Shown in pieces: positions 1 to 64,000 of a stretch of DNA of 64,000 nucleotides. This DNA comes from an uncultured Alphaproteobacteria bacterium (GTDB lineage: Bacteria > Pseudomonadota > Alphaproteobacteria > Sphingomonadales > Sphingomonadaceae): contig CBIHKY010000009.1 of assembly GCA_966205705.1 (NCBI GenBank), forward strand, positions 401 to 64,400. The letters are read 5' to 3'. Within the stretch, counting starts at the first letter, position 1, and every line of letters starts with the position of its first letter. The notes beneath the pieces are model-generated. The model was not told where the DNA came from and did not search any database. It saw only the letters and a list, made by a program, of their open reading frames with translations. The position numbers and the translations under genes are program-made.

Positions 1-508
1 GGCGGCGATGCCCATCCCCGTGTTCGTTGCCTCTGCCGCCAACAGCGCGGTGCGGGTGCAGGGCACGGCAGTGTTCATGACCTCGACTCCCGATGGCGTG
101 CCGCATGCGCTGCTCCACAACCTCAAGCACAACAAGGTGCTCCATGAGCGCGTGGTGCTGCTGACCGTGAAGGTAGCCGACGTACCCACGGTCGACCCGG
201 CCATGCGCTATCAGATTGAGGATCTGGGCCGCGGATTCTTCCGCCTCATTGTGCGCTATGGCTTCATGGAGGAGGCCAATGTGCCCGAGGCGCTGGCGCA
301 TGTGCATGGCTGCGGCACCAACTTCAAAATGATGGAGACCAGCTTCTTTCTCACCCGCCAGACGCTGTTGCCCTCTGCGCGACCGGGCATGCGGCTATGG
401 CGCGAGAAATTGTTCGCCTGGATGCTGCGCAACGCGGAAAGCCCTATGGAGTTTTTCCGCCTGCCCACCAATCGCGTGATCGAGCTGGGTAGTCAGGTCG
501 AGATTTGA
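1..508 (+). CDS. kup: KUP/HAK/KT potassium transporter, C-terminal part (begins before window)
   Basis: Kup C-terminal motifs: [48 protein letters not shown]. Confidence 0.93.
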
Positions 509-1089
509 GGCGCTAACAGCGCGGCTTGGGCGAGGTCGGTGACAGTATCAACATCCAGCAACTGATCGGCTGGGCATTCGACCAAAACCGCATCTAGCGA
601 AAGCGAGCGAGCGCCCTTGTCCCCCTCCAGCGAAGCAAGCGCTGGCAAGAAGGTGGACGGGAACAGGGCAGGCGGCTGCGCGACACCATCAGGCGCGACA
701 GAAAAGACCGGCTGGGCAGGATGTGCCGCCGACTGCCCCAGCAGCGCCCGTAAATGCGCTGTACTCACAAACGGCATGTCCGCCAGCAGAATGAGCAACG
801 CATCCACCCCGCGCTCCTGTGCCGCCAGCGCAACAATCTTGAGCGATGATGCCATGCCAAGCGCAGCCTGTGTGTTGGCAAGGCGCTCATAGCCCTGCAC
901 TGCGCTCTGCACCGGCGCATCCGCCTGTTCCACCAGCCAATGATGCTCCGCGTCGATCCCTCGCCCAGTCGCTGCTGCCCATTCAACGAGCGGACGCCCG
1001 CCCAGCAGCGCATCCAGCTTGCTCGCCTCGCCAAAGCGCGTAGAGCGCCCCGCAGCGAGGATCGCGACGGCGAGGCTGGGCGCGCTCAG
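493..1089 (-). CDS. Nucleotidyltransferase (MobA/MocA-like, probable molybdenum cofactor cytidylyltransferase)
   Basis: The frame stays open upstream of the listed ORF (493..933) and reads [25 protein letters not shown]; also LADMPF and GDKGAR motifs. Start approximate (possible CTG overlapping the xdhC stop). Confidence 0.85.
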
Positions 1090-2015
1090 CGCACGCCCCG
1101 CAGGCGTGCTACAATGCCCGCAGCAATGGAGAGCGCGATTTCCTGCGGTCCCAAGCCACCGATGGCAATGCCCGCCGGACCATCCAGCCGCGCCAGCTGA
1201 TCCGCCGCAACGCCCATAACCGCCAGCCGCTCCAGCCTCCGCGCCTGATTGGCCCGTGAGCCCAATGCGCCGACATAGCCGGTAGGCAAGGCGAGGGCGG
1301 CAGCCAGCGCCGGATCATCAATCTTGATGTCGTGGCTGAGCGTCACCACGGCTGCGCTGGCATTGGGCGCGAAGGCGGCGACGGCCTCATCCGGCCATGC
1401 GTCGGTCAACGTCGCCTCGGGAAAGCGCTCGACGCTCAGGAAGCGCTCGCGCGGATCGTTGATTGTCACCGCAAAGCCCAGCGTGCGTGCGATGGCAGAG
1501 AGGGCCTGTGCAATCTGCACCGCGCCTACGATGAGCAACCGCCGCGCCGGCTCATAGCGGTGGACATACTGTCCCTCATGCTCGCCAAGGCTGGTCTTGC
1601 CCGTAGCGAGATCGGTCGAGAGCGGCAGCGCTTTGCCAGCCGCGCGGGCAGCGTCGATCGCCTCGAACAGCGCGGGCGGAAAACCAGCCGCGCTGATCGG
1701 CTGAACCAGCACGCCAATCTGGCCACCGCAGGGCAGACCGGGCAGCCAGACCCCGGGGTCTTCACTGCCGAAATATTGCACGCTCGCAGGCCCACCCGCG
1801 ATAACCTGCTCGGCCATGGCGAACACCTCATATTCCACGCATCCGCCTGAGATGGACCCGGCAAAGCGCCCATCGGCGGTCACGAGCATATGCCCGCCGC
1901 GCGGTCGCGGTGCGGAGCCTGATGCCTCGATCACCGTAGCGAGAGCCAGGGGGCTATCTGCCCAGTCGCGCGCCGCCGCGATGATGCCGTCAATATCGTC
2001 CAAAATCGGTTCCAT
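1086..2015 (-). CDS. xdhC: XdhC/CoxF family molybdoenzyme maturation factor
   Basis: GSAPRPRG, GSISGGCVE, GLPCGG, LSHD, YVGALGSR, GP.G..IG...P.EIALSI motifs. Confidence 0.92.
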   Translation of the reverse strand: MEPILDDIDGIIAAARDWADSPLALATVIEASGSAPRPRGGHMLVTADGRFAGSISGGCVEYEVFAMAEQVIAGGPASVQYFGSEDPGVWLPGLPCGGQIGVLVQPISAAGFPPALFEAIDAARAAGKALPLSTDLATGKTSLGEHEGQYVHRYEPARRLLIVGAVQIAQALSAIARTLGFAVTINDPRERFLSVERFPEATLTDAWPDEAVAAFAPNASAAVVTLSHDIKIDDPALAAALALPTGYVGALGSRANQARRLERLAVMGVAADQLARLDGPAGIAIGGLGPQEIALSIAAGIVARLRGVR

Positions 2016-2148
2016 ATCTTTTCAACGTTCAGCTACGTGCCGCACGTCTTTCTATTCCTAGCTGCTTATTGCAGTGCTAAGGACGTTGACAAGGCGATCG
2101 CTCATCCTTGCGGTCGTTCGATCTGTATATCTGACGGAGGAAGCGGCA

Positions 2149-2622
2149 ATGGCAACCATGCTGATGGTGAATGGCGAGGCACGCAAGGTTGAAACGGACC
2201 CCGCCAAGCCGCTGCTCTGGGTGTTGCGCGAAGATCTGGGCCTGCTCGGCACGAAATTCGGTTGCGGCATGTCGCTGTGCGGCGCTTGCACGGTGATGGT
2301 GGATGGTCAGGCCGTGCGCTCCTGCACCGCACCCGTGAGCAGCGCGGCGGGCAAGCAGATCACCACGATCGAGCAGATCGCCACTACACCCGTCGGCAAG
2401 AAGATCAGCGATGCATGGAATGATCTGGACGTGCCCCAGTGCGGCTATTGCCAAGCGGGACAGATCATGTCTGCCACTGCGCTGCTCAACAAGACGCCGC
2501 AGCCCACAGATGCCCAGATTGATCAGGCGATGACCGGCAATATCTGCCGCTGCGCGACTTATCTGCGCATCCGCGCCGCGATCAAGCAGGCCGCAGGCCT
2601 CAAAGAAGGAGCGGCTGCATGA
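2149..2622 (+). CDS. (2Fe-2S) small subunit of a xanthine dehydrogenase-family enzyme (IorA-like)
   Basis: GTKFGCG..LCGACTV, QCGYCQ.GQ, GNICRC motifs; GGAGG RBS before ATG 2149. Confidence 0.92.
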   Translation: MATMLMVNGEARKVETDPAKPLLWVLREDLGLLGTKFGCGMSLCGACTVMVDGQAVRSCTAPVSSAAGKQITTIEQIATTPVGKKISDAWNDLDVPQCGYCQAGQIMSATALLNKTPQPTDAQIDQAMTGNICRCATYLRIRAAIKQAAGLKEGAAA

Positions 2623-4841
2623 ACGCGCTCACCCTCAACCGCCGCGCTTTGCTCAAGGCCAGCATCATCGGTGGCGCCGTGCTCAGCTTCGATGCGCGCA
2701 TCGCCTTTGCCGCTACGCCGGGCGACAAGGCGATCGTGATCGATGCCTATGTGCGGATCAATCCGGACAATAGCTTCATCATCGGCGCGAAAAACCCCGA
2801 GGTGGGCCAGGGCGTCAAGACGATGCTCCCTATGCTCATCGCTGAGGAACTCGATGTCGACTGGACGCAGGTGACGGCGGAAACGACCATCGCCGATGCC
2901 AAGATTTACGGTTTCCAGATCGCCGGTGGCAGCTTCACCACGCCGATGAATTACACGCCGATGCGCCAGGTCGGCGCGGCGGCACGGCAGATGTTCCTGG
3001 CTGCTGCAGCGGCCAAGTGGGGCGTGGGCGTGGAGACGCTGACGACCTCGGCTGGCACGGTGATGCATGGCCCGAGCAAGCGTGTGGCAACCTATGCCTT
3101 GCTGGCGCGCGATGCCGCCAAGGTGACGGCGCCGGACCTCAAAACGGTGGCGCTCAAAGACCCCGAGACGTTCAAAATCATCGGCAAATCCAAGCATGGC
3201 GTGGATACGCCAGCCATCATCGCGGGCAAGCCCTTGTTCGGCATCGATGTGGTCAAGCCCGGCATGCTTTATGCCGCGATCGAGGCGTGCCCGGCCTTTG
3301 GCGGCACGCTCGTCAGCTTTGATGAAGAGGCCGTGAAGAAGAAGCCCGGCGTGCTCGCCGTTATGGCGATCAACAGCGCTTATGACATCAAGGGCGCTAA
3401 GGATGCCGTGGTGATCGTTGCCGACAGCTGGTGGGTCGCCAATCGTGCGCGCTCCGTGCTCAAGCCGGTCTGGTCGACCGATGCGCAAAAGCAGTTCTCG
3501 ACTGCCGCCTTCGCCGCCAGCGCGGCCTCAGCGATGGATGCCGCGCCTGCCGGGCCGATCCTGCAAAAGGGCGATGCTGCAAAGGCTTTGGCGAGTGCCG
3601 CCAAGACCATCACCGCCAAATATGAATATCCTTTCCTCTCCCACGCGACGCTAGAGCCGCAAAATTGCACGGCGGAGTATAAGGACGGCAAGATCACCTT
3701 TTGGGCGCCCACGCAGAACCCTGGCGATGGCCGCAAGGTCGTGGCCGAGGCGCTGGGCATCGCGCCCGAGGCGATCACGATCCATATGACCCGCATCGGC
3801 GGTGGCTTTGGGCGTCGCCTCTCCAATGATTATATGGTGCAGGTTGCGCAGATCGCCCGCGCACTGCCGGGCCGGCCGATCAAGATGATCTGGACGCGCA
3901 CGGACGATCTGCGCCATGACTTTTACCGCGCAGGCGGCTGGCATAATTTCACGGCAGGCATTGATGCAAAGGGCGCTCTCGTGGCGCTTAAAGATCATTT
4001 CGTCACGGTCGGCAAGGGTGGCAAGCCCGGCACTGGCGCAGCGATGGGGGCGACCGAATTTCCCGCACAATTGATCGACCATGTCGATTTCGGCCAGACC
4101 GTACTGGAGAGCAATGTGCCCACGGGTTATTTGCGCGCGCCGACCTCCAATGCGATGGGCTTCGTGTTTCAAAGCTTCCTTGATGAAGTGGCGCTGGCTG
4201 GCGGCCTCGATCTGCCTGAGTTCCTGCGCCGCACGCTGGGCGAGGCGCGCACCATCAATGGCGACGGCCCTGCCTCACCCGATGGCAGCAAGCCCGAGTT
4301 CAACACGGGCCGCGCTCGCGCCGTGATCGACAAGGTATGCCAGATGGCAGGCTGGAAGGGCCGTTCGGGCGGTGATGCCGGTGATGGCGTGCGCAAGGGT
4401 AGGGGCTTTGGCTTCTTCTACAGCCATCGCGGTTATTTCGCCGAGGTCGTTGACCTGACCGTGGCGAAAAATGGCCGCGTGAAGGTGGACAAGGTGTGGG
4501 TTGCGGGCGATGTCGGCAGCCAGATCATCAATCCCATCAACGCGCTGCATCAAGCGCAGGGATCGGTCATTGACGGCATCGGTCAGGCGCTCTCTGGCCA
4601 GAAGATCGAATTTGTGGAAGGCGCTGCCAACCGCACCAACTTCCACGATTATCCGCTGCCGCGCATCATCGACACGCCAGCTGACGTGGTGGTGGAATGG
4701 GTGATCTCCGACAATCCACCGACGGGATTAGGCGAGCCAGCGCTGCCGCCGGTGATCCCGGCAGTGGCGAACGCGATCTTCGCGGCGACGGGCAAGCGCT
4801 TGCGTTCGCTGCCGGTGGTGCCGAAGGATTTGGCGGTTTAA
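2619..4841 (+). CDS. Molybdopterin-binding large subunit (IorB-like)
   Basis: EVGQGVKT, GGGFGRR, GLGEPALPP motifs; N-terminal LNRRALLK twin-arginine-like leader; ATGA overlap with the small subunit. Confidence 0.92.
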   Translation: MNALTLNRRALLKASIIGGAVLSFDARIAFAATPGDKAIVIDAYVRINPDNSFIIGAKNPEVGQGVKTMLPMLIAEELDVDWTQVTAETTIADAKIYGFQIAGGSFTTPMNYTPMRQVGAAARQMFLAAAAAKWGVGVETLTTSAGTVMHGPSKRVATYALLARDAAKVTAPDLKTVALKDPETFKIIGKSKHGVDTPAIIAGKPLFGIDVVKPGMLYAAIEACPAFGGTLVSFDEEAVKKKPGVLAVMAINSAYDIKGAKDAVVIVADSWWVANRARSVLKPVWSTDAQKQFSTAAFAASAASAMDAAPAGPILQKGDAAKALASAAKTITAKYEYPFLSHATLEPQNCTAEYKDGKITFWAPTQNPGDGRKVVAEALGIAPEAITIHMTRIGGGFGRRLSNDYMVQVAQIARALPGRPIKMIWTRTDDLRHDFYRAGGWHNFTAGIDAKGALVALKDHFVTVGKGGKPGTGAAMGATEFPAQLIDHVDFGQTVLESNVPTGYLRAPTSNAMGFVFQSFLDEVALAGGLDLPEFLRRTLGEARTINGDGPASPDGSKPEFNTGRARAVIDKVCQMAGWKGRSGGDAGDGVRKGRGFGFFYSHRGYFAEVVDLTVAKNGRVKVDKVWVAGDVGSQIINPINALHQAQGSVIDGIGQALSGQKIEFVEGAANRTNFHDYPLPRIIDTPADVVVEWVISDNPPTGLGEPALPPVIPAVANAIFAATGKRLRSLPVVPKDLAV

Positions 4842-4851
4842 TCGAATTGGC

Positions 4852-4889
4852 CGGCTTATTGCTGATCAAATGATATCAGCAATAAGCCG
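4852..4889. terminator. 15-bp inverted repeat between convergent genes (probable bidirectional terminator)
   Basis: cggcttattgctgat ... atcagcaataagccg. Confidence 0.55.
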
Positions 4890-5438
4890 CCTTTCGAGTG
4901 CCTCGTTCGCGGAGAGATACCAATTTGAGGGCGCCTTCTTCATAACCTCGTCCATGGAGATGTCGCTACCGGTGATCAGGCGCGCGAAATCCTCATCTTC
5001 GAGCTGCATTCCGACGCGAATCTGAGATGCGAGCGCTTCGATTTGTGGAAGACTTTCTCTGATCGGTCCTGACAGCGAGAGCGTCTTCTCAAGCTGGCGG
5101 CTATGGATCAAAAGGCGGCAATCGGGCGTGAGATAGCGATCTGCGACCGGGAAAGCGGACATAATGGTCATGCCGGCAGAGTAGCATTCTGTTTTGCCGA
5201 CGAAGATCAATCGCCGTCCTGACCGCGCGCGCAGGCGTTGCAATTCCAGCACGATGCGCCGCGCCATTTCCGCTTCACCGCCCGGTGTGGTGACCGAGAC
5301 GAGCAGTGGCCCCGAGCCATCAGGAACGTCGCGTAAGTCGTGCAGGAATTGCGCTGCGCTCTGGTCTGTGAGCGATCCCAAAAGCTCGACGTCTGGGCGA
5401 TCGAAATCGATGGCGGAAATGTCCGAGGTGTTGGTCAT
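4866..5438 (-). CDS. ClpP-like (peptidase S14) protein
   Basis: V.T.GG motif, putative catalytic Ser in CYSAG and His in LLIH, W.YLSA.EAL. Confidence 0.75.
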   Translation of the reverse strand: MTNTSDISAIDFDRPDVELLGSLTDQSAAQFLHDLRDVPDGSGPLLVSVTTPGGEAEMARRIVLELQRLRARSGRRLIFVGKTECYSAGMTIMSAFPVADRYLTPDCRLLIHSRQLEKTLSLSGPIRESLPQIEALASQIRVGMQLEDEDFARLITGSDISMDEVMKKAPSNWYLSANEALERRLIADII

Positions 5439-5489
5439 GATCGGCTTTCAGTGAATTGGGCGCAGCGGCGGTGTCGGCATGTTTGGCGA

Positions 5490-5514
5490 AATCAATGAGG
5501 GCCGTGCCGGTTCC
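5490..5514 (-). promoter_or_regulatory. Candidate EcfG (general stress sigma) promoter for the ClpP-like gene
   Basis: GGAAC-N16-GATT on the minus strand; -10 deviates from CGTT. Confidence 0.4.
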
Positions 5515-5598
5515 ACTCAGGCGGGTTATTCATGCGCTGGAGGACTTAGGTGGGGCGTGTCTGATTGCGCGGGAGCTATCAGTGGTCATCGCTATTAA

Positions 5599-5751
5599 TC
5601 CGTCATTCCCGCGAACGCGGGAATCCAGTGGACCTCGATCATGCGCGCGAAAATTGGTTGGGACATCAGGTCCGAAAGCTTGGATTGCCTGCCATCACGG
5701 TCCTGCCATGCGATGACGGCTCTGGATTCCCGCGTTCGCGGGAATGACGGA
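5599..5751. repeat. REP/MITE-like element with 30-bp perfect terminal inverted repeats (CGTC-tagged, ATTCCC-N8-GGGAAT core)
   Basis: tccgtcattcccgcgaacgcgggaatccag (5599-5628) is the exact reverse complement of 5722-5751. Confidence 0.9.
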
Positions 5752-5791
5752 GGTTTTGGGTGCGGCGGTCAATCGCAATCGGCAAACGATC

Positions 5792-6130
5792 TCAAAGGAT
5801 CTCGCGCACCTTCTCCGGCGGACGACCTAAGCGCACACCCTTGTCCGTCTCAACCAACGGTCGCTCGATCAGGATCGGGTCCGCCGCCATCGCGTCCAGA
5901 ATGGCGTCGTCGCTCGCGTCCTTGAGCGCCTTCGCGCCATCCTCGCCTTTGCGCAGGCCATCTCGCGGGGTCATCCCGGCCTTGGCGTAGAGCGCGGCCA
6001 AAGTCGCCCGACTGGGTGGCGTCTTGAGATACTCCACAATCTGCACTTTGACGCCGGGCGTGCCCTCAATCAGGGCCAGCGTCTCGCGCGATTTGGAGCA
6101 GCGCGGATTGTGATAGATTGTGGCTTTCAT
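5792..6130 (-). CDS. arsC: ArsC family reductase (arsenate reductase-like)
   Basis: IYHNPRCSKSR, ILIERP, GRPPE motifs. Confidence 0.88.
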   Translation of the reverse strand: MKATIYHNPRCSKSRETLALIEGTPGVKVQIVEYLKTPPSRATLAALYAKAGMTPRDGLRKGEDGAKALKDASDDAILDAMAADPILIERPLVETDKGVRLGRPPEKVREIL

Positions 6131-6144
6131 CGTATCGTTCCCGC

Positions 6145-7497
6145 TCAGTCGTCCTTCGTGCGCTCCAGCCACTCTTCCAGCCACTTGATCGTGTAGTCAC
6201 CATTCTGCACGTCCGGCTCTGCAAGCAGGCGCTGGTGGAGGGGGATGGTGGTCTTCATGCCGTCTATCACGAACTCGTCGAGCGCGCGCTTGAGGCGCAT
6301 CAGGCAGCCCTCGCGGGTGCGGCCATAGACGATCAGCTTGCCGATCATGCTGTCATAATAGGGCGGCACATTATAGCCCTGATACAGCGCGCTATCCACG
6401 CGGACGTGCATACCGCCCGGCACATGGAGCATCTTCACTTGCCCCGGTGAGGGCATGAAGGTCTTGGGATCTTCGGCATTGATGCGGCACTCGATGGCGT
6501 GGCCCGTGAATACCAGGTCTTCCTGCGTTACGGAGAGCGAGCGGCCCTCGGCGATGCGGATTTGCTCGCGCACCAGATCGAAGCCGGTGATCATCTCCGT
6601 CACCGGATGCTCCACCTGAATGCGGGTGTTCATCTCGATGAAGTAGAATTCGCCATTCTCGTAGAGGAACTCGATGGTGCCTGCGCCGCGATAGTGCATG
6701 TCGGCCATCGCCTTGGAGACGATGCCGCCCATCCGGTCCCGCTCGGCTGACGAAATGATCGGGGAGGGCGCTTCTTCCAGCACCTTCTGGTGGCGGCGCT
6801 GGAGCGAGCAATCGCGCTCGCCCAGATGGATGGCATTGCCCTCGCCATCGCCAAAAATCTGGAACTCGATATGGCGCGGATTGCCGAGATATTTTTCCAT
6901 GTAGACGGTGTCATCGCCGAACGCGGCCTTGGCCTCGCTCTTGGCCTGCGACATCAGGCTCTCAAACTCTTCCTCGGTCGGCACCACCTTCATGCCGCGC
7001 CCACCGCCGCCCGATGCGGCTTTGACCAGCACCGGATAGCCGATTTCACGCGCGCGCTGCTTGGCGTCGGCAATGTCCTCGATTGCGCCATCGGTGCCGG
7101 GCACCAGTGGCAGGCCAAGGGCGCCTGCGGTGCGCTTGGCTTCCACCTTGTCGCCCATGATGCGGATATGCTCGGGCTTGGGGCCGACGAAGATGATGTC
7201 ATGCGCTTCCACAATCTCGGCGAACTGCGCATTCTCCGAGAGGAAGCCGTAGCCCGGGTGGATCGCATCTGCGCCGGAGATTTCGGCTGCGGAAATGATC
7301 GCCGGGATGTTCAGATAGCTGTCGCGCGCCGCAGGGGGCCCGATGCAGATTGCTTCATCCGCCAGACGCACATGCATGGCGTCCGCATCGGCGGTCGAGT
7401 GCACGGCGACGGTCTTGATGCCCATCTCATGGCAGGCGCGGTGGATGCGAAGCGCAATCTCACCACGGTTGGCGATCAGCAGTTTTTCGATGCTCAT
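6145..7497 (-). CDS. accC: Acetyl-CoA carboxylase, biotin carboxylase subunit
   Basis: [42 protein letters not shown]. Confidence 0.97.
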
Positions 7498-7511
7498 GCT
7501 GGGCTGGGCCT

Positions 7512-7997
7512 TCACGCGACCACGATCAGTGGCTGATCATATTCGACCGGCTGGCCATTCTCGACCAGGATCGCCTGCACAGTGCCCGCAGCAACGGCGG
7601 TGATTGGGTTCATGACCTTCATCGCCTCGATGATCAGCAGCGTCTGGCCAGCCTTCACGCTGTCCCCAACGCTGACGAATGCGGGCGCGTCCGGCTCTGG
7701 CGTCATGTAGCAGGTGCCGACCATGGGCGATTTGATCGTGCCAGCAGCAGGCCCGGCCTTCAACGGCGCGGCTTCCACAGCGACGGGCGCGGGGGCGGCG
7801 GCGAGGGGAGCCGGCGCGGCTGCCATCGGCGCTGCAAAGGAGGTGTTCTGCGCAGGCGCCTTGCGCGCCACGCGGATGCGGCGGTTGCCGTCTTCCACTT
7901 CGATCTCGGTCAGGTTGGTCGCATCCAGCATACGGGCAAGCTCGCGCACAAGCTTCACGTCTACCTGCATTGCGCCTTCGTTGGTCGTTTCGGCCAT
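7512..7997 (-). CDS. accB: Biotin carboxyl carrier protein
   Basis: EAMKVMN biotinylation motif, Ala/Pro linker, SPMVGT. Confidence 0.97.
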
Positions 7998-8095
7998 CGG
8001 TTGTCCTTACGAAATATCTAGTCTGGTTTTTCAGGAATGGTGGCAGCGCCTATTGCCCTTCGGTCATTAAGGCAACAGTCTAGCGCCCTGCAAGG

Positions 8096-8539
8096 TCAGT
8101 CCATCTCCAGCGCGGCTTCCAGCGCCAGCATGTAGGAGAGTGGGCCAAAGCCCGCAATCGTGCCGCGCGCGGCCATGCCGACATAGCTGTGATGCCGATA
8201 TGCCTCACGGGCGGCGGGATTTGAAATATGCACCTCGATCACGGGCACGGTGATGGATTTGATCGCATCATAAAGCGCCAGCGATGTATGCGTGAGCGCG
8301 CCCGCGTTCAGGATGATGGCATGGGCAGGCTCGGCATTGGCCTCATGCATCCAGTCGATCAGATGCCCTTCATGATTGGACTGGCGGCAATCAATCTCCG
8401 CATTGGCGCGGCGCGCCTCGTCCTCAAGCCGGTCAGCAATGTCGTCCAGCGTGTCAAAGCCATAAATCTCCGGCTCGCGAATGCCGAGCAGATTGAGGTT
8501 GGGCCCATTGAGCACATAGATTTTCCGGGGGGATGCCAT
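8096..8539 (-). CDS. aroQ: Type II 3-dehydroquinate dehydratase
   Basis: LNGPNLNLLG.REPEIYG, QSNHEG, EVHISN. Confidence 0.96.
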   Translation of the reverse strand: MASPRKIYVLNGPNLNLLGIREPEIYGFDTLDDIADRLEDEARRANAEIDCRQSNHEGHLIDWMHEANAEPAHAIILNAGALTHTSLALYDAIKSITVPVIEVHISNPAAREAYRHHSYVGMAARGTIAGFGPLSYMLALEAALEMD

Positions 8540-8628
8540 GAGCCATCCTGTCCTTTTAGTTGCGAGCGTCCAAGGCCTCCCTATATGGCGGCAAGGGCGG
8601 CTCTCAAAGGAAAAGGTGCATTTTAGCG

Positions 8629-9633
8629 ATGAGCGTGGACGGAACGATCGGTATCCATGTGAATGGCGAGCATCGCCGCATCCGCGCGGGGCATACGCTG
8701 GCGCATCTGGCGAATGAGCTTGGCCTCGCGCCGGACAAGATTGCCGTAGAGCGCAACCTTGAGGTTGTGCCGCGCGCGCAGATCGAAACGACCATCGTGG
8801 AAGATGGCGATGAGCTGGAAATCGTGCATTTCGTTGGCGGTGGTGATGGCACGCCTGTGGCGGCGGATGACACATGGTCGGTTGCAGGCCAGACCTTCCG
8901 CTCGCGGCTGATCGTGGGCACGGGCAAATATAAGGATTTCGCGCAGAATGCTGCCGCCGTTGAGGCTTCCGGCGCGGAGATCGTGACCGTTGCCGTGCGG
9001 CGCGTGAATGTGTCCGACCCCAAGGCGCCGATGCTGACGGACTTTATCGACCCCAAGAAGGTCACCTATCTGCCCAACACGGCGGGCTGCTTCAATGCCG
9101 AGGACGCGATCCGCACCTTGCGGCTGGCGCGAGAGGCTGGCGGCTGGGAGCTTGTGAAGCTGGAAGTGCTCGGCGAGGCGCGCACGCTCTACCCCAATAT
9201 GATCGAGACATTCCGCGCGACCGAAATCCTCGCCAAAGAAGGCTTCAAGCCGATGGTCTATTGCACGGACGACCCAATCGCCGCGCAGCAGCTGGAGAAT
9301 GCAGGCGCGGTCGCAATCATGCCGCTGGGTGCGCCGATCGGCTCCGGGCTCGGCTTGCAGAACCGCGTCACCATCCGGCTGATCGTTGAAGGCACCAAGC
9401 TGCCCGTGCTGGTCGATGCGGGCGTGGGCACGGCCTCCGATGCCGCCGTGGCGATGGAACTGGGCTGCACGGGCGTGCTCATGAACACCGCCATTGCCGA
9501 GGCCAAGAACCCCATTTTGATGGCGAGCGCCATGAAGGCATCGGTCGAGGCGGGCCGAATGGCCTATCTCGCCGGGCGCATGGGGCGTCGGATGTATGCA
9601 GACCCTTCAAGCCCGCTCGCGGGGTTGATTTAA
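8629..9633 (+). CDS. thiG: ThiS-ThiG fusion (sulfur carrier plus thiazole synthase)
   Basis: ThiS domain (VNGE...ERN...EIVHFVGGG) in frame with ThiG ([21 protein letters not shown]). Confidence 0.93.
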
Positions 9634-9657
9634 GTCTAACGGTTCACCGCTCTTTCA

Positions 9658-9682
9658 GGAACTCGTGCGGCCTCCATCCGTT
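9658..9682 (+). promoter_or_regulatory. EcfG/SigT-type promoter upstream of csbD
   Basis: Exact GGAAC-N16-CGTT consensus. Confidence 0.75.
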
Positions 9683-9733
9683 TCTATTGCAAGGCGGCCG
9701 GGCGGTCCGGTCGATTTACAAATGGAGATTGTC

Positions 9734-9916
9734 ATGGGTGAACTGACCGACAAGGCCAAGGGTATCGCAAACGAAGCTGCTGGCAAGGTGAAGCAGGCCC
9801 TTGGCGATGCACGCAATGATCCAGCGCAGAAGGCCGAGGGCATCGCGCAAGAAAAGAAGGGCGAAGGCCAGAACCTGAAGGGCTCCGTAAAGGGCGCTCT
9901 GGGCGACAAGGTCTGA
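9734..9916 (+). CDS. csbD: CsbD family general stress protein
   Basis: MGELTDKAKG.ANEAAGKVKQA.G...AEG.AQE.KGE.Q; GGAG RBS. Confidence 0.9.
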   Translation: MGELTDKAKGIANEAAGKVKQALGDARNDPAQKAEGIAQEKKGEGQNLKGSVKGALGDKV

Positions 9917-9960
9917 TCGTATGATTTGACGCTCGCCACCCTCATGGCGAGTTAGCGAAT

Positions 9961-9990
9961 AGGCCTCCCGAGCAATCGGGTGGCCTTTTT
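9961..9990 (+). terminator. Rho-independent terminator after csbD
   Basis: aggcc-t-cccga GCAA tcggg-t-ggcct followed by a T tract. Confidence 0.8.
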
Positions 9991-10118
9991 CGTGCCTGAA
10001 GCATCTGATGCAATCGGCAAATATTCCTGCCGTCTGGCGCAATGCGACCGTTTGACCACGCGCAACTCTCACCCTATTGCCGAGGCAGAATTTACCCATT
10101 CGTGCCAAGGAGACGCGC

Positions 10119-10826
10119 ATGAAGAAACTCTATCCCGATGCGACTGCAGCATTGGACGGATTGCTGTTTGACGGCATGTTGCTTTGTGCGGGCGGTTTTG
10201 GCCTGTGTGGAATTCCCGAGCGCCTGATTGATGCGATCCGCGAGTCCGGCGTGAAGGATATCACCGTCGCTTCCAACAATGCGGGCATCGACAATGAGGG
10301 GCTCGGCAAGCTGCTGCGCACGCGCCAGATCAAGAAGATGATCAGCTCCTATGTTGGCGAAAATAAAGAGTTTGAGCGGCAATATCTTTCCGGTGAGCTT
10401 GAGGTCGAGTTCTGCCCACAAGGCACGCTGGCCGAGCGCTGCCGCGCCGGTGGCGCTGGCATTCCGGGCTTTTACACCAAGACAGGCGTTGGCACGCTGG
10501 TGGCAGAAGGCAAGGAAACCAAGACCTTCGACGGGCAGGAATATGTGCTCGAGCGCGGCATTTATGCGGACGTTTGCATCATTAAGGGCTGGAAGGCCGA
10601 TGAGAGCGGCAACCTGATCTTCCGCAAGACGGCGCGCAACTTCAACCAGCCGATGGCGACTGCGGGCAAGATCTGCATCGCGGAAGTGGAAGAGGTCGTA
10701 CCCACCGGCAGCCTGGACCCGGACAGCATCCATCTGCCCGGCATCTATGTGAAGCGCATGATCGTCGGCGCGCCCTATGACAAGAAGATCGAGTTCCGCA
10801 CGGTTCGCGAAAGGGAGAGCGCATAA
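10119..10826 (+). CDS. scoA: 3-oxoacid CoA-transferase subunit A
   Basis: [33 protein letters not shown]. Confidence 0.93.
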
Positions 10827-11461
10827 TGGCCTGGACACGCGATGAGATGGCGGCGCGCGCGGCCCGCGAGCTGGAAGACGGCTTCTATGTGAACCTCGGC
10901 ATCGGCATCCCGACACTGGTTGCTAATCATATTCCGGCGGGCGTGGAAGTGACGCTGCAATCAGAAAATGGCATGCTTGGCATCGGGCCATTCCCTTATG
11001 ATGACGAGGTTGACCCCGATCTCATCAATGCGGGCAAGCAGACGATCAGCGAACTGCCCAGTACCGCATATTTCTCGTCGGCGGATAGCTTCGCGATGAT
11101 CCGTGGTGGTCATATCGATCTCACCGTGCTCGGCGCGATGGAAGTCTCCGAGAATGGCGACATTGCCAACTGGATGATCCCTGGCAAGATGATCAAGGGC
11201 ATGGGCGGCGCGATGGATCTGGTCGCGGGTGTGAAGAAGATCATCGTGGTGATGGAGCACAACGCCAAGGATGGTAGCCCGAAGTTCATTCCCGAATGTA
11301 CGCTGCCGCTGACGGGGCGTAATGTGGTGGACATGATCATCACCGATATCGCGGTGTTCCAGCGCCCGGCGGCTGGCGAACCGTTCAAGCTGGTGGAGCT
11401 GGCGCCGGGTGTGACGGCTGATGAGGTGGCGCAGAAGACGACGGCGAAATATTTACTTTGA
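10826..11461 (+). CDS. scoB: 3-oxoacid CoA-transferase subunit B
   Basis: [15 protein letters not shown] (catalytic Glu), KGMGGAMDL. Confidence 0.93.
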
Positions 11462-11484
11462 TTGGAAGGGTTAGCGGTGCCTCA

Positions 11485-11600
11485 CCCCTCCTCTTTAGAG
11501 GAGGGGCCGGGGGTGGTGGCGATGCGCAAGCATCGCACCCGCGCACTCCCACGCTAATGTCGTAACACCACCCCAACCCCTCCTCTGAAGAGGAGGGGCT
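11485..11600. repeat. Inverted pair of CCCCTCCTCT-nn-AGAGGAGGGG palindromes (REP-like)
   Basis: cccctcctctttagaggagggg...ggtgg and ccacccc..cccctcctctgaagaggagggg in opposite orientation. Confidence 0.8.
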
Positions 11601-11631
11601 TATAAGTGCGAAACATCGCCCATAGCGCCCT

Positions 11632-11717
11632 CGTCACCCCGGACTTGATCCGGGGTCCCGCTGCCTTCGCGCACAATCCTGAAGAAAAGCGGGATCCCGG
11701 GTCGAGCCCGGGGTGAC
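11632..11717. repeat. CGTC-tagged double-REP element, copy 1
   Basis: cgtcaccccggacttgatccggggtcccgc...gcgggatcccgggtcgagcccggggtgac; arms near-identical to 18035-18120 and 63789-63871. Confidence 0.9.
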
Positions 11718-11841
11718 TAAGTACGGTTGGACGAAATTCGGTGTGTCGAATTTCACTTTCAGCCACTAGCCTTCCACTGCGCAATGCTCGACAAGGGCCG
11801 CCACAACGCGCCACCAAAGGCCGACACATAAAGGGAGAGGC

Positions 11842-13116
11842 ATGGCCATCAGCACGATCAAGGAGCGCCCCCGCGTCGCGCTCATATTGCTGACCTGCAT
11901 CGGCATCGTCGGCTTTATCGATCGCATCATCATGAATGTGCTGGCCGAGCCCCTCAAGCGCGAGTTTGGCTTAAGCGACACGCAGCTCGGCATTGTGAAC
12001 GGATTAGCCTTTGCGGTGCTCAATGTGGTGCTCGCGCTGGTCGTGGCGCGGATTGCCGAGCGCAAGCGGCGCCTGACGCTCATTTCCATCGGCACGCTCT
12101 TCTGGTCCATCGCGACGGCGGCGTGCGGCATGGCGCAATCCTATGCGCAATTGCTGCTCGCCCGCATCGGCGTGGGCGTGGGGGAAGCCGTGGGGCTGCC
12201 CTCCACTTACTCCGTCGTCTCGGATTATTTCCCGCGAGAGAAGCGTGCGACGATGATGTCCGTGCTTCACTTGTCCGCGCCTGTTGGCGCATTCCTTGGC
12301 GCCAGCGGCGGCGCGCTGATTGCGCAGCTTTATGGCTGGCGGGCTGCGCTGCTGGTGGCGGCGGTGCCGGGCATCATCCTTGCGATTTTGCTCACGCTCT
12401 TCGTGGCCGAGCCAAAGCGCGGCGGGCTGGATGGGGAATTCGCGGACGCGCAGGTGCCGCCGCTCGGAACCGTGCTGGGCCGCTATCTCCGCTGGCCCAC
12501 CATGCGCAATATGCTGCTTGGCTCCAGCCTTGCCAGCATGGTGGGCTTTGGCCTCAATGCTTTCCTCGCCGCCTATCTCATCCGCCGCTACGGCTTCACG
12601 CTGCTTGAGGCCGGGATCGTCGCGGGGCTGGTCGCCAGCCTGCCGTCCACCATCAGCATCCTGGGTGCGGGCTGGCTGACGGATCGCATGGGCAGCCGTG
12701 GCAATAAGCGGGGCTATGCACTCATTCCGGCGATCACTTTGCTGATTTCCGCGCCGCTCTATGCCTTCGCAATCACGCGCAATGATCCGGTATTGCTCGT
12801 GATCCTCGTCGGCCTGTGCGGCCTGTTCCAATATACTTACCTCGGCCCAACGCAGGGCATTTTTCAGAATATGCTCGGTCCCCGCATGCGCGCCACTGGC
12901 ACGGCGTTCACCGGCATGATCTACACATTGATCGGAGGAGGCTTTGGTCCGCTCATCCTCGGTGCGGTAAGCGATCATTATGCCGCGGGCGGTGTCGCAC
13001 CGGGTGTGGCACTCGGTCTTGCGATGGCGACGCTGTGCATCGTCTATCCATGGGCCGCGCTGCATTACTGGCTGGCATCGCGCACCATTGAAGCTGATCT
13101 CCAGCGCCCGATATAG
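11842..13116 (+). CDS. MFS transporter (spinster-like)
   Basis: F.DR.I...L.EP.K.EFGLSDTQLG, ARIGVGVGEA, DYFP.EKRA; multiple hydrophobic segments. Confidence 0.9.
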   Translation: MAISTIKERPRVALILLTCIGIVGFIDRIIMNVLAEPLKREFGLSDTQLGIVNGLAFAVLNVVLALVVARIAERKRRLTLISIGTLFWSIATAACGMAQSYAQLLLARIGVGVGEAVGLPSTYSVVSDYFPREKRATMMSVLHLSAPVGAFLGASGGALIAQLYGWRAALLVAAVPGIILAILLTLFVAEPKRGGLDGEFADAQVPPLGTVLGRYLRWPTMRNMLLGSSLASMVGFGLNAFLAAYLIRRYGFTLLEAGIVAGLVASLPSTISILGAGWLTDRMGSRGNKRGYALIPAITLLISAPLYAFAITRNDPVLLVILVGLCGLFQYTYLGPTQGIFQNMLGPRMRATGTAFTGMIYTLIGGGFGPLILGAVSDHYAAGGVAPGVALGLAMATLCIVYPWAALHYWLASRTIEADLQRPI

Positions 13117-13158
13117 GGGCTTCCCCCAACGCGCACAGGATTGTAGGGCTGCCCTATT

Positions 13159-14601
13159 ATGAACAAACCTCGCACGCTGTACGAAAAGATCTGGGATGCG
13201 CACGTCATCGAGACGCGCGATGACGCCACATGCCTCGTCTATATCGACCGCCATCTCGTCCATGAAGTGACGAGCCCGCAGGCTTTTGAGGGGCTTCGCC
13301 TCGCTGGCCGCAAGGTGCGCCGCCCGGATCTGACGCTGGCTGTGCCGGATCATAATGTGCCGACCACCGCGCGTGTGGATGCGCAAGGCAAGCGCATCCC
13401 CATCGTCAATGCGCAGAGTGCCCAGCAATTGGCCGCACTTGAGAGCAATGTCGAAGAGTTCGGCATCACCTATTTCGGCGCGACCGATGTGAATCAGGGC
13501 ATCGTCCATGTGATCGGCCCCGAGCAGGGCTTCACGCTGCCGGGCACGACTTTGGTTTGCGGCGATAGTCACACGGCGGCGCATGGCGCGTTGGGCGCGC
13601 TCGCCTTCGGCATCGGCACCAGCGAGGTGGAGCATGTTCTCGCCACGCAGACGCTGATGCTCAAGCCGAGCAAAACCTTCGCGATTGAGGTTGAGGGCGA
13701 GCTGGGCTTTGGCGTGACGCCCAAGGATGTGATTCTGGAAGTCATCGGCCGCATCGGCACCGCGGGCGGCACGGGTCATGTCATGGAATTTCGTGGCTCG
13801 ACCTTCCGCGACATGAGCGTGGAAGGGCGGCTGACGGTTGCCAATATGGCGATCGAGGGCGGCGCGCGCTCCGGCCTGTTCGCGCCGGATGAGAAGACGT
13901 TCGACTATCTCAAGGGCCGCCCGATGGCGCCAACCGGCGAGGCGTGGGATCGCGCTGTCGCTTATTGGCGCACGCTGGTGACCGATGAGGGCGCGACCTT
14001 CGACAAGGTGCTGAAGATTCACGCGAGCGAGATTGCGCCGACCGTCACCTGGGGCACAAGCCCTGAGGATGTCGTTTCAATCTCAGGCGCTGTGCCCGAT
14101 CCTGAGAGCTTTGAGGATCCATCCAAGCGTGCGGCAGCCGCCAAGTCGCTGGATTATATGGGGCTCACTGCCGGGCAGCGCATGAAAGATGTGACGGTGG
14201 AGCATATCTTCATCGGTAGCTGCACCAACAGCCGCATCGAGGATTTGCGCGCTGCCGCAGCCGTGCTCAAGGGCCACAAGGTTGCCGCAGGGATCAAGCA
14301 GGCGCTCGTCGTGCCGGGTTCTGGCCTCGTCAAGCGTCAGGCCGAGGCCGAGGGGCTGGATGTCATCTTTACCGACGCGGGCTTCGAGTGGCGCGAGCCG
14401 GGCTGTTCGATGTGCCTTGGTATGAACCCGGATCGCGTGCCGAGCGGCGAGCGATGCGCTTCGACCAGCAACCGCAATTTCATGGGCCGTCAGGGTCCGG
14501 GCGCGCGCACGCATCTGGTTTCACCCGTTATGGCTGCAGCCGCTGCAATCAGGGGTCGACTTGCCGACGTTCGTGATTTAATGGTGCACGAACAAGCTTA
14601 A
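13159..14601 (+). CDS. leuC: 3-isopropylmalate dehydratase large subunit
   Basis: [45 protein letters not shown]. Confidence 0.98.
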
Positions 14602-14617
14602 GGGCTAAGGGGCGGTA

Positions 14618-14737
14618 ATGAAAAAGATTTTCTGGATCCTCGTGCTCGGCGCGGTCGGCAGCGCGGCGATGGCGGTCGGTCTCGGCCAAGCTGCGGTAAA
14701 GCCGGTGAGCGCAAAGCCGCTCAGCAACGGCAAGTAA
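14618..14737 (+). CDS. 39-aa small hydrophobic protein (not in ORF track)
   Basis: ATG..TAA ORF MKKIFWILVLGAVGSAAMAVGLGQAAVKPVSAKPLSNGK, 17 nt after the leuC stop, purine-rich upstream. Confidence 0.55.
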   Translation: MKKIFWILVLGAVGSAAMAVGLGQAAVKPVSAKPLSNGK

Positions 14738-14781
14738 TCCATAAGGCAAATTTGGCAGGATGGGGTGCTGGTCGGCTCCCC

Positions 14782-15267
14782 TTACAGCGCCAGATGCATG
14801 ACGAACGTGCCCGGCCCATATGGGCCAGCTTCCGTCGTGCCCGCATGCTCGAAGCCCTGAGCAGACCAGAAACGGTCTGCGCCATTCACAGCTACTAACG
14901 TGACCCGCTCAAAGCCGCGCGCGCGTGCATGGGCGATCACGAAAGCCAGCGCTGCCTTGCCCGCGCCTGATCCGCGCGTTTGCGGCAGCAGCGCGATATC
15001 ATGCAGATAATGGTCGGCATTTTCGTGCGGAATGGCGCCGAGTTGCTGGTTGAGTGCGGGCGATTGGCCTGCGTGCCAGGGGTGGCTGATCAAAAAGCCG
15101 ACCGGTGCGCCATTCTCTTCAAGGGTGATGCAGCCCGCCGGGTAGAGTGCCAGCCGCTCCTCATAAGTGGCCAGCGTCTCCGCAAAATCGCCATGCACAG
15201 CCGCCGATATCGCCGTCACTGCTGGCAGATCGTCCGTGCGCATTGGGCGCCATTCCATGTCCTTCAT
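14782..15267 (-). CDS. GNAT family N-acetyltransferase
   Basis: YLHDIALLP..RGSGAG acetyl-CoA motif, LVAV.GA..FW. Confidence 0.88.
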   Translation of the reverse strand: MKDMEWRPMRTDDLPAVTAISAAVHGDFAETLATYEERLALYPAGCITLEENGAPVGFLISHPWHAGQSPALNQQLGAIPHENADHYLHDIALLPQTRGSGAGKAALAFVIAHARARGFERVTLVAVNGADRFWSAQGFEHAGTTEAGPYGPGTFVMHLAL

Positions 15268-15359
15268 GTCGCCAATGCCTCTCTCGCAAACCGCCCCGGC
15301 CTTGACGCACGCTATAGCATCGGCCACTTGGCTGCACAGTCTTTCCAAACCGCAGGACC

Positions 15360-15956
15360 ATGATGGAACCCGTCAACATCGTCGAAGGCCGCGCTTATCC
15401 GTTCGGCATGAAAAATGTCGATACCGACATCATCATTCCGGCTGAATGGCTCAAGACCATCAGCCGCACGGGCCTTGGTCAGGGCGCGTTCGAAGTGCTG
15501 CGCAAGGAGCCGGGCAATGTGTTCGACGATCCGCGCTATGCTGGCGCGCCGATCATCGTGGCGGGCGATAATTTCGGCTGCGGGTCGAGCCGCGAGCATG
15601 CCGCATGGGCGCTGGCCGACATGGGCGTGAAGGCCGTGATCGCGCCGAGCTTCTCGGATATTTTCTCGGGTAATGCCTTCAAGAACGGCATTCTCACGGT
15701 CGTGCTCCCGCAGGAAGCGGTAGATCGACTGGTCGAAGTCGCCAAAACGGATACGATCAGCATCGATCTGGAGCATCAAAGCGTCACCACGCCGTTCCAG
15801 GATCGCTTCAGCTTCGAGATTGATCCGTTCCGCAAAGACTGCCTGATCGGCGGGTTGGATGAGATCGGCCTCACCATGGCGCAGGGCGATGTCATCGCAG
15901 GGTTCGAGGCGCAGGATGCCCGGCGCCGCCCCTGGCTGGTGCCTGCTACGGCCTGA
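15360..15956 (+). CDS. leuD: 3-isopropylmalate dehydratase small subunit
   Basis: [32 protein letters not shown]. Confidence 0.97.
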
Positions 15957-16041
15957 AATTAGCCGCTGTGCGTTGCTATCCCGCGCTGCCCTTCCTAAGT
16001 AGTGCGTACGAAATTACCCCCAGAATAAAGGCGTTTCTTTG

Positions 16042-16365
16042 ATGAGTGGATTTGAGGATCGCGAAAAGGCGTTTGAGTCGAAATTCGCCAACGATCAGGA
16101 GCTTGCCTTCCGCGTGGCCGCGCGCCGCAACCGTCTGTTGGGCGAGTGGGCTGCGGGCCTCATGGGCCTCACGAAAGAAGAGACGGACGCCTACGCGAAG
16201 GCTGTCGTGCAGGCAGACTTTGAGGAAGCAGGCGATGAGGATGTGATCCGCAAGGTGCTGGGCGATCTGGTGTCGGCTGGCGTCGAAACCGATGAGCAGC
16301 AGGTCCGCACGGCGCTGAGCGATCAGACGGTCGAGGCGCGCCGCCAGTTCATGCAGGGTAGCTGA
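16042..16365 (+). CDS. DUF1476 family protein
   Basis: FEDREKAFE.KFA.D.E..F...ARRNRLLG.WAA. Confidence 0.85.
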   Translation: MSGFEDREKAFESKFANDQELAFRVAARRNRLLGEWAAGLMGLTKEETDAYAKAVVQADFEEAGDEDVIRKVLGDLVSAGVETDEQQVRTALSDQTVEARRQFMQGS

Positions 16366-16374
16366 GCCAAGATC

Positions 16375-16608
16375 ATGCCAATGGCCGCACAAGATATTGA
16401 GGCGCTCATCACAAGCGCAATCCCGGATGCGACGGTGGAGATTACCGATCTTGCTGGCGATGGTGATCATTATGCCGCGCATGTTGTTTCCGAGAGCTTT
16501 CGCGGCATGAACAGGCTCGCTCAGCAGCGCGCCGTCTATGCTGCGCTCGGCAGCCGGATGGGCGGTGAGCTTCATGCCTTGCAACTGACGACCGCCATTC
16601 CCAATTGA
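16375..16608 (+). CDS. bolA: BolA/IbaG family protein
   Basis: DLAGDGDHY, S..F.G...L.Q.R.VY, LHAL. Confidence 0.92.
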   Translation: MPMAAQDIEALITSAIPDATVEITDLAGDGDHYAAHVVSESFRGMNRLAQQRAVYAALGSRMGGELHALQLTTAIPN

Positions 16609-16653
16609 GGGCTTAGAGATATTGCAGCAGCTTTGCTGTCCCGGAGATAGATG

Positions 16654-16998
16654 ATGACCGATCAAGTCCCAACCAGCCCGGCTCACGCCCGCATCAGCGA
16701 TATTGTCAGCAAGAATGGCGTCGTGCTGTTCATGAAAGGCACCCCGCTTTTCCCACAGTGCGGCTTTTCCAGCCGCGCGATTGCCATCCTTGAGCGCCTT
16801 GGTGCGAATTTCGAGACGGTTGATGTGCTGCAGGATCAGGAAATCCGTCAGGGCATCAAAAGCTATTCTGATTGGCCGACCATCCCCCAGCTCTATGTGA
16901 AGGGCGAGTTTTTGGGCGGTTCGGACATCATGATGGAAATGTTCGAGGCGGGCGAGCTGGAGCAGCTGCTCACGGACGAAGGCCTCACCAAGGCCTAA
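16654..16998 (+). CDS. grxD: Monothiol glutaredoxin Grx4
   Basis: [25 protein letters not shown]. Confidence 0.96.
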
Positions 16999-17022
16999 GT
17001 CCTGTCGCGATACGCAATTGAG

Positions 17023-17051
17023 AGGCGCGAACTAAGTTTCGCGCCTTTTTC
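17023..17051 (+). terminator. Rho-independent terminator after grxD
   Basis: aggcgcgaa...ttcgcgcct followed by a T tract. Confidence 0.75.
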
Positions 17052-17119
17052 TTTGGCCGTCGCACATCGCTTGCAACGCTAGGCCCCGCAAGGCTTGCAA
17101 TCGCCCCGCTGCATGACAC

Positions 17120-18007
17120 ATGGGAATGATGGCCACCAAAAAGCCCCCCATTTCCGAAGATACCGGCATTTCGATGCGGCTTTCCCCGCTCGTCCACCGC
17201 ATTCTCGCGCCCAACCCATCACCCTTCACCTATCAGGGCACGCAAAGCTATCTGGTCGGCGCCGATGATGTTGCGGTGATCGATCCCGGGCCGGCGGAGG
17301 ATGCCCATCTTGATGCGCTGATGCAGGCCATCGACGGTCGACCTGTCGTGGCGATCATGTGCACCCACACCCACCGGGACCATAGCCCTGCCGCGCGTCC
17401 CTTGTCGCAACGCACCGGCGCGCCGATCATTGGCTGCGCGCCCCTCTCGCTCGATGACGATGGCCCGCGCGCCGACGCGTCCTTCGATCCCGCCTACGCG
17501 CCGGACAGAGTGCTGCGCGATGGCGATCAACTTACCGGCGCTGGCTGGACTCTGACAACGCTCGCGACGCCGGGCCACACGTCCAACCATCTCTGCTACG
17601 CGCTGGAGGAGGAGGGGGCGCTGTTCACGGGCGATCATGTGATGGGCTGGTCCACCAGCGTCGTCTCGCCGCCCGATGGCGATATGAGTGATTATCTCGC
17701 CTCTCTGGAGCTGCTCGTGAATCGCACGGACGCTATCTATTACCCTGCGCATGGCGAGCCGATCACCCAACCGCAGCGTTTCGCACGTGGCATGCTTGGG
17801 CACCGCAAAATGCGTGAAGGGCAGATATTGCGCCTGCTGGAACGGGAAGGGGCGATGCCTATCCCGGCGATGGTGAACGCGATGTATGCGGGGCTGGGAT
17901 TGCATCTCCACGGCGCGGCCGGGCGATCCGTGCTGGCGCATCTCATCGATATGGAGCGGCGTGGGCTGGTGGCGCAGAGCGCGCCAGACTTGTGGGCGCT
18001 GCGTTAA
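17120..18007 (+). CDS. MBL-fold metallo-hydrolase
   Basis: THTHRDH, TPGHTSNH, GDHVMGWSTS, PAHG; start could be 17126 or 17129. Confidence 0.92.
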   Translation: MGMMATKKPPISEDTGISMRLSPLVHRILAPNPSPFTYQGTQSYLVGADDVAVIDPGPAEDAHLDALMQAIDGRPVVAIMCTHTHRDHSPAARPLSQRTGAPIIGCAPLSLDDDGPRADASFDPAYAPDRVLRDGDQLTGAGWTLTTLATPGHTSNHLCYALEEEGALFTGDHVMGWSTSVVSPPDGDMSDYLASLELLVNRTDAIYYPAHGEPITQPQRFARGMLGHRKMREGQILRLLEREGAMPIPAMVNAMYAGLGLHLHGAAGRSVLAHLIDMERRGLVAQSAPDLWALR

Positions 18008-18034
18008 GCGCTCGAATTTTGCAGTCCCACACCT

Positions 18035-18120
18035 CGTCATCCCGGGCTTGACCCGGGATCCCGCTTCCTTGACGAAGGGTGCAGAAGGTAGCGGGACCCC
18101 GGATCAAGTCCGGGGTGACG
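18035..18120. repeat. CGTC-tagged double-REP element, copy 2 (reverse orientation)
   Basis: cgtcatcccgggcttgacccgggatcccgc...gcgggaccccggatcaagtccggggtgacg. Confidence 0.9.
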
Positions 18121-18243
18121 ATCATAATGTGATGTCGCGCACGACAGTTTCGCCTCACCCACTTCACGCACAACGCGAATACAGGTTGAACCCACGCCGC
18201 GCCGGGGCCATTTGCGAGGCATGATAATGCAGGAGATTCGATA

Positions 18244-19242
18244 ATGGACGCACGCGGTGGGGTCGGCGGGAGCCTTGTAGGGATCGACCTGCTCGAAGAG
18301 ATCAATCGTCTGCGCAAAGAGCGCAACGCGGTCATCCTCGCACATTATTATCAAAAGCCGCAAATTCAGGATCTTGCGGACTTTGTTGGAGACTCGCTCG
18401 AGCTTTCCCGCAAGGCGGCTGAGACCGATGCGGACGTCATCGCCTTTTGCGGCGTGCGCTTCATGGCGGAGACGGCCAAGATCCTCAGCCCCGACAAGAT
18501 CGTGATCCTGCCCGACATGGACGCTGGCTGTTCGCTGGAAGATAGCTGCCCACCCGCGCAGTTCAAAGCCTTCCGCGAGGCGCACCCCGATCATATCGCG
18601 CTCAGCTACATCAATTGCTCAGCCGAGGTGAAGGCGCTCTCCGATATCATCGTGACCAGCTCGTCCGCCGAGACGATCCTCGCCAAGCTACCCAAGGATC
18701 AGAAGATCATCTTCGGCCCGGACAAGCATCTGGGCGGCTATCTCAACCGAAAAATGGGCCGCGACATGCTGTTGTGGCCCGGCGTGTGCATCGTGCATGA
18801 GAGCTTCAGCGAGACCGAACTGCTCAAGCTCAAGGCGCAATATCCCGGTGTGCCGGTTGCCGCGCACCCCGAATGCCCGCCCGCGATCATCGATCATAGT
18901 GATTATGTCGGCTCGACGAGCGGCATCCTCACCTATGCCAAGAATATGCCGGGCGACACGCTGATCGTGGCGACCGAGCCGCACATCATCCACCAGATGG
19001 AAAAGGCAGTGCCGGAGAAGACATTCGTCGGTGCGCCCGGTGCGGACGGCAACTGCAATTGCAATATCTGCCCCTATATGGCGCTCAACACGCTGGAAAA
19101 GCTCTATATTTCCCTGCGCGATCTGCAGCCGCGGATCGAGATGGACGAGACCTTGCGCCTCGCTGCGCGCAAGAGCCTCGACCGGATGCTGGAGATGGCG
19201 AGCGGTAGCGTCGGCAAGGGTGATGTCGGGGCGCGGGCTTGA
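18244..19242 (+). CDS. nadA: Quinolinate synthase
   Basis: ILAHYYQ, FCGVRFMAE, GCSL, YINCS, HPEC, C..CPYM. Confidence 0.97.
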   Translation: MDARGGVGGSLVGIDLLEEINRLRKERNAVILAHYYQKPQIQDLADFVGDSLELSRKAAETDADVIAFCGVRFMAETAKILSPDKIVILPDMDAGCSLEDSCPPAQFKAFREAHPDHIALSYINCSAEVKALSDIIVTSSSAETILAKLPKDQKIIFGPDKHLGGYLNRKMGRDMLLWPGVCIVHESFSETELLKLKAQYPGVPVAAHPECPPAIIDHSDYVGSTSGILTYAKNMPGDTLIVATEPHIIHQMEKAVPEKTFVGAPGADGNCNCNICPYMALNTLEKLYISLRDLQPRIEMDETLRLAARKSLDRMLEMASGSVGKGDVGARA

Positions 19243-20099
19243 CCTTCGCTCTGACGGGCTTCGACCTCGACGCCTTCATTGCCTCCACCCTGTCTGAAGA
19301 TCTCGGCGGGCCGCTCGGCGCAGGTGGGCAGGATGTGACCTCGCAGAGCGTTATCCCAGCCGATGCGATGTTTGCGGGTGTGATGGATAGCCGTGATGCC
19401 GTCACCGTGGCGGGACTACCGATTGCGGAGGCGTTTTTCCGCACGCTCGATCAGCAAGTCGAGATCGAGATTCTGGCTGGCGAAGGCGAGCAGGTGCGTG
19501 CTGGAACGGACGTGATGCGCCTGCATGGCCGGGCGCGGGCGATGCTCACAGCCGAGCGCTCGGCGCTCAACACGGTGCAGCATCTATGCGGCATCGCCAC
19601 CATGACCCGCCAATATGTGGACCGCATTGCAGGCACGGGCGCGACCTTGCTGGATACGCGCAAAACGATCCCCGGCCTTCGTGTGCTGGAGAAATACGCC
19701 ACGCGCATGGGCGGCGCGAAGAACCACCGGATGGGCCTGTGGGATGCAGCGATGATCAAGGACAATCATGTCGCGGTCGCGGGCTCAGTTGCTGAGGCCG
19801 TGCGCCGTGCGGTGGATGCAGGGATTGCGCAGATCATCGTCGAGGTCGACCGCATCGACCAGATCGAGCCCGCAATCGCGGCTGGTGCTACGCATCTGCT
19901 GCTCGATAACATGCCGCCCGATGTGCTGCGTGGCGCGGTGACGCTGGTCGGCAAGCGCGTACCCACCGAGGCATCGGGCGGCGTGCGGCTGGAGACGATC
20001 CGTGAGATCGCGATGACCGGCGTCGATTATATCAGCGTCGGGCGGCTCACGCAGTCAGCCCCGGCTGCGGACATCGGTCTCGATTTCAGCAATGCCTGA
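19239..20099 (+). CDS. nadC: Nicotinate-nucleotide pyrophosphorylase (carboxylating)
   Basis: AER.ALN, LDTRKTIPGLR, NHRMGL, IKDNH, LLLDNM, EASGG. Confidence 0.97.
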   Translation: MTFALTGFDLDAFIASTLSEDLGGPLGAGGQDVTSQSVIPADAMFAGVMDSRDAVTVAGLPIAEAFFRTLDQQVEIEILAGEGEQVRAGTDVMRLHGRARAMLTAERSALNTVQHLCGIATMTRQYVDRIAGTGATLLDTRKTIPGLRVLEKYATRMGGAKNHRMGLWDAAMIKDNHVAVAGSVAEAVRRAVDAGIAQIIVEVDRIDQIEPAIAAGATHLLLDNMPPDVLRGAVTLVGKRVPTEASGGVRLETIREIAMTGVDYISVGRLTQSAPAADIGLDFSNA

Positions 20100-20832
20100 G
20101 CGGCTGCGAGGATCGCTGGGCGCGCTCGCAATGCTTGCCGTTGCGACAATGCTGCCGGGCGCGGCCCATGCGCAGCTCGGGAGCTGCCGATTGCCCGCTA
20201 CGCTGCCACTGCCGAAACTATCCCAGCCCAGCCAGGCACAGCCGCGCCGCGTCATGCCGATCCGCAGCTACACGCTGGCGCTCAGCTGGTCGCCCGAATA
20301 TTGCGCGCGGGGGAGCGACGCAGGCAGCTTTCAATGCAGTCAGCGCGGCAATCGCTTCGGCTTCGTGCTGCATGGTCTGTGGCCCAATGGTGCGGGCAAG
20401 AGCTGGCCGCAATATTGCCGTCCGGCTCAGCGGCTGACCCCCGCAATCCTGCGTGCAAACCTGTGCGCAACGCCATCGGTCGATCTGCTCCAGCATGAGT
20501 GGGCGAAGCATGGCACCTGTATGCGCGGTCCGCCCAACGCCTATTTCGATCAGGCGAGGGGGCTTTATGGCCGCGTGCGCTTTCCCGACATGGCTGCGCT
20601 CGCGCGCGACGAGGCGCTGACCGTCGAAACCTTTAAGCATGCACTCATCGCTGCCAACGCGCGGGAAAAGCCAGTCCTGCCCGAGCAGTCTGTGCGTGTC
20701 CGCCTCACGCGGCAAGGCTGGCTGGATGAGGTGCAGATCTGCTTTGACCAGCGCATGATATACACCGCCTGCGCATCCCAGAGCCAGGATGTAGCTCCGG
20801 GTCAATCGATGCGCATAAGATCCCGCACCTGA
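20092..20832 (+). CDS. Ribonuclease T2 family protein with signal peptide
   Basis: LALSWSP.YC, FVLHGLWP (CAS I), HEW.KHGTC (CAS II). Confidence 0.93.
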   Translation: MPERLRGSLGALAMLAVATMLPGAAHAQLGSCRLPATLPLPKLSQPSQAQPRRVMPIRSYTLALSWSPEYCARGSDAGSFQCSQRGNRFGFVLHGLWPNGAGKSWPQYCRPAQRLTPAILRANLCATPSVDLLQHEWAKHGTCMRGPPNAYFDQARGLYGRVRFPDMAALARDEALTVETFKHALIAANAREKPVLPEQSVRVRLTRQGWLDEVQICFDQRMIYTACASQSQDVAPGQSMRIRSRT

Positions 20833-20840
20833 CCCAGCAC

Positions 20841-21272
20841 TCAGCCGTCGATAATGGTTGTCGAGGGGTGATGTCGGTCTAGATGCTTGCGGATAATACG
20901 CAAATTCTTGCTGTTCGAGCGGAAGGCAAGATCGAACGCATCGCCCACGAACGGGATCGCGCCGATGGCGGTATCCACACCGATATTGGCACTCATGCGA
21001 ATAAGCTGCCAGCGCGACATGCCAAGGTTGCGCGCTTCCCAAACGATCCACGCGCCCATCGCCGCTGCCACGAGATCGCCCACCACAGGGATAAGTCCGA
21101 TCATTGCATCCAGCCCGACGCGAAAGCGCGTACCGGGAATGGTGAACACATTCTCGAGCACCTGCTCCATCATCTCGATGCGCTGACGCACCGATTGAGC
21201 ATCGCGCCCCATGCCGGGCATGCGGTCGAACTGCGCCGCCATCTCATCCACACGAAAATTAGGCCTGGCCAT
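20841..21272 (-). CDS. DUF4112 domain protein
   Basis: F.IPGT.FRVGLDA.IGLIP.VGD, GAIPFVGD.FD..FRSN.KN. Confidence 0.88.
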   Translation of the reverse strand: MARPNFRVDEMAAQFDRMPGMGRDAQSVRQRIEMMEQVLENVFTIPGTRFRVGLDAMIGLIPVVGDLVAAAMGAWIVWEARNLGMSRWQLIRMSANIGVDTAIGAIPFVGDAFDLAFRSNSKNLRIIRKHLDRHHPSTTIIDG

Positions 21273-21317
21273 CGCCGCAGCAATCCTTGTCCAAGCGGGC
21301 GAATTGCCGCGCCAATG

Positions 21318-22814
21318 CTATCTGGGGGTTATGATCAACCGGTTCAATGGATGCACGCCGCGCGGGGAGGGTTGGAAGCCCGTCAATCGCCGCCCGACCG
21401 CTGCCCAGCGGATCGGCTGGCCGAGTGGGATGAAGCCGGCATAAGCGACCGTGGTCTCTTCCGCCTCTCCAAGCAGCCGGGCTTGCTCGTCTTTATCCCG
21501 CTGCTTGCGGGCTTGTGCGAGGAGTGGGGCTACGCGGCTGTCACAGCGCAAGCCGCCAGCGCAATCGAGCCGGGCGAGATACCAAAGGGCGCTGTCAAAG
21601 GGCGCGATTTCGTCGATCAGCCGCAGGTCTGCAGCCTCATCCATCGCGACGCGATCGACACTGACACCGATCTGGCCGAAATCGCGCGCCAGTCGATGGA
21701 AAAGCAGCGACGCGCCTGGGCCATCCGGCAGCGCGATGCGCAACACTGGCGGGGCCTCGTTCGCGGCAACCCAACGCTCGATGATGCCGCGCGCCGAGAC
21801 GATCCGCTCCGCAATCGGCTCGCCGGTCCAGGCTGGCGCGCTGGGCTGCCGCTCAAGTTCCAGCGGGCCGGGCATGGGGTAAACGCGCGTTGCCCATGTC
21901 GGGAGGGCAAGCGCCGCGCCGATTTGCGCACGATCCACCACGCGGGCGAGCGCATCACGCACGGCAAGATCGTCCAGAAATGCTGATTTGCTCGTGATGC
22001 CCAAGCCGAACAGGCCCGGCGCAGGATCGAACTCCATCTCGGTCTGCGTCAGGCCCACAACCTTGGTGAGCGGCAGATGCTGGAAGCGCCCGCCCAGCAC
22101 AAGATCATTCTCGCGTGCCTTGAAGCGCACGAGCGCGAGAGACGCACGCATGGCTCGCAAATGGCGGTGATCGATCTGCGGCGTGATCTTCTCTTCCTCA
22201 TCGACCGCCGGGGACGGAGCGAGGGGAGGGGCGACCGGGATCAGATCTGCGGCGCCCTTAACGTCCACAGCTTCATAAGGCCCGGTGCCGCCACCGCGCG
22301 GCAGAATCGCCAGTTGCGGCTGGGCAAGCAATTGCAGGAAGGCGGGCAAACTTGCGTCCAGGCGAATCTCGATCACCCGATCGGTCATCGCGCGCACGTC
22401 GGGCTCCAGCCCGGCCAGCGACAACGGGTTGGCCCGCATCCGCTCGCGCAACAGCCGGGCAACCTGCTCGGCTTTCACCGGCTCGCCATCGCGCCAGTTC
22501 AGGCGCTTGAGCCGAAAGATGAAGCTTTGCCCGCCATCCTCCACGATCCAGCTTTCCGCCATCGCGCCAACGACCTCGCCATTGGCATCGAAGCTGAGCA
22601 ACCCTTGCGCCGTGGCACCAAGAATGAGCTTTCCGGGCGCGGACATGCTGTTTTGCAGCGGCCGCGCCATCTGGTCAGGCTCGCCGATCACGTCCACTTG
22701 CACAGCGCTCTTGTCTCGCTGGCCGCCACAGCCAACGAGGCTGAGCATTGCCGCTGCGACCACAGCCTGATGCAGCCAGCTGGGACGATATCTGTTCTTG
22801 ATTGGATGAGTCAT
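21318..22814 (-). CDS. ABC-type (family 5-like) substrate-binding lipoprotein
   Basis: Lipobox LVGC; GL...D.NG.V....AESW....G..F.F.L typical of SBP_bac_5. Confidence 0.75.
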   Translation of the reverse strand: MTHPIKNRYRPSWLHQAVVAAAMLSLVGCGGQRDKSAVQVDVIGEPDQMARPLQNSMSAPGKLILGATAQGLLSFDANGEVVGAMAESWIVEDGGQSFIFRLKRLNWRDGEPVKAEQVARLLRERMRANPLSLAGLEPDVRAMTDRVIEIRLDASLPAFLQLLAQPQLAILPRGGGTGPYEAVDVKGAADLIPVAPPLAPSPAVDEEEKITPQIDHRHLRAMRASLALVRFKARENDLVLGGRFQHLPLTKVVGLTQTEMEFDPAPGLFGLGITSKSAFLDDLAVRDALARVVDRAQIGAALALPTWATRVYPMPGPLELERQPSAPAWTGEPIAERIVSARGIIERWVAANEAPPVLRIALPDGPGASLLFHRLARDFGQIGVSVDRVAMDEAADLRLIDEIAPFDSALWYLARLDCAGGLRCDSRVAPLLAQARKQRDKDEQARLLGEAEETTVAYAGFIPLGQPIRWAAVGRRLTGFQPSPRGVHPLNRLIITPR

Positions 22815-22985
22815 CGCAGCCTTCGCATGAAGCCAAGGCTCTAGAGCATTTTCGGCGCAGGTAAAATCACTTGCGGGGAGGAGTAGCTTTTCGGCGGGGG
22901 CTATTTTCACCGCATGCCAGCGCATGCTGGCATCTGTGGCGTTGGTGAGCAACAATGGCGGTCATCACATCGGTAAGGACGTTAG

Positions 22986-23336
22986 ATGCAGCTTTATCAT
23001 GGATCCTGTCACTGCCGCGGCGTGACGTTCACGGCTAAAGTAGCGCTCGACTATTCCGCGCGATGCGATTTCTCAATGTGCAGACGGCGCGGCGCGATCA
23101 TGCTGCGCTGTGACGAAGTCGATCTGTGTCTGCAATCCGGCAAGGAGTTGCTTTCAGAATACCGCTTCAACAGGAACGTTGCAGTCCACTATTTCTGCAA
23201 ACGGTGCGGCATCTATACCTTCCACAAGATGCGGAAATTTCCCGATAAATATGCGGTCAACGCCGGTTGCCTCGATGCCATCGATTTGAAGACCCTGCGC
23301 CCAACCGATATCGAGGGTGCGAAGATCTACAGCTGA
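22986..23336 (+). CDS. GFA (CENP-V-like) family protein
   Basis: GSCHCRGV.F, CDFSMCRR, HYFCKRCGI, YAVN..CL. Confidence 0.85.
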   Translation: MQLYHGSCHCRGVTFTAKVALDYSARCDFSMCRRRGAIMLRCDEVDLCLQSGKELLSEYRFNRNVAVHYFCKRCGIYTFHKMRKFPDKYAVNAGCLDAIDLKTLRPTDIEGAKIYS

Positions 23337-23386
23337 GGGGCGTTCATTTCGGCCAAGCTGGAACAAGGACCTTGGCGCTCAAATCA

Positions 23387-23473
23387 TGGTGCGGACGGCG
23401 GGACTCGAACCCGCACTCTCAGCCGAGAAGCAGATTTTAAGTCTGCTGCGTCTACCGGTTTCGCCACGTCCGC
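23387..23473 (-). tRNA. tRNA-Leu (TAA)
   Basis: GCGGACGTGGCGAAACCGGTAGACGCAGCAGACTTAAAATCTGCT...GGTTCGAGTCCCGCCGTCCGCACCA; long variable arm. Confidence 0.97.
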
Positions 23474-23586
23474 CCAAGGTTCGTGCGCGCCGTCCATGCC
23501 ATGCTGGCAGCGCTGGGGCTAGCCCTTTGGCAAGGGCGACCCATCAAAACATGACTTGAAAAGAAGAGCAGCCTGCGCCGCCGCCG

Positions 23587-23871
23587 TCACTCGCCAGCGT
23601 TGAGGCGAATGCGCATTTCCTTGCCGGGCTTGAAGTGCGGAACCCGCTTTGGCGGGACGGACACTGATGTTCCCGTACGTGGATTGCGGCCCGTGCGGGC
23701 ATCGCGTGCGCGCGTGGTGAAGGCGCCAAAGCCGCGCAGCTCGACACGACCACCTTCGGCCAGTCGCGTGGAAATGGAATCGAACACGATGTCCACGATG
23801 CGGTCAACTTCCGCGCTGTGCAAATCCGGGTGCAACTCTGCAAGCTTTTGTACGAGCTGAGAACGAATCAT
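23587..23871 (-). CDS. ihfB: Integration host factor subunit beta
   Basis: [34 protein letters not shown]. Confidence 0.95.
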
Positions 23872-24038
23872 CTCTGCCACTTTCCGATTTTGGCCGAAAC
23901 CGGCCCCCCAAGCCCCCGGCGATTTCCCGATTCCCCAATCGGTTACACCACCGTGACTATTTTCGCTCTGCCACAGAGCCGCGCCAAATCAAGTGAAATC
24001 AGCGCTTAAGCTGCAGAATCGACAAGTACTAGAATCAG

Positions 24039-24068
24039 GCGGGCCGATCGACGAATCGACCGGCCCGC
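24039..24068. terminator. Hairpin downstream of rpsA
   Basis: gcgggccg...cggcccgc. Confidence 0.55.
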
Positions 24069-24110
24069 TTTTATCCGTTCGGGCCAAAGCTGACCCGAAT
24101 GAGCTTAAAC

Positions 24111-25820
24111 TCAGTTCTTGCCCTTGAGCGCTTCGCCCAGGATGTCGCCCAGCGACGCGCCGCTGTCGGACGAGCCATACTGCGCCACGGCCTGCTTCTC
24201 TTCCGAGATCTGCAGAGCCTTGATCGAGAAGTTCGGCTTCTTGGAGCGGTCGAAACCGATCACCAGTGCGTCGAACTTCTGACCAACCTGGAAGCGGTCT
24301 GGGCGCTGCTCGTCGCGGTCGCGGCCAAGGTCGCTGCGCTTGATGAAGCCCGTGACGCCATCGTCGCCAGCCTGAACTTCCAGGCCGCCATCGCGCACTT
24401 CAAGAACGGTGACCGTGACGGTCTCATTCTTGTTGATGCCAGCGCCCGCCGAGCGGCCGACAGAGCCAGCAGCCGGAGCACCCTTTTCAAGCTGCTTCAT
24501 GCCGAGGCTGATGCGCTCCTTCTCAACATCCACGTCGAGCACGATGGCCGTAACCATCTCGCCCTTGCGATGCAGGTTGAGCGCGTCTTCACCCGAAATG
24601 CCCCATGCGATGTCGGACATGTGTACCATGCCGTCGACGTCGCCATCCAGACCGATGAACAGGCCGAACTCGGTCGCGTTCTTGACTTCGCCTTCGACGG
24701 TCGAGCCAACCGGGTGCTTGTCTGCAAAGCTGTCCCAAGGGTTGGACTGCGCCTGCTTGAGGCCAAGGCTGATACGACGCTTCTCGGCATCGACTTCCAG
24801 AACGATGACTTCCACTTCCTGGCTCGTCGAAACGATCTTGCCGGGGTGAACATTCTTCTTGGTCCAGGACATTTCCGAAACGTGGACAAGGCCCTCGATG
24901 CCAGCTTCCAGCTCCACGAAGGCACCATATTCGGTGATGTTCGTGACGCGACCGGAGAGCTTGGCGCCCACTGGATACTTGGACGTTGCGCCTTCCCAAG
25001 GATCGCTCTCGAGCTGCTTCATGCCAAGGCTGATGCGCTGCGTTTCGCGGTTGATGCGGATGATCTGCACCTTCACCGTGTCGCCGATGTTGATCATCTC
25101 GCTTGGGTGATTGATGCGCTTGTAGCTCAGATCCGTGACGTGCAGCAGGCCATCGATGCCGCCAAGGTCAACGAACGCACCATAATCGGTGATGTTCTTG
25201 ACGATGCCTTCGATGATCTGGCCTTCGGTCAGCGTCAGGATGAGGCCGCTGCGCTGCTCGGCGCGCGTCTCTTCCAGAATGGCGCGACGCGACACGACGA
25301 TGTTGCCGCGGCGACGATCCATTTTGAGGATCTGGAAAGGCTGTGGAATGTCCATGAGCGGCGTAACGTCGCGCACGGGGCGGATATCGACCTGCGAGCC
25401 GGGCAGGAATGCCACGGCGCCATCAAGATCGACCGTGAAGCCGCCCTTGACGCGACCGAAGATGACACCCTCAACGCGGGCGCTCTCGGTAAATTCGGAT
25501 TCCAGCTTGTCCCATGCGGCTTCGCGACGGGCGCGATCGCGCGACAGCATGGCCTCGCCATTGCTGTTCTCAACGCGGTCGACATAAACTTCGACTTCAT
25601 CGCCGACCTTCAGGTCCGACTTCTGGCCCGGTGCGGCAAATTCGCGCAGCGGCACGCGGCCTTCGCTCTTCAAACCTACGTCGATGACGGCGAGGTCGTT
25701 TTCAATGCCGGTGACTGTGCCCTTTACGACGCGGCCTTCAAAGCCACCATCTGCACCACCGAGTGTTTCATTGAGGAGCGCTGCGAAATCATCGCGCGTT
25801 GGGTTTGCCGTTGAGGCCAT
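24111..25820 (-). CDS. rpsA: 30S ribosomal protein S1
   Basis: Tandem S1 domains (VDLGGIDGLLH, GIEGLVHVSEMSW). Confidence 0.99.
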   Translation of the reverse strand: MASTANPTRDDFAALLNETLGGADGGFEGRVVKGTVTGIENDLAVIDVGLKSEGRVPLREFAAPGQKSDLKVGDEVEVYVDRVENSNGEAMLSRDRARREAAWDKLESEFTESARVEGVIFGRVKGGFTVDLDGAVAFLPGSQVDIRPVRDVTPLMDIPQPFQILKMDRRRGNIVVSRRAILEETRAEQRSGLILTLTEGQIIEGIVKNITDYGAFVDLGGIDGLLHVTDLSYKRINHPSEMINIGDTVKVQIIRINRETQRISLGMKQLESDPWEGATSKYPVGAKLSGRVTNITEYGAFVELEAGIEGLVHVSEMSWTKKNVHPGKIVSTSQEVEVIVLEVDAEKRRISLGLKQAQSNPWDSFADKHPVGSTVEGEVKNATEFGLFIGLDGDVDGMVHMSDIAWGISGEDALNLHRKGEMVTAIVLDVDVEKERISLGMKQLEKGAPAAGSVGRSAGAGINKNETVTVTVLEVRDGGLEVQAGDDGVTGFIKRSDLGRDRDEQRPDRFQVGQKFDALVIGFDRSKKPNFSIKALQISEEKQAVAQYGSSDSGASLGDILGEALKGKN

Positions 25821-25999
25821 ATGAGATTTAGTCCTTCAAGTCGTTGCTGGCCAGCCGGTTGTCTCCGGCGGTCTTAGGCCACACTGCCCGGACGACCTCA
25901 TGTCGCCCTGGCATTCGCCATGCGATAACTATTGAACACTCGGGCTTTGGGAAAAGCAAAAGGGCGCCCCGCAACAGCGAAGCGCCTCATCCAAGTCGG

Positions 26000-26629
26000 T
26001 TAAGTCCGACTCTTCAGGCGAGCGTCCACCAGCGCAATCGCATGTTGAACGGCTGCGCCTATACCTAAATTGCTTGTATCCAGCAAGTCCGCATCATCGG
26101 CTTGCAGCAGGGGTGCGTCAGCCCGGTTGGTGTCGCGCGCATCGCGCTCGGCAAGGTCGGCGGTGATGCTGGCGAGGGAGAGGGTTTCGTCGGTTGCGCT
26201 GAGCTCTGCATAACGGCGTTTGGCGCGCTCACCGACACTGGCGATGACGAACAGCTTGGCATCCGCGTCGGGTGCGATGACAGTGCCGATATCGCGCCCG
26301 TCTAGCACTGCGCCGCCGGGCTGGTTGGCGAAGACGCGCTGACGCTCCAGCAGCGCCGCGCGCACGGCAGGGTGACGCGAGACGCGGCTGGCGAGGGGGC
26401 CAGCGTCCTCGGAGCGCAGGGCGGAATCATCGAGTAAATCATCAGCGAAACCGCAGGCTTTCAGCGCATCCGCCTCACTGTCCGGATCACCATTGGCGCG
26501 CGCGACCGAGACGCCGACGGCGCGATAAAGCAGTCCGGTATCCAGATGCGGCAGGCCATAATGCTTGGCTAGCGCCCTCGCGATTGTGCCCTTGCCGGAC
26601 GCCGCCGGGCCATCCACCGCGATGATCAT
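26000..26629 (-). CDS. cmk: Cytidylate kinase
   Basis: [32 protein letters not shown]. Confidence 0.97.
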
Positions 26630-27966
26630 GCGGACTGCTTCAAGCCATCAAGCAGCGCCACAAAGCCAGGGAAGCTCGTCGCCACCGGACTCATATCATC
26701 GATGATGAGACCGCCGCGCGTGTGCATGCCTGCCACGGCAAAGCTCATGGCGATGCGATGGTCCAGATCGGCGCCGATTAGGGGGGCGCTATTGCCGCCG
26801 TCCAGTGGTGCACCGCCGCTTCCCTCAATGATGAGGCCGTCTTCCTGCTCCTCGACTCGCACGCCGATTCGCGCGAGGCCCCGCGCCATCAGGGCAAGGC
26901 GATCCGATTCCTTCACACGCAACTCATCCAGACCGCTGGTGCGCGTGATGCCCTGCGCACAGGCCGCCGCAACGAACAGGATCGGGAATTCATCGATCAT
27001 GCTCGGCGCTACATCCGGCGGCACATCGATGCCGGTAAGCGTGCTATGCCGCGCTACGATGTCCGCCACCGGCTCGCCGCCTACATCGCGCTCATTGGTG
27101 ATGGTCAGGTCCGCGCCCATTGCCTGCAAAATCTTGAAGAGGCCGGCCCGCGTTGGGTTCATGCCGACATTGGTGATGGTGATGTCCGACCCCGGCACGA
27201 TCAGCGCCGCGACGATGGGGAAGGCGGCGGAGGAAGGGTCGCCCGGCACGGTCAGCGTTTGCGCCTTCAGCTCAGCCTCGCCGGTCAGCGAGATGATTCG
27301 CGTGCCATCCGCCTCAATCTCAACCGTCAGCTCGGCGCCAAAGCCGCGCAGCATCCGTTCGCTATGGTCGCGGGTGGGAACGGGCTCGATCACGCGGGTG
27401 ATGCCCGGCGTGTTCAGCCCGGCCAGCAGCACGGCGGACTTCACCTGAGCAGAAGCAACCGGCAGGCGATATTCGATAGGCACGGCAGGCACGATGCCGC
27501 GCATGGTAAGCGGCAGGCGCTCGCCCGGCGAGGCGGTGAACTGCGCGCCCATCAGGCCCAGCGGCGTCGTCACCCGGCCCATCGGGCGCTTGCTGAGCGA
27601 GGCATCGCCCACAAAGGTCGCCGTCACATCATGGCTGGCCAGCACCCCCATCAGCAGCCGCGTGGAGGTGCCGCTATTGCCCATATCCAGCGCGGTGGCA
27701 GGCTGGGTGAGGCTGCCCACGCCCACGCCATGAATATGCCACACGCCCTCGCCATCCCGCTCGATGCTCGCGCCAAGCTGCCGCATGGCGGCGGCGGTGG
27801 CGAGCACATCATCGCCCTCCAGCAGGCCGGAGACGTGGCTCTCGCCGACAGCCAGCGCCGAGAGCATGAGCGAGCGATGCGAAATGCTCTTGTCGCCCGG
27901 CACCGTCGCTGTGCCGCGCAAAGGGGCGCCAGGCTCAAAGAGCATGTTGAGCGCAATATCAGTCAT
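26626..27966 (-). CDS. aroA: EPSP synthase
   Basis: [43 protein letters not shown]. Confidence 0.98.
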
Positions 27967-28149
27967 GAAATATCGGTCCGATAACAGGCCGTGGCTGCAC
28001 GCGAAGCGAGCCGGGCGGAATAAAAATGGCGATCTGCTTTTGACAGTGCCCGCCCGCTATGGCAAGGCGCCCGACACTTCGCGGTAAGCATTGCTTGGCC
28101 GCGCAATCGACTTTTACGGCATCTATTATCTGGAAGGATAAGGCGGCAC

Positions 28150-28470
28150 ATGGTGAAGCCTGAATGGGGAACGAAGCGTACTTGCCCCAAATGCGCGACG
28201 CGATTTTACGATCTCGGCAAGGACGAGCCCGTAAACTGCATCGAGTGCGGTAACGTCTGGACTCCAGACCCCGTGCTCAAATCAAAGCAGCCGCTGCCTT
28301 TCGAGGAAGCGCCAAAGGCTGTGGTCGAGGCAGAAACGACGGCCGATGACGATCTGGACATCGACGTCGATGTCGATGAGGCCGAAGGCTCGCCGGATAA
28401 CGACGTTGATCTCGGCGGTGATGACGACCTTGGTGTCGAAGCAGCCGACGATAAAGACGACGAAAATTAA
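28150..28470 (+). CDS. TIGR02300 / FYDLN_acid family protein
   Basis: WGTKR.CP.C..RFYDL with an acidic C-terminus. Confidence 0.92.
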   Translation: MVKPEWGTKRTCPKCATRFYDLGKDEPVNCIECGNVWTPDPVLKSKQPLPFEEAPKAVVEAETTADDDLDIDVDVDEAEGSPDNDVDLGGDDDLGVEAADDKDDEN

Positions 28471-28580
28471 GGTCGCCTGATACAGGACGCCTTACAAAAA
28501 AATCGACTTGCAGCGAGGCGAGTGCTGACATAAAGGCAGCGCCTCGCAGCGACGGACCCACCCGTCGCCTGCACAGGATT

Positions 28581-28656
28581 GGGGCCGTAGCTCAGCTGGG
28601 AGAGCGCTACACTGGCAGTGTAGAGGTCAGGGGTTCGATCCCCCTCGGCTCCACCA
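28581..28656 (+). tRNA. tRNA-Ala (GGC)
   Basis: GGGGCCGTAGCTCAGCTGGGAGAGCGCTACACTGGCAGTGTAGAGGTCAGGGGTTCGATCCCCCTCGGCTCCACCA. Confidence 0.98.
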
Positions 28657-28960
28657 TTTTATGTTCTTGAAATTCGGTCATTTCATGTTCTTGCGCTCTG
28701 CAAGGTCATGGACCTCGGGACCGATGCACACGCATCAGCTCAGCCATCCCTAGGCATTAAGCTTCCGTCGCAGCTATGAAATCCTTGAGATTTTCAGGTC
28801 TTAGGTGCTTATAGTTCGCTCCGGTTCCGCCGCCGTCTGAGACGTGACCAGCCGCTGCGTGCGCCGGAGTGGGCAATCGCCAATAAGCGAGGATTCGGGT
28901 CGTCGGGTATTGAGCGGCGCGGCTCGCGGGGCTTGATAGGAACTCGACGCGGCTCGCGCC

Positions 28961-31900
28961 TTAGTGGTCGAAAGGTGCTGCCTTCTCAGTAGCCGTATGG
29001 GAAAGGTTTTGGTGGCGGCTTGTGCGTCGGCGCTCGATGGTGCGTGAAACCCGGTCCCCCAACATTCGGCAGGCAACGTAGAAGACCGGCGCAAAGATCA
29101 GGCCGAGCAGGGTGAGGCCAATCATCCCGTAAAACACCGCCGTCCCCAGCGCCTGCCGCAATTCCGCGCCTGCTCCGGTTGCGAAGGCAAGCGGCACGAC
29201 GCCTGCAATGAAGGCCAGAGAGGTCATGAGGATCGGGCGTAAGCGGATGCGCGCCGCCATGATCGCGGCTTCCTTTGTGGAAAGGCCATCTTCCTCGGCC
29301 TGGCGGGCGAACTCGACGATAAGGATGGCATTTTTGGCGGCAAGGCCGACCAGAACGACCATGCCGATCTGCGTGAGGATATTATTGTCTGCGCCGCGCA
29401 GATTCACGCCGAGAATGGCGGAGAGCAGGCAGAGCGGGATGACCATGATGATCGCAAGCGGCAGTGTGAGGCTTTCGTAAAAGGCCGCAAGTGCGATGAA
29501 GACGAAGATGATCGCCAGCCCGAACGCAAGCTCGCCGCTGCCGCCCGCGACCCGCTGCTGATAGGCAAGGTCCGTCCACTCGACGGCAAAGCCCGCGGGC
29601 AGGCGCTCTGCGGCAATCCGCTCCATCGCTTCCATTGCCTCGCCGGAGGAATAACCGGGCGCGGCCTCGCCCTGAATGTCCGTCGATGGATAGAGATTGT
29701 AGCGCAGCACGCGATAAGGCCCGGTCGATGGCGTCAGCTTGGCGACGGCATCAAGCGGAACCATCGTGCCGGATGCCGAGCGGGTTTTGATCTGCCCGAG
29801 CAGGCCAGCATCCTGCCGATAGGCGGGGTCAGCCTGCGCAATCACCTGGAAGCTATGGCCGAGCAGGGTCATATTGTTCACGTAAGAGCCCGCCATATAG
29901 GTCTGGAGCGCGGCATAAACATCCTGACTTTCAACACCCAGCATCTCGGCCTTGTCGCGATCCACTTCCACCGCGATGCGCGGACTGCGCATGTTGAAAT
30001 TGGTGAAGCTCTGGGCGATTGCCGGATCCTCGGCGGCAGCCGTTGCAAGATCGCGCGTTACTTCATCCAGCGCTGCATAGCCATGGCCGCCACGATCCTC
30101 CACCATCAGGCGGAAGCCGCCGGCCGTGCCAAGGCCGCGCACAGGCGGAGGCATGATCAGGCGAATGTCCGCCTCGGTCATGCCTGAGAAGCGCTTGCGC
30201 AGATCGGCGACGATGACGTCCGCTGTCAATCCCTTGGGCAACCGCTCGCTAAACGGCTCCATGATCGCATAAAGCTGCCCGGCGCTGGACTGGACGGACA
30301 TGCCCATCGCATCTACGCCTGCATAGACGGAGGCGGCCTGAACGCCAGGCGTCTCCAGCATGACGTCGATGGCCTGCCGCACGACGGCATCGGTGCGGGC
30401 GAGGCTTGCGCCGGTCGGCAGGTTGATCGCGACGACGGCAAGGCTCTGATCCTGCTGCGGCACGAAACCGCGCGGCGTATCGTAGAGCCGCCAGCCCGTG
30501 AGCAGCAGCAGGCCCACATAGAGGATGAAGACGAGGCCCATCGAGCGCAGAAGGCGTCTCGTGAGCCTGCCATAGCTTTCGCCGAAGCGATCGAACATCG
30601 TCGTGAAGCGCTCGCCGCCGCGGTGCAGCCAGCGCATAATGGCGGTGCGCGGCGGGGCGCCGCCATGCTGGCGCAGCAGCAGCGCGCACAAGGCTGGCGA
30701 AAGGGTGAGGGAGACGATGAGGGAGATGACGGTGGCTGCGGTCACAGTCTGCGCGAACTGCGTGGAGAATGGCCGCGTCACGCCGCCCATGAGGGCCGTG
30801 GGCACAAAAACGGCGACCAGCACCAGCGCAATGCCGATGAGGGCGCCGCCCACCTCATTCATGGTTCGATAGGCCGCCTCGCGCGGCGCAACGCCTGCGC
30901 GAATATGGCGCTCGGCATTTTCCACCACGACGATGGCATCATCCACCACGATGCCGATGGAGAGCACCAGCCCGAACAGCGAGAGATTGTTAAGCGAGAA
31001 ACCCGCCGTCGCCATGACAGCGAAGGTGCCGACCAGCGAGATGGGGATAGCCAACAACGGGATGATCGCGGTGCGCCAGCTTTGCAGGAACAATATGACG
31101 ACGATGACGACGAGAATGACCGCCTCGATCATCGTGTCGCGCAGCTTGTCCACGGAATCGCTGATATATTGGCTGGGGTTGAACACGATCCGGTAGGAGA
31201 CGCCGGGCGGGAAACTCTTGGAGAGCTCCTTCATCGTTTCGCGAACCGCGTTGGCCGTCTGGAGGGCATTGCCGCCCGATGCTTGCGCGACGCTCAGCGG
31301 ATAGGCTTCTTCCTGATCAAGATAGGCATTGATCGAATAAGTCTGTGCGCCAAGCTCCACCCGCGCGATATCGCCAATGCGCGTGACACGCCCCTGTGCA
31401 TCGCGTTTGACGATGACCTGCTCGAACTCTTTGGGCTGGTTCAGCTTGCTCTGAACATCCAGATTATATTGCGTCGGGCCAGGCTTCTGGCTCATTTGCG
31501 CGCCGCCGACCGTGCCGGCTGCCAGCTGGATGTTATTGCCGCGCAGCGCCGCCAATATCTCCTGCACAGTCAGGTTGCGCGCGGCTGCCTTGTCCGGGTC
31601 GATCCAGATGCGCATGGCATAATCGCGCGCGGCGAAGGTGCCGACATCGCCCACGCCGGGCAGCCGCAACAGCCGCTCGCGCACCTGCATGGAGGCATAG
31701 TTGGCGAGATATTCGCGATCGACATTGGGCGATGTCGACAGCATGTGGACGATCATCAGCGTGTCGTTCTGCGCTTTGCGCACGGTGACGCCGAGCGTCT
31801 GCACTTCCTGCGGCAGTTGGGGCAGGGCGGTCTGCACGCGGTTTTGCACCTGCACCTGCGCCAGATCAGGATCGGTGCCGATCTGGAAGCTGATGTTGAT

Positions 31901-32194
31901 CGTCACGCGGCCATCGGCAATCGCGGTGGAGCTCACATAGAGCGTATTGTCCACGCCATTGATCTGCTGCTCCAGTGGCGCCGCCACGGTATCCGCCATC
32001 ACCTCGGCAGAGGCGCCGGGGAAAACCGCCGTGACGCTGACGACCGGCGGGGATATCTTGGGATATTGATCGACCGGCAATTGCCAATAGCTGATCATGC
32101 CGACGAGCAGGATGAACAGCGACAAGGCGCAGGCGAAAATGGGCCGCGCGATGAAGAAGTGCGAGAAGCTCATCCGCGCATTGGCGGCGCTCAT
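28961..32194 (-). CDS. RND efflux permease (HAE1/AcrB family)
   Basis: FFI.RPIFA, LP..QYP.I.PP, GIVVDDAIVVVEN, RLRPILMTSLAF; start 32194 or 32173. Confidence 0.96.
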   Translation of the reverse strand: MSAANARMSFSHFFIARPIFACALSLFILLVGMISYWQLPVDQYPKISPPVVSVTAVFPGASAEVMADTVAAPLEQQINGVDNTLYVSSTAIADGRVTINISFQIGTDPDLAQVQVQNRVQTALPQLPQEVQTLGVTVRKAQNDTLMIVHMLSTSPNVDREYLANYASMQVRERLLRLPGVGDVGTFAARDYAMRIWIDPDKAAARNLTVQEILAALRGNNIQLAAGTVGGAQMSQKPGPTQYNLDVQSKLNQPKEFEQVIVKRDAQGRVTRIGDIARVELGAQTYSINAYLDQEEAYPLSVAQASGGNALQTANAVRETMKELSKSFPPGVSYRIVFNPSQYISDSVDKLRDTMIEAVILVVIVVILFLQSWRTAIIPLLAIPISLVGTFAVMATAGFSLNNLSLFGLVLSIGIVVDDAIVVVENAERHIRAGVAPREAAYRTMNEVGGALIGIALVLVAVFVPTALMGGVTRPFSTQFAQTVTAATVISLIVSLTLSPALCALLLRQHGGAPPRTAIMRWLHRGGERFTTMFDRFGESYGRLTRRLLRSMGLVFILYVGLLLLTGWRLYDTPRGFVPQQDQSLAVVAINLPTGASLARTDAVVRQAIDVMLETPGVQAASVYAGVDAMGMSVQSSAGQLYAIMEPFSERLPKGLTADVIVADLRKRFSGMTEADIRLIMPPPVRGLGTAGGFRLMVEDRGGHGYAALDEVTRDLATAAAEDPAIAQSFTNFNMRSPRIAVEVDRDKAEMLGVESQDVYAALQTYMAGSYVNNMTLLGHSFQVIAQADPAYRQDAGLLGQIKTRSASGTMVPLDAVAKLTPSTGPYRVLRYNLYPSTDIQGEAAPGYSSGEAMEAMERIAAERLPAGFAVEWTDLAYQQRVAGGSGELAFGLAIIFVFIALAAFYESLTLPLAIIMVIPLCLLSAILGVNLRGADNNILTQIGMVVLVGLAAKNAILIVEFARQAEEDGLSTKEAAIMAARIRLRPILMTSLAFIAGVVPLAFATGAGAELRQALGTAVFYGMIGLTLLGLIFAPVFYVACRMLGDRVSRTIERRRTSRHQNLSHTATEKAAPFDH

Positions 32195-33375
32195 TGTGTT
32201 GCTCCCGGCGCGGGACGCTCAGGCTCGATCTTGCCGGGCGTGGCGACGACCTTCTGCCCCACGCGGGCGCGCTGCATGCCAGCGATGACGACCTGCTCGC
32301 CGGGCGCAAGGCCGCTGCGGATCACCCGCAGGCCGTCCGCCATATTCCCCGGTGCGACAATGCGCTGGGCGATCAGGCCATCCTTGCCGACGACGAACAC
32401 GGTCGGACGGGTCTGATCGACAATGATCGCTTTGTCCGGGATCAGCAGCGCCGGGCCAGGCGCGCCCAAAGTCCAGCGCATCCGCCCGAACATGCCGGAC
32501 GTGAGCAGGCCGGTCGGGTTCTGCACAAGCGCCTGCCCGCGGATCGTGCCGGAGCTTCGGTCGAGCGCATTATCCAGCATCTCGATTTGACCGGCCCAGT
32601 TGAACTCGGTTTCATCCTCAAGGCGGATCTGCACGACAGCGCCACTCTCGCGAGCCCGGCGGAACTGCAGGAAGGCCCGCTCCGGCGCATCGAACACGAA
32701 CCGCATGGGGTTCTGCGTCATGATGGTGGTGAGGAGGGTCTGCTCAGCAGAGACCAGATTGCCCGCCGCGAGCCTGCGATAGGACGCGCGTCCGCTCGCT
32801 GGCGCCGTGATGCGGGTGAAGGAGAGATCGAGCGATGCTGCCTGCGCAACGGCGCGTGCATTGGCGAGCTCAGCGGCGGCCTGCTCCCGATCGGCAAGGC
32901 GTGTATCGACCAAAGACTGACTTATGAAGCCATCCGCAATCAGGGCCGTTGCGCGCTTATACTCAGCCGAGGTTCTAGCGAGCGCCGCCTGCGCGCGGGC
33001 CACACCAGCGCGTGCCTGTGCCAGCTTGGCGGCAAAGGGGCGTTGATCGAGCGTGAAGAGCAATTGCCCGCGCATGACGGCTTGCCCATCCTTGAAATGG
33101 ACCGATTGCAGCATGCCTGAAACGCGCGGGCGCACATCGATGGCGTCCACCGCTTCAAACCGCCCAGCATAGTCCACCCAGTCCGCCACATCGCGGCTGA
33201 GTGGTTTAGCTACGATGACTTGCGGCGTGGGTAGTGGGGGCGGCGCTTTCTCGGAGCAGGCTGCCAATGCCCCAAATGCAACGGCAGCTAGAAGTTTTGC
33301 ATATGATCGATCCGTAGAGGGGAGCCAGAGAGCGGCAATTTTGCGGCCTCTAAAAGTCGAATGTCTCCCCCTCAT
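32191..33375 (-). CDS. RND periplasmic adaptor (membrane fusion protein)
   Basis: Lipobox LAAC, VRPRVSG, TRITAP.SG, GLAPGEQVV..G. Confidence 0.93.
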   Translation of the reverse strand: MRGRHSTFRGRKIAALWLPSTDRSYAKLLAAVAFGALAACSEKAPPPLPTPQVIVAKPLSRDVADWVDYAGRFEAVDAIDVRPRVSGMLQSVHFKDGQAVMRGQLLFTLDQRPFAAKLAQARAGVARAQAALARTSAEYKRATALIADGFISQSLVDTRLADREQAAAELANARAVAQAASLDLSFTRITAPASGRASYRRLAAGNLVSAEQTLLTTIMTQNPMRFVFDAPERAFLQFRRARESGAVVQIRLEDETEFNWAGQIEMLDNALDRSSGTIRGQALVQNPTGLLTSGMFGRMRWTLGAPGPALLIPDKAIIVDQTRPTVFVVGKDGLIAQRIVAPGNMADGLRVIRSGLAPGEQVVIAGMQRARVGQKVVATPGKIEPERPAPGATQ

Positions 33376-33475
33376 TCATCCATCCCCCTGCGCTAGACGC
33401 GATATTATCAGCGCTTATGCCCGCTCGTCGTAGCAGCACGTCATAGTGACGAAAGCAACTATTGGCCTGTGAATA

Positions 33476-33515
33476 AGGAAGCGCGGGATACGCATTTGCG
33501 TGATCCGCGCTTCCT
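33476..33515. terminator. Long hairpin downstream of the amidohydrolase gene
   Basis: aggaagcgcgg-ga-tacgca..tgcgtg-at-ccgcgcttcct. Confidence 0.65.
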
Positions 33516-33532
33516 CATGGCTTCAGCTGATG

Positions 33533-34612
33533 TCAGAGCTTGAAGAGCTGCTGCGCATTGGTGCCGAGGATCTTGTCCCGCTGCACGGGTGGCAATGCGC
33601 TCACGCGCGCCTTCACGCCGACCATATCCTGAATCGAGAAGGGATAATCCGAGCCATAAAGCACCCGGTCTTCGCCAACCTGCTTCACGAGAAATTCCAG
33701 CGTAGGCTGGTCATACACAATGGCATCATACCAGAATTTGCGGAAATAGGCGCTTGGTGGCTTGTTGACGAGGCGACGGCTGGTGGTGTTTTCCCACATC
33801 TTGTCCATGCGGGCGATGAGGTAAGGCAATGTGCCGCCACCATGACAGGCGATCAGCTTGAGCCCCTCAAACTTGTCCATGAAGCCGGTGAGGATGAAAC
33901 GCGCGTAAACGAGCGTCGTATCGCTGGTGAAGCCGATTGTGTTGGCGAGGCCGAAGGATTCGACACCCCATTTTTTGATGTCGACCATTGGCACAGTGGG
34001 GTGAATGAAGGCGGGCAGGCCGGATTCCTCAACAGCCTTCCACACCGGGTGGAAAAGCTCATTGTCCGGCAGCATACCGACCATGTTGGTGGTGAGGCAC
34101 AGGCCTGCTGCACCCATGCCCTGCACGCGCTTGAGCTCTTCGATCGCGGCATCGGGATATTGCCAGGGGAGCGAAGCCATCCACTTGATGCGACCGGGAT
34201 ATTTCCGCTCGGCGGCGGCAAAGTCGTCATTCACATTGCGGGCAGTCTCGATGGCGACCTCGCGCGTGCTCCAGAACACGTTCGGCGCGGTCAGGCTGAT
34301 GATCGCAACGTCGACTCCAGCCTTGTCCATCGCAGCGATGCGCATGTCGAGGTTCGTCATGTCCGGCGCCAACCGCACGATCGGGGCACCGCGATACTCG
34401 ATCGTCTCGTCGGGCTTGGTGGGGAGCAATTTCGTATCCGCATCGGGATGCTTGCGCAGCATCTCCACCCAGCGCGGCGTGAAGTTATGGGTGTGGACGT
34501 CGATGACCGGCACCTTGGATACGCCACGCTTCTGCGCGCCCGCACCCTGCGCCATCGCGGCGAGGCCAAGTCCCGCCGCGCCCATCAAAATATCTCTGCG
34601 TTCCAGATTCAT
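33533..34612 (-). CDS. Amidohydrolase_2 family enzyme (ACMSD-like) with twin-arginine leader
   Basis: IDVHTH, FIHP, HGGG.LP, YGSDYPF; N-terminus ERRDILMGAAGLGLAAMAQGAGA. Confidence 0.88.
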   Translation of the reverse strand: MNLERRDILMGAAGLGLAAMAQGAGAQKRGVSKVPVIDVHTHNFTPRWVEMLRKHPDADTKLLPTKPDETIEYRGAPIVRLAPDMTNLDMRIAAMDKAGVDVAIISLTAPNVFWSTREVAIETARNVNDDFAAAERKYPGRIKWMASLPWQYPDAAIEELKRVQGMGAAGLCLTTNMVGMLPDNELFHPVWKAVEESGLPAFIHPTVPMVDIKKWGVESFGLANTIGFTSDTTLVYARFILTGFMDKFEGLKLIACHGGGTLPYLIARMDKMWENTTSRRLVNKPPSAYFRKFWYDAIVYDQPTLEFLVKQVGEDRVLYGSDYPFSIQDMVGVKARVSALPPVQRDKILGTNAQQLFKL

Positions 34613-34626
34613 CGTCTCTCTCCTTC

Positions 34627-37600
34627 TCAGAATTTCATGCGCACACCGGCGCGGTAGCTGCGGCCGGTCTGGTCAAAGAAAATGGGGTTGGTCACGGAGT
34701 TGCCCGGCGCTATCGGCGGATCTGTGTTGAACAGATTGTTGATCGCGGCATAAACCTGCATGGTCGAACCGCTGGAGGCCGTAATCGTGTAGCGCAGCGC
34801 CAGATTGAAGGTCAGCATGTCCTGCACGACATTATTGTCGATGCTGTTCGCGAGCGTGTTGCGATAATTTGGATCGTCGGGGCCAATCAGGCTGCCGTCA
34901 TAGCTGCCCTTGGGGATATAATGCCCTTGCAAGGTCGCGCCGAGCGGCCCCTTCTCGAACGTGAATGTGCCGTCGATCGTATATTTAGGCACGCCCAGCG
35001 GACCGCCGACTTGCCGCCCCGTCTGGCCAGCCCGGTCGATCGCACCGGTCGCATCGACCTGAATGAGATCGAACACGCGCGTGGCCAGCAGGTTGATCGC
35101 GACGCGATTGTCCGCACCGAAGCGCCGGGAATAATCGAGCTCAAAGTCGATGCCGCGTGTCTTGATCTGCGTGACGTTGAGATATTGGTCCAACACTTCC
35201 GAGATGAGACCGGTCGAGGGGTCACGCGTGATGAGCGCGCAATAACTGGTGCCGCCCGCATTGCACCGATCCGTGATGACTTGTGCCCCGACGAGATCGA
35301 TGCCGTTCCTGATCTTGATGTCATAATAGTCGGCGGAGAAGCGCAGGCCGGGGACCATGCGCGGCTGGAGCACGACGCCCGCCGTATAGGTGTCCGCAAT
35401 TTCCGGCTGCAATGTCTCGACGCCGCCACGGAAGATGCGCGCAAGCACCTGACTGCTGTTCGACGTATCGAAGACCGCACCCTGCGTGCCAACGAGCGGC
35501 GTATAAAGCTCGGCAGCATTGGGCGCGCGAATGTCGCGTGACCGGGTGCCGCGAAAGCGCACGCCTTCGACCGGCTCATACATGCCGCCAAGCTTCCACG
35601 TGGTGACGGAACCGCTCGTGCTGTAATGGGTCCGCCGGACCGCGCCGTTAAATTCCAGCATCCGGACGCCCGGCAGATCGCGCAAGATTGGCACGACGGT
35701 TTCCGCATAGCCCTCGACGATGTTGATCGTCTTCGGGCCGAAGGATGAAGCATTGGAAGTGTAGAAGCCATTCGCCAGCGAGATGGGATCAGCGAGGCCA
35801 CTCACGCGCTCGCTGCGATATTCGCCGCCAAGTGCGATCGAGACCGGACCGGAACCGAAGTCCAGCACTTCGCCCGTCAGGTTGGCTGCGGCAACATGCT
35901 GCTGGAACTTGGTGCTCTGTTCGGACGTGCCGAATGTATAGGCTTTTGCCGCAGCCGAGAAACGATACTGACCGAACAGATTGAGCGGCTGGCAACCAGC
36001 GGCAGCCGCGCGCACCGCAGCGGACGGGTCAAGCGTCGTGCGGCAGACAATATTGCCATTCGCGACGCCTGTGCGAAACCGCCCTTCGTCAACAGCATCG
36101 AGCGCGCGCGTGAAGTTGGCGGTAATGCGATTGTTGGCGACGACCTGCGAGGTATTCGTCTGGCCGAACTGATAATAAGCATCGGCCTTCCAGCCACTGC
36201 CAAGGTCGGCATCGAAACCGCCAACGATGCGGAAGGTATTCGTAATGTTGGTGCCGATGGCGAGGCCAAGATCCTGCCCGACCCGACCGAAGGTGAGCGT
36301 TTGCGCATTGAGGGCCGTCATCTGGTTGACGATCGAGGTGGGGAGATAGGCATTGTCTCGCCGGATCACGAGGGCAGTATCGCGTGTCTGGGAGGCTGGC
36401 GTAATCACTTCCACCCGGCCATAGGACGCCTCGAGGAACGGCGTGACAGCGCCCAGATCATAGTCGGCGCGTCCATAGAGGGCATAGCGTTCGACCGGGA
36501 CTTTGAGCACGCCAGCCGAGCGAAACGCGTTCTGGCGGTGGCCGCTTCCCCCCTGCATGAACAGGGTGGCATATTGTCCGCGGACAAATGGCACCGGATT
36601 GCCGAAATCATCGAACTGCACATTGGCGAGCGCTGTCGGGGCGTTGATCTTACCGGCATAAGTCTGGGTGGCCGTATGCACATCGCTGCTGATGACCCGC
36701 GCTGCCTGGCCATTGGTCAAATAGCCGGGATTGCTGAGCACCTGCCATTCCTGCGCACACAGTTCATATTCATAGCAACCGCTCATGCCGCGATTCTTGT
36801 TATATTCGCCACCAATGATGACGTGACCGCGCCCATCCGCAAAAGCTGTGCCAGCGGCGGCGGCGAAGAGTTGATCGCTATCCTCCCCGCGCTGGGAAAT
36901 GCCCGCCTGCGCGTTGACGCGAAAGCCCTGCAGCTTCTTGTTGAGGATGAAGTTTACGACGCCCGCTACGGCATCCGAGCCATAAGCAGCCGAGGCACCG
37001 CCGGTTACCAGCTCGACCCGGTCGATGAGGATGCCGGGGATAAGATTGGTATCGACAGCGCCCGTGATTGTGCTCGGCACAAAGCGGCGGCCATCCACCA
37101 GCACGAGGGAACGTTGGGCGCCCAGCCCGCGAAGATCGACCGTGCGCGCACCACCTGCGCCAACGGTCACGCCTGATGTCGTCGGGGAGGTCGTAGCGCG
37201 GAAGGCTGGCAGCTGTGACAATGCCTCGCCAACACTTGACGCCGCCGTGTTTTCCAGCCGTTCGCTGCCAAGCTGCGTGACGGGGGTGGGCGCCGTGAAG
37301 CCGGAGCGGGCAATGCGCGATCCGGTGACGACGATTGCTTCATTCTCGACCGGCTCGGTGATGGGCGTCTCTTCGACGGCGGGCTGCTGTGCACTCGCCG
37401 TTGTAGCAGGGGCAATCTGGGCGGCGGCGGGGCGCGGCTCGATCCGCACGATGGTGAATCCGGCGCCCTGCTGGAGCGGTTGCAGCGGGGCATTGCCAAG
37501 CAGGCGTGCGAGCGCTTCATTGGGCTCATACTCGCCCTTCACCACGGCAGATGGGCCATAGCCCGTTGCCGATGCGGAAAAGACGATGGACGTGCCACTC

Positions 37601-37749
37601 TGCAGCCCGAAGGTCCGCAAGGCCGATGGCAGCGGCTGTGATGGAATGTCGAAATTGACCGGCTTGGCCTGTGCAGCCGAAGCAACGAGCGCTGATGCAG
37701 CAGCGCCGAGCAGAAACGCAGTGCGCGCGTTCAATCCACGAATGGACAT
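34627..37749 (-). CDS. TonB-dependent receptor with N-terminal STN signalling domain
   Basis: STN (FDIPSQPL..AL..F..QSG..I), IVVTGSRI TonB box, LVLVDGRR plug, C-terminal F. Confidence 0.95.
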   Translation of the reverse strand: MSIRGLNARTAFLLGAAASALVASAAQAKPVNFDIPSQPLPSALRTFGLQSGTSIVFSASATGYGPSAVVKGEYEPNEALARLLGNAPLQPLQQGAGFTIVRIEPRPAAAQIAPATTASAQQPAVEETPITEPVENEAIVVTGSRIARSGFTAPTPVTQLGSERLENTAASSVGEALSQLPAFRATTSPTTSGVTVGAGGARTVDLRGLGAQRSLVLVDGRRFVPSTITGAVDTNLIPGILIDRVELVTGGASAAYGSDAVAGVVNFILNKKLQGFRVNAQAGISQRGEDSDQLFAAAAGTAFADGRGHVIIGGEYNKNRGMSGCYEYELCAQEWQVLSNPGYLTNGQAARVISSDVHTATQTYAGKINAPTALANVQFDDFGNPVPFVRGQYATLFMQGGSGHRQNAFRSAGVLKVPVERYALYGRADYDLGAVTPFLEASYGRVEVITPASQTRDTALVIRRDNAYLPTSIVNQMTALNAQTLTFGRVGQDLGLAIGTNITNTFRIVGGFDADLGSGWKADAYYQFGQTNTSQVVANNRITANFTRALDAVDEGRFRTGVANGNIVCRTTLDPSAAVRAAAAGCQPLNLFGQYRFSAAAKAYTFGTSEQSTKFQQHVAAANLTGEVLDFGSGPVSIALGGEYRSERVSGLADPISLANGFYTSNASSFGPKTINIVEGYAETVVPILRDLPGVRMLEFNGAVRRTHYSTSGSVTTWKLGGMYEPVEGVRFRGTRSRDIRAPNAAELYTPLVGTQGAVFDTSNSSQVLARIFRGGVETLQPEIADTYTAGVVLQPRMVPGLRFSADYYDIKIRNGIDLVGAQVITDRCNAGGTSYCALITRDPSTGLISEVLDQYLNVTQIKTRGIDFELDYSRRFGADNRVAINLLATRVFDLIQVDATGAIDRAGQTGRQVGGPLGVPKYTIDGTFTFEKGPLGATLQGHYIPKGSYDGSLIGPDDPNYRNTLANSIDNNVVQDMLTFNLALRYTITASSGSTMQVYAAINNLFNTDPPIAPGNSVTNPIFFDQTGRSYRAGVRMKF

Positions 37750-37820
37750 GGAACCCCCTCCTAAATTTTTGATCTCTGTATTGGATGAGGCTGGTTCGTT
37801 GATTTACCTCAGTCCCAAGA

Positions 37821-38846
37821 TCAGATTTTTTTGCGGGCGACCTCCCGCAGTTCATAACCCTGGTTGGGAATGCGGCCCCAACGGGCGACGCCAATGGCAT
37901 CGACAGCGGAGAGGAAGGTGGTGACATCGCCTGCCTTCAACACGGCACTCATGCGTTTTTCGGCGACGGCGGGCGCGCTGATGACGATCTTGGTCGCGAG
38001 ATAGCGGTTCATCTCGGCCACAATGTCGCCAAGCCGCGCCTCGTCGAACACCAATATGCCATCGCGCCAACGCGACACGTCGCGCAGGTCGACAGGCGTG
38101 AGCGTCCAGTTTTCATCATTGGTCACAAATTTATAGCCGGGGCGCATGAACACCGTGGATGGAGACTTGGCCCCGGACTTGTTCGCCCGCACGACGACAT
38201 GCCCTTCCATCAGCGTGAGCTCGATGCCGTGCTCAGCGAGGTTTACGTCGAATTGCGTGCCAAGCGCCTTGATCGTTTGAGCGCCCGCCCGAACCAAAAA
38301 GGGGCGAGCGGCATCTTTGGCGACCGCAAAATTGGCGCGCCCTTTGAGCAGCTGTACATTGCGCATCGTCTCGCTCATCGATGCCTTGACCGCGCTGCTC
38401 GCGTCCAGAAACACCTTGCTGCCGTCTGGCAGGGTGACGGCGGACGCGCTGCCTTCCGGCGTTTCATAATAAGCGGTGATGACGGATGCTTCCGGCGCTG
38501 CGTCAAAGGGAGCAAGGCGGAGGATCGCGAACGTCGCAACAGTGCCGGTCAGCAACAGGGCGAAGGCTGCAGCAATTGCAATGCGCTGTCGCCTTGGCGA
38601 GGGTTGCCGTGCTGCGTCTCGCAGCGCCAATATCTCAGGATGAGATCGCAAACGATCGAGATCGACCAGGCGCGCATTGAGCGCGTCATAATCCCGGCGG
38701 TTATGTTCATCGCTCGCGAGCCACTGCTCCAGCGCTTCGACGGACGCGCGGGACATGGTTCCAGACCGTGCACGCGCAATCCATCCCGGAGCATCCTGGG
38801 GGAAGGGCGGTTCGGGTCTACGGACGAGGAAAGACAGGCGCTTCAT
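37821..38846 (-). CDS. fecR: FecR family anti-sigma factor
   Basis: WI.R......L..WLA.D..N, TM helix, LPDGS.V.LD..S, ALGT.F.V, WR.G.L.F. Confidence 0.93.
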   Translation of the reverse strand: MKRLSFLVRRPEPPFPQDAPGWIARARSGTMSRASVEALEQWLASDEHNRRDYDALNARLVDLDRLRSHPEILALRDAARQPSPRRQRIAIAAAFALLLTGTVATFAILRLAPFDAAPEASVITAYYETPEGSASAVTLPDGSKVFLDASSAVKASMSETMRNVQLLKGRANFAVAKDAARPFLVRAGAQTIKALGTQFDVNLAEHGIELTLMEGHVVVRANKSGAKSPSTVFMRPGYKFVTNDENWTLTPVDLRDVSRWRDGILVFDEARLGDIVAEMNRYLATKIVISAPAVAEKRMSAVLKAGDVTTFLSAVDAIGVARWGRIPNQGYELREVARKKI

Positions 38847-39343
38847 TCCCCGCCTCTCGCATTCTCATGCAGCGCTTTCAAAGCGAGCATGATGTGTTTT
38901 TCGACAGCGCTTGTCGAAATGCCCAGATGCGCTGCGATGCGTGGGTAAGTCATCTCCTCGAACCGGTGGAGGACGAACACCTGCTGCGTCCGGGGTGGCA
39001 ACAGCTTGATGATGGCAAGCGCAGCGTTGAGGCATTGCTGGCCGATCAGAATCCGTTCGGGCGAGAAGGGGTCGACCTGCTCGGGCACCTCGCCATCGGC
39101 ATAGGGCATTTGCGCATTTTTATGGTGTCGGCGCGCCAGCACATTGGATGCGATGGTGAAGAGATAGCCCTGCACATTCTCGATCTGCGTGTTTTTCCGG
39201 CGGCTGTGCAGATTAGCGAGCACCTCCTGCACAAGATCGTCCACCTCGCCGATGGGCACGCGCTTGGTGAAATAGCGCTGCAAGGCGCGGCTGTGCAGAG
39301 CGACGCGCTCATCCTCCAAAAAGGGCACAGACTTCTCCTGCAC
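38843..39343 (-). CDS. ECF sigma factor (FecI-like)
   Basis: DDLVQEV, YLF.IA.N, LPPRTQQVFVLHRFEEMTY..IA..LGIS.S.VEKHI; 4-nt overlap with fecR. Confidence 0.93.
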   Translation of the reverse strand: MQEKSVPFLEDERVALHSRALQRYFTKRVPIGEVDDLVQEVLANLHSRRKNTQIENVQGYLFTIASNVLARRHHKNAQMPYADGEVPEQVDPFSPERILIGQQCLNAALAIIKLLPPRTQQVFVLHRFEEMTYPRIAAHLGISTSAVEKHIMLALKALHENARGGE

Positions 39344-39457
39344 CTACGCCAACTCCGCCAGAGGTCACATCTTTCTGCTTCCTATGAGCGCGAAGTCGCA
39401 CGACCCCTCATCTGCCCTTTGAAAAAGACGTGTCGATCCGCGCTGGAAGGTGCGCTC

Positions 39458-40549
39458 TCACGCGCCGGGCAGGTGAAACAGCCGCGCCGCATTACCGTGG
39501 AACAGAGCAGCGCGCTCCGGAACGGAGAGCGGAGCCTCGTTCATGAATTTCACCGAGGGTTCCATTTCCTCATAGGGATAGTCGATCGCCCAAAGCACAT
39601 GGTCCGCGCCCAGCACATCGATCGCATAGCGCAGCGCCGGGGCGTGCTCGACGCCGCTGGTGGTGATGAAGACGTTGCGCTTCATCACTTCGGATGGCTT
39701 GAGCTTGGACCCGTATGCTTCCTTGCGCCGGTCATACCAATGGTCGCTCCGCCACAGGTGGAAGGGGATATTCTCGCCCATATGGCCGATCATGATCTTC
39801 AGATTGGGCAAGCGATCGAACACGCCGCTGAGGATCAGGCGCATGGCGTGCGTGCCGGTTTCCGCCGCATAACCCCAGATGGCAGATTGCAGCCGGTGGT
39901 CCCGGAAGGGCTCGGCCATGCCATCGGATGGGCAGCGCGGGTGAATGTAAATGGGGCGGTCGAGTGCGGCAGCTGCTTCCAATATGGGGAAGAATTTGGG
40001 GTCGTCCAGATACTCATTATTGGTGTGCGAGTTCACAATGAAGCCGCAAAAGCCAAGCTTGGTGACGGCGCGCTCCATCTCCTTGGCGGCACGAGCCGGG
40101 TCTTGCGGGGCGAAGCTTGCCAGCGCTGCAAAGCGACCGGGGTGGGCGCGGATAACCTCTGCCAGCCGGTCATTGGCGAGCTCCGCCAGCGCGACCGCGC
40201 GATCCGGCTTGAACAGTTGCACGCCGGGAGAGGTGAGCGACAATATTTGCATATCGATGCCCAGCCGGTCCATTTCAGCGAGGCGCTGCTGAACATCGCG
40301 CAGACGCGTGCTCAACCGGTCCGTGCTGCGCGAACCCAGCGGATTGAGGACTTGCGCATCGAGATTGGGCCAGTTGCCATCGGCCAGCGCAGCCATCGCA
40401 TCGAGATGCTCGGGGATCGTCCAGGCCTCTTCCACGGCGATCCGTCGCATCTTCATGCTGGCGCGTTGAGCGTTGACTGCCGCCGGTGCGGCAAGCGCTC
40501 CCGCTGCCGCGACACCGCCGATCAAAACCTGTCGCCGATCTACTTCCAT
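39458..40549 (-). CDS. LigW-like aromatic acid decarboxylase (amidohydrolase_2) with twin-arginine leader
   Basis: RIAVEEA, LSLTSPGVQ, FAPQDP, NSHTN, YIHPR, AIWGY..ET, GHMGE, TTSGVE, WAIDYPY follow the 5-carboxyvanillate decarboxylase LigW pattern; leader DRRQVLIGG; GAGGAG RBS. Confidence 0.85.
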   Translation of the reverse strand: MEVDRRQVLIGGVAAAGALAAPAAVNAQRASMKMRRIAVEEAWTIPEHLDAMAALADGNWPNLDAQVLNPLGSRSTDRLSTRLRDVQQRLAEMDRLGIDMQILSLTSPGVQLFKPDRAVALAELANDRLAEVIRAHPGRFAALASFAPQDPARAAKEMERAVTKLGFCGFIVNSHTNNEYLDDPKFFPILEAAAALDRPIYIHPRCPSDGMAEPFRDHRLQSAIWGYAAETGTHAMRLILSGVFDRLPNLKIMIGHMGENIPFHLWRSDHWYDRRKEAYGSKLKPSEVMKRNVFITTSGVEHAPALRYAIDVLGADHVLWAIDYPYEEMEPSVKFMNEAPLSVPERAALFHGNAARLFHLPGA

Positions 40550-40615
40550 TGCGCCCTCCTCAGTCGCTGCGCCTGTGCCAGCCTTGTTTCCAGAGCAGGC
40601 TAAGAAATCGCCAAT

Positions 40616-40676
40616 TGTTGTCAATAGCAACATTTCCGCTATGCGGAATTAAACCCCAGAAAACTGGAATCAGTTT
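40616..40676. promoter_or_regulatory. Palindromes in an AT-rich divergent promoter region
   Basis: TGTTG-N7-CAACA (40616-40632), TTCCGC-tat-GCGGAA (40634-40648), AAACTG-N4-CAGTTT (40661-40676). Confidence 0.45.
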
Positions 40677-40752
40677 GACAGGTTGGCATTAATATAATCA
40701 TCATACCATTATAAATTCGCAGTAGCGCATATTTACTGGGGGAGGCAAATCA

Positions 40753-43164
40753 ATGAAAAACCGTGCTTATGCATTCTTGTCTGTCGGCGTTGCCAGCATC
40801 GCGCTCATGGGCTTCTTCCCCACTTCCGCTCAGGCGCAGAACGTATCCGAGTCGCAAAGTGAGAGCGCTGCAACATCCCAAGCCGTTGACAGTGACATCA
40901 TTGTAACTGCGCAATTCCGCCGTCAGCGCCTTCAGGATGCCCCGCTCGCGATCACGGCAGTCTCCGGCGAGATGCTTGAGGCGCGCAGCCAGACGAGCAT
41001 TGCCGATGTTGCGGCGCAGGCGCCCAACGTCAATCTGCGGGAAGCGCCTGCGACCTTCGGTCCTTCAATCCAGGCCTTCATCCGTGGCGTCGGCCAGAGC
41101 GATTCAACCTTCGCGCTCGAGCCGGGTGTCGGCCTCTATGTGGATGATGTCTATTACTCCACGCTGCAGGGCTCGATGCTCGATCTGCTCGACCTCGACC
41201 GGGTCGAGATCCTGCGCGGTCCGCAAGGCACGCTGGCGGGGCAGAACTCCATTGGCGGTGCGATCAAGATCTACTCCAAAAAGCCGGATGGCTCTGGGGG
41301 CGGTTATGTGCAGGCCACTTATGGCCGCTTCAACCGCACGGAGTTTCGTGGGGGTGTCAATCTCACGCTTCTCCCCGAGCAGCTCTTCCTGCGGCTCTCC
41401 GGCGCTGGCGTGAAGAAGGATGGCTATGTCACCCGCTATGATTATCGCTGCACCCACCCCAACTCGCCGGTGCGCGGCTTTGCCGTGTCGGACAATTGCA
41501 AGCTGGGGACAGAGGGCGGTAAATCCTATGTCGCGGGCCGGGCATCGCTGCGCTGGGTGCCGACCGATGCGCTCGAAGTCTCGATCATCGGTGACATTAC
41601 GCGCGATGACAGCGAGGCATCTCCCTCGACCCTGCTCTATGTCGGTACGCTCACTGGCGCAGGATCATCGCCAACCGCGCCCTATGTGATCGACGGTGTT
41701 CCGCTCGGCACGGCAGCCGGATCGCCCTTTATCAGCTATTCGCCATATGGCAATTTTGCACAGGATAGCTTCTCCAAAAGTCCGTTCATCAGCTATGAAA
41801 ATTACCAGAATTATGCGCCGCGCGACGGCACCGCGCCCTATTCCGCCCCGGCGCGCAGTTCGCTGGATACGTGGGGCGTTTCCGGGCAGGCAACGCTCAA
41901 GCTGAGTGAAGCGCTGTCGCTCACCTCGATCACATCCTACCGCAAATATAACGCCATCTTTACGTCGGCAGAGTCCTCGCCCGTCAACACGGCGCTGACG
42001 GCCAATGATGTGAATCATCGCCAGTTCAGCCAGGAATTGCGGTTCAGCGGATCGGTCGGCACATTGCTCGATTTCACGGTGGGCGGCTATTATTTCAAGG
42101 CGACCAGCGATGGCGGATCGCGCGTGCAATTGCCGACGCTGGAATTCCGCCAGAATGACCATGTGGAATCCAAGACCAAAGCCGCCTTCGCTAATGCCGA
42201 GTTGCATGTGACGAGCAAGCTCTCGCTGATCGGCGGTCTTCGCTACACGGATATCAGCAAGAGCTTCCAGTATGCGCGCAAGGGCAATCCCGGCAGCATC
42301 TTTGGCGGCGCACCGCCGCCATCGCTCGCGCCCCTCGATGGGCTGGTCCGCACCTTCGCGGGCGATCAGCTCGATTATCGCGCCGCGATCCAATATCGCT
42401 GGACGCCTGACTTCATGACCTATGGGCAGATTGCGACCGGCTTCAAGAGCGGCGGGTCCAATCCACGGCCCTTCTTTCCCGCACAGGCGCTCACACATGG
42501 GCCAGAGACGCTGACGGCCTATGAACTCGGCTTTAAGAGCGACCTGTTCGATCGGCTGCTGCGCCTGAACGTTTCTGCATTTTATAATAAATATAATGAC
42601 ATATTGGTGAGCGTGGCGACTTGCCCGACAGTCCCTGCCACACCCTGCTCGCTACCGCTCAATGCAGGCAAAGCCAATCTGAAGGGCTTTGAGGTTGAGA
42701 CGACATTGCGCCCCGTTCGTGGCCTGCTGATCGATGCATCATTGGGCTATCTCGATTTCGAGTATGAATCGATCTCGCCTCTCGGCGCGAGCGCTGGCAT
42801 CACATTGGGGATGCAGGCGCCCTTCGTGCAAAAGTGGCGCTGGAGCATCGGTGCACAATATGAGGTTGATCTGGGCGGCGCGGGCACATTGACCCCGCGC
42901 GTCGATGTCAATTCGCAGAGCGATTATTTCAACACGGCCGTCAATCGCCCGCCTTTCAACGTCGTGCCGGGGCGCACGGTGGTGAATGCCCGGCTGACCT
43001 ATCGCGATCCATCGCAGGATTGGCAGATTGCGCTGGAGGTCACTAACCTGACGGATCGCCTTTATTATGATGGCATCTTCGATAATCGCGGGTCGACCCA
43101 GGCCATTCAGGCGCGCCCCGCCCGCCCGCGTGAATGGGCCGTAACGCTCAAGCGGAACTTCTAA
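40753..43164 (+). CDS. TonB-dependent receptor
   Basis: Signal peptide, IIVTAQ.R.Q.LQD.PLAIT, VEILRGPQGTL.G.NS.GGAI, C-terminal F. Confidence 0.95.
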   Translation: MKNRAYAFLSVGVASIALMGFFPTSAQAQNVSESQSESAATSQAVDSDIIVTAQFRRQRLQDAPLAITAVSGEMLEARSQTSIADVAAQAPNVNLREAPATFGPSIQAFIRGVGQSDSTFALEPGVGLYVDDVYYSTLQGSMLDLLDLDRVEILRGPQGTLAGQNSIGGAIKIYSKKPDGSGGGYVQATYGRFNRTEFRGGVNLTLLPEQLFLRLSGAGVKKDGYVTRYDYRCTHPNSPVRGFAVSDNCKLGTEGGKSYVAGRASLRWVPTDALEVSIIGDITRDDSEASPSTLLYVGTLTGAGSSPTAPYVIDGVPLGTAAGSPFISYSPYGNFAQDSFSKSPFISYENYQNYAPRDGTAPYSAPARSSLDTWGVSGQATLKLSEALSLTSITSYRKYNAIFTSAESSPVNTALTANDVNHRQFSQELRFSGSVGTLLDFTVGGYYFKATSDGGSRVQLPTLEFRQNDHVESKTKAAFANAELHVTSKLSLIGGLRYTDISKSFQYARKGNPGSIFGGAPPPSLAPLDGLVRTFAGDQLDYRAAIQYRWTPDFMTYGQIATGFKSGGSNPRPFFPAQALTHGPETLTAYELGFKSDLFDRLLRLNVSAFYNKYNDILVSVATCPTVPATPCSLPLNAGKANLKGFEVETTLRPVRGLLIDASLGYLDFEYESISPLGASAGITLGMQAPFVQKWRWSIGAQYEVDLGGAGTLTPRVDVNSQSDYFNTAVNRPPFNVVPGRTVVNARLTYRDPSQDWQIALEVTNLTDRLYYDGIFDNRGSTQAIQARPARPREWAVTLKRNF

Positions 43165-43301
43165 AGCTAGAGCCAACGCGATTGCCGACAAGGAGCTGCA
43201 TTTTCGACTGAGGAATCTGCTAATTTGTGATGTGATTGAGTGGAGGCAAGTGTCGCCGCTCATCAATCGACAACGTCATTCTAAGCTGTGAATGATCCCG
43301 C

Positions 43302-44087
43302 CTATTGCCCCGCCAATGGTCCGGTCGGCGGGGCTGGGAAGTCGAGTGGTGCAATTGCTGCGCCGGGATAGCCCTGAACGGCGGCCTCATAAATTTCAAC
43401 GCCGAGCGGACTGTAAGCAATCAGGCTCATGGCAATCTGCGCGGCTGTGATTGCGCCTATCCCCCACAGCCAGCCACGGTGAACCGTCCCATGCCGACGG
43501 CGATCAGCCAAGGCTCCGATGACGGGCCAGATCATCACCGCTGCAAAGACGGCCCATCCGGCGTGCGGGATCATAAGGGGGAGGGGGAGCAGTCTTCCGA
43601 ACGCGGGGCCGGTGAGAACGGCCATCCCACAATAAAGCAGTCGCCGATGCCAAGCGGTGTGCCGGCGCAACATGATCGCGGCGGCGGTCAACGCTCCAAA
43701 GCACAGTATGGAGAGCGCATTCATCACAAGAAAATAGGCGGGTTCGAAAAAGAACGGGCTCGTGCCGCGGCGCACTGTCGCGACGGTTGTGTAAATGCCG
43801 AGGATCACAACGCCCAACGCCCATCCGCAACTGAGCCAGCCAAGTTTGCGATGCAGCGTCATCGATCCGCGCGTGACGAGGATATTTTGAGCGACATAAA
43901 GCGCGACCCAGCCGAAGAAGACCAGGGCATGGAGATGTACAAGGGGTGGCGCGGCGAAAGTGGATCGGCCCATCGCCAATTGAAACGAAAAGCCCGCGAC
44001 GATGGTTAGCGCCATCGCGAGGGCCATCTTCAGAAAGAAGCGGTCGTCTCGGCCATAACCTGGCTGTGCTGCGGCATGCGTTGCCAT
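43302..44087 (-). CDS. Multi-pass membrane protein of unknown function
   Basis: About 7 hydrophobic segments; H-x-H (VHLHA), HRKLG and HRRL motifs. Confidence 0.75.
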   Translation of the reverse strand: MATHAAAQPGYGRDDRFFLKMALAMALTIVAGFSFQLAMGRSTFAAPPLVHLHALVFFGWVALYVAQNILVTRGSMTLHRKLGWLSCGWALGVVILGIYTTVATVRRGTSPFFFEPAYFLVMNALSILCFGALTAAAIMLRRHTAWHRRLLYCGMAVLTGPAFGRLLPLPLMIPHAGWAVFAAVMIWPVIGALADRRRHGTVHRGWLWGIGAITAAQIAMSLIAYSPLGVEIYEAAVQGYPGAAIAPLDFPAPPTGPLAGQ

Positions 44088-44211
44088 ATTGATCCCCCCA
44101 AATCACCCTGCTCCGAAAATAGAGCAATAGCGCGTGAACCTCAACTGGTTCGCCGCGTGGCCGAGGCGCGATCTCGACGCGCGCACCGTAGCGGGTTAAG
44201 TCATGCGAGCC

Positions 44212-44859
44212 ATGTCTTCCTTGCTCCCCATCCTCTACAGCTTCCGTCGCTGCCCTTATGCCATGCGCGCACGGCTGGCCGTGGCAGTCAGTGGTGTGGC
44301 TTGTCATCTCCGCGAGGTGAAGCTTTCGGCCAAGCCAGTGCAAATGCTTGCTGCTTCACCCAAGGGCACTGTGCCGGTGCTGGTGCTGCGCGATGGCAAG
44401 GTCGTGGATCAAAGCCTTGATATCATGCGGTGGGCGTTGGGGCAGGGCGACCCTGAAGGCTGGTTGACGCGCAATGACCCAGCGCTGATCGCGCGCAATG
44501 ATGGCCCCTTCAAGCAGGATCTTGATCGGTACAAATATCCTGAGCGGCACGAGAGTGATCCGCTGGCACATCGGAAGCTAGGCCTGGCCTTTTTGCGCGA
44601 TCTCGATGCGCAGGTGGCAAAGCAGGGCCAGCTCTGTGGCGCCATGCGCGGGCTGGCCGATATGGCGATCATTCCCTTTGTGCGGCAATTTTCAGCGGTT
44701 GATGCCGAATGGTTCGAGGCGCAGTCTCTGCCTCATTTAAAGCGATGGCTGGCGGGGCATCTCGCATCGCCTCTGTTCGAGACGATCATGATGCGGTTCG
44801 CGCCGTGGCAGGAGGGCGATGCGCCCGTCCTCTCCCCGTCAGAAAACCCGCCTGCCTGA
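44212..44859 (+). CDS. Glutathione S-transferase family protein
   Basis: LYSFRRCPYAMRAR, SPKGTVPVL, SLDIM.WAL, DMAIIPFVRQF. Confidence 0.93.
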   Translation: MSSLLPILYSFRRCPYAMRARLAVAVSGVACHLREVKLSAKPVQMLAASPKGTVPVLVLRDGKVVDQSLDIMRWALGQGDPEGWLTRNDPALIARNDGPFKQDLDRYKYPERHESDPLAHRKLGLAFLRDLDAQVAKQGQLCGAMRGLADMAIIPFVRQFSAVDAEWFEAQSLPHLKRWLAGHLASPLFETIMMRFAPWQEGDAPVLSPSENPPA

Positions 44860-44870
44860 CGCTCTCTCAA

Positions 44871-45485
44871 TCACTGCAGCCGCTTTGTCCCGCTCGATTC
44901 GCCATGGCGCATGAACTGCATGAGTTGGATCGTGAGTTCGGATCGCTCGGGCAAATCCTCCGCCTCAAGCAGCGCCTGCTTGGCGGCAAAATCGAATGGA
45001 GCGATCTGTGCGATTGCGTTCACAAGCGTCTCGTCATCAAGCGAGGAGACCGCATCCCATTCCACAGCATAGCCCAGCATGTCGGCGAAGAGGTGCGCCT
45101 CTTCTTCCAGCGCGGCCCGCTCGCTTGACGCCAGCACCGTGGGCTCGCCGCCATCAGTCTCGAATAGCTCTGCCTCCACCTGCCGGAAGGATGTGACGAC
45201 ATCCAGCTCGCGCTGCACGCGGAATCGGCTCTCACCAGCAAGGATGATGTTGAAGCGCCCATCATCCAGCGCCTCAATCTCGGATATGCGGCCCATGCAT
45301 CCCACTGAATAAAGCGGGGAAGGGTCGCCCGGCCCGCTGGGCTGAATCATGCCGATGCGCTGGTCACGCGCCATCGCCTCGCTCACCATCGCCCGGTAGC
45401 GCGGCTCGAAGATGTGGAGGGGCAAGTGCATCCGCGGAAACAGCACCGCGCCGCCAAGCGGAAAGATGGAGATGCGTCGGCTCAT
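44871..45485 (-). CDS. LON peptidase substrate-binding domain protein
   Basis: IFPL.GAVLFP...LPLHIFEPRYRAMV, DGRFNI.L.G..RF. Confidence 0.92.
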   Translation of the reverse strand: MSRRISIFPLGGAVLFPRMHLPLHIFEPRYRAMVSEAMARDQRIGMIQPSGPGDPSPLYSVGCMGRISEIEALDDGRFNIILAGESRFRVQRELDVVTSFRQVEAELFETDGGEPTVLASSERAALEEEAHLFADMLGYAVEWDAVSSLDDETLVNAIAQIAPFDFAAKQALLEAEDLPERSELTIQLMQFMRHGESSGTKRLQ

Positions 45486-45491
45486 GGCGGC

Positions 45492-46403
45492 TCAGGCGAA
45501 CAGGATCTGGGAGAGGCGACGGCGCTGGCCGGATACCCAGGGATCTTCCAGGCCCACCACCTCAAAATATTGCAGCAATTGCGCCTTGGCTTTGCCATCC
45601 TCCCATGTGCGGTCCCGCGCGACGCTGCTTAGCAGTGCGTCGGCAGCGGCATCGCGCTCACCATTGGCCATATAGGCGGCGGCGAGATGGAACAGCGCAT
45701 CATGGTCATCCGGATCCGCTTCCACGCGCGCCTTGAGTGGCGCGACGTCGACACCGGGCGTTGCGGTGCGTGCAAGCGCAATGGCTGCGCGCCCGCGTTC
45801 GACCGCCGCATCCTTGGCAAGCTCTGGCGGCAAGTGGGCAATAAGAGTTTCTGCCTCATCGAGCAGGCCAAGCGCGACCATCGCGCGCAGCTCGCCGCCA
45901 ATGGCTTCTGTATTGTCCGGCACCATCTCGATGATCTGCGAAAAGACGGACAGTGCCCGCTCATGTTCGCCAGCGGCCAGCACCTCTTCCGCCATCGCGA
46001 GCAGCGGCGCGATATCCTGCGCGATCTGGCCGGCCTCACTCTCTACAGGGATCTGCGCGAGAATTTGGTCGAGCATCTGGCGATATTGCCCCTCGGTGCG
46101 CGCCGATGTAAGGTCCGCGACCGGCTGGCCCTGAAACACGGCATAAACGGTGGGGATGGATTGCACGCGGAATTGGCTGGCGATGAACTTATTCTCATCG
46201 ACATTGATCTTCACCAGCAGCACGCCACGATCAGCATATTCAGCAGCGATCTTCTCGATGATTGGCGAGAGCGTCTTGCAGGGGCCGCACCACTCCGCCC
46301 AAAAGTCCACAAGCACCAGCTTGGATTGCGACGGGTCGACCACATCGCGGCGAAAATCCGCAATCGCCTGCTTGTCCTTTTCGCTCATCCCGAGGGTGGC
46401 CAA
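45492..46403 (-). CDS. cnoX: Thioredoxin-TPR chaperedoxin (CnoX/YbbN)
   Basis: DFWAEWCGPCK plus TPR C-terminus; TTG start after AGGAG. Confidence 0.88.
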   Translation of the reverse strand: MATLGMSEKDKQAIADFRRDVVDPSQSKLVLVDFWAEWCGPCKTLSPIIEKIAAEYADRGVLLVKINVDENKFIASQFRVQSIPTVYAVFQGQPVADLTSARTEGQYRQMLDQILAQIPVESEAGQIAQDIAPLLAMAEEVLAAGEHERALSVFSQIIEMVPDNTEAIGGELRAMVALGLLDEAETLIAHLPPELAKDAAVERGRAAIALARTATPGVDVAPLKARVEADPDDHDALFHLAAAYMANGERDAAADALLSSVARDRTWEDGKAKAQLLQYFEVVGLEDPWVSGQRRRLSQILFA

Positions 46404-46577
46404 TGATCGTCTCCTGCTGTGCACCTGTTTCGCGTCAGCATATGGGGCTTGAAGAGCGCGTTTCGCAAGGGTGAGCGGAATTCTTTGGGGGAGGGCGCAA
46501 AAGGGGCTTGTCGACCTAGAAAGGCGGTGCTAGTTGCGCGCCTCACCTGATCGGGACCAACATCCTGATCCGCCCGA

Positions 46578-46652
46578 GCGGGCGTAGCTCAGTGGTAGAG
46601 CACAACCTTGCCAAGGTTGGGGTCGAGGGTTCGAATCCCTTCGCCCGCTCCA
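46578..46652 (+). tRNA. tRNA-Gly (GCC)
   Basis: GCGGGCGTAGCTCAGTGGTAGAGCACAACCTTGCCAAGGTTGGGGTCGAGGGTTCGAATCCCTTCGCCCGCTCCA. Confidence 0.98.
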
Positions 46653-47115
46653 GTTTTTCCAAGAAAAACAATTGACTTAGTGTCATTCCCCATGCGGGGG
46701 TGGCAAGCGCTAACATGCTACTAGCACGCAGCGTTACGGGAATGATCGGGCGCGACGCGACCCGACCGACTTCTTCCATGAGGTCGTCCAGCGCCTCACG
46801 CGCTTTGCCGAGATAGTCCGGGGCATACTTCGCGCAGCGCCCGATTGTCCTGAAGTTCGGCGTGGAATGACCCAGCATCCCGGCAATCTCCAATTCAGGC
46901 ACTCCGCGTGAGCGTAGCTCGGTCGCGACGGTATGACGGATCGAATAGGGCACCACTTCGGCGTCAAGGCCAGCCGCATCCCGGATCGTCCGCCATGTCT
47001 TGTTGATCTTTTGAACCGGTTTCCCGTGCCAGTGGACGAGCGGCCCGGTCGCCGCTCAATGGGACTGGGAAATCAGGCGTCGGCACCACGGGGCGGCGCT
47101 TCTTCGTCTGCGCAG
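46653..47115 (-). pseudogene. Tyrosine recombinase (integrase) C-terminal remnant
   Basis: QTKKRRPVVP in one frame, then after a frameshift/TGA AATGPLVHWHGKPV..INKTW...YSIRHTVATEL..GV....IAGMLGH; N-terminus missing; RCAKY at the position where the nucleophile Tyr (RYA) is expected. Confidence 0.85.
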
Positions 47116-47123
47116 TGTCATAT

Positions 47124-47672
47124 TCATTCTCCGATCGCAGCGGGCACGTCATATCCCCATTCCGCATATTGGCGGGCAATCACCTTCGCCATCAGCGCTA
47201 ATTCGGGAGAACCATCGCTTGGACGATGGCTCATTATGATCGGTGATGTCGCTGGCTCCAGAAGATCGCGAAAAGCGACATCATGGCTTCGTGCACGACG
47301 AACTGATTCCGGCACGATTGCAATGCCTTCTTCCGCGGCGACGAGGCCGATCGCAATCTGAAGTTCTCGCGCTTCATGAACGACGCGCGGTTCGATGGCG
47401 TGGTCGCGGAATAAAGAAATGACCTGGTCTGCGTAGCTGGGACGCGGCGCACGTGGGTATATAATTTGCGGTTCATTCGCCAACTCGTGCAGGGAAACTG
47501 GCCCCTTTTGCTGAGCTAAGGCATGTCCCATGGGAAAGGCAGCGACCAACTTCTCGTGGCGCAGAATGACACGACGCACAGCTGGATCTTCGAAGCGAAT
47601 TCGACCGAAGCCAACGTCTATGCGTCCCTCCTTCAATGCGACAATCTGCTCGAGCGTGCTGCTCTCGACCAG
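47124..47672 (-). pseudogene. LysR regulator (CatR/BenM-like), effector domain only
   Basis: LVESSTLEQIVALKEGRIDVGFGR.....IGLVAAEEGIAIVP; no HTH, and LysR similarity stops at about 47672. Confidence 0.8.
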
Positions 47673-48287
47673 GCATCCCGCTACAAGCTGATGGCCAGCG
47701 CCATTACGCCCCGGCCGATTGCATGGGTGACATCGCAAAGCGCGCAGGGCGTGCTGAATGCCGCGCCCTACAGCTTCTTCAACATGATGGGCGACGCACC
47801 GCCCACGATTGCGCTCGGCCTCCTCCAGCGTGATGCCGGCGGTTCGAAAGACACGGCAACGAACATTCTCGAAACGGGGGAGTTTGTCGTCAACCTCGTC
47901 TGTGAAGCGCAGGCCGAGGCCATGAACATAACCTGCACTGATGCGCCGCCCGAGGTCGATGAACTTGCGTTGGCGGGACTAAAAACCTTGCCCTCGCGAT
48001 CGGTGAAGCCGCCGAGGATAGCGGGTTGCCCAGCCAGTTTCGAGTGCGTGACACTTCACGCGCTGGAAACCGGCCCGGGACAGACAGTCGTGATTGGACA
48101 GGTGCTCGTCGCTCACATTGACGATGCGTTCCTTCTCGATCCCGCACGTCTCCACATCGACACGCCAGCCATGCAACTCATTGCACGGATGCACGGGCGC
48201 GGATGGTATGCGCGCTCGACCGATTTGTTCCAAATTGAGCGACCCGCTTATGCCGATCTATTGGCGAATGCTGCAGAGGAAAATTAG
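47662..48287 (+). pseudogene. Flavin reductase-like protein, probably 5'-truncated
   Basis: RYKL...ITPRPIAWVTS, NAAPYSFFN, KDT..NI..TGEFVVN, RMHG; no credible start or RBS before RYKL. Confidence 0.65.
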
Positions 48288-48383
48288 TCGCGCTGAACTC
48301 GACAGCGGTAACGGGAGAAATTAGCCTATTGATCGCTTAGCCTCCAAGGCACCCTAGTTTAGGGCTGGGAAGTCCCGAGCATC

Positions 48384-48989
48384 TCACCCCGGATAATTGG
48401 ATTTGCTGAGCAGCCCCGCCAGATGCGCGGCGTTGCTTGCCACCATTTTTGCGGTTTCCTTCACCTTTTTCGGCGTCGTCTTCAGGTCTTTGAAGTCGAC
48501 CGAGCCCATCGCCTCGCCAACCCAATAACAGGCTCCGATGGCGGGAATCGTCCAACCGACATCGTTGAGCGCCTGAAATATCTGTGCCGAGCAGAAATGT
48601 GCGCCATCCTCATTGCCGACGATGGCCGCGACTGCCACTTTGCCATAGCTTGGCATGCGCCCGGCATCGTCCGTCTCGGAGAGGAAGGCATCCATTCGCT
48701 CCAGCACGCGCTTGGTGACGCTGCTGACCTGGCCCATCCAGATTGGTCCACCTAGAATGAGAATGTCGTGCGCGAGGATTTTTTCGCGCAGTGCAGGCCA
48801 ATCATCGCCTTCGCCTTCGTCGGAGGTCACGCCGGGTTTGATGTTGAGCGCTGCAACACGCACCGGCTCGCTTACCTTCACCCCATGCTTGCCGAATGCT
48901 TTGGCTAACAGCGCGATCATCGCGTCGGTGGAGGAGGCTTCACGCGCGTCGCTTTTTAACGTGCAGTTGAGGGGTAGGGCCTTGAGCAT
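48384..48989 (-). CDS. NADPH-dependent FMN reductase / flavodoxin-like protein
   Basis: LNCTLK, DILILGGPIWMG..SS..KRVLERMD, GNEDGAH. Confidence 0.88.
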   Translation of the reverse strand: MLKALPLNCTLKSDAREASSTDAMIALLAKAFGKHGVKVSEPVRVAALNIKPGVTSDEGEGDDWPALREKILAHDILILGGPIWMGQVSSVTKRVLERMDAFLSETDDAGRMPSYGKVAVAAIVGNEDGAHFCSAQIFQALNDVGWTIPAIGACYWVGEAMGSVDFKDLKTTPKKVKETAKMVASNAAHLAGLLSKSNYPG

Positions 48990-49164
48990 GATCATCCTCT
49001 CGATGTCGAACTGTTCGAGATTGTAGTTCCGCAGTCAGCTATTCGTTCCGGTAGCGTGCCGAGCCGGGTCAGATTTTCGACGCATGTCTTGATGCAGGTT
49101 TCACGTCCAGCACGATCCCGCGCCTTGCTCGTTCATCACGCAGGATGAAAATGAGGAGAAGGTC

Positions 49165-49458
49165 ATGCCTCGCGGAGACAAATCGAGCTACACGGAGAAG
49201 CAGAAGCGCAAAGCAGAGCATATCGAAGCAGGCTATGAGAAGCGCGGCGTCTCAAAGGACGAGGCGGAAAGCCGCGCCTGGGCGACGGTGAACAAGGAAT
49301 CCGGCGGCGGGAATAAGTCCGGCTCAGGGCGGGGTAAGGCCGACAGCCACGCCTCGTCGCGCAAAGGCGGCAAGATCGGTGGAGCGAACCAAAGCGCCGA
49401 GAAACGATCTGCAGCGGCCAAAAAGGGTTGGGAAACGCGGCGTAAGAACGCAGGCTGA
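49165..49458 (+). CDS. Small basic stress-associated protein (KGG-like motif)
   Basis: MPRGDKS.YT.KQKRKA.HIE..YE.RG.S..EAE.RAWATVNK, SRKGGK.GG, AKKGWETR. Confidence 0.8.
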   Translation: MPRGDKSSYTEKQKRKAEHIEAGYEKRGVSKDEAESRAWATVNKESGGGNKSGSGRGKADSHASSRKGGKIGGANQSAEKRSAAAKKGWETRRKNAG

Positions 49459-49547
49459 CGGTGCGCCTGCCATGATCGTTCGTGACGAATGGGGGTGGAG
49501 CCTTTGCAGCTTTTGACGCGACCGCTCTCACCCGCTACCGGCACTGC

Positions 49548-50300
49548 ATGATCGCTCTCTTGTCCCCCGCCAAAACGCTCGATTTCGAGCGTGCTCTTCC
49601 GCCGCTCGAGGTTTCAACGCCGCATTTTGCGCAGGAGGCGCAGAGCCTCGCGAAATCTGCTGCCAACCTGACGCAGAAGAAGCTGAGCGAATTGATGCAT
49701 ATCTCGCCTCGTTTGGCTGAGCTCAACGCCCATCGCTTCCGCGATTTTGCCGAATTGCCTGAGCGTCAGGCGCTCTTCGCGTTCGCTGGCGATGTTTATA
49801 CGGGCTTTGAGGCCTATACGCTGGATGAAGCGGGCGTGGCATTCGCGCAGGATCATGTGCGGATGCTCTCCGGCCTTTATGGCTTGCTCCGTCCGCTTGA
49901 CGCGATCCGGCCCTATCGGTTGGAAATGGGCACGCGTTGGGCGCCGCGCCACAAGAAGCTCACTGATTGGTGGGGCGATCGTATCGCGCAACATCTCCTG
50001 ACCCAACTGGCGGAAGAGGGCTCCGGCACGGTGCTCAACCTCGCCAGTCAGGAATATTATGCAGCGGTAGCGGGCAAGCTGCCCGGTATCCGCGTGATCG
50101 AGGTGGAATTTCGCGAGCCGGGGCCCGATGGCCCGCGCTTCATCAGCTTCAACGCCAAGCGTGCCCGCGGCATGATGGCGCGCTGGCTGTGCGAGCATCA
50201 CATTACCGATGTTGAGGCAATGCGCGGCTTCGATAGCGATGGCTATCGCTTCGATGCCGATGAGAGCGACGCCGACCGCTGGCGCTTCACCCGCGCATGA
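49548..50300 (+). CDS. yaaA: YaaA family peroxide-stress protein
   Basis: LLSPAKTLDF, F.GDVY.G, ILSGLYG.LRP.D.I.PYRLEMGT, LNLASQEY, AK.ARG.M. Confidence 0.93.
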   Translation: MIALLSPAKTLDFERALPPLEVSTPHFAQEAQSLAKSAANLTQKKLSELMHISPRLAELNAHRFRDFAELPERQALFAFAGDVYTGFEAYTLDEAGVAFAQDHVRMLSGLYGLLRPLDAIRPYRLEMGTRWAPRHKKLTDWWGDRIAQHLLTQLAEEGSGTVLNLASQEYYAAVAGKLPGIRVIEVEFREPGPDGPRFISFNAKRARGMMARWLCEHHITDVEAMRGFDSDGYRFDADESDADRWRFTRA

Positions 50301-50998
50301 GCAAGAGCGCGGCAGTCATCATCGGTGCATCCGGTGGCATAGGCGGAGCGTTCGAGGCCGCGCTGATCGAAGAGGGCGCATTTGATGTCGTGCATGGCTT
50401 TGCCCGCTCGCGCAGCGGCACCCAGTTTATCGATCTGCTCGATGAGCCGAGCATCGCCGCCGCCGCGGCTCATGTCGCCAAAGGGCCTGCGCCCACGTTG
50501 ATCATCGTCGCCACCGGCCTGCTTCACGCGGGCGAGGCGGGGCCGGAAAAGGCGTTGCGCGATCTTGATCCGACATGGCTAGCGCAACTCTATGCCGTCA
50601 ACGCCATCGGCCCCGCGCTTGTGGCCAAGCATTTCCTGCCCATCATGCCCAAAACCGGGCGCATCGTCTTCGCAGCCCTTTCTGCGCGGGTCGGCTCGAT
50701 CAGCGATAATCGCCTCGGTGGCTGGCATGGCTATCGCGCCTCCAAGGCCGCGCTCAACATGCTGGTGCGCAATCTCGCGATCGAGGAGCGTCGCCGCAAC
50801 GACCGATCCATCGTGGTGACGCTGCATCCCGGTACCGTCGACACGGCGCTCTCGCGACCGTTCCAGACCAACGTTCAGCCCGGCCGCTTGTTCGATCCCG
50901 AGCGTGCTGCGCTCCAATTGCTCGATGTCATCGAGGAGCTGAAAGTGACCGATAGCGGGAAGCTGTTTGACTTTGAGGGCGCCGAAGTTCCGTTTTGA
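50297..50998 (+). CDS. Short-chain dehydrogenase (CsgA/C-factor-like)
   Basis: IGASGGIG, SARVGSISDNRLGGW.GYRASKAALN, LHPGTVDT.LS. Confidence 0.92.
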   Translation: MSKSAAVIIGASGGIGGAFEAALIEEGAFDVVHGFARSRSGTQFIDLLDEPSIAAAAAHVAKGPAPTLIIVATGLLHAGEAGPEKALRDLDPTWLAQLYAVNAIGPALVAKHFLPIMPKTGRIVFAALSARVGSISDNRLGGWHGYRASKAALNMLVRNLAIEERRRNDRSIVVTLHPGTVDTALSRPFQTNVQPGRLFDPERAALQLLDVIEELKVTDSGKLFDFEGAEVPF

Positions 50999-51001
50999 TC
51001 G

Positions 51002-51027
51002 GGAACCGAACATCGCGCTCAACACTT
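51002..51027 (+). promoter_or_regulatory. Weak candidate EcfG promoter for topoisomerase IB
   Basis: GGAAC-N19-TT; -10 degenerate and very close to the start codon. Confidence 0.25.
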
Positions 51028-51035
51028 AGCGCGAT

Positions 51036-52103
51036 ATGGACGATCTCTCAGAAAATATCATCGACCCGGCTGATGCTGCACAGAGCGCCGGGCTGCGCTA
51101 CATTACGGACGAAAAGCCCGGCATCACGCGGCGCAAAAGTGGCAAGGGCTGGTCCTATCGTAATCCGCGCGGCGAAAAGATTAGCAAGCCCGATGTGATC
51201 GCCCGCATCAACAAGCTCGCGATTCCGCCTGCTTATCAGGATGTGTGGATCTGCCCCTATGCCGATGGGCATATTCAGGCGACGGGGCGCGACGCCAAGG
51301 GCCGCAAGCAATATCGCTATCATGAGCGCTTTCGGGAGGTGCAGGAGAGCGCCAAATATGAGCATATGCTTGAGTTTGCCAAGCTGCTGCCCGGCATCCG
51401 CGCCAAATGCGCCGAACATATGAAACTGCCCGGCCTGCCGCGCGAAAAGGTGCTCGCGACCATCGTGCATCTGCTCGAAACCACCATGATCCGCGTTGGT
51501 AACGCCGATTATGTGAAGCAGAACAAGAGCTACGGCCTCACCACGCTGAATGATCGCCATGTGAAGATCGAGAAGGGCGAGCTGCGCTTCCGCTTCAAGG
51601 GCAAGAGCGGCAAGGAGTGGAATCTCAGCCACAAGGACCGGCGCGTCGCGAAGATCGTGCGTGAATGCCAGGATCTGCCGGGCCAGCATCTATTCCAATA
51701 TGTTGGCGAGGATGGCGAGCAGCACGAGGTCACCTCCAGCGATGTGAATGCCTATCTGCGCGAGATTGCAGGGCAGGGTGTCACGGCCAAATATTTCCGC
51801 ACATGGACGGGCACCGTGCTGGCCGCGATGGCGCTAAGCGAGTTCGAAGTGTTTGATAGCGATGCCGCCGCCAAGAAAAATGTCCGCGCCGCCATCGAGC
51901 AGGTCTCAGCCCGCCTTGGCAACACGCCGACCGTCTGCCGCAAATGCTATGTCCACCCCGCTATCATCGATGGCTATCTGGGCAAGGCGCTGGCGCTGGA
52001 ATTGCGCGAGGAAGTAGAGCGCGAACTGGTCGAGGATGTCGGCTCGCTGCGCCCGGAGGAAGCCGTCGTGCTCGCCTTCCTGCAAAAGCGCCTTTCCGCC
52101 TAA
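51036..52103 (+). CDS. DNA topoisomerase IB (bacterial, poxvirus-like)
   Basis: GRDAKGRKQYRYH, IRVGN..Y, F.GKSGK, FRTW.GT, LGNTP.VCRKCY.HP (catalytic Tyr intact). Confidence 0.95.
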   Translation: MDDLSENIIDPADAAQSAGLRYITDEKPGITRRKSGKGWSYRNPRGEKISKPDVIARINKLAIPPAYQDVWICPYADGHIQATGRDAKGRKQYRYHERFREVQESAKYEHMLEFAKLLPGIRAKCAEHMKLPGLPREKVLATIVHLLETTMIRVGNADYVKQNKSYGLTTLNDRHVKIEKGELRFRFKGKSGKEWNLSHKDRRVAKIVRECQDLPGQHLFQYVGEDGEQHEVTSSDVNAYLREIAGQGVTAKYFRTWTGTVLAAMALSEFEVFDSDAAAKKNVRAAIEQVSARLGNTPTVCRKCYVHPAIIDGYLGKALALELREEVERELVEDVGSLRPEEAVVLAFLQKRLSA

Positions 52104-52363
52104 CGCAGCTGACTATCCTTGCTCCCACGCCGGTTGATCCCGGCAGGCCGCGCGGTCTTGTCCCGGATCGCCTGACACGCAACGCAGGTCCGCGCACTCG
52201 GGAGTGCCTTGCGCCGCGCCTTGGCGATCTCCTCGCCGCAATCATCGCAATATTGCGAACCCTCGCCAGTCGGCATCTTCAGCCGCGCCGTTGCGACCGC
52301 ATCCGCAATCGTATCGTCGATCTGATCCTGAACCGCGCCATCCTGCGCCCAGCCATTTGCCAT
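52100..52363 (-). CDS. DksA/TraR family C4 zinc-finger protein (YbiI-like)
   Basis: MANGWAQDGAVQDQIDDT, C..CGEEI..ARR.ALP....CV.CQ, NRRGSKDSQLR. Confidence 0.93.
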   Translation of the reverse strand: MANGWAQDGAVQDQIDDTIADAVATARLKMPTGEGSQYCDDCGEEIAKARRKALPSARTCVACQAIRDKTARPAGINRRGSKDSQLR

Positions 52364-52391
52364 CACGCTCTCCATGTCCATGCATCATGTC

Positions 52392-52417
52392 AATGCGCCG
52401 GGTCGGCGCGTGGTTCC
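52392..52417 (-). promoter_or_regulatory. EcfG-type promoter for the DksA/TraR gene
   Basis: GGAAC-N17-CATT on the minus strand. Confidence 0.55.
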
Positions 52418-52454
52418 TCGCGCCGATCTTGCGCCATGTTAAGCCGAATTTTCG

Positions 52455-52479
52455 GGAACGCCCCTGCGCCGGAATGATT
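52455..52479 (+). promoter_or_regulatory. Candidate EcfG-type promoter for the YqcI/YcgG-DUF1989 pair
   Basis: GGAAC-N16-GATT. Confidence 0.45.
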
Positions 52480-52506
52480 GTCTTCAGCGACAGAGGAAAA
52501 AACAAA

Positions 52507-53193
52507 ATGTTGGTCAGTCAAACCGAATCCGAGCAGCTGAAGCTCGATTTTGAAGAGTTCATCCGCGACAAATCATTCCCATGTGTTGGCGCCAAATCCG
52601 CATTATCGCGCGGAACGTTGAACATCGTCACCGCATGGTCAGTGGAGAGTGCGTGGGACGATCTGACAATCCATAATGAGCTCATGAAATGGTCGCAGGG
52701 TTACAAGGATGATCCCGGCCTGTTCAGGAGCTTCGCCGTGATCTTCGCCAATCCCGCCCCGCTGGACGAACCACAATTCGAGCAGGCGCTCTGGGCTCGG
52801 CTGCAATCGCTGGCGGATAAGGACGCATGGCTTGGCCTGCCCTATGACGAGCGCGTCAGTTCGGATCCGTCGGATCCGCATTTCTCGCTCAGCTTTGGCG
52901 GGGAGGCTTTTTTCGCGGTGGGGCTCCACCCACGCGCCAGCCGCCCTGCACGGCGCTTCAAGCGCCCCGTCATCGTGTTCAATCTCCACGACCAGTTCGA
53001 GCAATTGCGGGCGGACCAGCGCTACGAGACCATCCGCGAGACGATCATCGAGCGGGACATTAGCCTGGCCGGATCCATCAACCCCATGCTCGCGCGTCAT
53101 GGCGATAGCAGTGAGGCGGCGCAATATAGTGGCCGTGAGGTCGATGAGGATTGGAAGTGCCCCTTCCATGATCCGCGCGCTGCCGCCGCATGA
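52507..53193 (+). CDS. YqcI/YcgG family (GntA/DcsA-like) putative heme enzyme
   Basis: FPCVGAK, F.F.FGGE.FF.VG.HP...R.ARRF, .FN...QFE.L; GAGG RBS. Confidence 0.82.
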   Translation: MLVSQTESEQLKLDFEEFIRDKSFPCVGAKSALSRGTLNIVTAWSVESAWDDLTIHNELMKWSQGYKDDPGLFRSFAVIFANPAPLDEPQFEQALWARLQSLADKDAWLGLPYDERVSSDPSDPHFSLSFGGEAFFAVGLHPRASRPARRFKRPVIVFNLHDQFEQLRADQRYETIRETIIERDISLAGSINPMLARHGDSSEAAQYSGREVDEDWKCPFHDPRAAAA

Positions 53194-53774
53194 GTGATCC
53201 GGCGCGCATTCCCCCCCGCAGCGGCGCGGCGTTCGAGCTGAAGGCAGGTCAGCGCCTTACGGTCATCGACCCCGATGGCATGCAGGTTGCAGATCTTCTC
53301 GCTTACAGCCGCGAGGATGTCTGCGAGGTGATCAGCAATGGCCGCACGCTGGATTATGAGGAAACGCTGCGCCTCACCACCGGCAATCGGCTCTGGTCGA
53401 ACCGGTCGCGGGTGATGCTCACGATCGAGGAGGATATGGTCGGCTGCCATGATTTTCTGCTCACGCCATGCAGCGTCGATACCTTTCTGCACTTCTACCC
53501 GGACAAGCCCCTCCATCGCGGCTGCTTCGGCAATCTTGCCGCTGCATTGGAGCCCTATGGCGTCGAGCCGGACATGATCCCGGTCGCCTTCAACTGCTTT
53601 ATGAATGTGCCGGTGAGCGAAACCGGCAAGATCAGCGTGTTGCCGCCGCTCAGCAAGGCGGGTGACAGGCTCGCGCTGCGCGCGGAAATCGATCTCGTCA
53701 TCGGCCTCACCGCCTGCTCGGCCTATGCGAGCAATGGCGGTAGCTTCAAGCCGATCGACTATGTGATCGACTGA
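53190..53774 (+). CDS. DUF1989 (urea carboxylase-associated) family protein
   Basis: G.QVADL, SNGRTLDY, HDFLLTPC, CFGNL, FN.FMNV, LTACS; ATGA overlap with the upstream gene. Confidence 0.9.
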   Translation: MSDPARIPPRSGAAFELKAGQRLTVIDPDGMQVADLLAYSREDVCEVISNGRTLDYEETLRLTTGNRLWSNRSRVMLTIEEDMVGCHDFLLTPCSVDTFLHFYPDKPLHRGCFGNLAAALEPYGVEPDMIPVAFNCFMNVPVSETGKISVLPPLSKAGDRLALRAEIDLVIGLTACSAYASNGGSFKPIDYVID

Positions 53775-53789
53775 TTATTTGCGCCTCGA

Positions 53790-56003
53790 TCAGAAGCGAT
53801 AGTCCCAACCCAGCGTGAAGCTGCGCCCACGGCCTGCGAAGAAGGCCAAACTGTCGTTGGGAAGCCGCGTGTCGCTATTATAATCGATATAGAATTTATC
53901 GAACAGATTCTGCGCGCTCAGGCTGATGCCGCCGATCGGCGTCTGGTAACGCAGATATGCATCGGTCACCGCATAACCGCCGAAATTATTGCGCTGATCC
54001 GGGTTCGCCTTGCCGTAGAAATTGCGCGACAGGTAGAATTGCGTCTGCAGGCGCGCCGAAATAGGCCCCTGATTATAGCTCACCGCCGCGTTGAAGCGAT
54101 CGGGCGAAATGTTTGTGCCATCCAGATCGGTATCCACAATGCCATCCACCCGGTCGCTATCATAGCGGCCGATGAGATGCGCATAGCCGCCTTGGATTTT
54201 CAGGCCCTCAATCGGCGTCTGTATGCCAAGATTGATCTCAAGCCCCTGAATTTCCACCCGCTGGCGCTGCACCTCAAAGATGCCATTGCCCGAGGCGATC
54301 AGAACCTGGCCCTTGTCGCTCGATGACCAGAAATAGGTCGCGCTGGCATCGAGCGGCCCGCGCTTCACTTCCAGACCAAGCTCGCGATTGTTGGAGATCA
54401 CCGGGCTGATGTCGAGAAAATTGTCGAGATCGACGCCGGGCGTGCTGATTGCGCGGGTGATGCGACCGATATCCGCCATCGTGTAGCCCTCGGCAAAGCT
54501 TGCATAAGCGCGGATGCCGGGGACTGGCTCCAGAATGACACCGCCGTTGAACAGCACATCCTCAAAGCTCGGCTTGCCGCCTGCAACGTTCACGCCGCCA
54601 TAGGTGGCAAGGTTGGGTGCAACATAGGTGTTGGAGGCCAGCGTGCGATAATCGTCGATCTTGACCGTCGCATTTTCCCAACGCACGCCGCCTGCAAAGC
54701 GCAATTTGCTGTCCAGCAGCTTGAGATTGGCCTGCGCGAACGGCGCGATGCTCTGGAACTCGCTTGGCGGCACCCAGATGCGCCCTGTTGCGATCAGGCG
54801 CTGCTCGGTCTTGTCGGCAATCGCATCCACACCAAGCGTGGTGGTCAGCGCCTCGAAGCCGGGAAACGCACGCTCATAGCTGAGCTTTGCGCCCAGTTTG
54901 CGAGAGCGATTTTCGGACTGGTCGAAGAGCGTGCCGATGGGCGCTAGGCTGGGGTCCTGGAAGGTTGCGGTGGCAGTCGGCTCGCCGCCGAACGTATCGA
55001 AATTGCGGTTGAAGAAAATCTGCGACACCAGATTGCCGCCCCACAGATCGCTATCCGTATAGGAAAGGGCGACGCTTTCCGTGCGGTTTGCTGCAGGCTT
55101 GCCCGGAGGTGTGCCGCGCGTCGCACTGGTAGGGATGCCGAAGGTACGGCTGCCCGCCACCGGCACATAACGCCCATAGCCATTCAGCTCATAACGGTTC
55201 GCCATCAGGTCCAGCCGTCCGGTATCGCCCACCTGCAAGCCGATGCGCGCAAAGACGTTCAACGCCTTGGAATCCTGCGTTTCACCCTGCGTCAGGTTGA
55301 TACCGATCGGCCGATCCTGCGCATCGTAGAACACGCCGCGCTTCTCGAACGATGCGCCAACCGTCACATCGAACACGCCCGCCTTATACTGCAGCAAAGC
55401 CGCCGCCTTGCCTCCATAACCGCCCTTTTCAAACCCGTCGCTTGCCGTGCCCTGCAGCAGCGCCCGGCCGGAGAGGCCTTCCTTCGTCGGCACGCCGACC
55501 GTCACCTGATTGACGATGCCGCCTGTGCCGCCAATGCCCTGCAAGGCGTTGGAGCCATAGATCAGCTCCACCCGGTCGATGAAGAAGCCATCGATGGTGA
55601 AACCGTCGCGGCTGCCATCGCGCAGGGGGGTCGTCTGCGGAATGCCGTTGATCGCATAGAGCGGCGAGCGCCCGCGCAACGTTTCGCCCGCGCCGGAGAG
55701 CTTGCCACGCGTTGGCGAGAAGCTGGGCGTCAGCACCGCGACCGCATCGGTCACCGAGCCTGAGATCGCGATCTGCTGGTCCAGTTCCTGCTTGTTGATC
55801 AGGTCGATGGTCATCGGCAGGGCGTTAGGCGGCAGGATGGTGCGCGCCGCCGTGATGACGATGTCACTGCCCTGACCATCGGCCACGCCCGCCGCATCAG
55901 CGCTCGGATCGGTCTGGGCGAGCGCCGGCATGGCGATGAGCCCTGCGAGGACAACGAGGCTGCCACCTCCGAACGATCCACGAAGCTGAGCGAAAGACGG
56001 CAT
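53790..56003 (-). CDS. TonB-dependent receptor (probable siderophore receptor, IutA-like)
   Basis: LRGR.PL..INGIPQ.TPLRDG, IDRVE.IYG.NA..G.G.TGG..N, C-terminal YRF. Confidence 0.92.
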   Translation of the reverse strand: MPSFAQLRGSFGGGSLVVLAGLIAMPALAQTDPSADAAGVADGQGSDIVITAARTILPPNALPMTIDLINKQELDQQIAISGSVTDAVAVLTPSFSPTRGKLSGAGETLRGRSPLYAINGIPQTTPLRDGSRDGFTIDGFFIDRVELIYGSNALQGIGGTGGIVNQVTVGVPTKEGLSGRALLQGTASDGFEKGGYGGKAAALLQYKAGVFDVTVGASFEKRGVFYDAQDRPIGINLTQGETQDSKALNVFARIGLQVGDTGRLDLMANRYELNGYGRYVPVAGSRTFGIPTSATRGTPPGKPAANRTESVALSYTDSDLWGGNLVSQIFFNRNFDTFGGEPTATATFQDPSLAPIGTLFDQSENRSRKLGAKLSYERAFPGFEALTTTLGVDAIADKTEQRLIATGRIWVPPSEFQSIAPFAQANLKLLDSKLRFAGGVRWENATVKIDDYRTLASNTYVAPNLATYGGVNVAGGKPSFEDVLFNGGVILEPVPGIRAYASFAEGYTMADIGRITRAISTPGVDLDNFLDISPVISNNRELGLEVKRGPLDASATYFWSSSDKGQVLIASGNGIFEVQRQRVEIQGLEINLGIQTPIEGLKIQGGYAHLIGRYDSDRVDGIVDTDLDGTNISPDRFNAAVSYNQGPISARLQTQFYLSRNFYGKANPDQRNNFGGYAVTDAYLRYQTPIGGISLSAQNLFDKFYIDYNSDTRLPNDSLAFFAGRGRSFTLGWDYRF

Positions 56004-56050
56004 GATGGTCCCCTACATGCAAATTGACGTAATCAAGGCGCTCCGCTAAC

Positions 56051-56069
56051 GCCAATGATTATCAATAAC
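56051..56069. promoter_or_regulatory. Fur-like box between divergent iron genes
   Basis: GCCAATGATTATCAATAAC matches 14/19 of the E. coli consensus GATAATGATAATCATTATC. Confidence 0.55.
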
Positions 56070-56101
56070 AAGCTGCAAACTTTGGGGTGCCGGATTTCGT
56101 G

Positions 56102-58588
56102 ATGCGGTGGGTCTTGTTTCAATTGCACTGGCTGCTCGGCATCACGGCAGGACTCGTTCTGGCGGTGATGGGCGTTACCGGCGCGACGCTCAGCTTTGAG
56201 GATGAGATCCTCATGGCGCTCAATCCCGGCGTCGCTACCGTCACGCCAGGCGCAGGGCCATTACTTACCGGGCCGCAGCTTGCCGCCCGCGTTCTTGCGC
56301 AGCAGCCCGATGCCAAGATCACCCGCATCATCGTGCAGACCGATCCCGCGCTCGCGGCATGGGTGAGCTATACGCCTGCGGGCGAGAAGCGCGAGACCAG
56401 CTTTGTCGATCCGGTGAGCGGGCAATTGCTCGGGCCGGGCCGGGGGCATGGCCTGTTCGAGACCGTCACGCTCATCCACCGCTATCTCGCGTTGCCGGGG
56501 CAAGGCAATGGCTGGGGGCGGCAGATCACGGGCTTCTCCGCCATTGCACTCATCTATTTCTGCCTGTCCGGCCTCTATCTGCGCTGGCCCAAGCGCGCGC
56601 TCGATTGGCGCTCCTGGTTCCTGCTCGATCTGCGGATGACGGGCCGCAATCTCTATCGCGCGCTCCACACGATCATCGGCAGCTGGGTGCTGATCTTCTA
56701 TCTCATCAGCGGCTTCACCGGCCTGTGGTGGTCCTATGGCTGGTATCGCGATGGGGTGACTTATGTCCTCGTCGGTCAGGCGGAGAAAGCCGACCATAAG
56801 CCTGCAGGCGCGGGCAAAGCGGACGATATCCGCCCCGATATCGCACTGGCATGGCAGGGCTTTGAGCGGGAAACGAAAAAGGTCCACTATGCCTCGATTA
56901 CCGCATCCTTGCGCGATACCGGCGATGTCCAGTTCCGCGCCAAGCTGGATTGTGCTCGGCATGATCGTGTGTCGGATGAGCTGGTCATCAGCGGCGTGAC
57001 TGGCGCGACGATGAGTGCCGTGCCCTACAAGGATCGCGCGCTCGGGCAGGATATCGTCACCAGCATTTTCGAGATTCATCGCGGCGCGTATTTCGGTCTG
57101 CCGGGCCGCATCGCCATGCTGCTCTCCAGTCTCACCATGCCGCTGTTCACCATCACCGGCTTGCTGCTCTATCTCGGCAGACGCCGTCGCAAGCGTGCGC
57201 TTGCCGCTCTCTTGCGCGATGCTCCAGCACAGCAGCCAGCGCTGGCCACCGATGGGAGCGTCATCGTCGCTTATGCCAGCCAGACCGGATCGGCCGAGCG
57301 GCTCGCCCGGCTCACCGCGGCGTCGCTCCCCGGCGCGCGCCTGCTTCCTCTGCACAAGCTCGATGTGCCCACACTGGCCGAGACTCAGCAATTGTTTATC
57401 ATCGCCAGCACCTATGGCGAAGGCGAGCCACCTGACGCCGCGCGTGGTTTCACCCGCCGCATGATGGCCGCTACGAATGACCTGTCGCATCTGCGCTACG
57501 CCGTCATGGCGCTGGGCGATCGCGAATATCCTGATTTTTGCGCCTTCGGGCATAGCCTCGATCATTGGCTGCACGGCTGCGGGGCGGAGCGTCTGTTCGA
57601 GTTGATCGAGGTTGATGGCGATGATGCCAATGCGCAGCGCCAGTGGCAGCAGCAGCTTACAGGGCTGGGTGCGCGCACGGATCAGCCCGATTGGGCACCA
57701 GCGCCGATGGGCGAGTGGCGGCTGGTCGAACGCTGCCTGCTCAATCCCGGTAGCGCCGGTGGGCCAGCCTTTCACATCGCGCTGGAGCCGCTAGCGCCGG
57801 GCGATGCGGCATGGACGGCAGGCGTTATCTTCGAGGTGCAGCCCCGCCATGATCCGCGCCGCATCACTGCGTTCATCAAGGCGAGCGGCCTTGCCGATGG
57901 GGCGCAACTGCGCGAGGCGCTGGCCGGGCGCATCCTGCCGCCGCACGCCGATACCGCGCTGGATCCAACAGGCCTGCCACCGCTCGCGCATCGCGAATAT
58001 TCCATTGCGTCGGTGCCGTCATCGGGCCGTGTCGAACTCATCGTGCGGCAATGCGTGGCGGAGGATGGCCTGCTCGGCCTCGGCTCCGGCTGGCTCACAC
58101 ATGTGGCGCCGGTCGGCACGATACTCTCCGGGCGCATCCGCACGAATGCCGCATTCCATCCACCCGAGGATTCATCCAAGCCCTTGATATTAATTGGTAA
58201 TGGTACAGGGCTAGCCGGGCTTCTCGCACATCTGCATCACCGCGCGGCGGAAGGGGGAGCACCCTCCTGGCTGTTCTTCGGCGAGCGCGATCCTGATCAC
58301 GATGCCCTCCATGTGGGCAAACTGTGTAAACTCCGCACCAGCGGCGTGCTCGATCAAATCGATTTCGCCTGGTCCCGCGCATCCGAGGGCGGCTGCTACG
58401 TTCAACATCGGGTGGCGCAACGCAAGGATGAGATCGAGGCGCTCGTCAGTGCGGGCGCATCAATCTACATCTGCGGCAGCGTGCAAGGCATGGCCCCGGC
58501 GGTGCACGACGTTCTGGAGGGGATACTGGGCGCTGAGACACTGGAAGCGCTTTTGGAATCCGGTCGCTACCGCCGGGATATCTACTGA
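56102..58588 (+). CDS. PepSY-associated TM domain fused to flavodoxin and FAD/NAD(P) reductase domains (PiuB-like)
   Basis: FQLHW.LG, IH.G.YFG; YASQTGSAE, STYGEGEPPD, LGDREYP.FC.FG; REYSIAS, IGNGTG.A, ICGS; start could be GTG 56087. Confidence 0.88.
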   Translation: MRWVLFQLHWLLGITAGLVLAVMGVTGATLSFEDEILMALNPGVATVTPGAGPLLTGPQLAARVLAQQPDAKITRIIVQTDPALAAWVSYTPAGEKRETSFVDPVSGQLLGPGRGHGLFETVTLIHRYLALPGQGNGWGRQITGFSAIALIYFCLSGLYLRWPKRALDWRSWFLLDLRMTGRNLYRALHTIIGSWVLIFYLISGFTGLWWSYGWYRDGVTYVLVGQAEKADHKPAGAGKADDIRPDIALAWQGFERETKKVHYASITASLRDTGDVQFRAKLDCARHDRVSDELVISGVTGATMSAVPYKDRALGQDIVTSIFEIHRGAYFGLPGRIAMLLSSLTMPLFTITGLLLYLGRRRRKRALAALLRDAPAQQPALATDGSVIVAYASQTGSAERLARLTAASLPGARLLPLHKLDVPTLAETQQLFIIASTYGEGEPPDAARGFTRRMMAATNDLSHLRYAVMALGDREYPDFCAFGHSLDHWLHGCGAERLFELIEVDGDDANAQRQWQQQLTGLGARTDQPDWAPAPMGEWRLVERCLLNPGSAGGPAFHIALEPLAPGDAAWTAGVIFEVQPRHDPRRITAFIKASGLADGAQLREALAGRILPPHADTALDPTGLPPLAHREYSIASVPSSGRVELIVRQCVAEDGLLGLGSGWLTHVAPVGTILSGRIRTNAAFHPPEDSSKPLILIGNGTGLAGLLAHLHHRAAEGGAPSWLFFGERDPDHDALHVGKLCKLRTSGVLDQIDFAWSRASEGGCYVQHRVAQRKDEIEALVSAGASIYICGSVQGMAPAVHDVLEGILGAETLEALLESGRYRRDIY

Positions 58589-58593
58589 TCCGC

Positions 58594-60303
58594 TCAATGT
58601 CCTGACGCGCCAGACGCGCCAATTCCCGTCTCCGCCCGCACCCGCTGCGCAGGATATAGACTGCGATCGACCGCTGCTCTTGGTGAGCGATCCAGCACGG
58701 ACACCAGCCAGATGGTGAAGAAGGCCAGCGGCATCGAGAAGATGGCAGGCGAGGAATAAGGGAAGATCGCTGCGGGATGGTGCAGGATATCCACCCAGAT
58801 CGCAGGCGACAGGATGGTGAGCAGCAGCGCCGTCACCAGCCCGAGCGATCCGCCGACGACAACGCCGCGCGTCGTGCAATCCTTCCAGAGCAGGGAGAGC
58901 AGCAGCACCGGGAAATTGCCCGATGCCGCCAGCGCAAAGGCCAGGCTCACCATGAAGGCGACATTCTGCTTCTCGAACAGGATGCCGAGCAGGATCGCCA
59001 CGACGGCCAGCAACAGTACCGTGCGACGCGAAACCTTGAGTTCCGAGGCGGAGTCTGCCTTGCCCTTGCGGAAGACGGTCGCATAGAGATCATGGCTCAC
59101 AGCCGATGCGCCTGAAAGAGTGAGCCCCGCCACAACCGCCAGAATCGTTGCGAAGGCGACGGCGGACACAAAGCCCAGGAACATGTTGCCGCCGATCGCC
59201 TGCGCCAGATGGATCGCGGCCATGTTGGTGCCGCCGCGCAGGCCGCCACTGGCATCCAGATAGCCCGGGTCCGTCGCCACCAGCACGATTGCACCGAACC
59301 CGATGATGAAGGTCAGCACGTAGAAATAGCCGATCCACCCGGTCGCCCACAACACTGAACTGCGCGCAGCCTTGGCATTGGGCACCGTGAAGAAGCGCAT
59401 GAGGATGTGCGGCAGGCCCGCCGTGCCGAACATGAGCGCCATGCCGAAGGAGATGGCGGAAATCGGATCCTTGATGAAATTGCCCGGCCCCATGATCGAG
59501 AGCCCGCGTTTGGCAGCGTCTGCCTCTGAGAGGCCGGTCGCCGCGGCAAGATCCGTCTTCACGGCGACTGCGCGTGCAAACAGCGCTTCCGGCGAGAAGC
59601 CGAACTGCGCCAGCACCATGAAGGCCATGAAGGTCGCACTGCCGAGCAGCAGCACGGCCTTGATGATCTGCACCCATGTCGTCGCGGTCATGCCGCCGAA
59701 CAGCACATACATCATCATCAGCAAACCGACGATGACGACCGCATATTCATAGCGGAGGCCAAACAGCAATTTGATGAGCTGGCCCGCACCGACCATCTGC
59801 GCGATCAGGTAGAAGAGTACCACGATGAGCGTGCTCAACGCCGCGAAAGTGCGCACCGGCGTCTGCGCAAAGCGGAAGGAGGCAACATCGGCAAAGGTGA
59901 AGCGGCCAAGATTGCGCAGTCTCTCCGCCATCAGGAACAGGATGATCGGCCAGCCGACCAGAAAGCCGATCGAGTAGATCAGCCCATCATAGCCATCGAG
60001 GAAAATCTGGGCGGAAATGCCGAGGAAACTCGCGGCGGACATATAATCGCCCGCAATCGCCAGCCCGTTCTGGAAGCCGGTGATGCCGCCGCCTGCCGTG
60101 TAGAAATCCGATGCGGTTTTGGTGCGCCCGGCAGCCCAACGCGTAATGCCGAGCGTGAACAGCACAAACGCGCCGAACATGGCGATGGCCGTCCAGTTGG
60201 TCGCCTGTTGCACTGTCTCGCCCGTCAAGGCATCGGCAAGAGCGGGGGTGGCGACGAGCAATGCGCCGCACGCAAGGGCGATGAAGGCCGCGCGCTGCCT
60301 CAT
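58594..60303 (-). CDS. actP: Cation/acetate symporter (SSS family)
   Basis: [45 protein letters not shown]. Confidence 0.93.
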
Positions 60304-60611
60304 GTGTCCAGATCCTGATTGAGGCTCTCGACCAGTGCATCAAATTCCATATTCGCCCGGCGCACATAAAGCCCGGTCAGGCCGATTGCGAGGAGGATGA
60401 CACCGAGTCCCGCCGGAATGCCGACGGACGTTACGCCCGACGCGATTGGGGCGGCGAGGGCGGCCTTGTCGAAAGCGATGAGCAGGATGAAGCCGAAATA
60501 GGCAATCAGCATGACGATCGTGAGCGTCCAGGTGAACCGACCGCGCTTGTGGATAAGCGCGAGATAGCGCGGGTCGGAAACGAGCCTCGTCAAACGATCG
60601 GATTCAGTCAA
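60300..60611 (-). CDS. DUF485 (YjcH-like) membrane protein, ActP partner
   Basis: P.Y.AL...R.RF...L....YFGFILL.AF, G.YV.RAN..FD; TTG start after GGAGAG. Confidence 0.88.
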
Positions 60612-60693
60612 ACTTGCTCTCCCCAACGCATTTGCGCCGTTGTCGCTTCATAACCGCGAAAACACAATGGCGCTCATGCAGAGGAGTGTCTCA

Positions 60694-61425
60694 TCAAAGG
60701 AAGTTGTTGGGCCAGATCATCGTGCGCCACATGTGCGATGTCGGGGAGGCATCCATGCCCAGGCCTTCTTCAGGCTGCTTGAAGTTGCGCCCGATCAGAT
60801 CGGTGAACTCATCGGGGTCCACCGCCGGGCCACCATCAAAGAAATAGATGTCGTACATGGTGACGAGGCGCGAGGTCATGTACCAGCGGTGGTTGCGGGC
60901 AAAGTCCGCATCGCGCTTGATATAGGCAGGCGGCACATAGTCGGAGCCGAAGAAGCGATTATAGCTCTCGGGATATTCATAGCCGACGGATTCATCCGCA
61001 AAATAGCGCAGTGGCTGATGATATTGCACGGCCCATGCGACCTCTTCACTCACATAAGGCGCGACCATCTGGCCGCTCCAATAGCCATGATCGGAGCGGA
61101 TGAGGCAGCCATTGGATATGTCGTGCAACATACAGGCCATCACGACCTTTTCCTCCTGCCCGCCATCCAGCGCGCGCTTGGCGCTCGTAAGCAGGTGGCG
61201 CACGGTCATGTCACTGAAGCGATGCTTGAAGAAATCGATGAGTGTCGGCTTCTCCGGCATGACAGACAGGGCGGGATTATTGCCCATCATGAAGACATGG
61301 TCAGCATCCATCTTGGCGATCAATGCGGGTTCTGGATCATGAAGGTCCGTGCCGATGCGGCCGACCGGGGCTGGGACGATCATGCGCGTGCGGCCTGCCT
61401 GCGGAAAAATATGATCGTCGCACAT
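60694..61425 (-). CDS. HD-domain protein, unknown function
   Basis: RHLL...LHDI...DHG...YHQ...YD metal-ligand pattern; AGGAG RBS. Confidence 0.78.
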   Translation of the reverse strand: MCDDHIFPQAGRTRMIVPAPVGRIGTDLHDPEPALIAKMDADHVFMMGNNPALSVMPEKPTLIDFFKHRFSDMTVRHLLTSAKRALDGGQEEKVVMACMLHDISNGCLIRSDHGYWSGQMVAPYVSEEVAWAVQYHQPLRYFADESVGYEYPESYNRFFGSDYVPPAYIKRDADFARNHRWYMTSRLVTMYDIYFFDGGPAVDPDEFTDLIGRNFKQPEEGLGMDASPTSHMWRTMIWPNNFL

Positions 61426-61555
61426 GATTATCTCCTGACTCGCTGGAGCTATTTTAGCGCACAGTCGCGGTCATTACTCACTTAATTCTGGCACTTCTGG
61501 GAGGTATTTGGTCATAGTCTGCCATAATGGTCTTCTCGAACGATGAATTATGACT

Positions 61556-62026
61556 TCATGGGATCGGCAGCTGGCTCGAATCCTTGATGGCCTCCAGCGC
61601 GAATGTCGTTCGCATATCCTGCACGCCGGGTAATTTGAGCAGCACCTGCTGTACCAGATGCGAAAAGGCATCAATGTCGCGCGCAACCACCTTGAGCAGG
61701 AAATCAAATTGCCCTGCTGTGATGTAGCAGCCGACGATGGAAGGCTCGGCAAGCACAGCCTTCTTGAAGCGCTCGATGATCGTCGCATCACCGGTTTGCG
61801 GCACTTTGATCTCGACATAGGCAAGGATGCCAAGGCCGATTTTCCGGCGGTCGAGCTGCGCTGCATAGCCTGCAATATAGCCAGCCTCCTCCAACTGGCG
61901 AACGCGGCGCAGGCATGGGCTGGGTGACATGCCGATCTGCTCGGCAAGCGCGACGTTGGTCAGCTTGCCGTCGCTTTGGAGCGCTTGCAGGATCTTGCGA
62001 TCGGTGGAGGAGAGTATGTCCGTCAT
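61556..62026 (-). CDS. Lrp/AsnC family regulator
   Basis: DRKIL..LQ.DG.LTN..LAE.IGMSPSPCLRRVR.LE, G.FD.LLKV. Confidence 0.94.
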   Translation of the reverse strand: MTDILSSTDRKILQALQSDGKLTNVALAEQIGMSPSPCLRRVRQLEEAGYIAGYAAQLDRRKIGLGILAYVEIKVPQTGDATIIERFKKAVLAEPSIVGCYITAGQFDFLLKVVARDIDAFSHLVQQVLLKLPGVQDMRTTFALEAIKDSSQLPIP

Positions 62027-62160
62027 GCACAAGACCTGCGGCGATCGGCACGCTTTTACAAGCGTAGTTCCAGATGTGGCAGTCGATGAATCCAAAAAGG
62101 TCACAGACCGGCGGATCGCGCGGCGGTAAGAGTTCGGCAGAACAAGATGGGGAGAGAGAT

Positions 62161-63156
62161 ATGCTGACGGCGAACAAGCTCCAGGCGTTGAAATTTGCAG
62201 GCAGCGCTATTCTGATGGCGACGCTGGGTGCAGGCACCGTCTCCGGGCAAGCCCCTCAACAAAATCCCGCTGCCGCCGGGCTGGCTCGTGAGATTGCAGA
62301 AGGCCCTGCGCGGGCCATAAAGGATGGCGCTGTGCCAGACAGCAAGGGCAGCGGCGCGTACGTTGCGATGAAGCATCAGGTCGCTGGGCTTCCGGGTCAT
62401 GTTATCTACCAGTCTGCCAATCTTGCAGCGCTCGGCAAACGCAAGATGCCGCTCTACATATTCGGCAATGGCGCTTGCTCGGAGGATGCGGCATCCTCGC
62501 GTCAGCATCTGCTGGAGGTGGCTTCGCACGGCTATCTCGCCATCGCACCGGGCGGTATTTACAGCGGCCCCGGTATCGCGATGACGGTCGAGAGCATCGC
62601 AAAGCATAATAGCAGGACGGTCCACACACAGCTTGGCGAGGCGATCGATTGGGCGATTGCCGAGAACGAGCGGCGCGGCAGCCCGTTGTTCGGGCGGCTC
62701 GACACAAGCCGTATCGCCGTGTCCGGCTATTCCTGCGGCGGCATTCAGGCGCTCAAATATGCAGGCGATCCGCGGGTCACTACGCTGGTGATCATGAACA
62801 GTGGCATCTTGGATGCCAAGACGCCGCAAATGGGCGAGATGAGGGCCGACAAGGACTTGCTCGGTAAGATCAATGTGCCGACCCTTTATGTGCTGGGTGG
62901 CCCGAGCGACATTGCCTATCCCAACGGTATGGATGATTTCGCGCGGCTCACAGTCATCCCCTCGGCGGTGATCAATATCGATGTTGGGCATAAAGGCACT
63001 TATGGCGCGCCCAATGGCGGTGCGGCGGCGCAGGCTGTGGTGGCCTGGCTCGATTGGCAATTGCGAGGCGACAAGACAGCGTCGACGTTGTTCGTCGGCA
63101 AGGATTGTAAGCTGTGCACCGACAAGACATGGACGATTGATCGCCACAATATGTGA
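62161..63156 (+). CDS. Secreted alpha/beta hydrolase (esterase/cutinase-like)
   Basis: Signal peptide; GYSCGG nucleophile elbow, downstream Asp (GG.SDIA) and GH. Confidence 0.8.
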   Translation: MLTANKLQALKFAGSAILMATLGAGTVSGQAPQQNPAAAGLAREIAEGPARAIKDGAVPDSKGSGAYVAMKHQVAGLPGHVIYQSANLAALGKRKMPLYIFGNGACSEDAASSRQHLLEVASHGYLAIAPGGIYSGPGIAMTVESIAKHNSRTVHTQLGEAIDWAIAENERRGSPLFGRLDTSRIAVSGYSCGGIQALKYAGDPRVTTLVIMNSGILDAKTPQMGEMRADKDLLGKINVPTLYVLGGPSDIAYPNGMDDFARLTVIPSAVINIDVGHKGTYGAPNGGAAAQAVVAWLDWQLRGDKTASTLFVGKDCKLCTDKTWTIDRHNM

Positions 63157-63240
63157 AAGGGTGGCGATGCGTTTGGCCCGGTTGATCAAGGAGCGCGATG
63201 GGGCCATTGTCGCGCACTAATCAACAGGGCGCGCAGCATA

Positions 63241-63690
63241 ATGAGCCAAGACCGTAAAATCCCGCCCTTCGAGGAATCGCTGGCGGCGACCCTGCTCGGC
63301 GCCAAAGAAGCGGTGATCGGCCCGATGCGGCTGCAATTGCGGGCCTATGATATCACCGAGCCACAATGGCGCGTGCTGCGGGTTATCAATGATCGGGGCG
63401 ATATCGATGCGACGAGCCTGGCCGATGTTGGCCTGCTGCATGCACCCAGCGTCACGCGCATCCTCAAAGATCTGGAGGCGCGCAAGTTGATTGTGCGGCA
63501 GGTTGACCCGAGCGACCGCAGGCGGGTGTCGCTGATCCTCTCGGCAGAGGGGCGGGGTGTGGTCGAGGCCGTGTCTCGCCATGTGATGGAGATCATGGAT
63601 CATTATGCCGCGCGGTTTGGTGCGGACCGGTTGGAGCGGTTGGGGACCGAACTGCGGGCGCTTTCGGCGGCGATCAAAGAGGCTGAGTAG
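63241..63690 (+). CDS. MarR family regulator (HpaR-like)
   Basis: ITEPQWRVLR.I, L...SVTRIL..LE....I.R...D.RR. Confidence 0.9.
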   Translation: MSQDRKIPPFEESLAATLLGAKEAVIGPMRLQLRAYDITEPQWRVLRVINDRGDIDATSLADVGLLHAPSVTRILKDLEARKLIVRQVDPSDRRRVSLILSAEGRGVVEAVSRHVMEIMDHYAARFGADRLERLGTELRALSAAIKEAE

Positions 63691-63718
63691 ATGCTCCAAA
63701 TAGCTCTTGCGTGAAATT

Positions 63719-63734
63719 ACTTATCAAGTTAAGT
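63719..63734. promoter_or_regulatory. Candidate MarR operator
   Basis: ACTTA-N6-TAAGT palindrome in AT-rich DNA after the marR gene. Confidence 0.5.
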
Positions 63735-63788
63735 TTATCCCTATTGGAGAGGTGATAAGCTTGCCGAATAGCGCAGTTCATTGCAGGA

Positions 63789-63871
63789 CACCCCGAACTT
63801 GATCCGGGGTCCCGCTGCCTTTGCGCACGCCCGCCAGAAAAGTGAGATCCCGGGTCAAGCCCGGGATGACG
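63789..63871. repeat. CGTC-tagged double-REP element, copy 3
   Basis: caccccgaacttgatccggggtcccgc...gatcccgggtcaagcccgggatgacg. Confidence 0.88.
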
Positions 63872-63930
63872 CGGAGGCTGGGGCAGCCCTCTTCCTCAGC
63901 ACACCCGCATTCACCAGTGAGGCTTGAACG

Positions 63931-64000
63931 ATGAAACCCTTCGCTCTTCACGATCTCGTCGACGACCGGCCCCATGACGGCGTGTTCCGCGTTGCGCGCA
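63931..64000 (+). CDS. N-terminus of a probable Rieske aromatic ring-hydroxylating dioxygenase alpha subunit (runs off window)
   Basis: MKPFALHDLVDDRPHDGVFRVAR resembles the LVDDR..G.FRV.R start of these subunits; GAGG RBS; only 23 codons visible. Confidence 0.6.
   Translation, partial: MKPFALHDLVDDRPHDGVFRVAR

Follow-up and report, generated by a model that had tools for sequence, protein, structure and literature searches.

In cell-surface signalling systems such as FecI/FecR/FecA of E. coli and FpvA/FpvR/PvdS-FpvI of Pseudomonas, an ECF sigma factor is translationally coupled to a FecR-type regulator that has a single membrane helix, preceded by an RR pair, and a GT motif, while the receptor bears a signalling domain at its N-terminus as well as a TonB box; all of these features are found in the locus described here. 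This architecture classically serves iron carriers (review PMC9249621), and FecR of E. coli is known to cleave itself at G181/T182 and to be Tat-dependent (PMC12036975). In Sphingobium SYK-6, a sphingomonad TonB receptor, DdvT of the ddv locus, is likewise tied to an aromatic acid and catabolic genes, namely those for the lignin-derived biphenyl DDVA, and the DDVA pathway yields 5-carboxyvanillate, the substrate of the decarboxylase LigW.

Organization of the locus

The window analysed is a stretch of 64,000 nt from contig CBIHKY010000009.1 (GCA_966205705.1) of an uncultured Alphaproteobacteria bacterium of the Sphingomonadaceae. The source is a root metagenome, and partial matches were found in leaf-litter, soil and rhizosphere metagenomes. 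Open reading frames together with Pfam and NCBIfam profiles recovered all nine genes that a preliminary description had placed at positions 28657-44087 (Table 1). However, the single minus-strand run that it proposed comprises at least four transcription units and no single operon. The locus is a mosaic of adjoining modules: an 803-aa TonB receptor divergent from a Tat-signal LigW-like decarboxylase (module A); an ECF sigma factor, FecR, a signalling receptor and a Tat-signal ACMSD-like amidohydrolase (AH2), with a strong hairpin at the end (module B); and an RND adaptor and permease (module C).

Table 1. Features of the locus, in positions of the window.
Feature	Position	Strand	Evidence
RND (HAE1-type) efflux permease, 1077 aa	28961..32194	-	ACR_tran E=0; TIGR00915 1055 bits, cut-off 940
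RND periplasmic adaptor (lipoprotein)	32191..33375	-	TIGR01730 260 bits, cut-off 95
Hairpin 3' of AH2	33474..33519	-	-38 kcal/mol, z = -6.65
AH2, Amidohydro_2 (ACMSD/LigW clade), 359 aa	33533..34612	-	PF04909 E 1e-32
AH2 twin-arginine leader, aa 1-26	34535-34612	-	
TonB-dependent transducer, 1040 aa	34627..37749	-	plug + barrel domains
Signalling domain of 1040-aa receptor, about aa 29-105	37435-37665	-	
TonB box EAIVVTGSR of 1040-aa receptor	37315-37341	-	
Putative sigma-dependent promoter, receptor-AH2 unit	37785..37812	-	CTGAGG-N17-CTCAT
FecR-type anti-sigma/sigma regulator, 341 aa	37821..38846	-	FecR E 5e-19; DUF4880; FecR_C
ECF sigma factor, 166 aa	38843..39343	-	Sigma70_r4_2 7e-16; Sigma70_r2; TIGR02937 61.6 bits, cut-off 42.9
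Second TGAGG-N17-CTCAT copy	39384..39410	-	41-67 bp upstream of sigma start
Tat-signal LigW-like decarboxylase, Amidohydro_2, 363 aa	39458..40549	-	E 9e-99 to SYK-6 LigW 4icm
LigW-like leader, aa 1-29	40463-40549	-	
Palindrome TTCCGCTATGCGGAA, divergent promoter region, probable IclR-type operator	40634..40648	.	intergenic conservation
TonB-dependent receptor, 803 aa	40753..43164	+	plug + barrel domains
Polytopic membrane ORF, 261 aa	43302..44087	-	no Pfam/NCBIfam match

The sigma gene overlaps fecR by 4 bp, AH2 starts 14 bp downstream of the receptor stop, and the RND adaptor and permease genes overlap by 4 bp. None of 200 shuffles folded as well as the hairpin after AH2, and AH2 is followed by hairpins in SYK-6 and in strain B7D2B too, the one in B7D2B with a T-run. 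The hairpin is a probable terminator or attenuator that splits module B from the RND genes, which argues against a single sigma-controlled system. No outer-membrane factor gene was found adjacent to the RND genes or in the locus, and no inner-membrane importer is encoded in the locus. Of 22 congeners, 16 encode a homologue of the 261-aa membrane protein (40-71% identity), but the five homologue loci examined share no neighbours; with no conserved linkage, membership of this protein in the system is not supported.

The LigW-like enzyme and its divergent receptor

The LigW-like open reading frame spans 39458-40633 on the minus strand, with a likely start, MEVDRRQVL, at 40549. The metal ligands, general acid and pocket residues of the LigW/LigW2 5-carboxyvanillate decarboxylases (4ICM, 4QRN, 4QS5) are kept in the enzyme; equivalents of Glu19, His188, Asp314, Tyr317, His241 and Arg252, whose roles were taken from published work (PMC8187880, PMC6031855), are present and invariant. 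The DRR leader is kept across all signal-bearing homologues, to ~55% identity, and the genome also encodes signal-less LigW-like homologues (C42 and C163).

The 803-aa receptor has no signalling domain. Its orthologues (~1470-1490 bits) stand divergent from the LigW-like gene in four genomes (L013, L015, L016 and L021), and elsewhere the conserved pair is accompanied by an IclR regulator, an RdpA-like dioxygenase, a TPP enzyme and an MFS transporter; in this genome, the MFS and dioxygenase genes lie on another contig, C105, and the TPP enzyme gene on C196. The palindrome TTCCGCTATGCGGAA is kept in four orthologous LigW-like/receptor intergenic regions, and it recurs at C105:9062, again flanked by ATTCCA-N15, with an IclR-like gene on one side and the TauD-MFS orthologues of this genome on the other, suggesting that TTCCGCTATGCGGAA is probably an IclR-type operator. 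The palindromic operator of this pair, and the IclR regulator that accompanies it elsewhere, speak against the proposal that the sigma factor governs the locus as a single system.

Cell-surface signalling without a Fur site

FecR carries RR85-86 ahead of its single membrane helix and GT at 196-197. The signalling (STN) domain of the 1040-aa receptor gave a weak Pfam match (E 0.065), but over residues 14-121 it matched FpvA (E 6.9e-9), FoxA, FemA, HasR, PupA/B and FecA in their signalling domains, confirming the receptor as STN-bearing and supporting a cell-surface signalling architecture. The four genes of module B are also present in B7D2B and in SYK-6 (SLG_28810-28840, of which no mention was found in any paper), with SLG_28830 as the SYK-6 orthologue of the receptor. 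In SYK-6, the lignin-derived aromatics tested induced 17 receptors at least 2-fold; SLG_28830 is not one of them, a point against the aromatic-acid reading. Nor does it belong to the five receptors that the tree of the SYK-6 iron study grouped with siderophore/haem clades, in line with iron independence.

Across the 64 kb window, where 0.2 occurrences are expected, the motif TGAGG-N17-CTCAT was found only two times, upstream of the sigma gene and of receptor-AH2. The receptor-AH2 copy is kept in B7D2B and has one mismatch in SYK-6, and the sigma genes of both strains are preceded by the same motif. We therefore regard it as a putative sigma-dependent promoter, and the copy upstream of the sigma gene makes autoregulation of the sigma factor possible. 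With the putative motif only before the sigma gene and the receptor-AH2 pair, the suggested sigma control of the whole locus is not supported.

With a Fur matrix built from only five published sites, the best score was 0.5 bits upstream of the sigma gene and 3.5 bits upstream of the receptor. The genome has three further sigma/FecR loci (C36, C73 and C111), at which the same matrix reached 19.4-21.2 bits; they serve as positive control and bear out the reported lack of a Fur box before the sigma gene. Genes for an iron ABC importer, a reductase or Feo were absent from every module B copy examined and from its surroundings.

AH2 and the twin-arginine leaders

The best solved relatives of AH2 are LigW (4e-33) and ACMSD (6e-32). 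Among 20 homologues, H40, H42, H204, H257 and D322 are invariant, as is the RR pair (R5, R6), down to 51% identity. The Tat leaders reported on both amidohydrolases are real, with RR kept in the homologues of each and TatC encoded in the genome, and judging from these leaders both enzymes are very probably periplasmic. For both enzymes the leader is kept in the receptor-linked clades, and homologues further removed (at most 46% identity; from Chloroflexi, Variovorax and others) are without it.

AH2 is predicted to be a decarboxylase, the fold and the HxH, H, H and D residues being common to it and the ACMSD, isoorotate and gamma-resorcylate decarboxylases. A tentative alternative is that AH2 is a periplasmic hydrolase, hydratase or lactonase (LigY/LigJ/LigI-like) that opens or deconjugates an imported compound: C-C hydrolases, hydratases and lactonases all belong to Amidohydro_2, AH2 also matches LigY (7e-11) and LigJ (1e-4), one Tat-bearing homologue (L041) lies directly 3' of a periplasmic PQQ/cytochrome c dehydrogenase gene, and signal-less homologues in Variovorax are preceded by an amino-acid-type ABC transporter. 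However, LigW, ACMSD, gamma-resorcylate and isoorotate decarboxylases match better by more than 20 orders of magnitude and the ACMSD-type residue set is invariant, so that decarboxylation is the reading we retain.

Linkage of the modules

By a hand-curated count, a TonB receptor lies within 3 kb of 11 of 12 Tat-bearing LigW-like genes, compared with 8 of 40 signal-less homologues. For AH2, 10 of 25 Tat-bearing and 5 of 56 signal-less homologues have an adjacent receptor. On one contig of MAG mb.88 (L020), orthologues of the RND permease (87%), adaptor (74%), receptor (73%) and AH2 (69%) are neighbours in a different order, and the contig also carries two Tat-LigW-like genes; on another mb.88 contig, AH2 (81%) follows an MFS gene at the end of a LigW-like/receptor operon. 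The expected co-occurrence in other genomes was thus found, and these re-associations in other arrangements support a functional link between the modules.

It is unlikely that the three units are incidental neighbours with unrelated substrates in a variable region, the RND proteins being a general multidrug pump. Consistent with that explanation, the units have separate promoters, a separate operator and the hairpin; neither 36 congeners nor 400 genomes sampled from the order yielded a close orthologue (>55% identity) of the LigW-like gene; and the RND permease falls just below the cut-off of a generic multidrug subfamily (NF000282, 1249.2 vs 1250). B7D2B has modules A and B at separate places, and in SYK-6 nothing of the other modules adjoins module B, indicating that joint action is not obligatory. 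Against it stand the two mb.88 arrangements, in which the same families re-associate, and four Sphingomonadaceae genomes (L023, L025, L027 and L028) in which AH2-type genes cluster with a receptor and with genes of the LigW family.

It is improbable that the receptor imports an Fe(III)-salicylate/catecholate-type acid whose chelating group is destroyed by AH2 and/or the LigW-like enzyme, freeing the iron before the RND pump expels the spent ligand: enzymes of the family bind substrate via the same metal-chelating hydroxyl and carboxylate pair (PMC8187880), protocatechuate has been put forward as a possible siderophore in the SYK-6 iron paper, Pseudomonas has receptors that take plant catechols as substrates (PMC9426570) and PvdRT-OpmQ recycling of pyoverdine offers a parallel for the pump, but the Fur site is absent, SLG_28830 falls outside the siderophore/haem clades, iron importer, reductase and Feo genes are missing in and beside the module copies, and module A is accompanied by catabolic genes and an IclR regulator.

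Proposed function

With moderate confidence, we favour iron-independent uptake and periplasmic, decarboxylase-type processing of what we infer to be plant or lignin hydroxy-aromatic acids by three separately transcribed units. In unit A, a divergent promoter with a palindromic, probably IclR-type, operator would drive both genes; the 803-aa receptor would import a compound, and the LigW-like enzyme, Tat-exported folded and probably Mn-loaded beforehand, would take off a ring carboxyl adjacent to a hydroxyl in the periplasm. The predicted regulon would continue with the MFS importer and the RdpA-like, ether-cleaving dioxygenase on C105 and the TPP enzyme on C196. In unit B, ligand binding would cause the N-terminal domain of the 1040-aa receptor to signal to FecR, which would free the sigma factor to transcribe its presumed targets, its own operon and the receptor-AH2 operon, and Tat-exported AH2 would convert the imported compound in the periplasm. 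In unit C, the RND pump may clear membrane-active product or surplus substrate from the periplasm.

Overall, the signalling system, the lack of a Fur site, the receptor/enzyme pairing (module A in four genomes, module B in SYK-6 and B7D2B) and the re-association uphold part of the utilization-locus reading of the preliminary description, but not a single sigma-run system. Two receptor/exported-enzyme pairs, one under signalling without a Fur site, point to a periplasmic step, so far undescribed, which, if the proposal is true, would belong to plant aromatic acid use by a root-associated sphingomonad.

Comparison with known systems

In contrast to the Fec and Fpv systems, module B is without the Fur site that three other such loci of this genome have, and the gene that shares a transcript with its receptor encodes an amidohydrolase predicted to be exported by Tat, not a component of iron transport. 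The pyoverdine cycle, with import by FpvA, iron release in the periplasm and export by PvdRT-OpmQ, likewise links a signalling receptor to a step in the periplasm and to tripartite efflux, but here the pump is of the RND type without an outer-membrane factor gene, and there is no iron-regulation site or iron importer. The ECF-sigma/anti-sigma/SusC polysaccharide utilisation loci of Bacteroidetes follow the same logic, in which the transporter senses a non-iron nutrient that is imported and processed in the periplasm; they differ in phylum and receptor type, and the present locus has no SusD and has decarboxylase-type instead of glycoside-hydrolase enzymes. AH2 is distant in sequence from the ACMSD group (E about 1e-32), has a Tat leader and is receptor-linked. 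Unlike LigW and LigW2, which act in a cytoplasmic pathway, the LigW-like enzyme has a conserved 29-aa twin-arginine leader and is paired with a TonB receptor. Finally, DdvT is MarR-controlled and its pathway enzymes are all cytoplasmic, whereas here the receptor-adjacent enzyme is predicted to leave the cytoplasm, and one of the receptors is of the signalling transducer type.

Both amidohydrolases carry conserved twin-arginine leaders

The nine genes of the preliminary description were all found where it had placed them. Both amidohydrolases, namely the LigW-like enzyme of module A (whose gene is divergent from that of an 803-aa TonB receptor) and AH2, the ACMSD/LigW-clade Amidohydro_2 enzyme of module B (ECF sigma factor, FecR-type regulator, 1040-aa receptor and AH2), begin with a twin-arginine motif, a hydrophobic stretch and an AxA site (DRRQVLIGG...VNA-Q and ERRDILMG...AGA-Q, respectively), the LigW-like protein start backed by homology being MEVDRRQVL. 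The arginine pair of the AH2 leader is invariant across 20 homologues, down to 51% identity, and the DRR motif is present in every signal-bearing LigW-like homologue, down to ~55% identity, while more distant homologues begin straight at the catalytic core. This conservation, together with the TatC gene on contig C70 of the source genome, bears out the twin-arginine signals that had been proposed, and we regard both leaders as genuine, with export predicted from sequence. Tat substrates such as MncA fold and take up Mn in the cytoplasm before export, and by analogy this route would fit an enzyme that needs cytoplasmic folding and Mn loading.

In the LigW-like protein, E40, H203, D323, Y326, H256 and R267 are present and invariant (alignment A1) and equate to LigW Glu19, His188, Asp314, Tyr317, His241 and Arg252, of which the first three are the metal (Mn) ligands and general acid and the last three belong to the pocket (PMC8187880, PMC6031855). 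Tyr occupies the Phe212 position, as in SYK-6 LigW. In AH2, H40, H42, H204, H257 and D322 are invariant among the 20 homologues, and Arg stands at the position equivalent to ACMSD Arg47, which is variable among them. The solved relatives nearest to AH2 are remote (E about 1e-32), so there is less certainty about its chemistry; that it acts as a periplasmic hydrolase, hydratase or lactonase and not as a decarboxylase is a somewhat unlikely alternative, and AH2 resembles the ACMSD-clade decarboxylases in keeping their HxH, His, His, Asp metal/catalytic set.

Homologues of both enzymes were also seen in other settings. At one locus (L041), genes for an MFS transporter, a PQQ/cytochrome c quinohaemoprotein dehydrogenase and a Tat-bearing AH2 homologue follow each other in the same direction, an order that hints at periplasmic oxidation followed by an AH2-type step. 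In Variovorax (L096), genes for an ABC transporter of the amino-acid type (SBP_bac_3, two permeases and an ATPase) precede that of an AH2 homologue with 42% identity and no signal, which closes the series. The nearest signal-less LigW homologue of the source genome (55% identity to the exported one) has one in-frame TGA within the matched stretch, and may be a pseudogene, or the TGA may reflect an alignment overrun. Five LigW-family paralogues lie within 10 kb in a congener (G011), and two or three of them align from query residues 1-10, which suggests that these carry leaders.

Coordinates of features in the window, in other contigs of the source genome (G000) and in loci of other genomes
Feature	Sequence	Position
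tRNA-Ala(GGC)	window	28581-28656
Locus under study	window	28657-44087
FecR-type regulator gene	window	37821-38846
LigW-like protein start backed by homology	window	40549
Limit of extended LigW-like ORF	window	40633
Rejected Fur-matrix match	window	40613
137-aa ORF	window	46543-46956
tRNA-Gly(GCC)	window	46578-46652
Top Fur-matrix match of the window	window	56048-56066
Fur-matrix sites at other sigma/FecR pairs	G000 C36; C73; C111	24236; 16703; 8862
Second TTCCG-N5-CGGAA palindrome	G000 C105	9062
Signal-less LigW homologue	G000 C42	5984-7021
Fur-like site, SYK-6	L018	5054-5072
MFS, dehydrogenase and AH2 homologue genes	L041	6213-11074
ABC transporter and AH2 homologue genes, Variovorax	L096	5990-10975
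Five LigW-family paralogues, congener	G011 C17	263804-273171

Exported enzymes and TonB receptors are kept together in other genomes

A receptor gene was found within 3 kb of 11 of the 12 Tat-bearing LigW-like genes (leaders hand-curated) and of 8/40 signal-less LigW homologues; the corresponding values for AH2 homologues were 10/25 with and 5/56 without a Tat signal, all being raw counts that ignore kinship among genomes. When only an unbiased sample of the order was taken, three of four Tat-bearing LigW-like genes had a receptor at most 1.1 kb away.

The closest LigW-like orthologues (79-85% identity) were always divergent from an orthologous receptor of ~800 aa, with genes for a TauD-family protein, a TPP enzyme and an MFS transporter after the receptor and an IclR gene downstream of the LigW-like gene, and at three loci (L013, L015 and L021) receptor, MFS importer, catabolic enzymes and regulator all occur at one site. 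The TauD protein is nearest to the aryloxyalkanoate dioxygenase RdpA (E 1e-69), and the TPP enzyme, a PRK06154 member, to glyoxylate carboligase. On contig C105 the source genome has orthologues of TauD (83%) and of the MFS transporter (84-88%) together with an IclR-like gene, and on C196 the TPP enzyme (65%).

Module B recurs as the four-gene string sigma, FecR, ~1040-aa receptor and AH2 in Sphingobium SYK-6 (SLG_28810-28840) and in a second strain, B7D2B, with AH2 orthologues of 87% and 94% identity, respectively. The SYK-6 receptor could be identified as SLG_28830 from its TonB-box string, given in the supplement of Fujita et al. 2019; a mention of SLG_28810-28840 was not found in the literature searched. 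In the metagenome-assembled genome mb.88, an AH2 orthologue (81%) directly follows the module A MFS gene on one contig, and orthologues of the permease (87%), the adaptor (74%), the receptor (73%, without the signalling domain) and AH2 (69%) lie together on another, with the pump genes inverted and two more Tat-bearing LigW-like genes after them. Furthermore, in four Sphingomonadaceae genomes two or three LigW-family genes cluster with an AH2-type gene and a same-clade receptor. The neighbourhood check proposed in the preliminary description found co-occurrence, with modules A and B kept elsewhere and members of the modules re-associated in mb.88. These re-associations in differing gene orders weaken the alternative that the three units are unrelated in substrate and merely adjacent, which we consider unlikely. 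The 261-aa membrane protein that had been counted as a member was removed from the system, as it is widespread in the genus with differing neighbours.

The locus comprises separate transcription units

The minus-strand genes had been described as one run, and a single operon was not borne out: a hairpin and a predicted promoter of the sigma gene divide them. Overlaps of 4 bp join sigma to fecR and, in module C, the RND pair, adaptor to permease, and 14 bp separate the receptor and AH2 genes. A hairpin (-38 kcal/mol, z -6.65) lies 3' of AH2, and in SYK-6 and B7D2B hairpins likewise stand 3' of AH2, at the module end. The 114-bp gap between the LigW-like and sigma genes aligns with the region upstream of sigma in genomes that lack a LigW-like gene at this place, which argues that the sigma gene has its own promoter. 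For the RND genes, the adaptor upstream region was aligned with that of the mb.88 locus (L020), and nothing conserved was found.

At its edges, the locus starts at the first base after tRNA-Ala(GGC), which lies 304 bp past the 3' end of the RND permease gene. On the strand opposite tRNA-Gly(GCC), and overlapping it, is a 137-aa ORF that matches phage integrase weakly (E 0.004); it is probably spurious or what is left of an integrase beside the tRNA. Four congeners share the tRNA-Gly/thioredoxin/Lon-N block; since its other side lacks synteny, a clean insertion beside tRNA-Ala could not be shown.

Module B encodes the parts of a cell-surface signalling circuit

The ECF sigma factor matched in both region 2 (Sigma70_r2, 7e-5) and region 4 (Sigma70_r4_2, 7e-16), with TIGR02937 above its cut-off. 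The FecR-type regulator matched the DUF4880, FecR and FecR_C domains, corresponding to an anti-sigma N-terminus, a periplasmic FecR domain and a C-terminal domain; one membrane helix, RR85-86 and GT196-197 were read from its sequence, with the arginine pair directly ahead of the helix and the GT pair inside the FecR domain. Although Pfam STN scored the 1040-aa receptor below threshold (E 0.065), its residues 14-121 matched the solved FpvA signalling domain (E 6.9e-9), and the N-terminus also matched those of FoxA, FemA, HasR, CntO, PupA, PupB and FecA. The domain stands ahead of the TonB box, and these matches indicate that the receptor is a transducer, in keeping with the signalling-domain-bearing receptor first described.

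Within the 64 kb window there are exactly two copies of the motif TGAGG-N17-CTCAT (0.2 expected), one 41-67 bp before the sigma start and the other 36-62 bp before the start of the module B receptor. Both sites are present in B7D2B, and SYK-6 has the motif before the sigma gene and, with one mismatch, at the receptor. It was not found before the LigW-like gene, the 803-aa receptor or the RND genes. A stricter motif, GCYTCA, missed the sigma promoter and was set aside for this one. Ligand-dependent induction of the receptor operon is a prediction whose support is this conserved promoter-like motif; among RNA runs, none was found to contain the locus. In the divergent promoter of module A, a palindrome, TTCCG-N5-CGGAA, is conserved in four genomes and recurs, again flanked by ATTCCA-N15, on C105 between the IclR-like gene and the TauD-MFS orthologues. 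With the motif confined to the sigma and receptor promoters and the operator copied beside the IclR-like gene, module A would most likely be an IclR regulon and module B a self-contained sigma regulon.

Module B lacks a Fur site

A Fur matrix built from five published SYK-6 Fur boxes gave its genome-wide top scores (19.4-21.2 bits) at the sites of the genome's three other sigma/FecR pairs, versus only 0.5 bits upstream of the sigma gene of module B and 3.5 bits between its FecR and receptor genes, so the absence of a Fur-like box before the sigma gene, noted previously, holds. The best match to the classical E. coli Fur consensus in the locus has 6/19 mismatches. That the signalling receptor imports iron bound to an aromatic acid, with the enzymes releasing the iron, is very unlikely, being weakened chiefly by this internal Fur control and further by the lack of an iron importer beside any copy of the module.

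A 12.3-bit match at 40613 was rejected as background, the window having four strand-specific matches of at least 12.3 bits at three sites. The strongest of the window (15.4 bits) is a near-palindrome, AACGCCAATGATTATCAAT, which may mark an iron-regulated gene outside the locus. In SYK-6, a Fur-like site of moderate score (15.6 bits) stands between the divergent genes of a receptor, SLG_28800, and of the sigma factor, ~86 bp from the start of the former and 237 bp from that of the latter, and more likely belongs to SLG_28800.

A possible periplasmic branch of aromatic-acid catabolism

Overall, we tentatively propose an undescribed periplasmic aromatic-acid catabolism in sphingomonads and some other Proteobacteria, a reading that we hold to be possible rather than probable when all of its steps are taken jointly. 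Non-oxidative decarboxylases of the LigW/ACMSD clade, Mn-loaded in the cytoplasm, would leave by Tat, each being paired with one TonB receptor; polycarboxylated aromatics of plant or lignin origin, once imported, would lose carboxyl groups before inner-membrane uptake; and in Sphingobium a non-iron cell-surface signalling circuit would turn on one receptor/enzyme pair. The source is a root metagenome, and partial matches came from leaf-litter, soil and rhizosphere metagenomes, which fits a substrate of plant origin. To our knowledge, every characterised LigW/ACMSD-clade decarboxylase is cytoplasmic, and no periplasmic LigW-type enzyme was found described in the literature searched.

If true, the Sphingobium circuit would be the first cell-surface signalling circuit for an aromatic nutrient, and the locus would give a candidate non-iron system with a findable ligand. 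Models of lignin-derived and plant aromatic catabolism would gain a periplasmic step from a conserved, exported subfamily linked to TonB receptors, which would also account for the dozens of orphan receptors of sphingomonads. Sphingobium SYK-6 is genetically tractable and in use for lignin valorisation, and because SLG_28810-28840 exist in this strain the prediction is directly testable. Receptor, sensor and pump could also be put to use as components where the uptake and tolerance of aromatic mixtures are to be engineered.

Comparison with known systems

Unlike a receptor-centred catabolic locus of the ddvT type, the window encodes no inner-membrane importer, the genes of the MFS, TauD-like and IclR-like proteins and of the TPP enzyme being on the two other contigs, and unlike a complete tripartite RND locus it encodes permease and adaptor without an outer-membrane factor gene, none being found at 28657-28960 or elsewhere in the locus. 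As in FecIRA-type signalling, an ECF sigma factor, a FecR-type regulator and a receptor with an N-terminal signalling domain are all present; in contrast to it, the sigma-regulator operon has no iron/Fur control site. The arginine and GT pairs of the regulator parallel E. coli FecR, in which self-cleavage at G181/T182 and Tat-dependent insertion are described (PMC12036975). The LigW-like protein, a predicted decarboxylase, keeps the metal and pocket residues of LigW; LigW acts in the cytoplasm, in the DDVA/5-carboxyvanillate pathway, whereas the LigW-like protein bears a conserved twin-arginine leader, and its gene adjoins a TonB receptor and not lig genes. None of the component families is new, and there is precedent in principle for receptor-centred catabolic loci and for non-iron signalling receptors; the novelty lies in a LigW/ACMSD branch that is exported and coupled to receptors, and in its being controlled, in Sphingobium, by a signalling circuit without a Fur site.

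Follow-up and report, generated by a model that had tools for sequence, protein, structure and literature searches.

A conserved YqcI/YcgG-DUF1989 gene pair of sphingomonads is a putative stress-regulated operon for guanidine N-hydroxylation

Our analysis of a 64,000-nucleotide stretch of DNA from an uncultured alphaproteobacterium (hereafter, the window) identified a gene pair, encoding a YqcI/YcgG-family protein (gene A) and a DUF1989 protein (gene B), that probably constitutes a self-contained two-enzyme operon and, in Alphaproteobacteria, a part of the PhyR/NepR/EcfG general stress regulon. In the reading of its function that we favor, and consider reasonably likely, stress would induce the N-hydroxylation of a guanidino compound resembling arginine, and the N-hydroxy product would then be cleaved in a zinc-dependent step; we infer the substrate and products of the two enzymes from their sequences, structural models and genomic context. 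The kinds of enzyme involved are already known. What sets the pair apart is that it is a stand-alone, stress-regulated module, unlike a natural-product tailoring step.

Both genes are on the forward strand of a 3.74 Mb genome of 61% GC, which by its closest matches is that of a Sphingobium-like sphingomonad and contains exactly one gene each of the YqcI and DUF1989 families. Gene A (positions 52507 to 53193, ATG to TGA, 228 aa) encodes a putative thiolate-heme N-oxygenase of the YcgG type, and a ribosome-binding site, GAGGAA (52493 to 52498), is found 8 nt 5' of its ATG at 52507. A longer open reading frame that begins at a GTG at 52204 was discarded as an artefact; it runs into the divergent DksA/TraR gene. 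The preliminary description had placed the start of the pair at 52455; this position is actually the GGAAC of a promoter-like site (52455 to 52479), the end of which is separated from the gene A ATG by 27 nt. Gene B (53190 to 53774, ATG start, 194 aa) encodes a DUF1989 (YcgI-type) protein with a predicted three-cysteine zinc site. Its start codon overlaps the stop codon of gene A in an ATGA sequence (53190 to 53193) and no Shine-Dalgarno sequence was found 5' of it, an arrangement that fits translational coupling of A and B. The identical 4-nt overlap occurs in three related loci (L003, L004 and L113). The initial proposal of a translationally coupled pair is thus borne out, both by this overlap and by the conserved adjacency of the two genes.

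This adjacency emerged from the co-occurrence analysis that the preliminary description had suggested, for which we sampled whole genomes evenly, taking 301 in the class (Alphaproteobacteria) and 401 in the phylum (Pseudomonadota), and added Sphingomonadales loci with each species represented by a single genome (the best 80 of at least 589 matches). A YqcI gene scored above cut-off in 26 of the sampled genomes, and a DUF1989 gene was directly adjacent to it (within about 110 nt) in 23 of these, immediately 3' on the same strand in 22 cases and convergent in one. Of the three exceptions, two come from a single genus and have a DUF1989 gene at a non-adjacent position, while the third is without any DUF1989 gene. 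One of the two same-genus exceptions also has a YqcI domain within an NRPS-like open frame of 4,900 codons, and the YqcI members unpaired with DUF1989 are those in NRPS-like contexts (genome G230). Gene B is directly 3' of gene A in 75 of the best 80 Sphingomonadales loci; in the remaining five, B is elsewhere on the contig (one locus), the contig ends early (one) or A has no B nearby (three). Among sphingomonads, B is more conserved than A (roughly 72% versus 64% identity). The order A then B is also seen in a distant relative (L087, 36% identity), on a Deinococcus ficus plasmid and on a Comamonas plasmid, and is maintained over Alpha-, Beta- and Gammaproteobacteria, Deinococcus and other bacteria; since the locus search gave Sphingomonadales only (the best 80 of at least 589 matches), how far the pair extends beyond the phylum is judged from a few contigs and plasmids. 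The two proteins are moreover fused into a single chain in three representatives of 50%-identity clusters (P0150, P0251 and P0153), the last of which includes proteins of two Nannocystis isolate genomes. The pairing of A and B far exceeds chance expectation.

The distribution of the family is nevertheless patchy. Of the 301 alphaproteobacterial genomes sampled, 8 have it, and the genomes sampled from the window's own family include 10 with it and at least six without; copies are also carried by sphingomonad megaplasmids. YqcI subgroups elsewhere have unrelated partners, an amine oxidase in one case and a MOSC/2Fe-2S/B3-4 cluster in another, suggesting that the substrates of the family may extend beyond guanidines. 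Our search of the literature found no publication on the YqcI/YcgG-DUF1989 pair.

The protein encoded by gene A covers the whole PF08892 (YqcI/YcgG) profile, positions 1 to 211, with a score of 206.6 bits (cut-off 27). In an alignment of 32 diverse YqcI proteins, C26, R146, R149, N159, Q163, F164, N192, Q206 and P219 are invariant, and C26 is embedded in an FPC motif (FPCVGAKS). A profile built from this alignment and searched against the PDB recovered the guanidine N-hydroxylase AglA, and aligned C26 with AglA C44, R149 with R166, F136 with F152, F164 with F182, N159 with Q177 and H161 with R179. The axial cysteine ligand of the family, in the FPC motif, is C44 in AglA and C47 in ChmN. In AglA, C44 provides the axial thiolate, R166 forms a salt bridge to a heme propionate, and F152 and F182 clamp the arginine side chain (PMC12866846). 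The AlphaFold2 model of A (pLDDT 93) agrees with this assignment: its top five Foldseek matches are all AglA structures, including 9UBB and 9UB3, with TM-scores of 0.72 to 0.79 and E-values of about 1e-10 over the non-canonical 'sandwich' fold. The next matches are the oxygenase domains of nitric oxide synthases (NOS), which are not significant (TM 0.26). From the cysteine, the arginine, the aromatic residues and the fold match, A has all the sequence and fold features of the thiolate-heme guanidine N-hydroxylases, and is a putative enzyme of this family, the characterised members of which all N-oxygenate guanidines (PMC12866846; bioRxiv 2024.01.24.577118). A also passes the NCBIfam GntA model NF041366 (247.5 bits against a cut-off of 145). 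The public name derived from GntA, 'guanitoxin biosynthesis', is however an over-annotation, given that gene A has no gnt cluster around it and no conserved biosynthetic neighbour in the 80 related loci.

Gene B matches PF09347 (DUF1989) with 185.7 bits (cut-off 27), and its sequence matches in the PDB include 3ORU (4e-26), 3DI4 and the trimethylamine N-oxide (TMAO) demethylase 9Q59 (5e-11). Its AlphaFold2 model (pLDDT 93.8) superimposes on 3SIY, 3ORU and 3DI4 with TM-scores of 0.88 to 0.91. C94, C112, C176, D35 and D88 are invariant in 33 sequences, and a HMMER alignment to the Paracoccus TMAO demethylase (TDM) equates the three cysteines with C285, C301 and C365, and the two aspartates with D220 and D279, respectively. 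Cryo-EM of TDM showed that the three-cysteine zinc coordinates the oxygen of TMAO (PMC13619132). Gene B thus retains the predicted three-cysteine zinc site of the DUF1989 family. The residues corresponding to TDM D367 and F327 are A178 and M138 in gene B, which fits a substrate other than TMAO. We rejected gene B as a TMAO demethylase on its score against the corresponding model (NF053776, 73.8 bits for a cut-off of 1100) and because it is a single-domain protein with no GcvT/THF domain. It was likewise rejected as an orthologue of CgdA or CgdB, since it scores far below the cut-offs of both models (TIGR03424, 105.2 bits against 284.7; TIGR03425, 75.3 bits against 205.95). To our knowledge, TDM is the only structurally studied DUF1989 enzyme, and it is not a hydrolase, so that the reaction of gene B may be of another type than the hydrolysis first proposed.

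The pair was initially described as having an EcfG-like promoter, and phylogenetic footprinting confirms a promoter of this type for the orthologous loci. No sigma-70-like promoter was found in the 125-nt intergenic region. We examined 81 upstream regions, from the window and from the 80 Sphingomonadales loci (the best 80 of at least 589 matches), in which GGAAC is the top-enriched 5-mer. It is present 30 to 100 nt before the start codon in 54 of the 81 regions, compared to a mean of 5.8 and a maximum of 13 in shuffled sequences, and to 9 on the opposite strand. At a distance of 16 to 17 nt 3' of these 54 GGAAC sequences, the successive positions are C in 41, G in 43, T in 52 and T or A in 50. 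The motif GGAAC-N16/17-(C/G/T)GT(T/A) also precedes 7 of 10 pairs from four other alphaproteobacterial families, the seven spanning three of them, and none of three gammaproteobacterial-class loci has the full motif. The genome encodes a PhyR protein (C22:24643-25416; 324.6 bits for a model cut-off of 240) and, near it, an EcfG-like sigma factor (C22:21500-21958), and strict EcfG motifs are found before dps and further genes typical of stress. The window's own site (-35 GGAAC, 16-nt spacer) has a weak -10 element, the non-canonical GATT, which scores below the 5th percentile of the orthologous sites. In the closest Sphingobium relative (L003), the site reads GGAAC-N16-GGTT with identical spacing, one base different from the window site, and a site as good as or better than that of the window is expected by chance with a frequency of about 0.007 in a 70-nt stretch of this genome.

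The EcfG motif is known in Sphingomonas melonis, Erythrobacter litoralis and others (PMC6599016; bioRxiv 641647). S. melonis genes with CATT, GATT or AATT -10 boxes are EcfG-dependent, and for one promoter of this group, that of Ku, the dependence was confirmed by a reporter assay (PMC6599016). We could not identify the pair, by name or by motif, in the published stress-regulon papers and supplements of S. melonis and Sphingopyxis granuli, or in those of E. litoralis, B. diazoefficiens and R. etli. From these promoter sequences, general-stress (EcfG) control has good support in the orthologous group and is likely in the window's own copy.

The surroundings of the pair offer no obvious third partner. 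Upstream are a YaaA-SDR-topoisomerase IB run and the divergent DksA/TraR zinc-finger gene, and the other neighbours are a convergent TonB-dependent receptor and a PepSY_TM-flavodoxin-FNR protein. The genes near the pair include no urea carboxylase, allophanate hydrolase or inner-membrane transporter, and the related loci have no conserved transporter either, in agreement with the preliminary description as regards urea carboxylase and transporters. MFS transporters do adjoin the pair in two relatives, but are not conserved, and were not retained as partners. The absence of a guanidine riboswitch, also proposed at the outset, is upheld by an Rfam scan that gave no RNA-element match at E<=5 across positions 51500 to 54500. 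The neighbours in the window and in the 80 related loci further place the pair outside any secondary-metabolite cluster, as first suggested, with no NRPS, PKS, ATP-grasp, arginase-like or other gnt or dcs genes among them. Clustering of all open reading frames of the 81 loci (the window and the best 80 of at least 589 matches) showed no conserved third gene in Sphingomonadales: flanking genes differ between genera and the recurring neighbours are lineage-specific (a Crp-like regulator in 16 loci, FdhF-like plus FdhD in 14, DUF421 in 12 and hemerythrin in 7). The PepSY-flavodoxin-FNR gene, 2.3 kb downstream, was discarded as a redox partner since it is not a recurrent neighbour of the pair, and no dedicated redox partner or reductase was found linked to it.

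These observations suggest a model in which EcfG-RNA polymerase would transcribe the A-B pair during stress. A, a putative thiolate-ligated heme protein, would use O2, with electrons supplied by a housekeeping ferredoxin or flavodoxin, as suggested by the lack of a linked reductase, and would N-hydroxylate a common arginine-like compound of the cell at its guanidino group. That no transporter is linked and that the pair has a broad taxonomic range both argue for a common intracellular substrate. The labile N-hydroxyguanidine may then be handed straight from A to B; translational coupling, the fusions and the lack of any other conserved partner argue for such a direct hand-over. The zinc of B, held by C94, C112 and C176, would bind the N-O oxygen as the TDM site does with TMAO, and B would break the activated C-N or N-O bond, in parallel to the deimination by CgdAB and to the DcsA/DcsB sequence. 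The expected products would be either a ureido compound together with hydroxylamine or ammonia, or hydroxyurea together with an amine.

Several other readings have to be weighed against this model. It is possible, but unlikely, that the substrate is not a guanidine but an amidine, amine, N-oxide or hydroxamate, or that B acts first; A would then oxygenate nitrogen generally as a thiolate-heme enzyme, and B, with its zinc, would either prepare an N-O compound or cleave it. TDM does use its DUF1989 domain on an N-oxide (PMC13619132), neither the gene order nor the fusion order fixes the order of reactions, and a plasmid cluster of Pantoea includes a YqcI homologue that is reported to reduce the levels of benzoxazinoids, which are cyclic hydroxamates (PMC11568528). 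This Pantoea/Rahnella plasmid 'GntA' cluster was set aside as a different subgroup, the Rahnella equivalent being without DUF1989. Against a non-guanidine substrate, all six biochemically characterised members of the YqcI family act on guanidino nitrogens, A appears from the alignment to retain the residues with which AglA clamps the side chain of arginine and sets the orientation of the guanidine, and CgdAB, the other characterised DUF1989 enzyme, uses a guanidine derivative. We think it quite improbable that the pair generates an effector instead, with arginine converted via N-hydroxyarginine to reactive nitrogen species (hydroxylamine, HNO/NO) or to hydroxyurea, and the product signalling or arresting growth under stress, for example through inhibition of ribonucleotide reductase and a stop to DNA replication. 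The YcgG-YcgI pair would in that case be a widespread, NOS-independent machine of the alphaproteobacterial stress response rather than a degradative one. The general-stress control of the pair, the lack of a linked transporter or downstream catabolic genes, and fusions that suggest channelling of a reactive intermediate are all compatible with such a role, and DcsA/DcsB turn arginine into hydroxyurea by a similar logic. The NOS oxygenase domains that come after AglA in the Foldseek results would also fit, although this similarity is insignificant, and a toxic product with no linked protection gene would be left unexplained.

Two further readings would return the pair to known pathways, and both are contradicted by its context. 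Guanidine assimilation of the CgdAB type, with B as a carboxyguanidine deiminase subunit beside a urea carboxylase, is very improbable: the public name of gene B ('urea carboxylase-associated family protein') and its weak matches to TIGR03424 and TIGR03425 point in this direction, but its 105 and 75 bits compare with cut-offs of 285 and 206, and CgdAB requires two paralogues where this genome has a single DUF1989 gene. Moreover, neither urea carboxylase, allophanate hydrolase nor a guanidine riboswitch is found nearby, and the constant partner of B is YqcI rather than a carboxylase; this reading is refuted on family membership. We give equally little credence to secondary-metabolite tailoring, with A as a GntA-, DcsA- or AglA-like enzyme inside a biosynthetic cluster. 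A does exceed the cut-off of the GntA model (247.5 bits versus 145), but biosynthetic genes are absent from the window and from the 80 related loci, the flanks vary by genus, and it is the YqcI members unpaired with DUF1989 that occupy NRPS-like contexts (G230). N-hydroxylation of an arginine-like guanidino compound by A, followed by cleavage by B, remains the reading that we prefer.

The six characterised YqcI/YcgG enzymes all come from antibiotic or toxin clusters, whereas most YqcI members in the Pseudomonadota sample are found in the stand-alone pair with DUF1989. Judged by its sequences, this pair would represent a testable two-step pathway. If its function were solved, much of two poorly understood families would gain a reaction, and the three-cysteine zinc site of DUF1989 a third known chemistry. 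It would also correct the widespread mis-annotation of sphingomonad genes as 'guanitoxin biosynthesis GntA', and give a defined enzyme role to part of the alphaproteobacterial general stress regulon, the members of which are mostly still 'hypothetical'.

Gene A is in the same Pfam family as AglA, GntA, DcsA, ChmN, AmbT and Mhr24. With AglA, it shares the predicted 'sandwich' fold and, by alignment, the axial cysteine, the heme-propionate arginine and the two gating aromatics. It differs from AglA in that their identity is just 18 to 20% and that Q177 and R179 of AglA are replaced by N159 and H161, and from the characterised YqcI/YcgG hydroxylases in general by its location outside a natural-product cluster, its DUF1989 partner and its general-stress promoter. 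In D-cycloserine biosynthesis, arginine is N-hydroxylated by DcsA and then hydrolysed by DcsB to ornithine and hydroxyurea. By analogy, A and B are proposed to form a similar sequence, in which a YqcI-family hydroxylase would be followed by a metal enzyme acting on an N-hydroxyguanidine; unlike DcsB, an arginase-fold manganese enzyme, gene B is a DUF1989 protein with a predicted three-cysteine zinc site, and no dcs cluster accompanies it. The DUF1989 domain family is shared with CgdAB, the substrate of which, a guanidine with an electron-withdrawing N-substituent, is chemically akin to an N-hydroxyguanidine, but CgdAB is a heteromeric pair, whereas gene B is single and outside a urea carboxylase/allophanate hydrolase context. 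Gene B resembles TDM (PDB 9Q59, 9Q5A and 9Q5L) in its DUF1989 core and, as aligned, in its three-cysteine site and the aspartate D35 (D220 in TDM), and differs from it in having neither its additional N-terminal domain nor its GcvT/THF domain. Lastly, the promoter-like site of the window matches EcfG (ECF15) promoters, GGAAC-N16-17-CGTT, in its -35 element, spacing and position, and departs from their consensus in its GATT -10 element, where orthologous loci have the full consensus.

The gene divergent from the YqcI/YcgG heme protein gene (gene A) encodes a DksA/TraR-family zinc-finger protein (52100-52381, minus strand; NF008243, 120 bits) and has an EcfG-like site of its own, GGAAC-N17-CATT (52392-52417, minus strand), which ends about 10 nt 5' of the start codon. 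Two back-to-back promoters of the stress type thus share the 125-nt intergenic region, one for this gene and one for the pair formed by gene A and the DUF1989 gene (gene B). L113, a 98%-identical strain, has the genes arranged in the same way. The topoisomerase IB gene (51036-52103, plus strand) is preceded by GGAAC-N17-ACTT (51002-51027, plus strand), located 8 nt 5' of the ATG, and in Sphingomonas melonis topoisomerase IB ranks among the top EcfG-dependent genes (PMC6599016). With YaaA (49482-50300) included, this stretch looks like a small stress-gene island.

On the other side of the pair, a gene for a TonB-dependent siderophore-type receptor (53790-56003, minus strand) is divergent from one whose 833-aa product joins a PepSY-associated membrane region to a flavodoxin and an FNR-like NAD-binding domain (56087-58588, plus strand); this fusion protein is probably a membrane ferric-chelate reductase. 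Its gene is not found again next to the YqcI-DUF1989 pair of other genomes. Seven Erythrobacteraceae-type sphingomonad loci (L011, L012, L041, L045, L059, L068 and L078) have glycosyltransferase-like and sulfotransferase-like genes at a distance of 2-5 kb from the pair. On a Comamonas antarctica plasmid (L110, 4941-10062), genes for a large glycosyltransferase and a UDP-galactopyranose mutase come after the pair. The pair in the window has no such glycosyltransferase link.

In Foldseek searches with the gene A model, nearly all of the 20 or so matches ranked next after the entries for the guanidine N-hydroxylase AglA were nitric-oxide-synthase oxygenase domains, which are thiolate-heme arginine N-hydroxylases too. 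These matches fall far short of significance (E 0.06-0.9, TM ~0.26), and the resemblance of the modelled fold may be due to chance or to a partly convergent topology. In public records, the sphingomonad proteins P0011, P0021 and many others are named 'guanitoxin biosynthesis heme-dependent pre-guanitoxin N-hydroxylase GntA' by NCBI. Since the cut-off of the corresponding model NF041366 (145 bits) is exceeded by proteins without any guanitoxin cluster, this name is a systematic over-annotation. Gene B, for its part, is named 'urea carboxylase-associated', yet no carboxylase is present.

Some YqcI genes occur without DUF1989. In a Streptomyces contig (L088, 5001-7431), the gene after YqcI encodes a flavin amine oxidase, and an alphaproteobacterium (L107; genome G520, contig 2) has a solitary second YqcI copy that retains GGAAC-N16-CGTT 162 nt upstream. 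YqcI is fused to a B3/4 domain in P0173, and a different YqcI subgroup heads a seven-gene cluster on a Rahnella sikkimica plasmid (L108; NZ_CP019065.1, 86945-92230), in the order YqcI, SDR, hypothetical protein, 2Fe-2S protein, LysE, B3/4-domain protein and MOSC protein. The first and last genes of this cluster match those of a Pantoea dispersa plasmid cluster that is reported to be induced by, and to act on, maize benzoxazinoids (PMC11568528).
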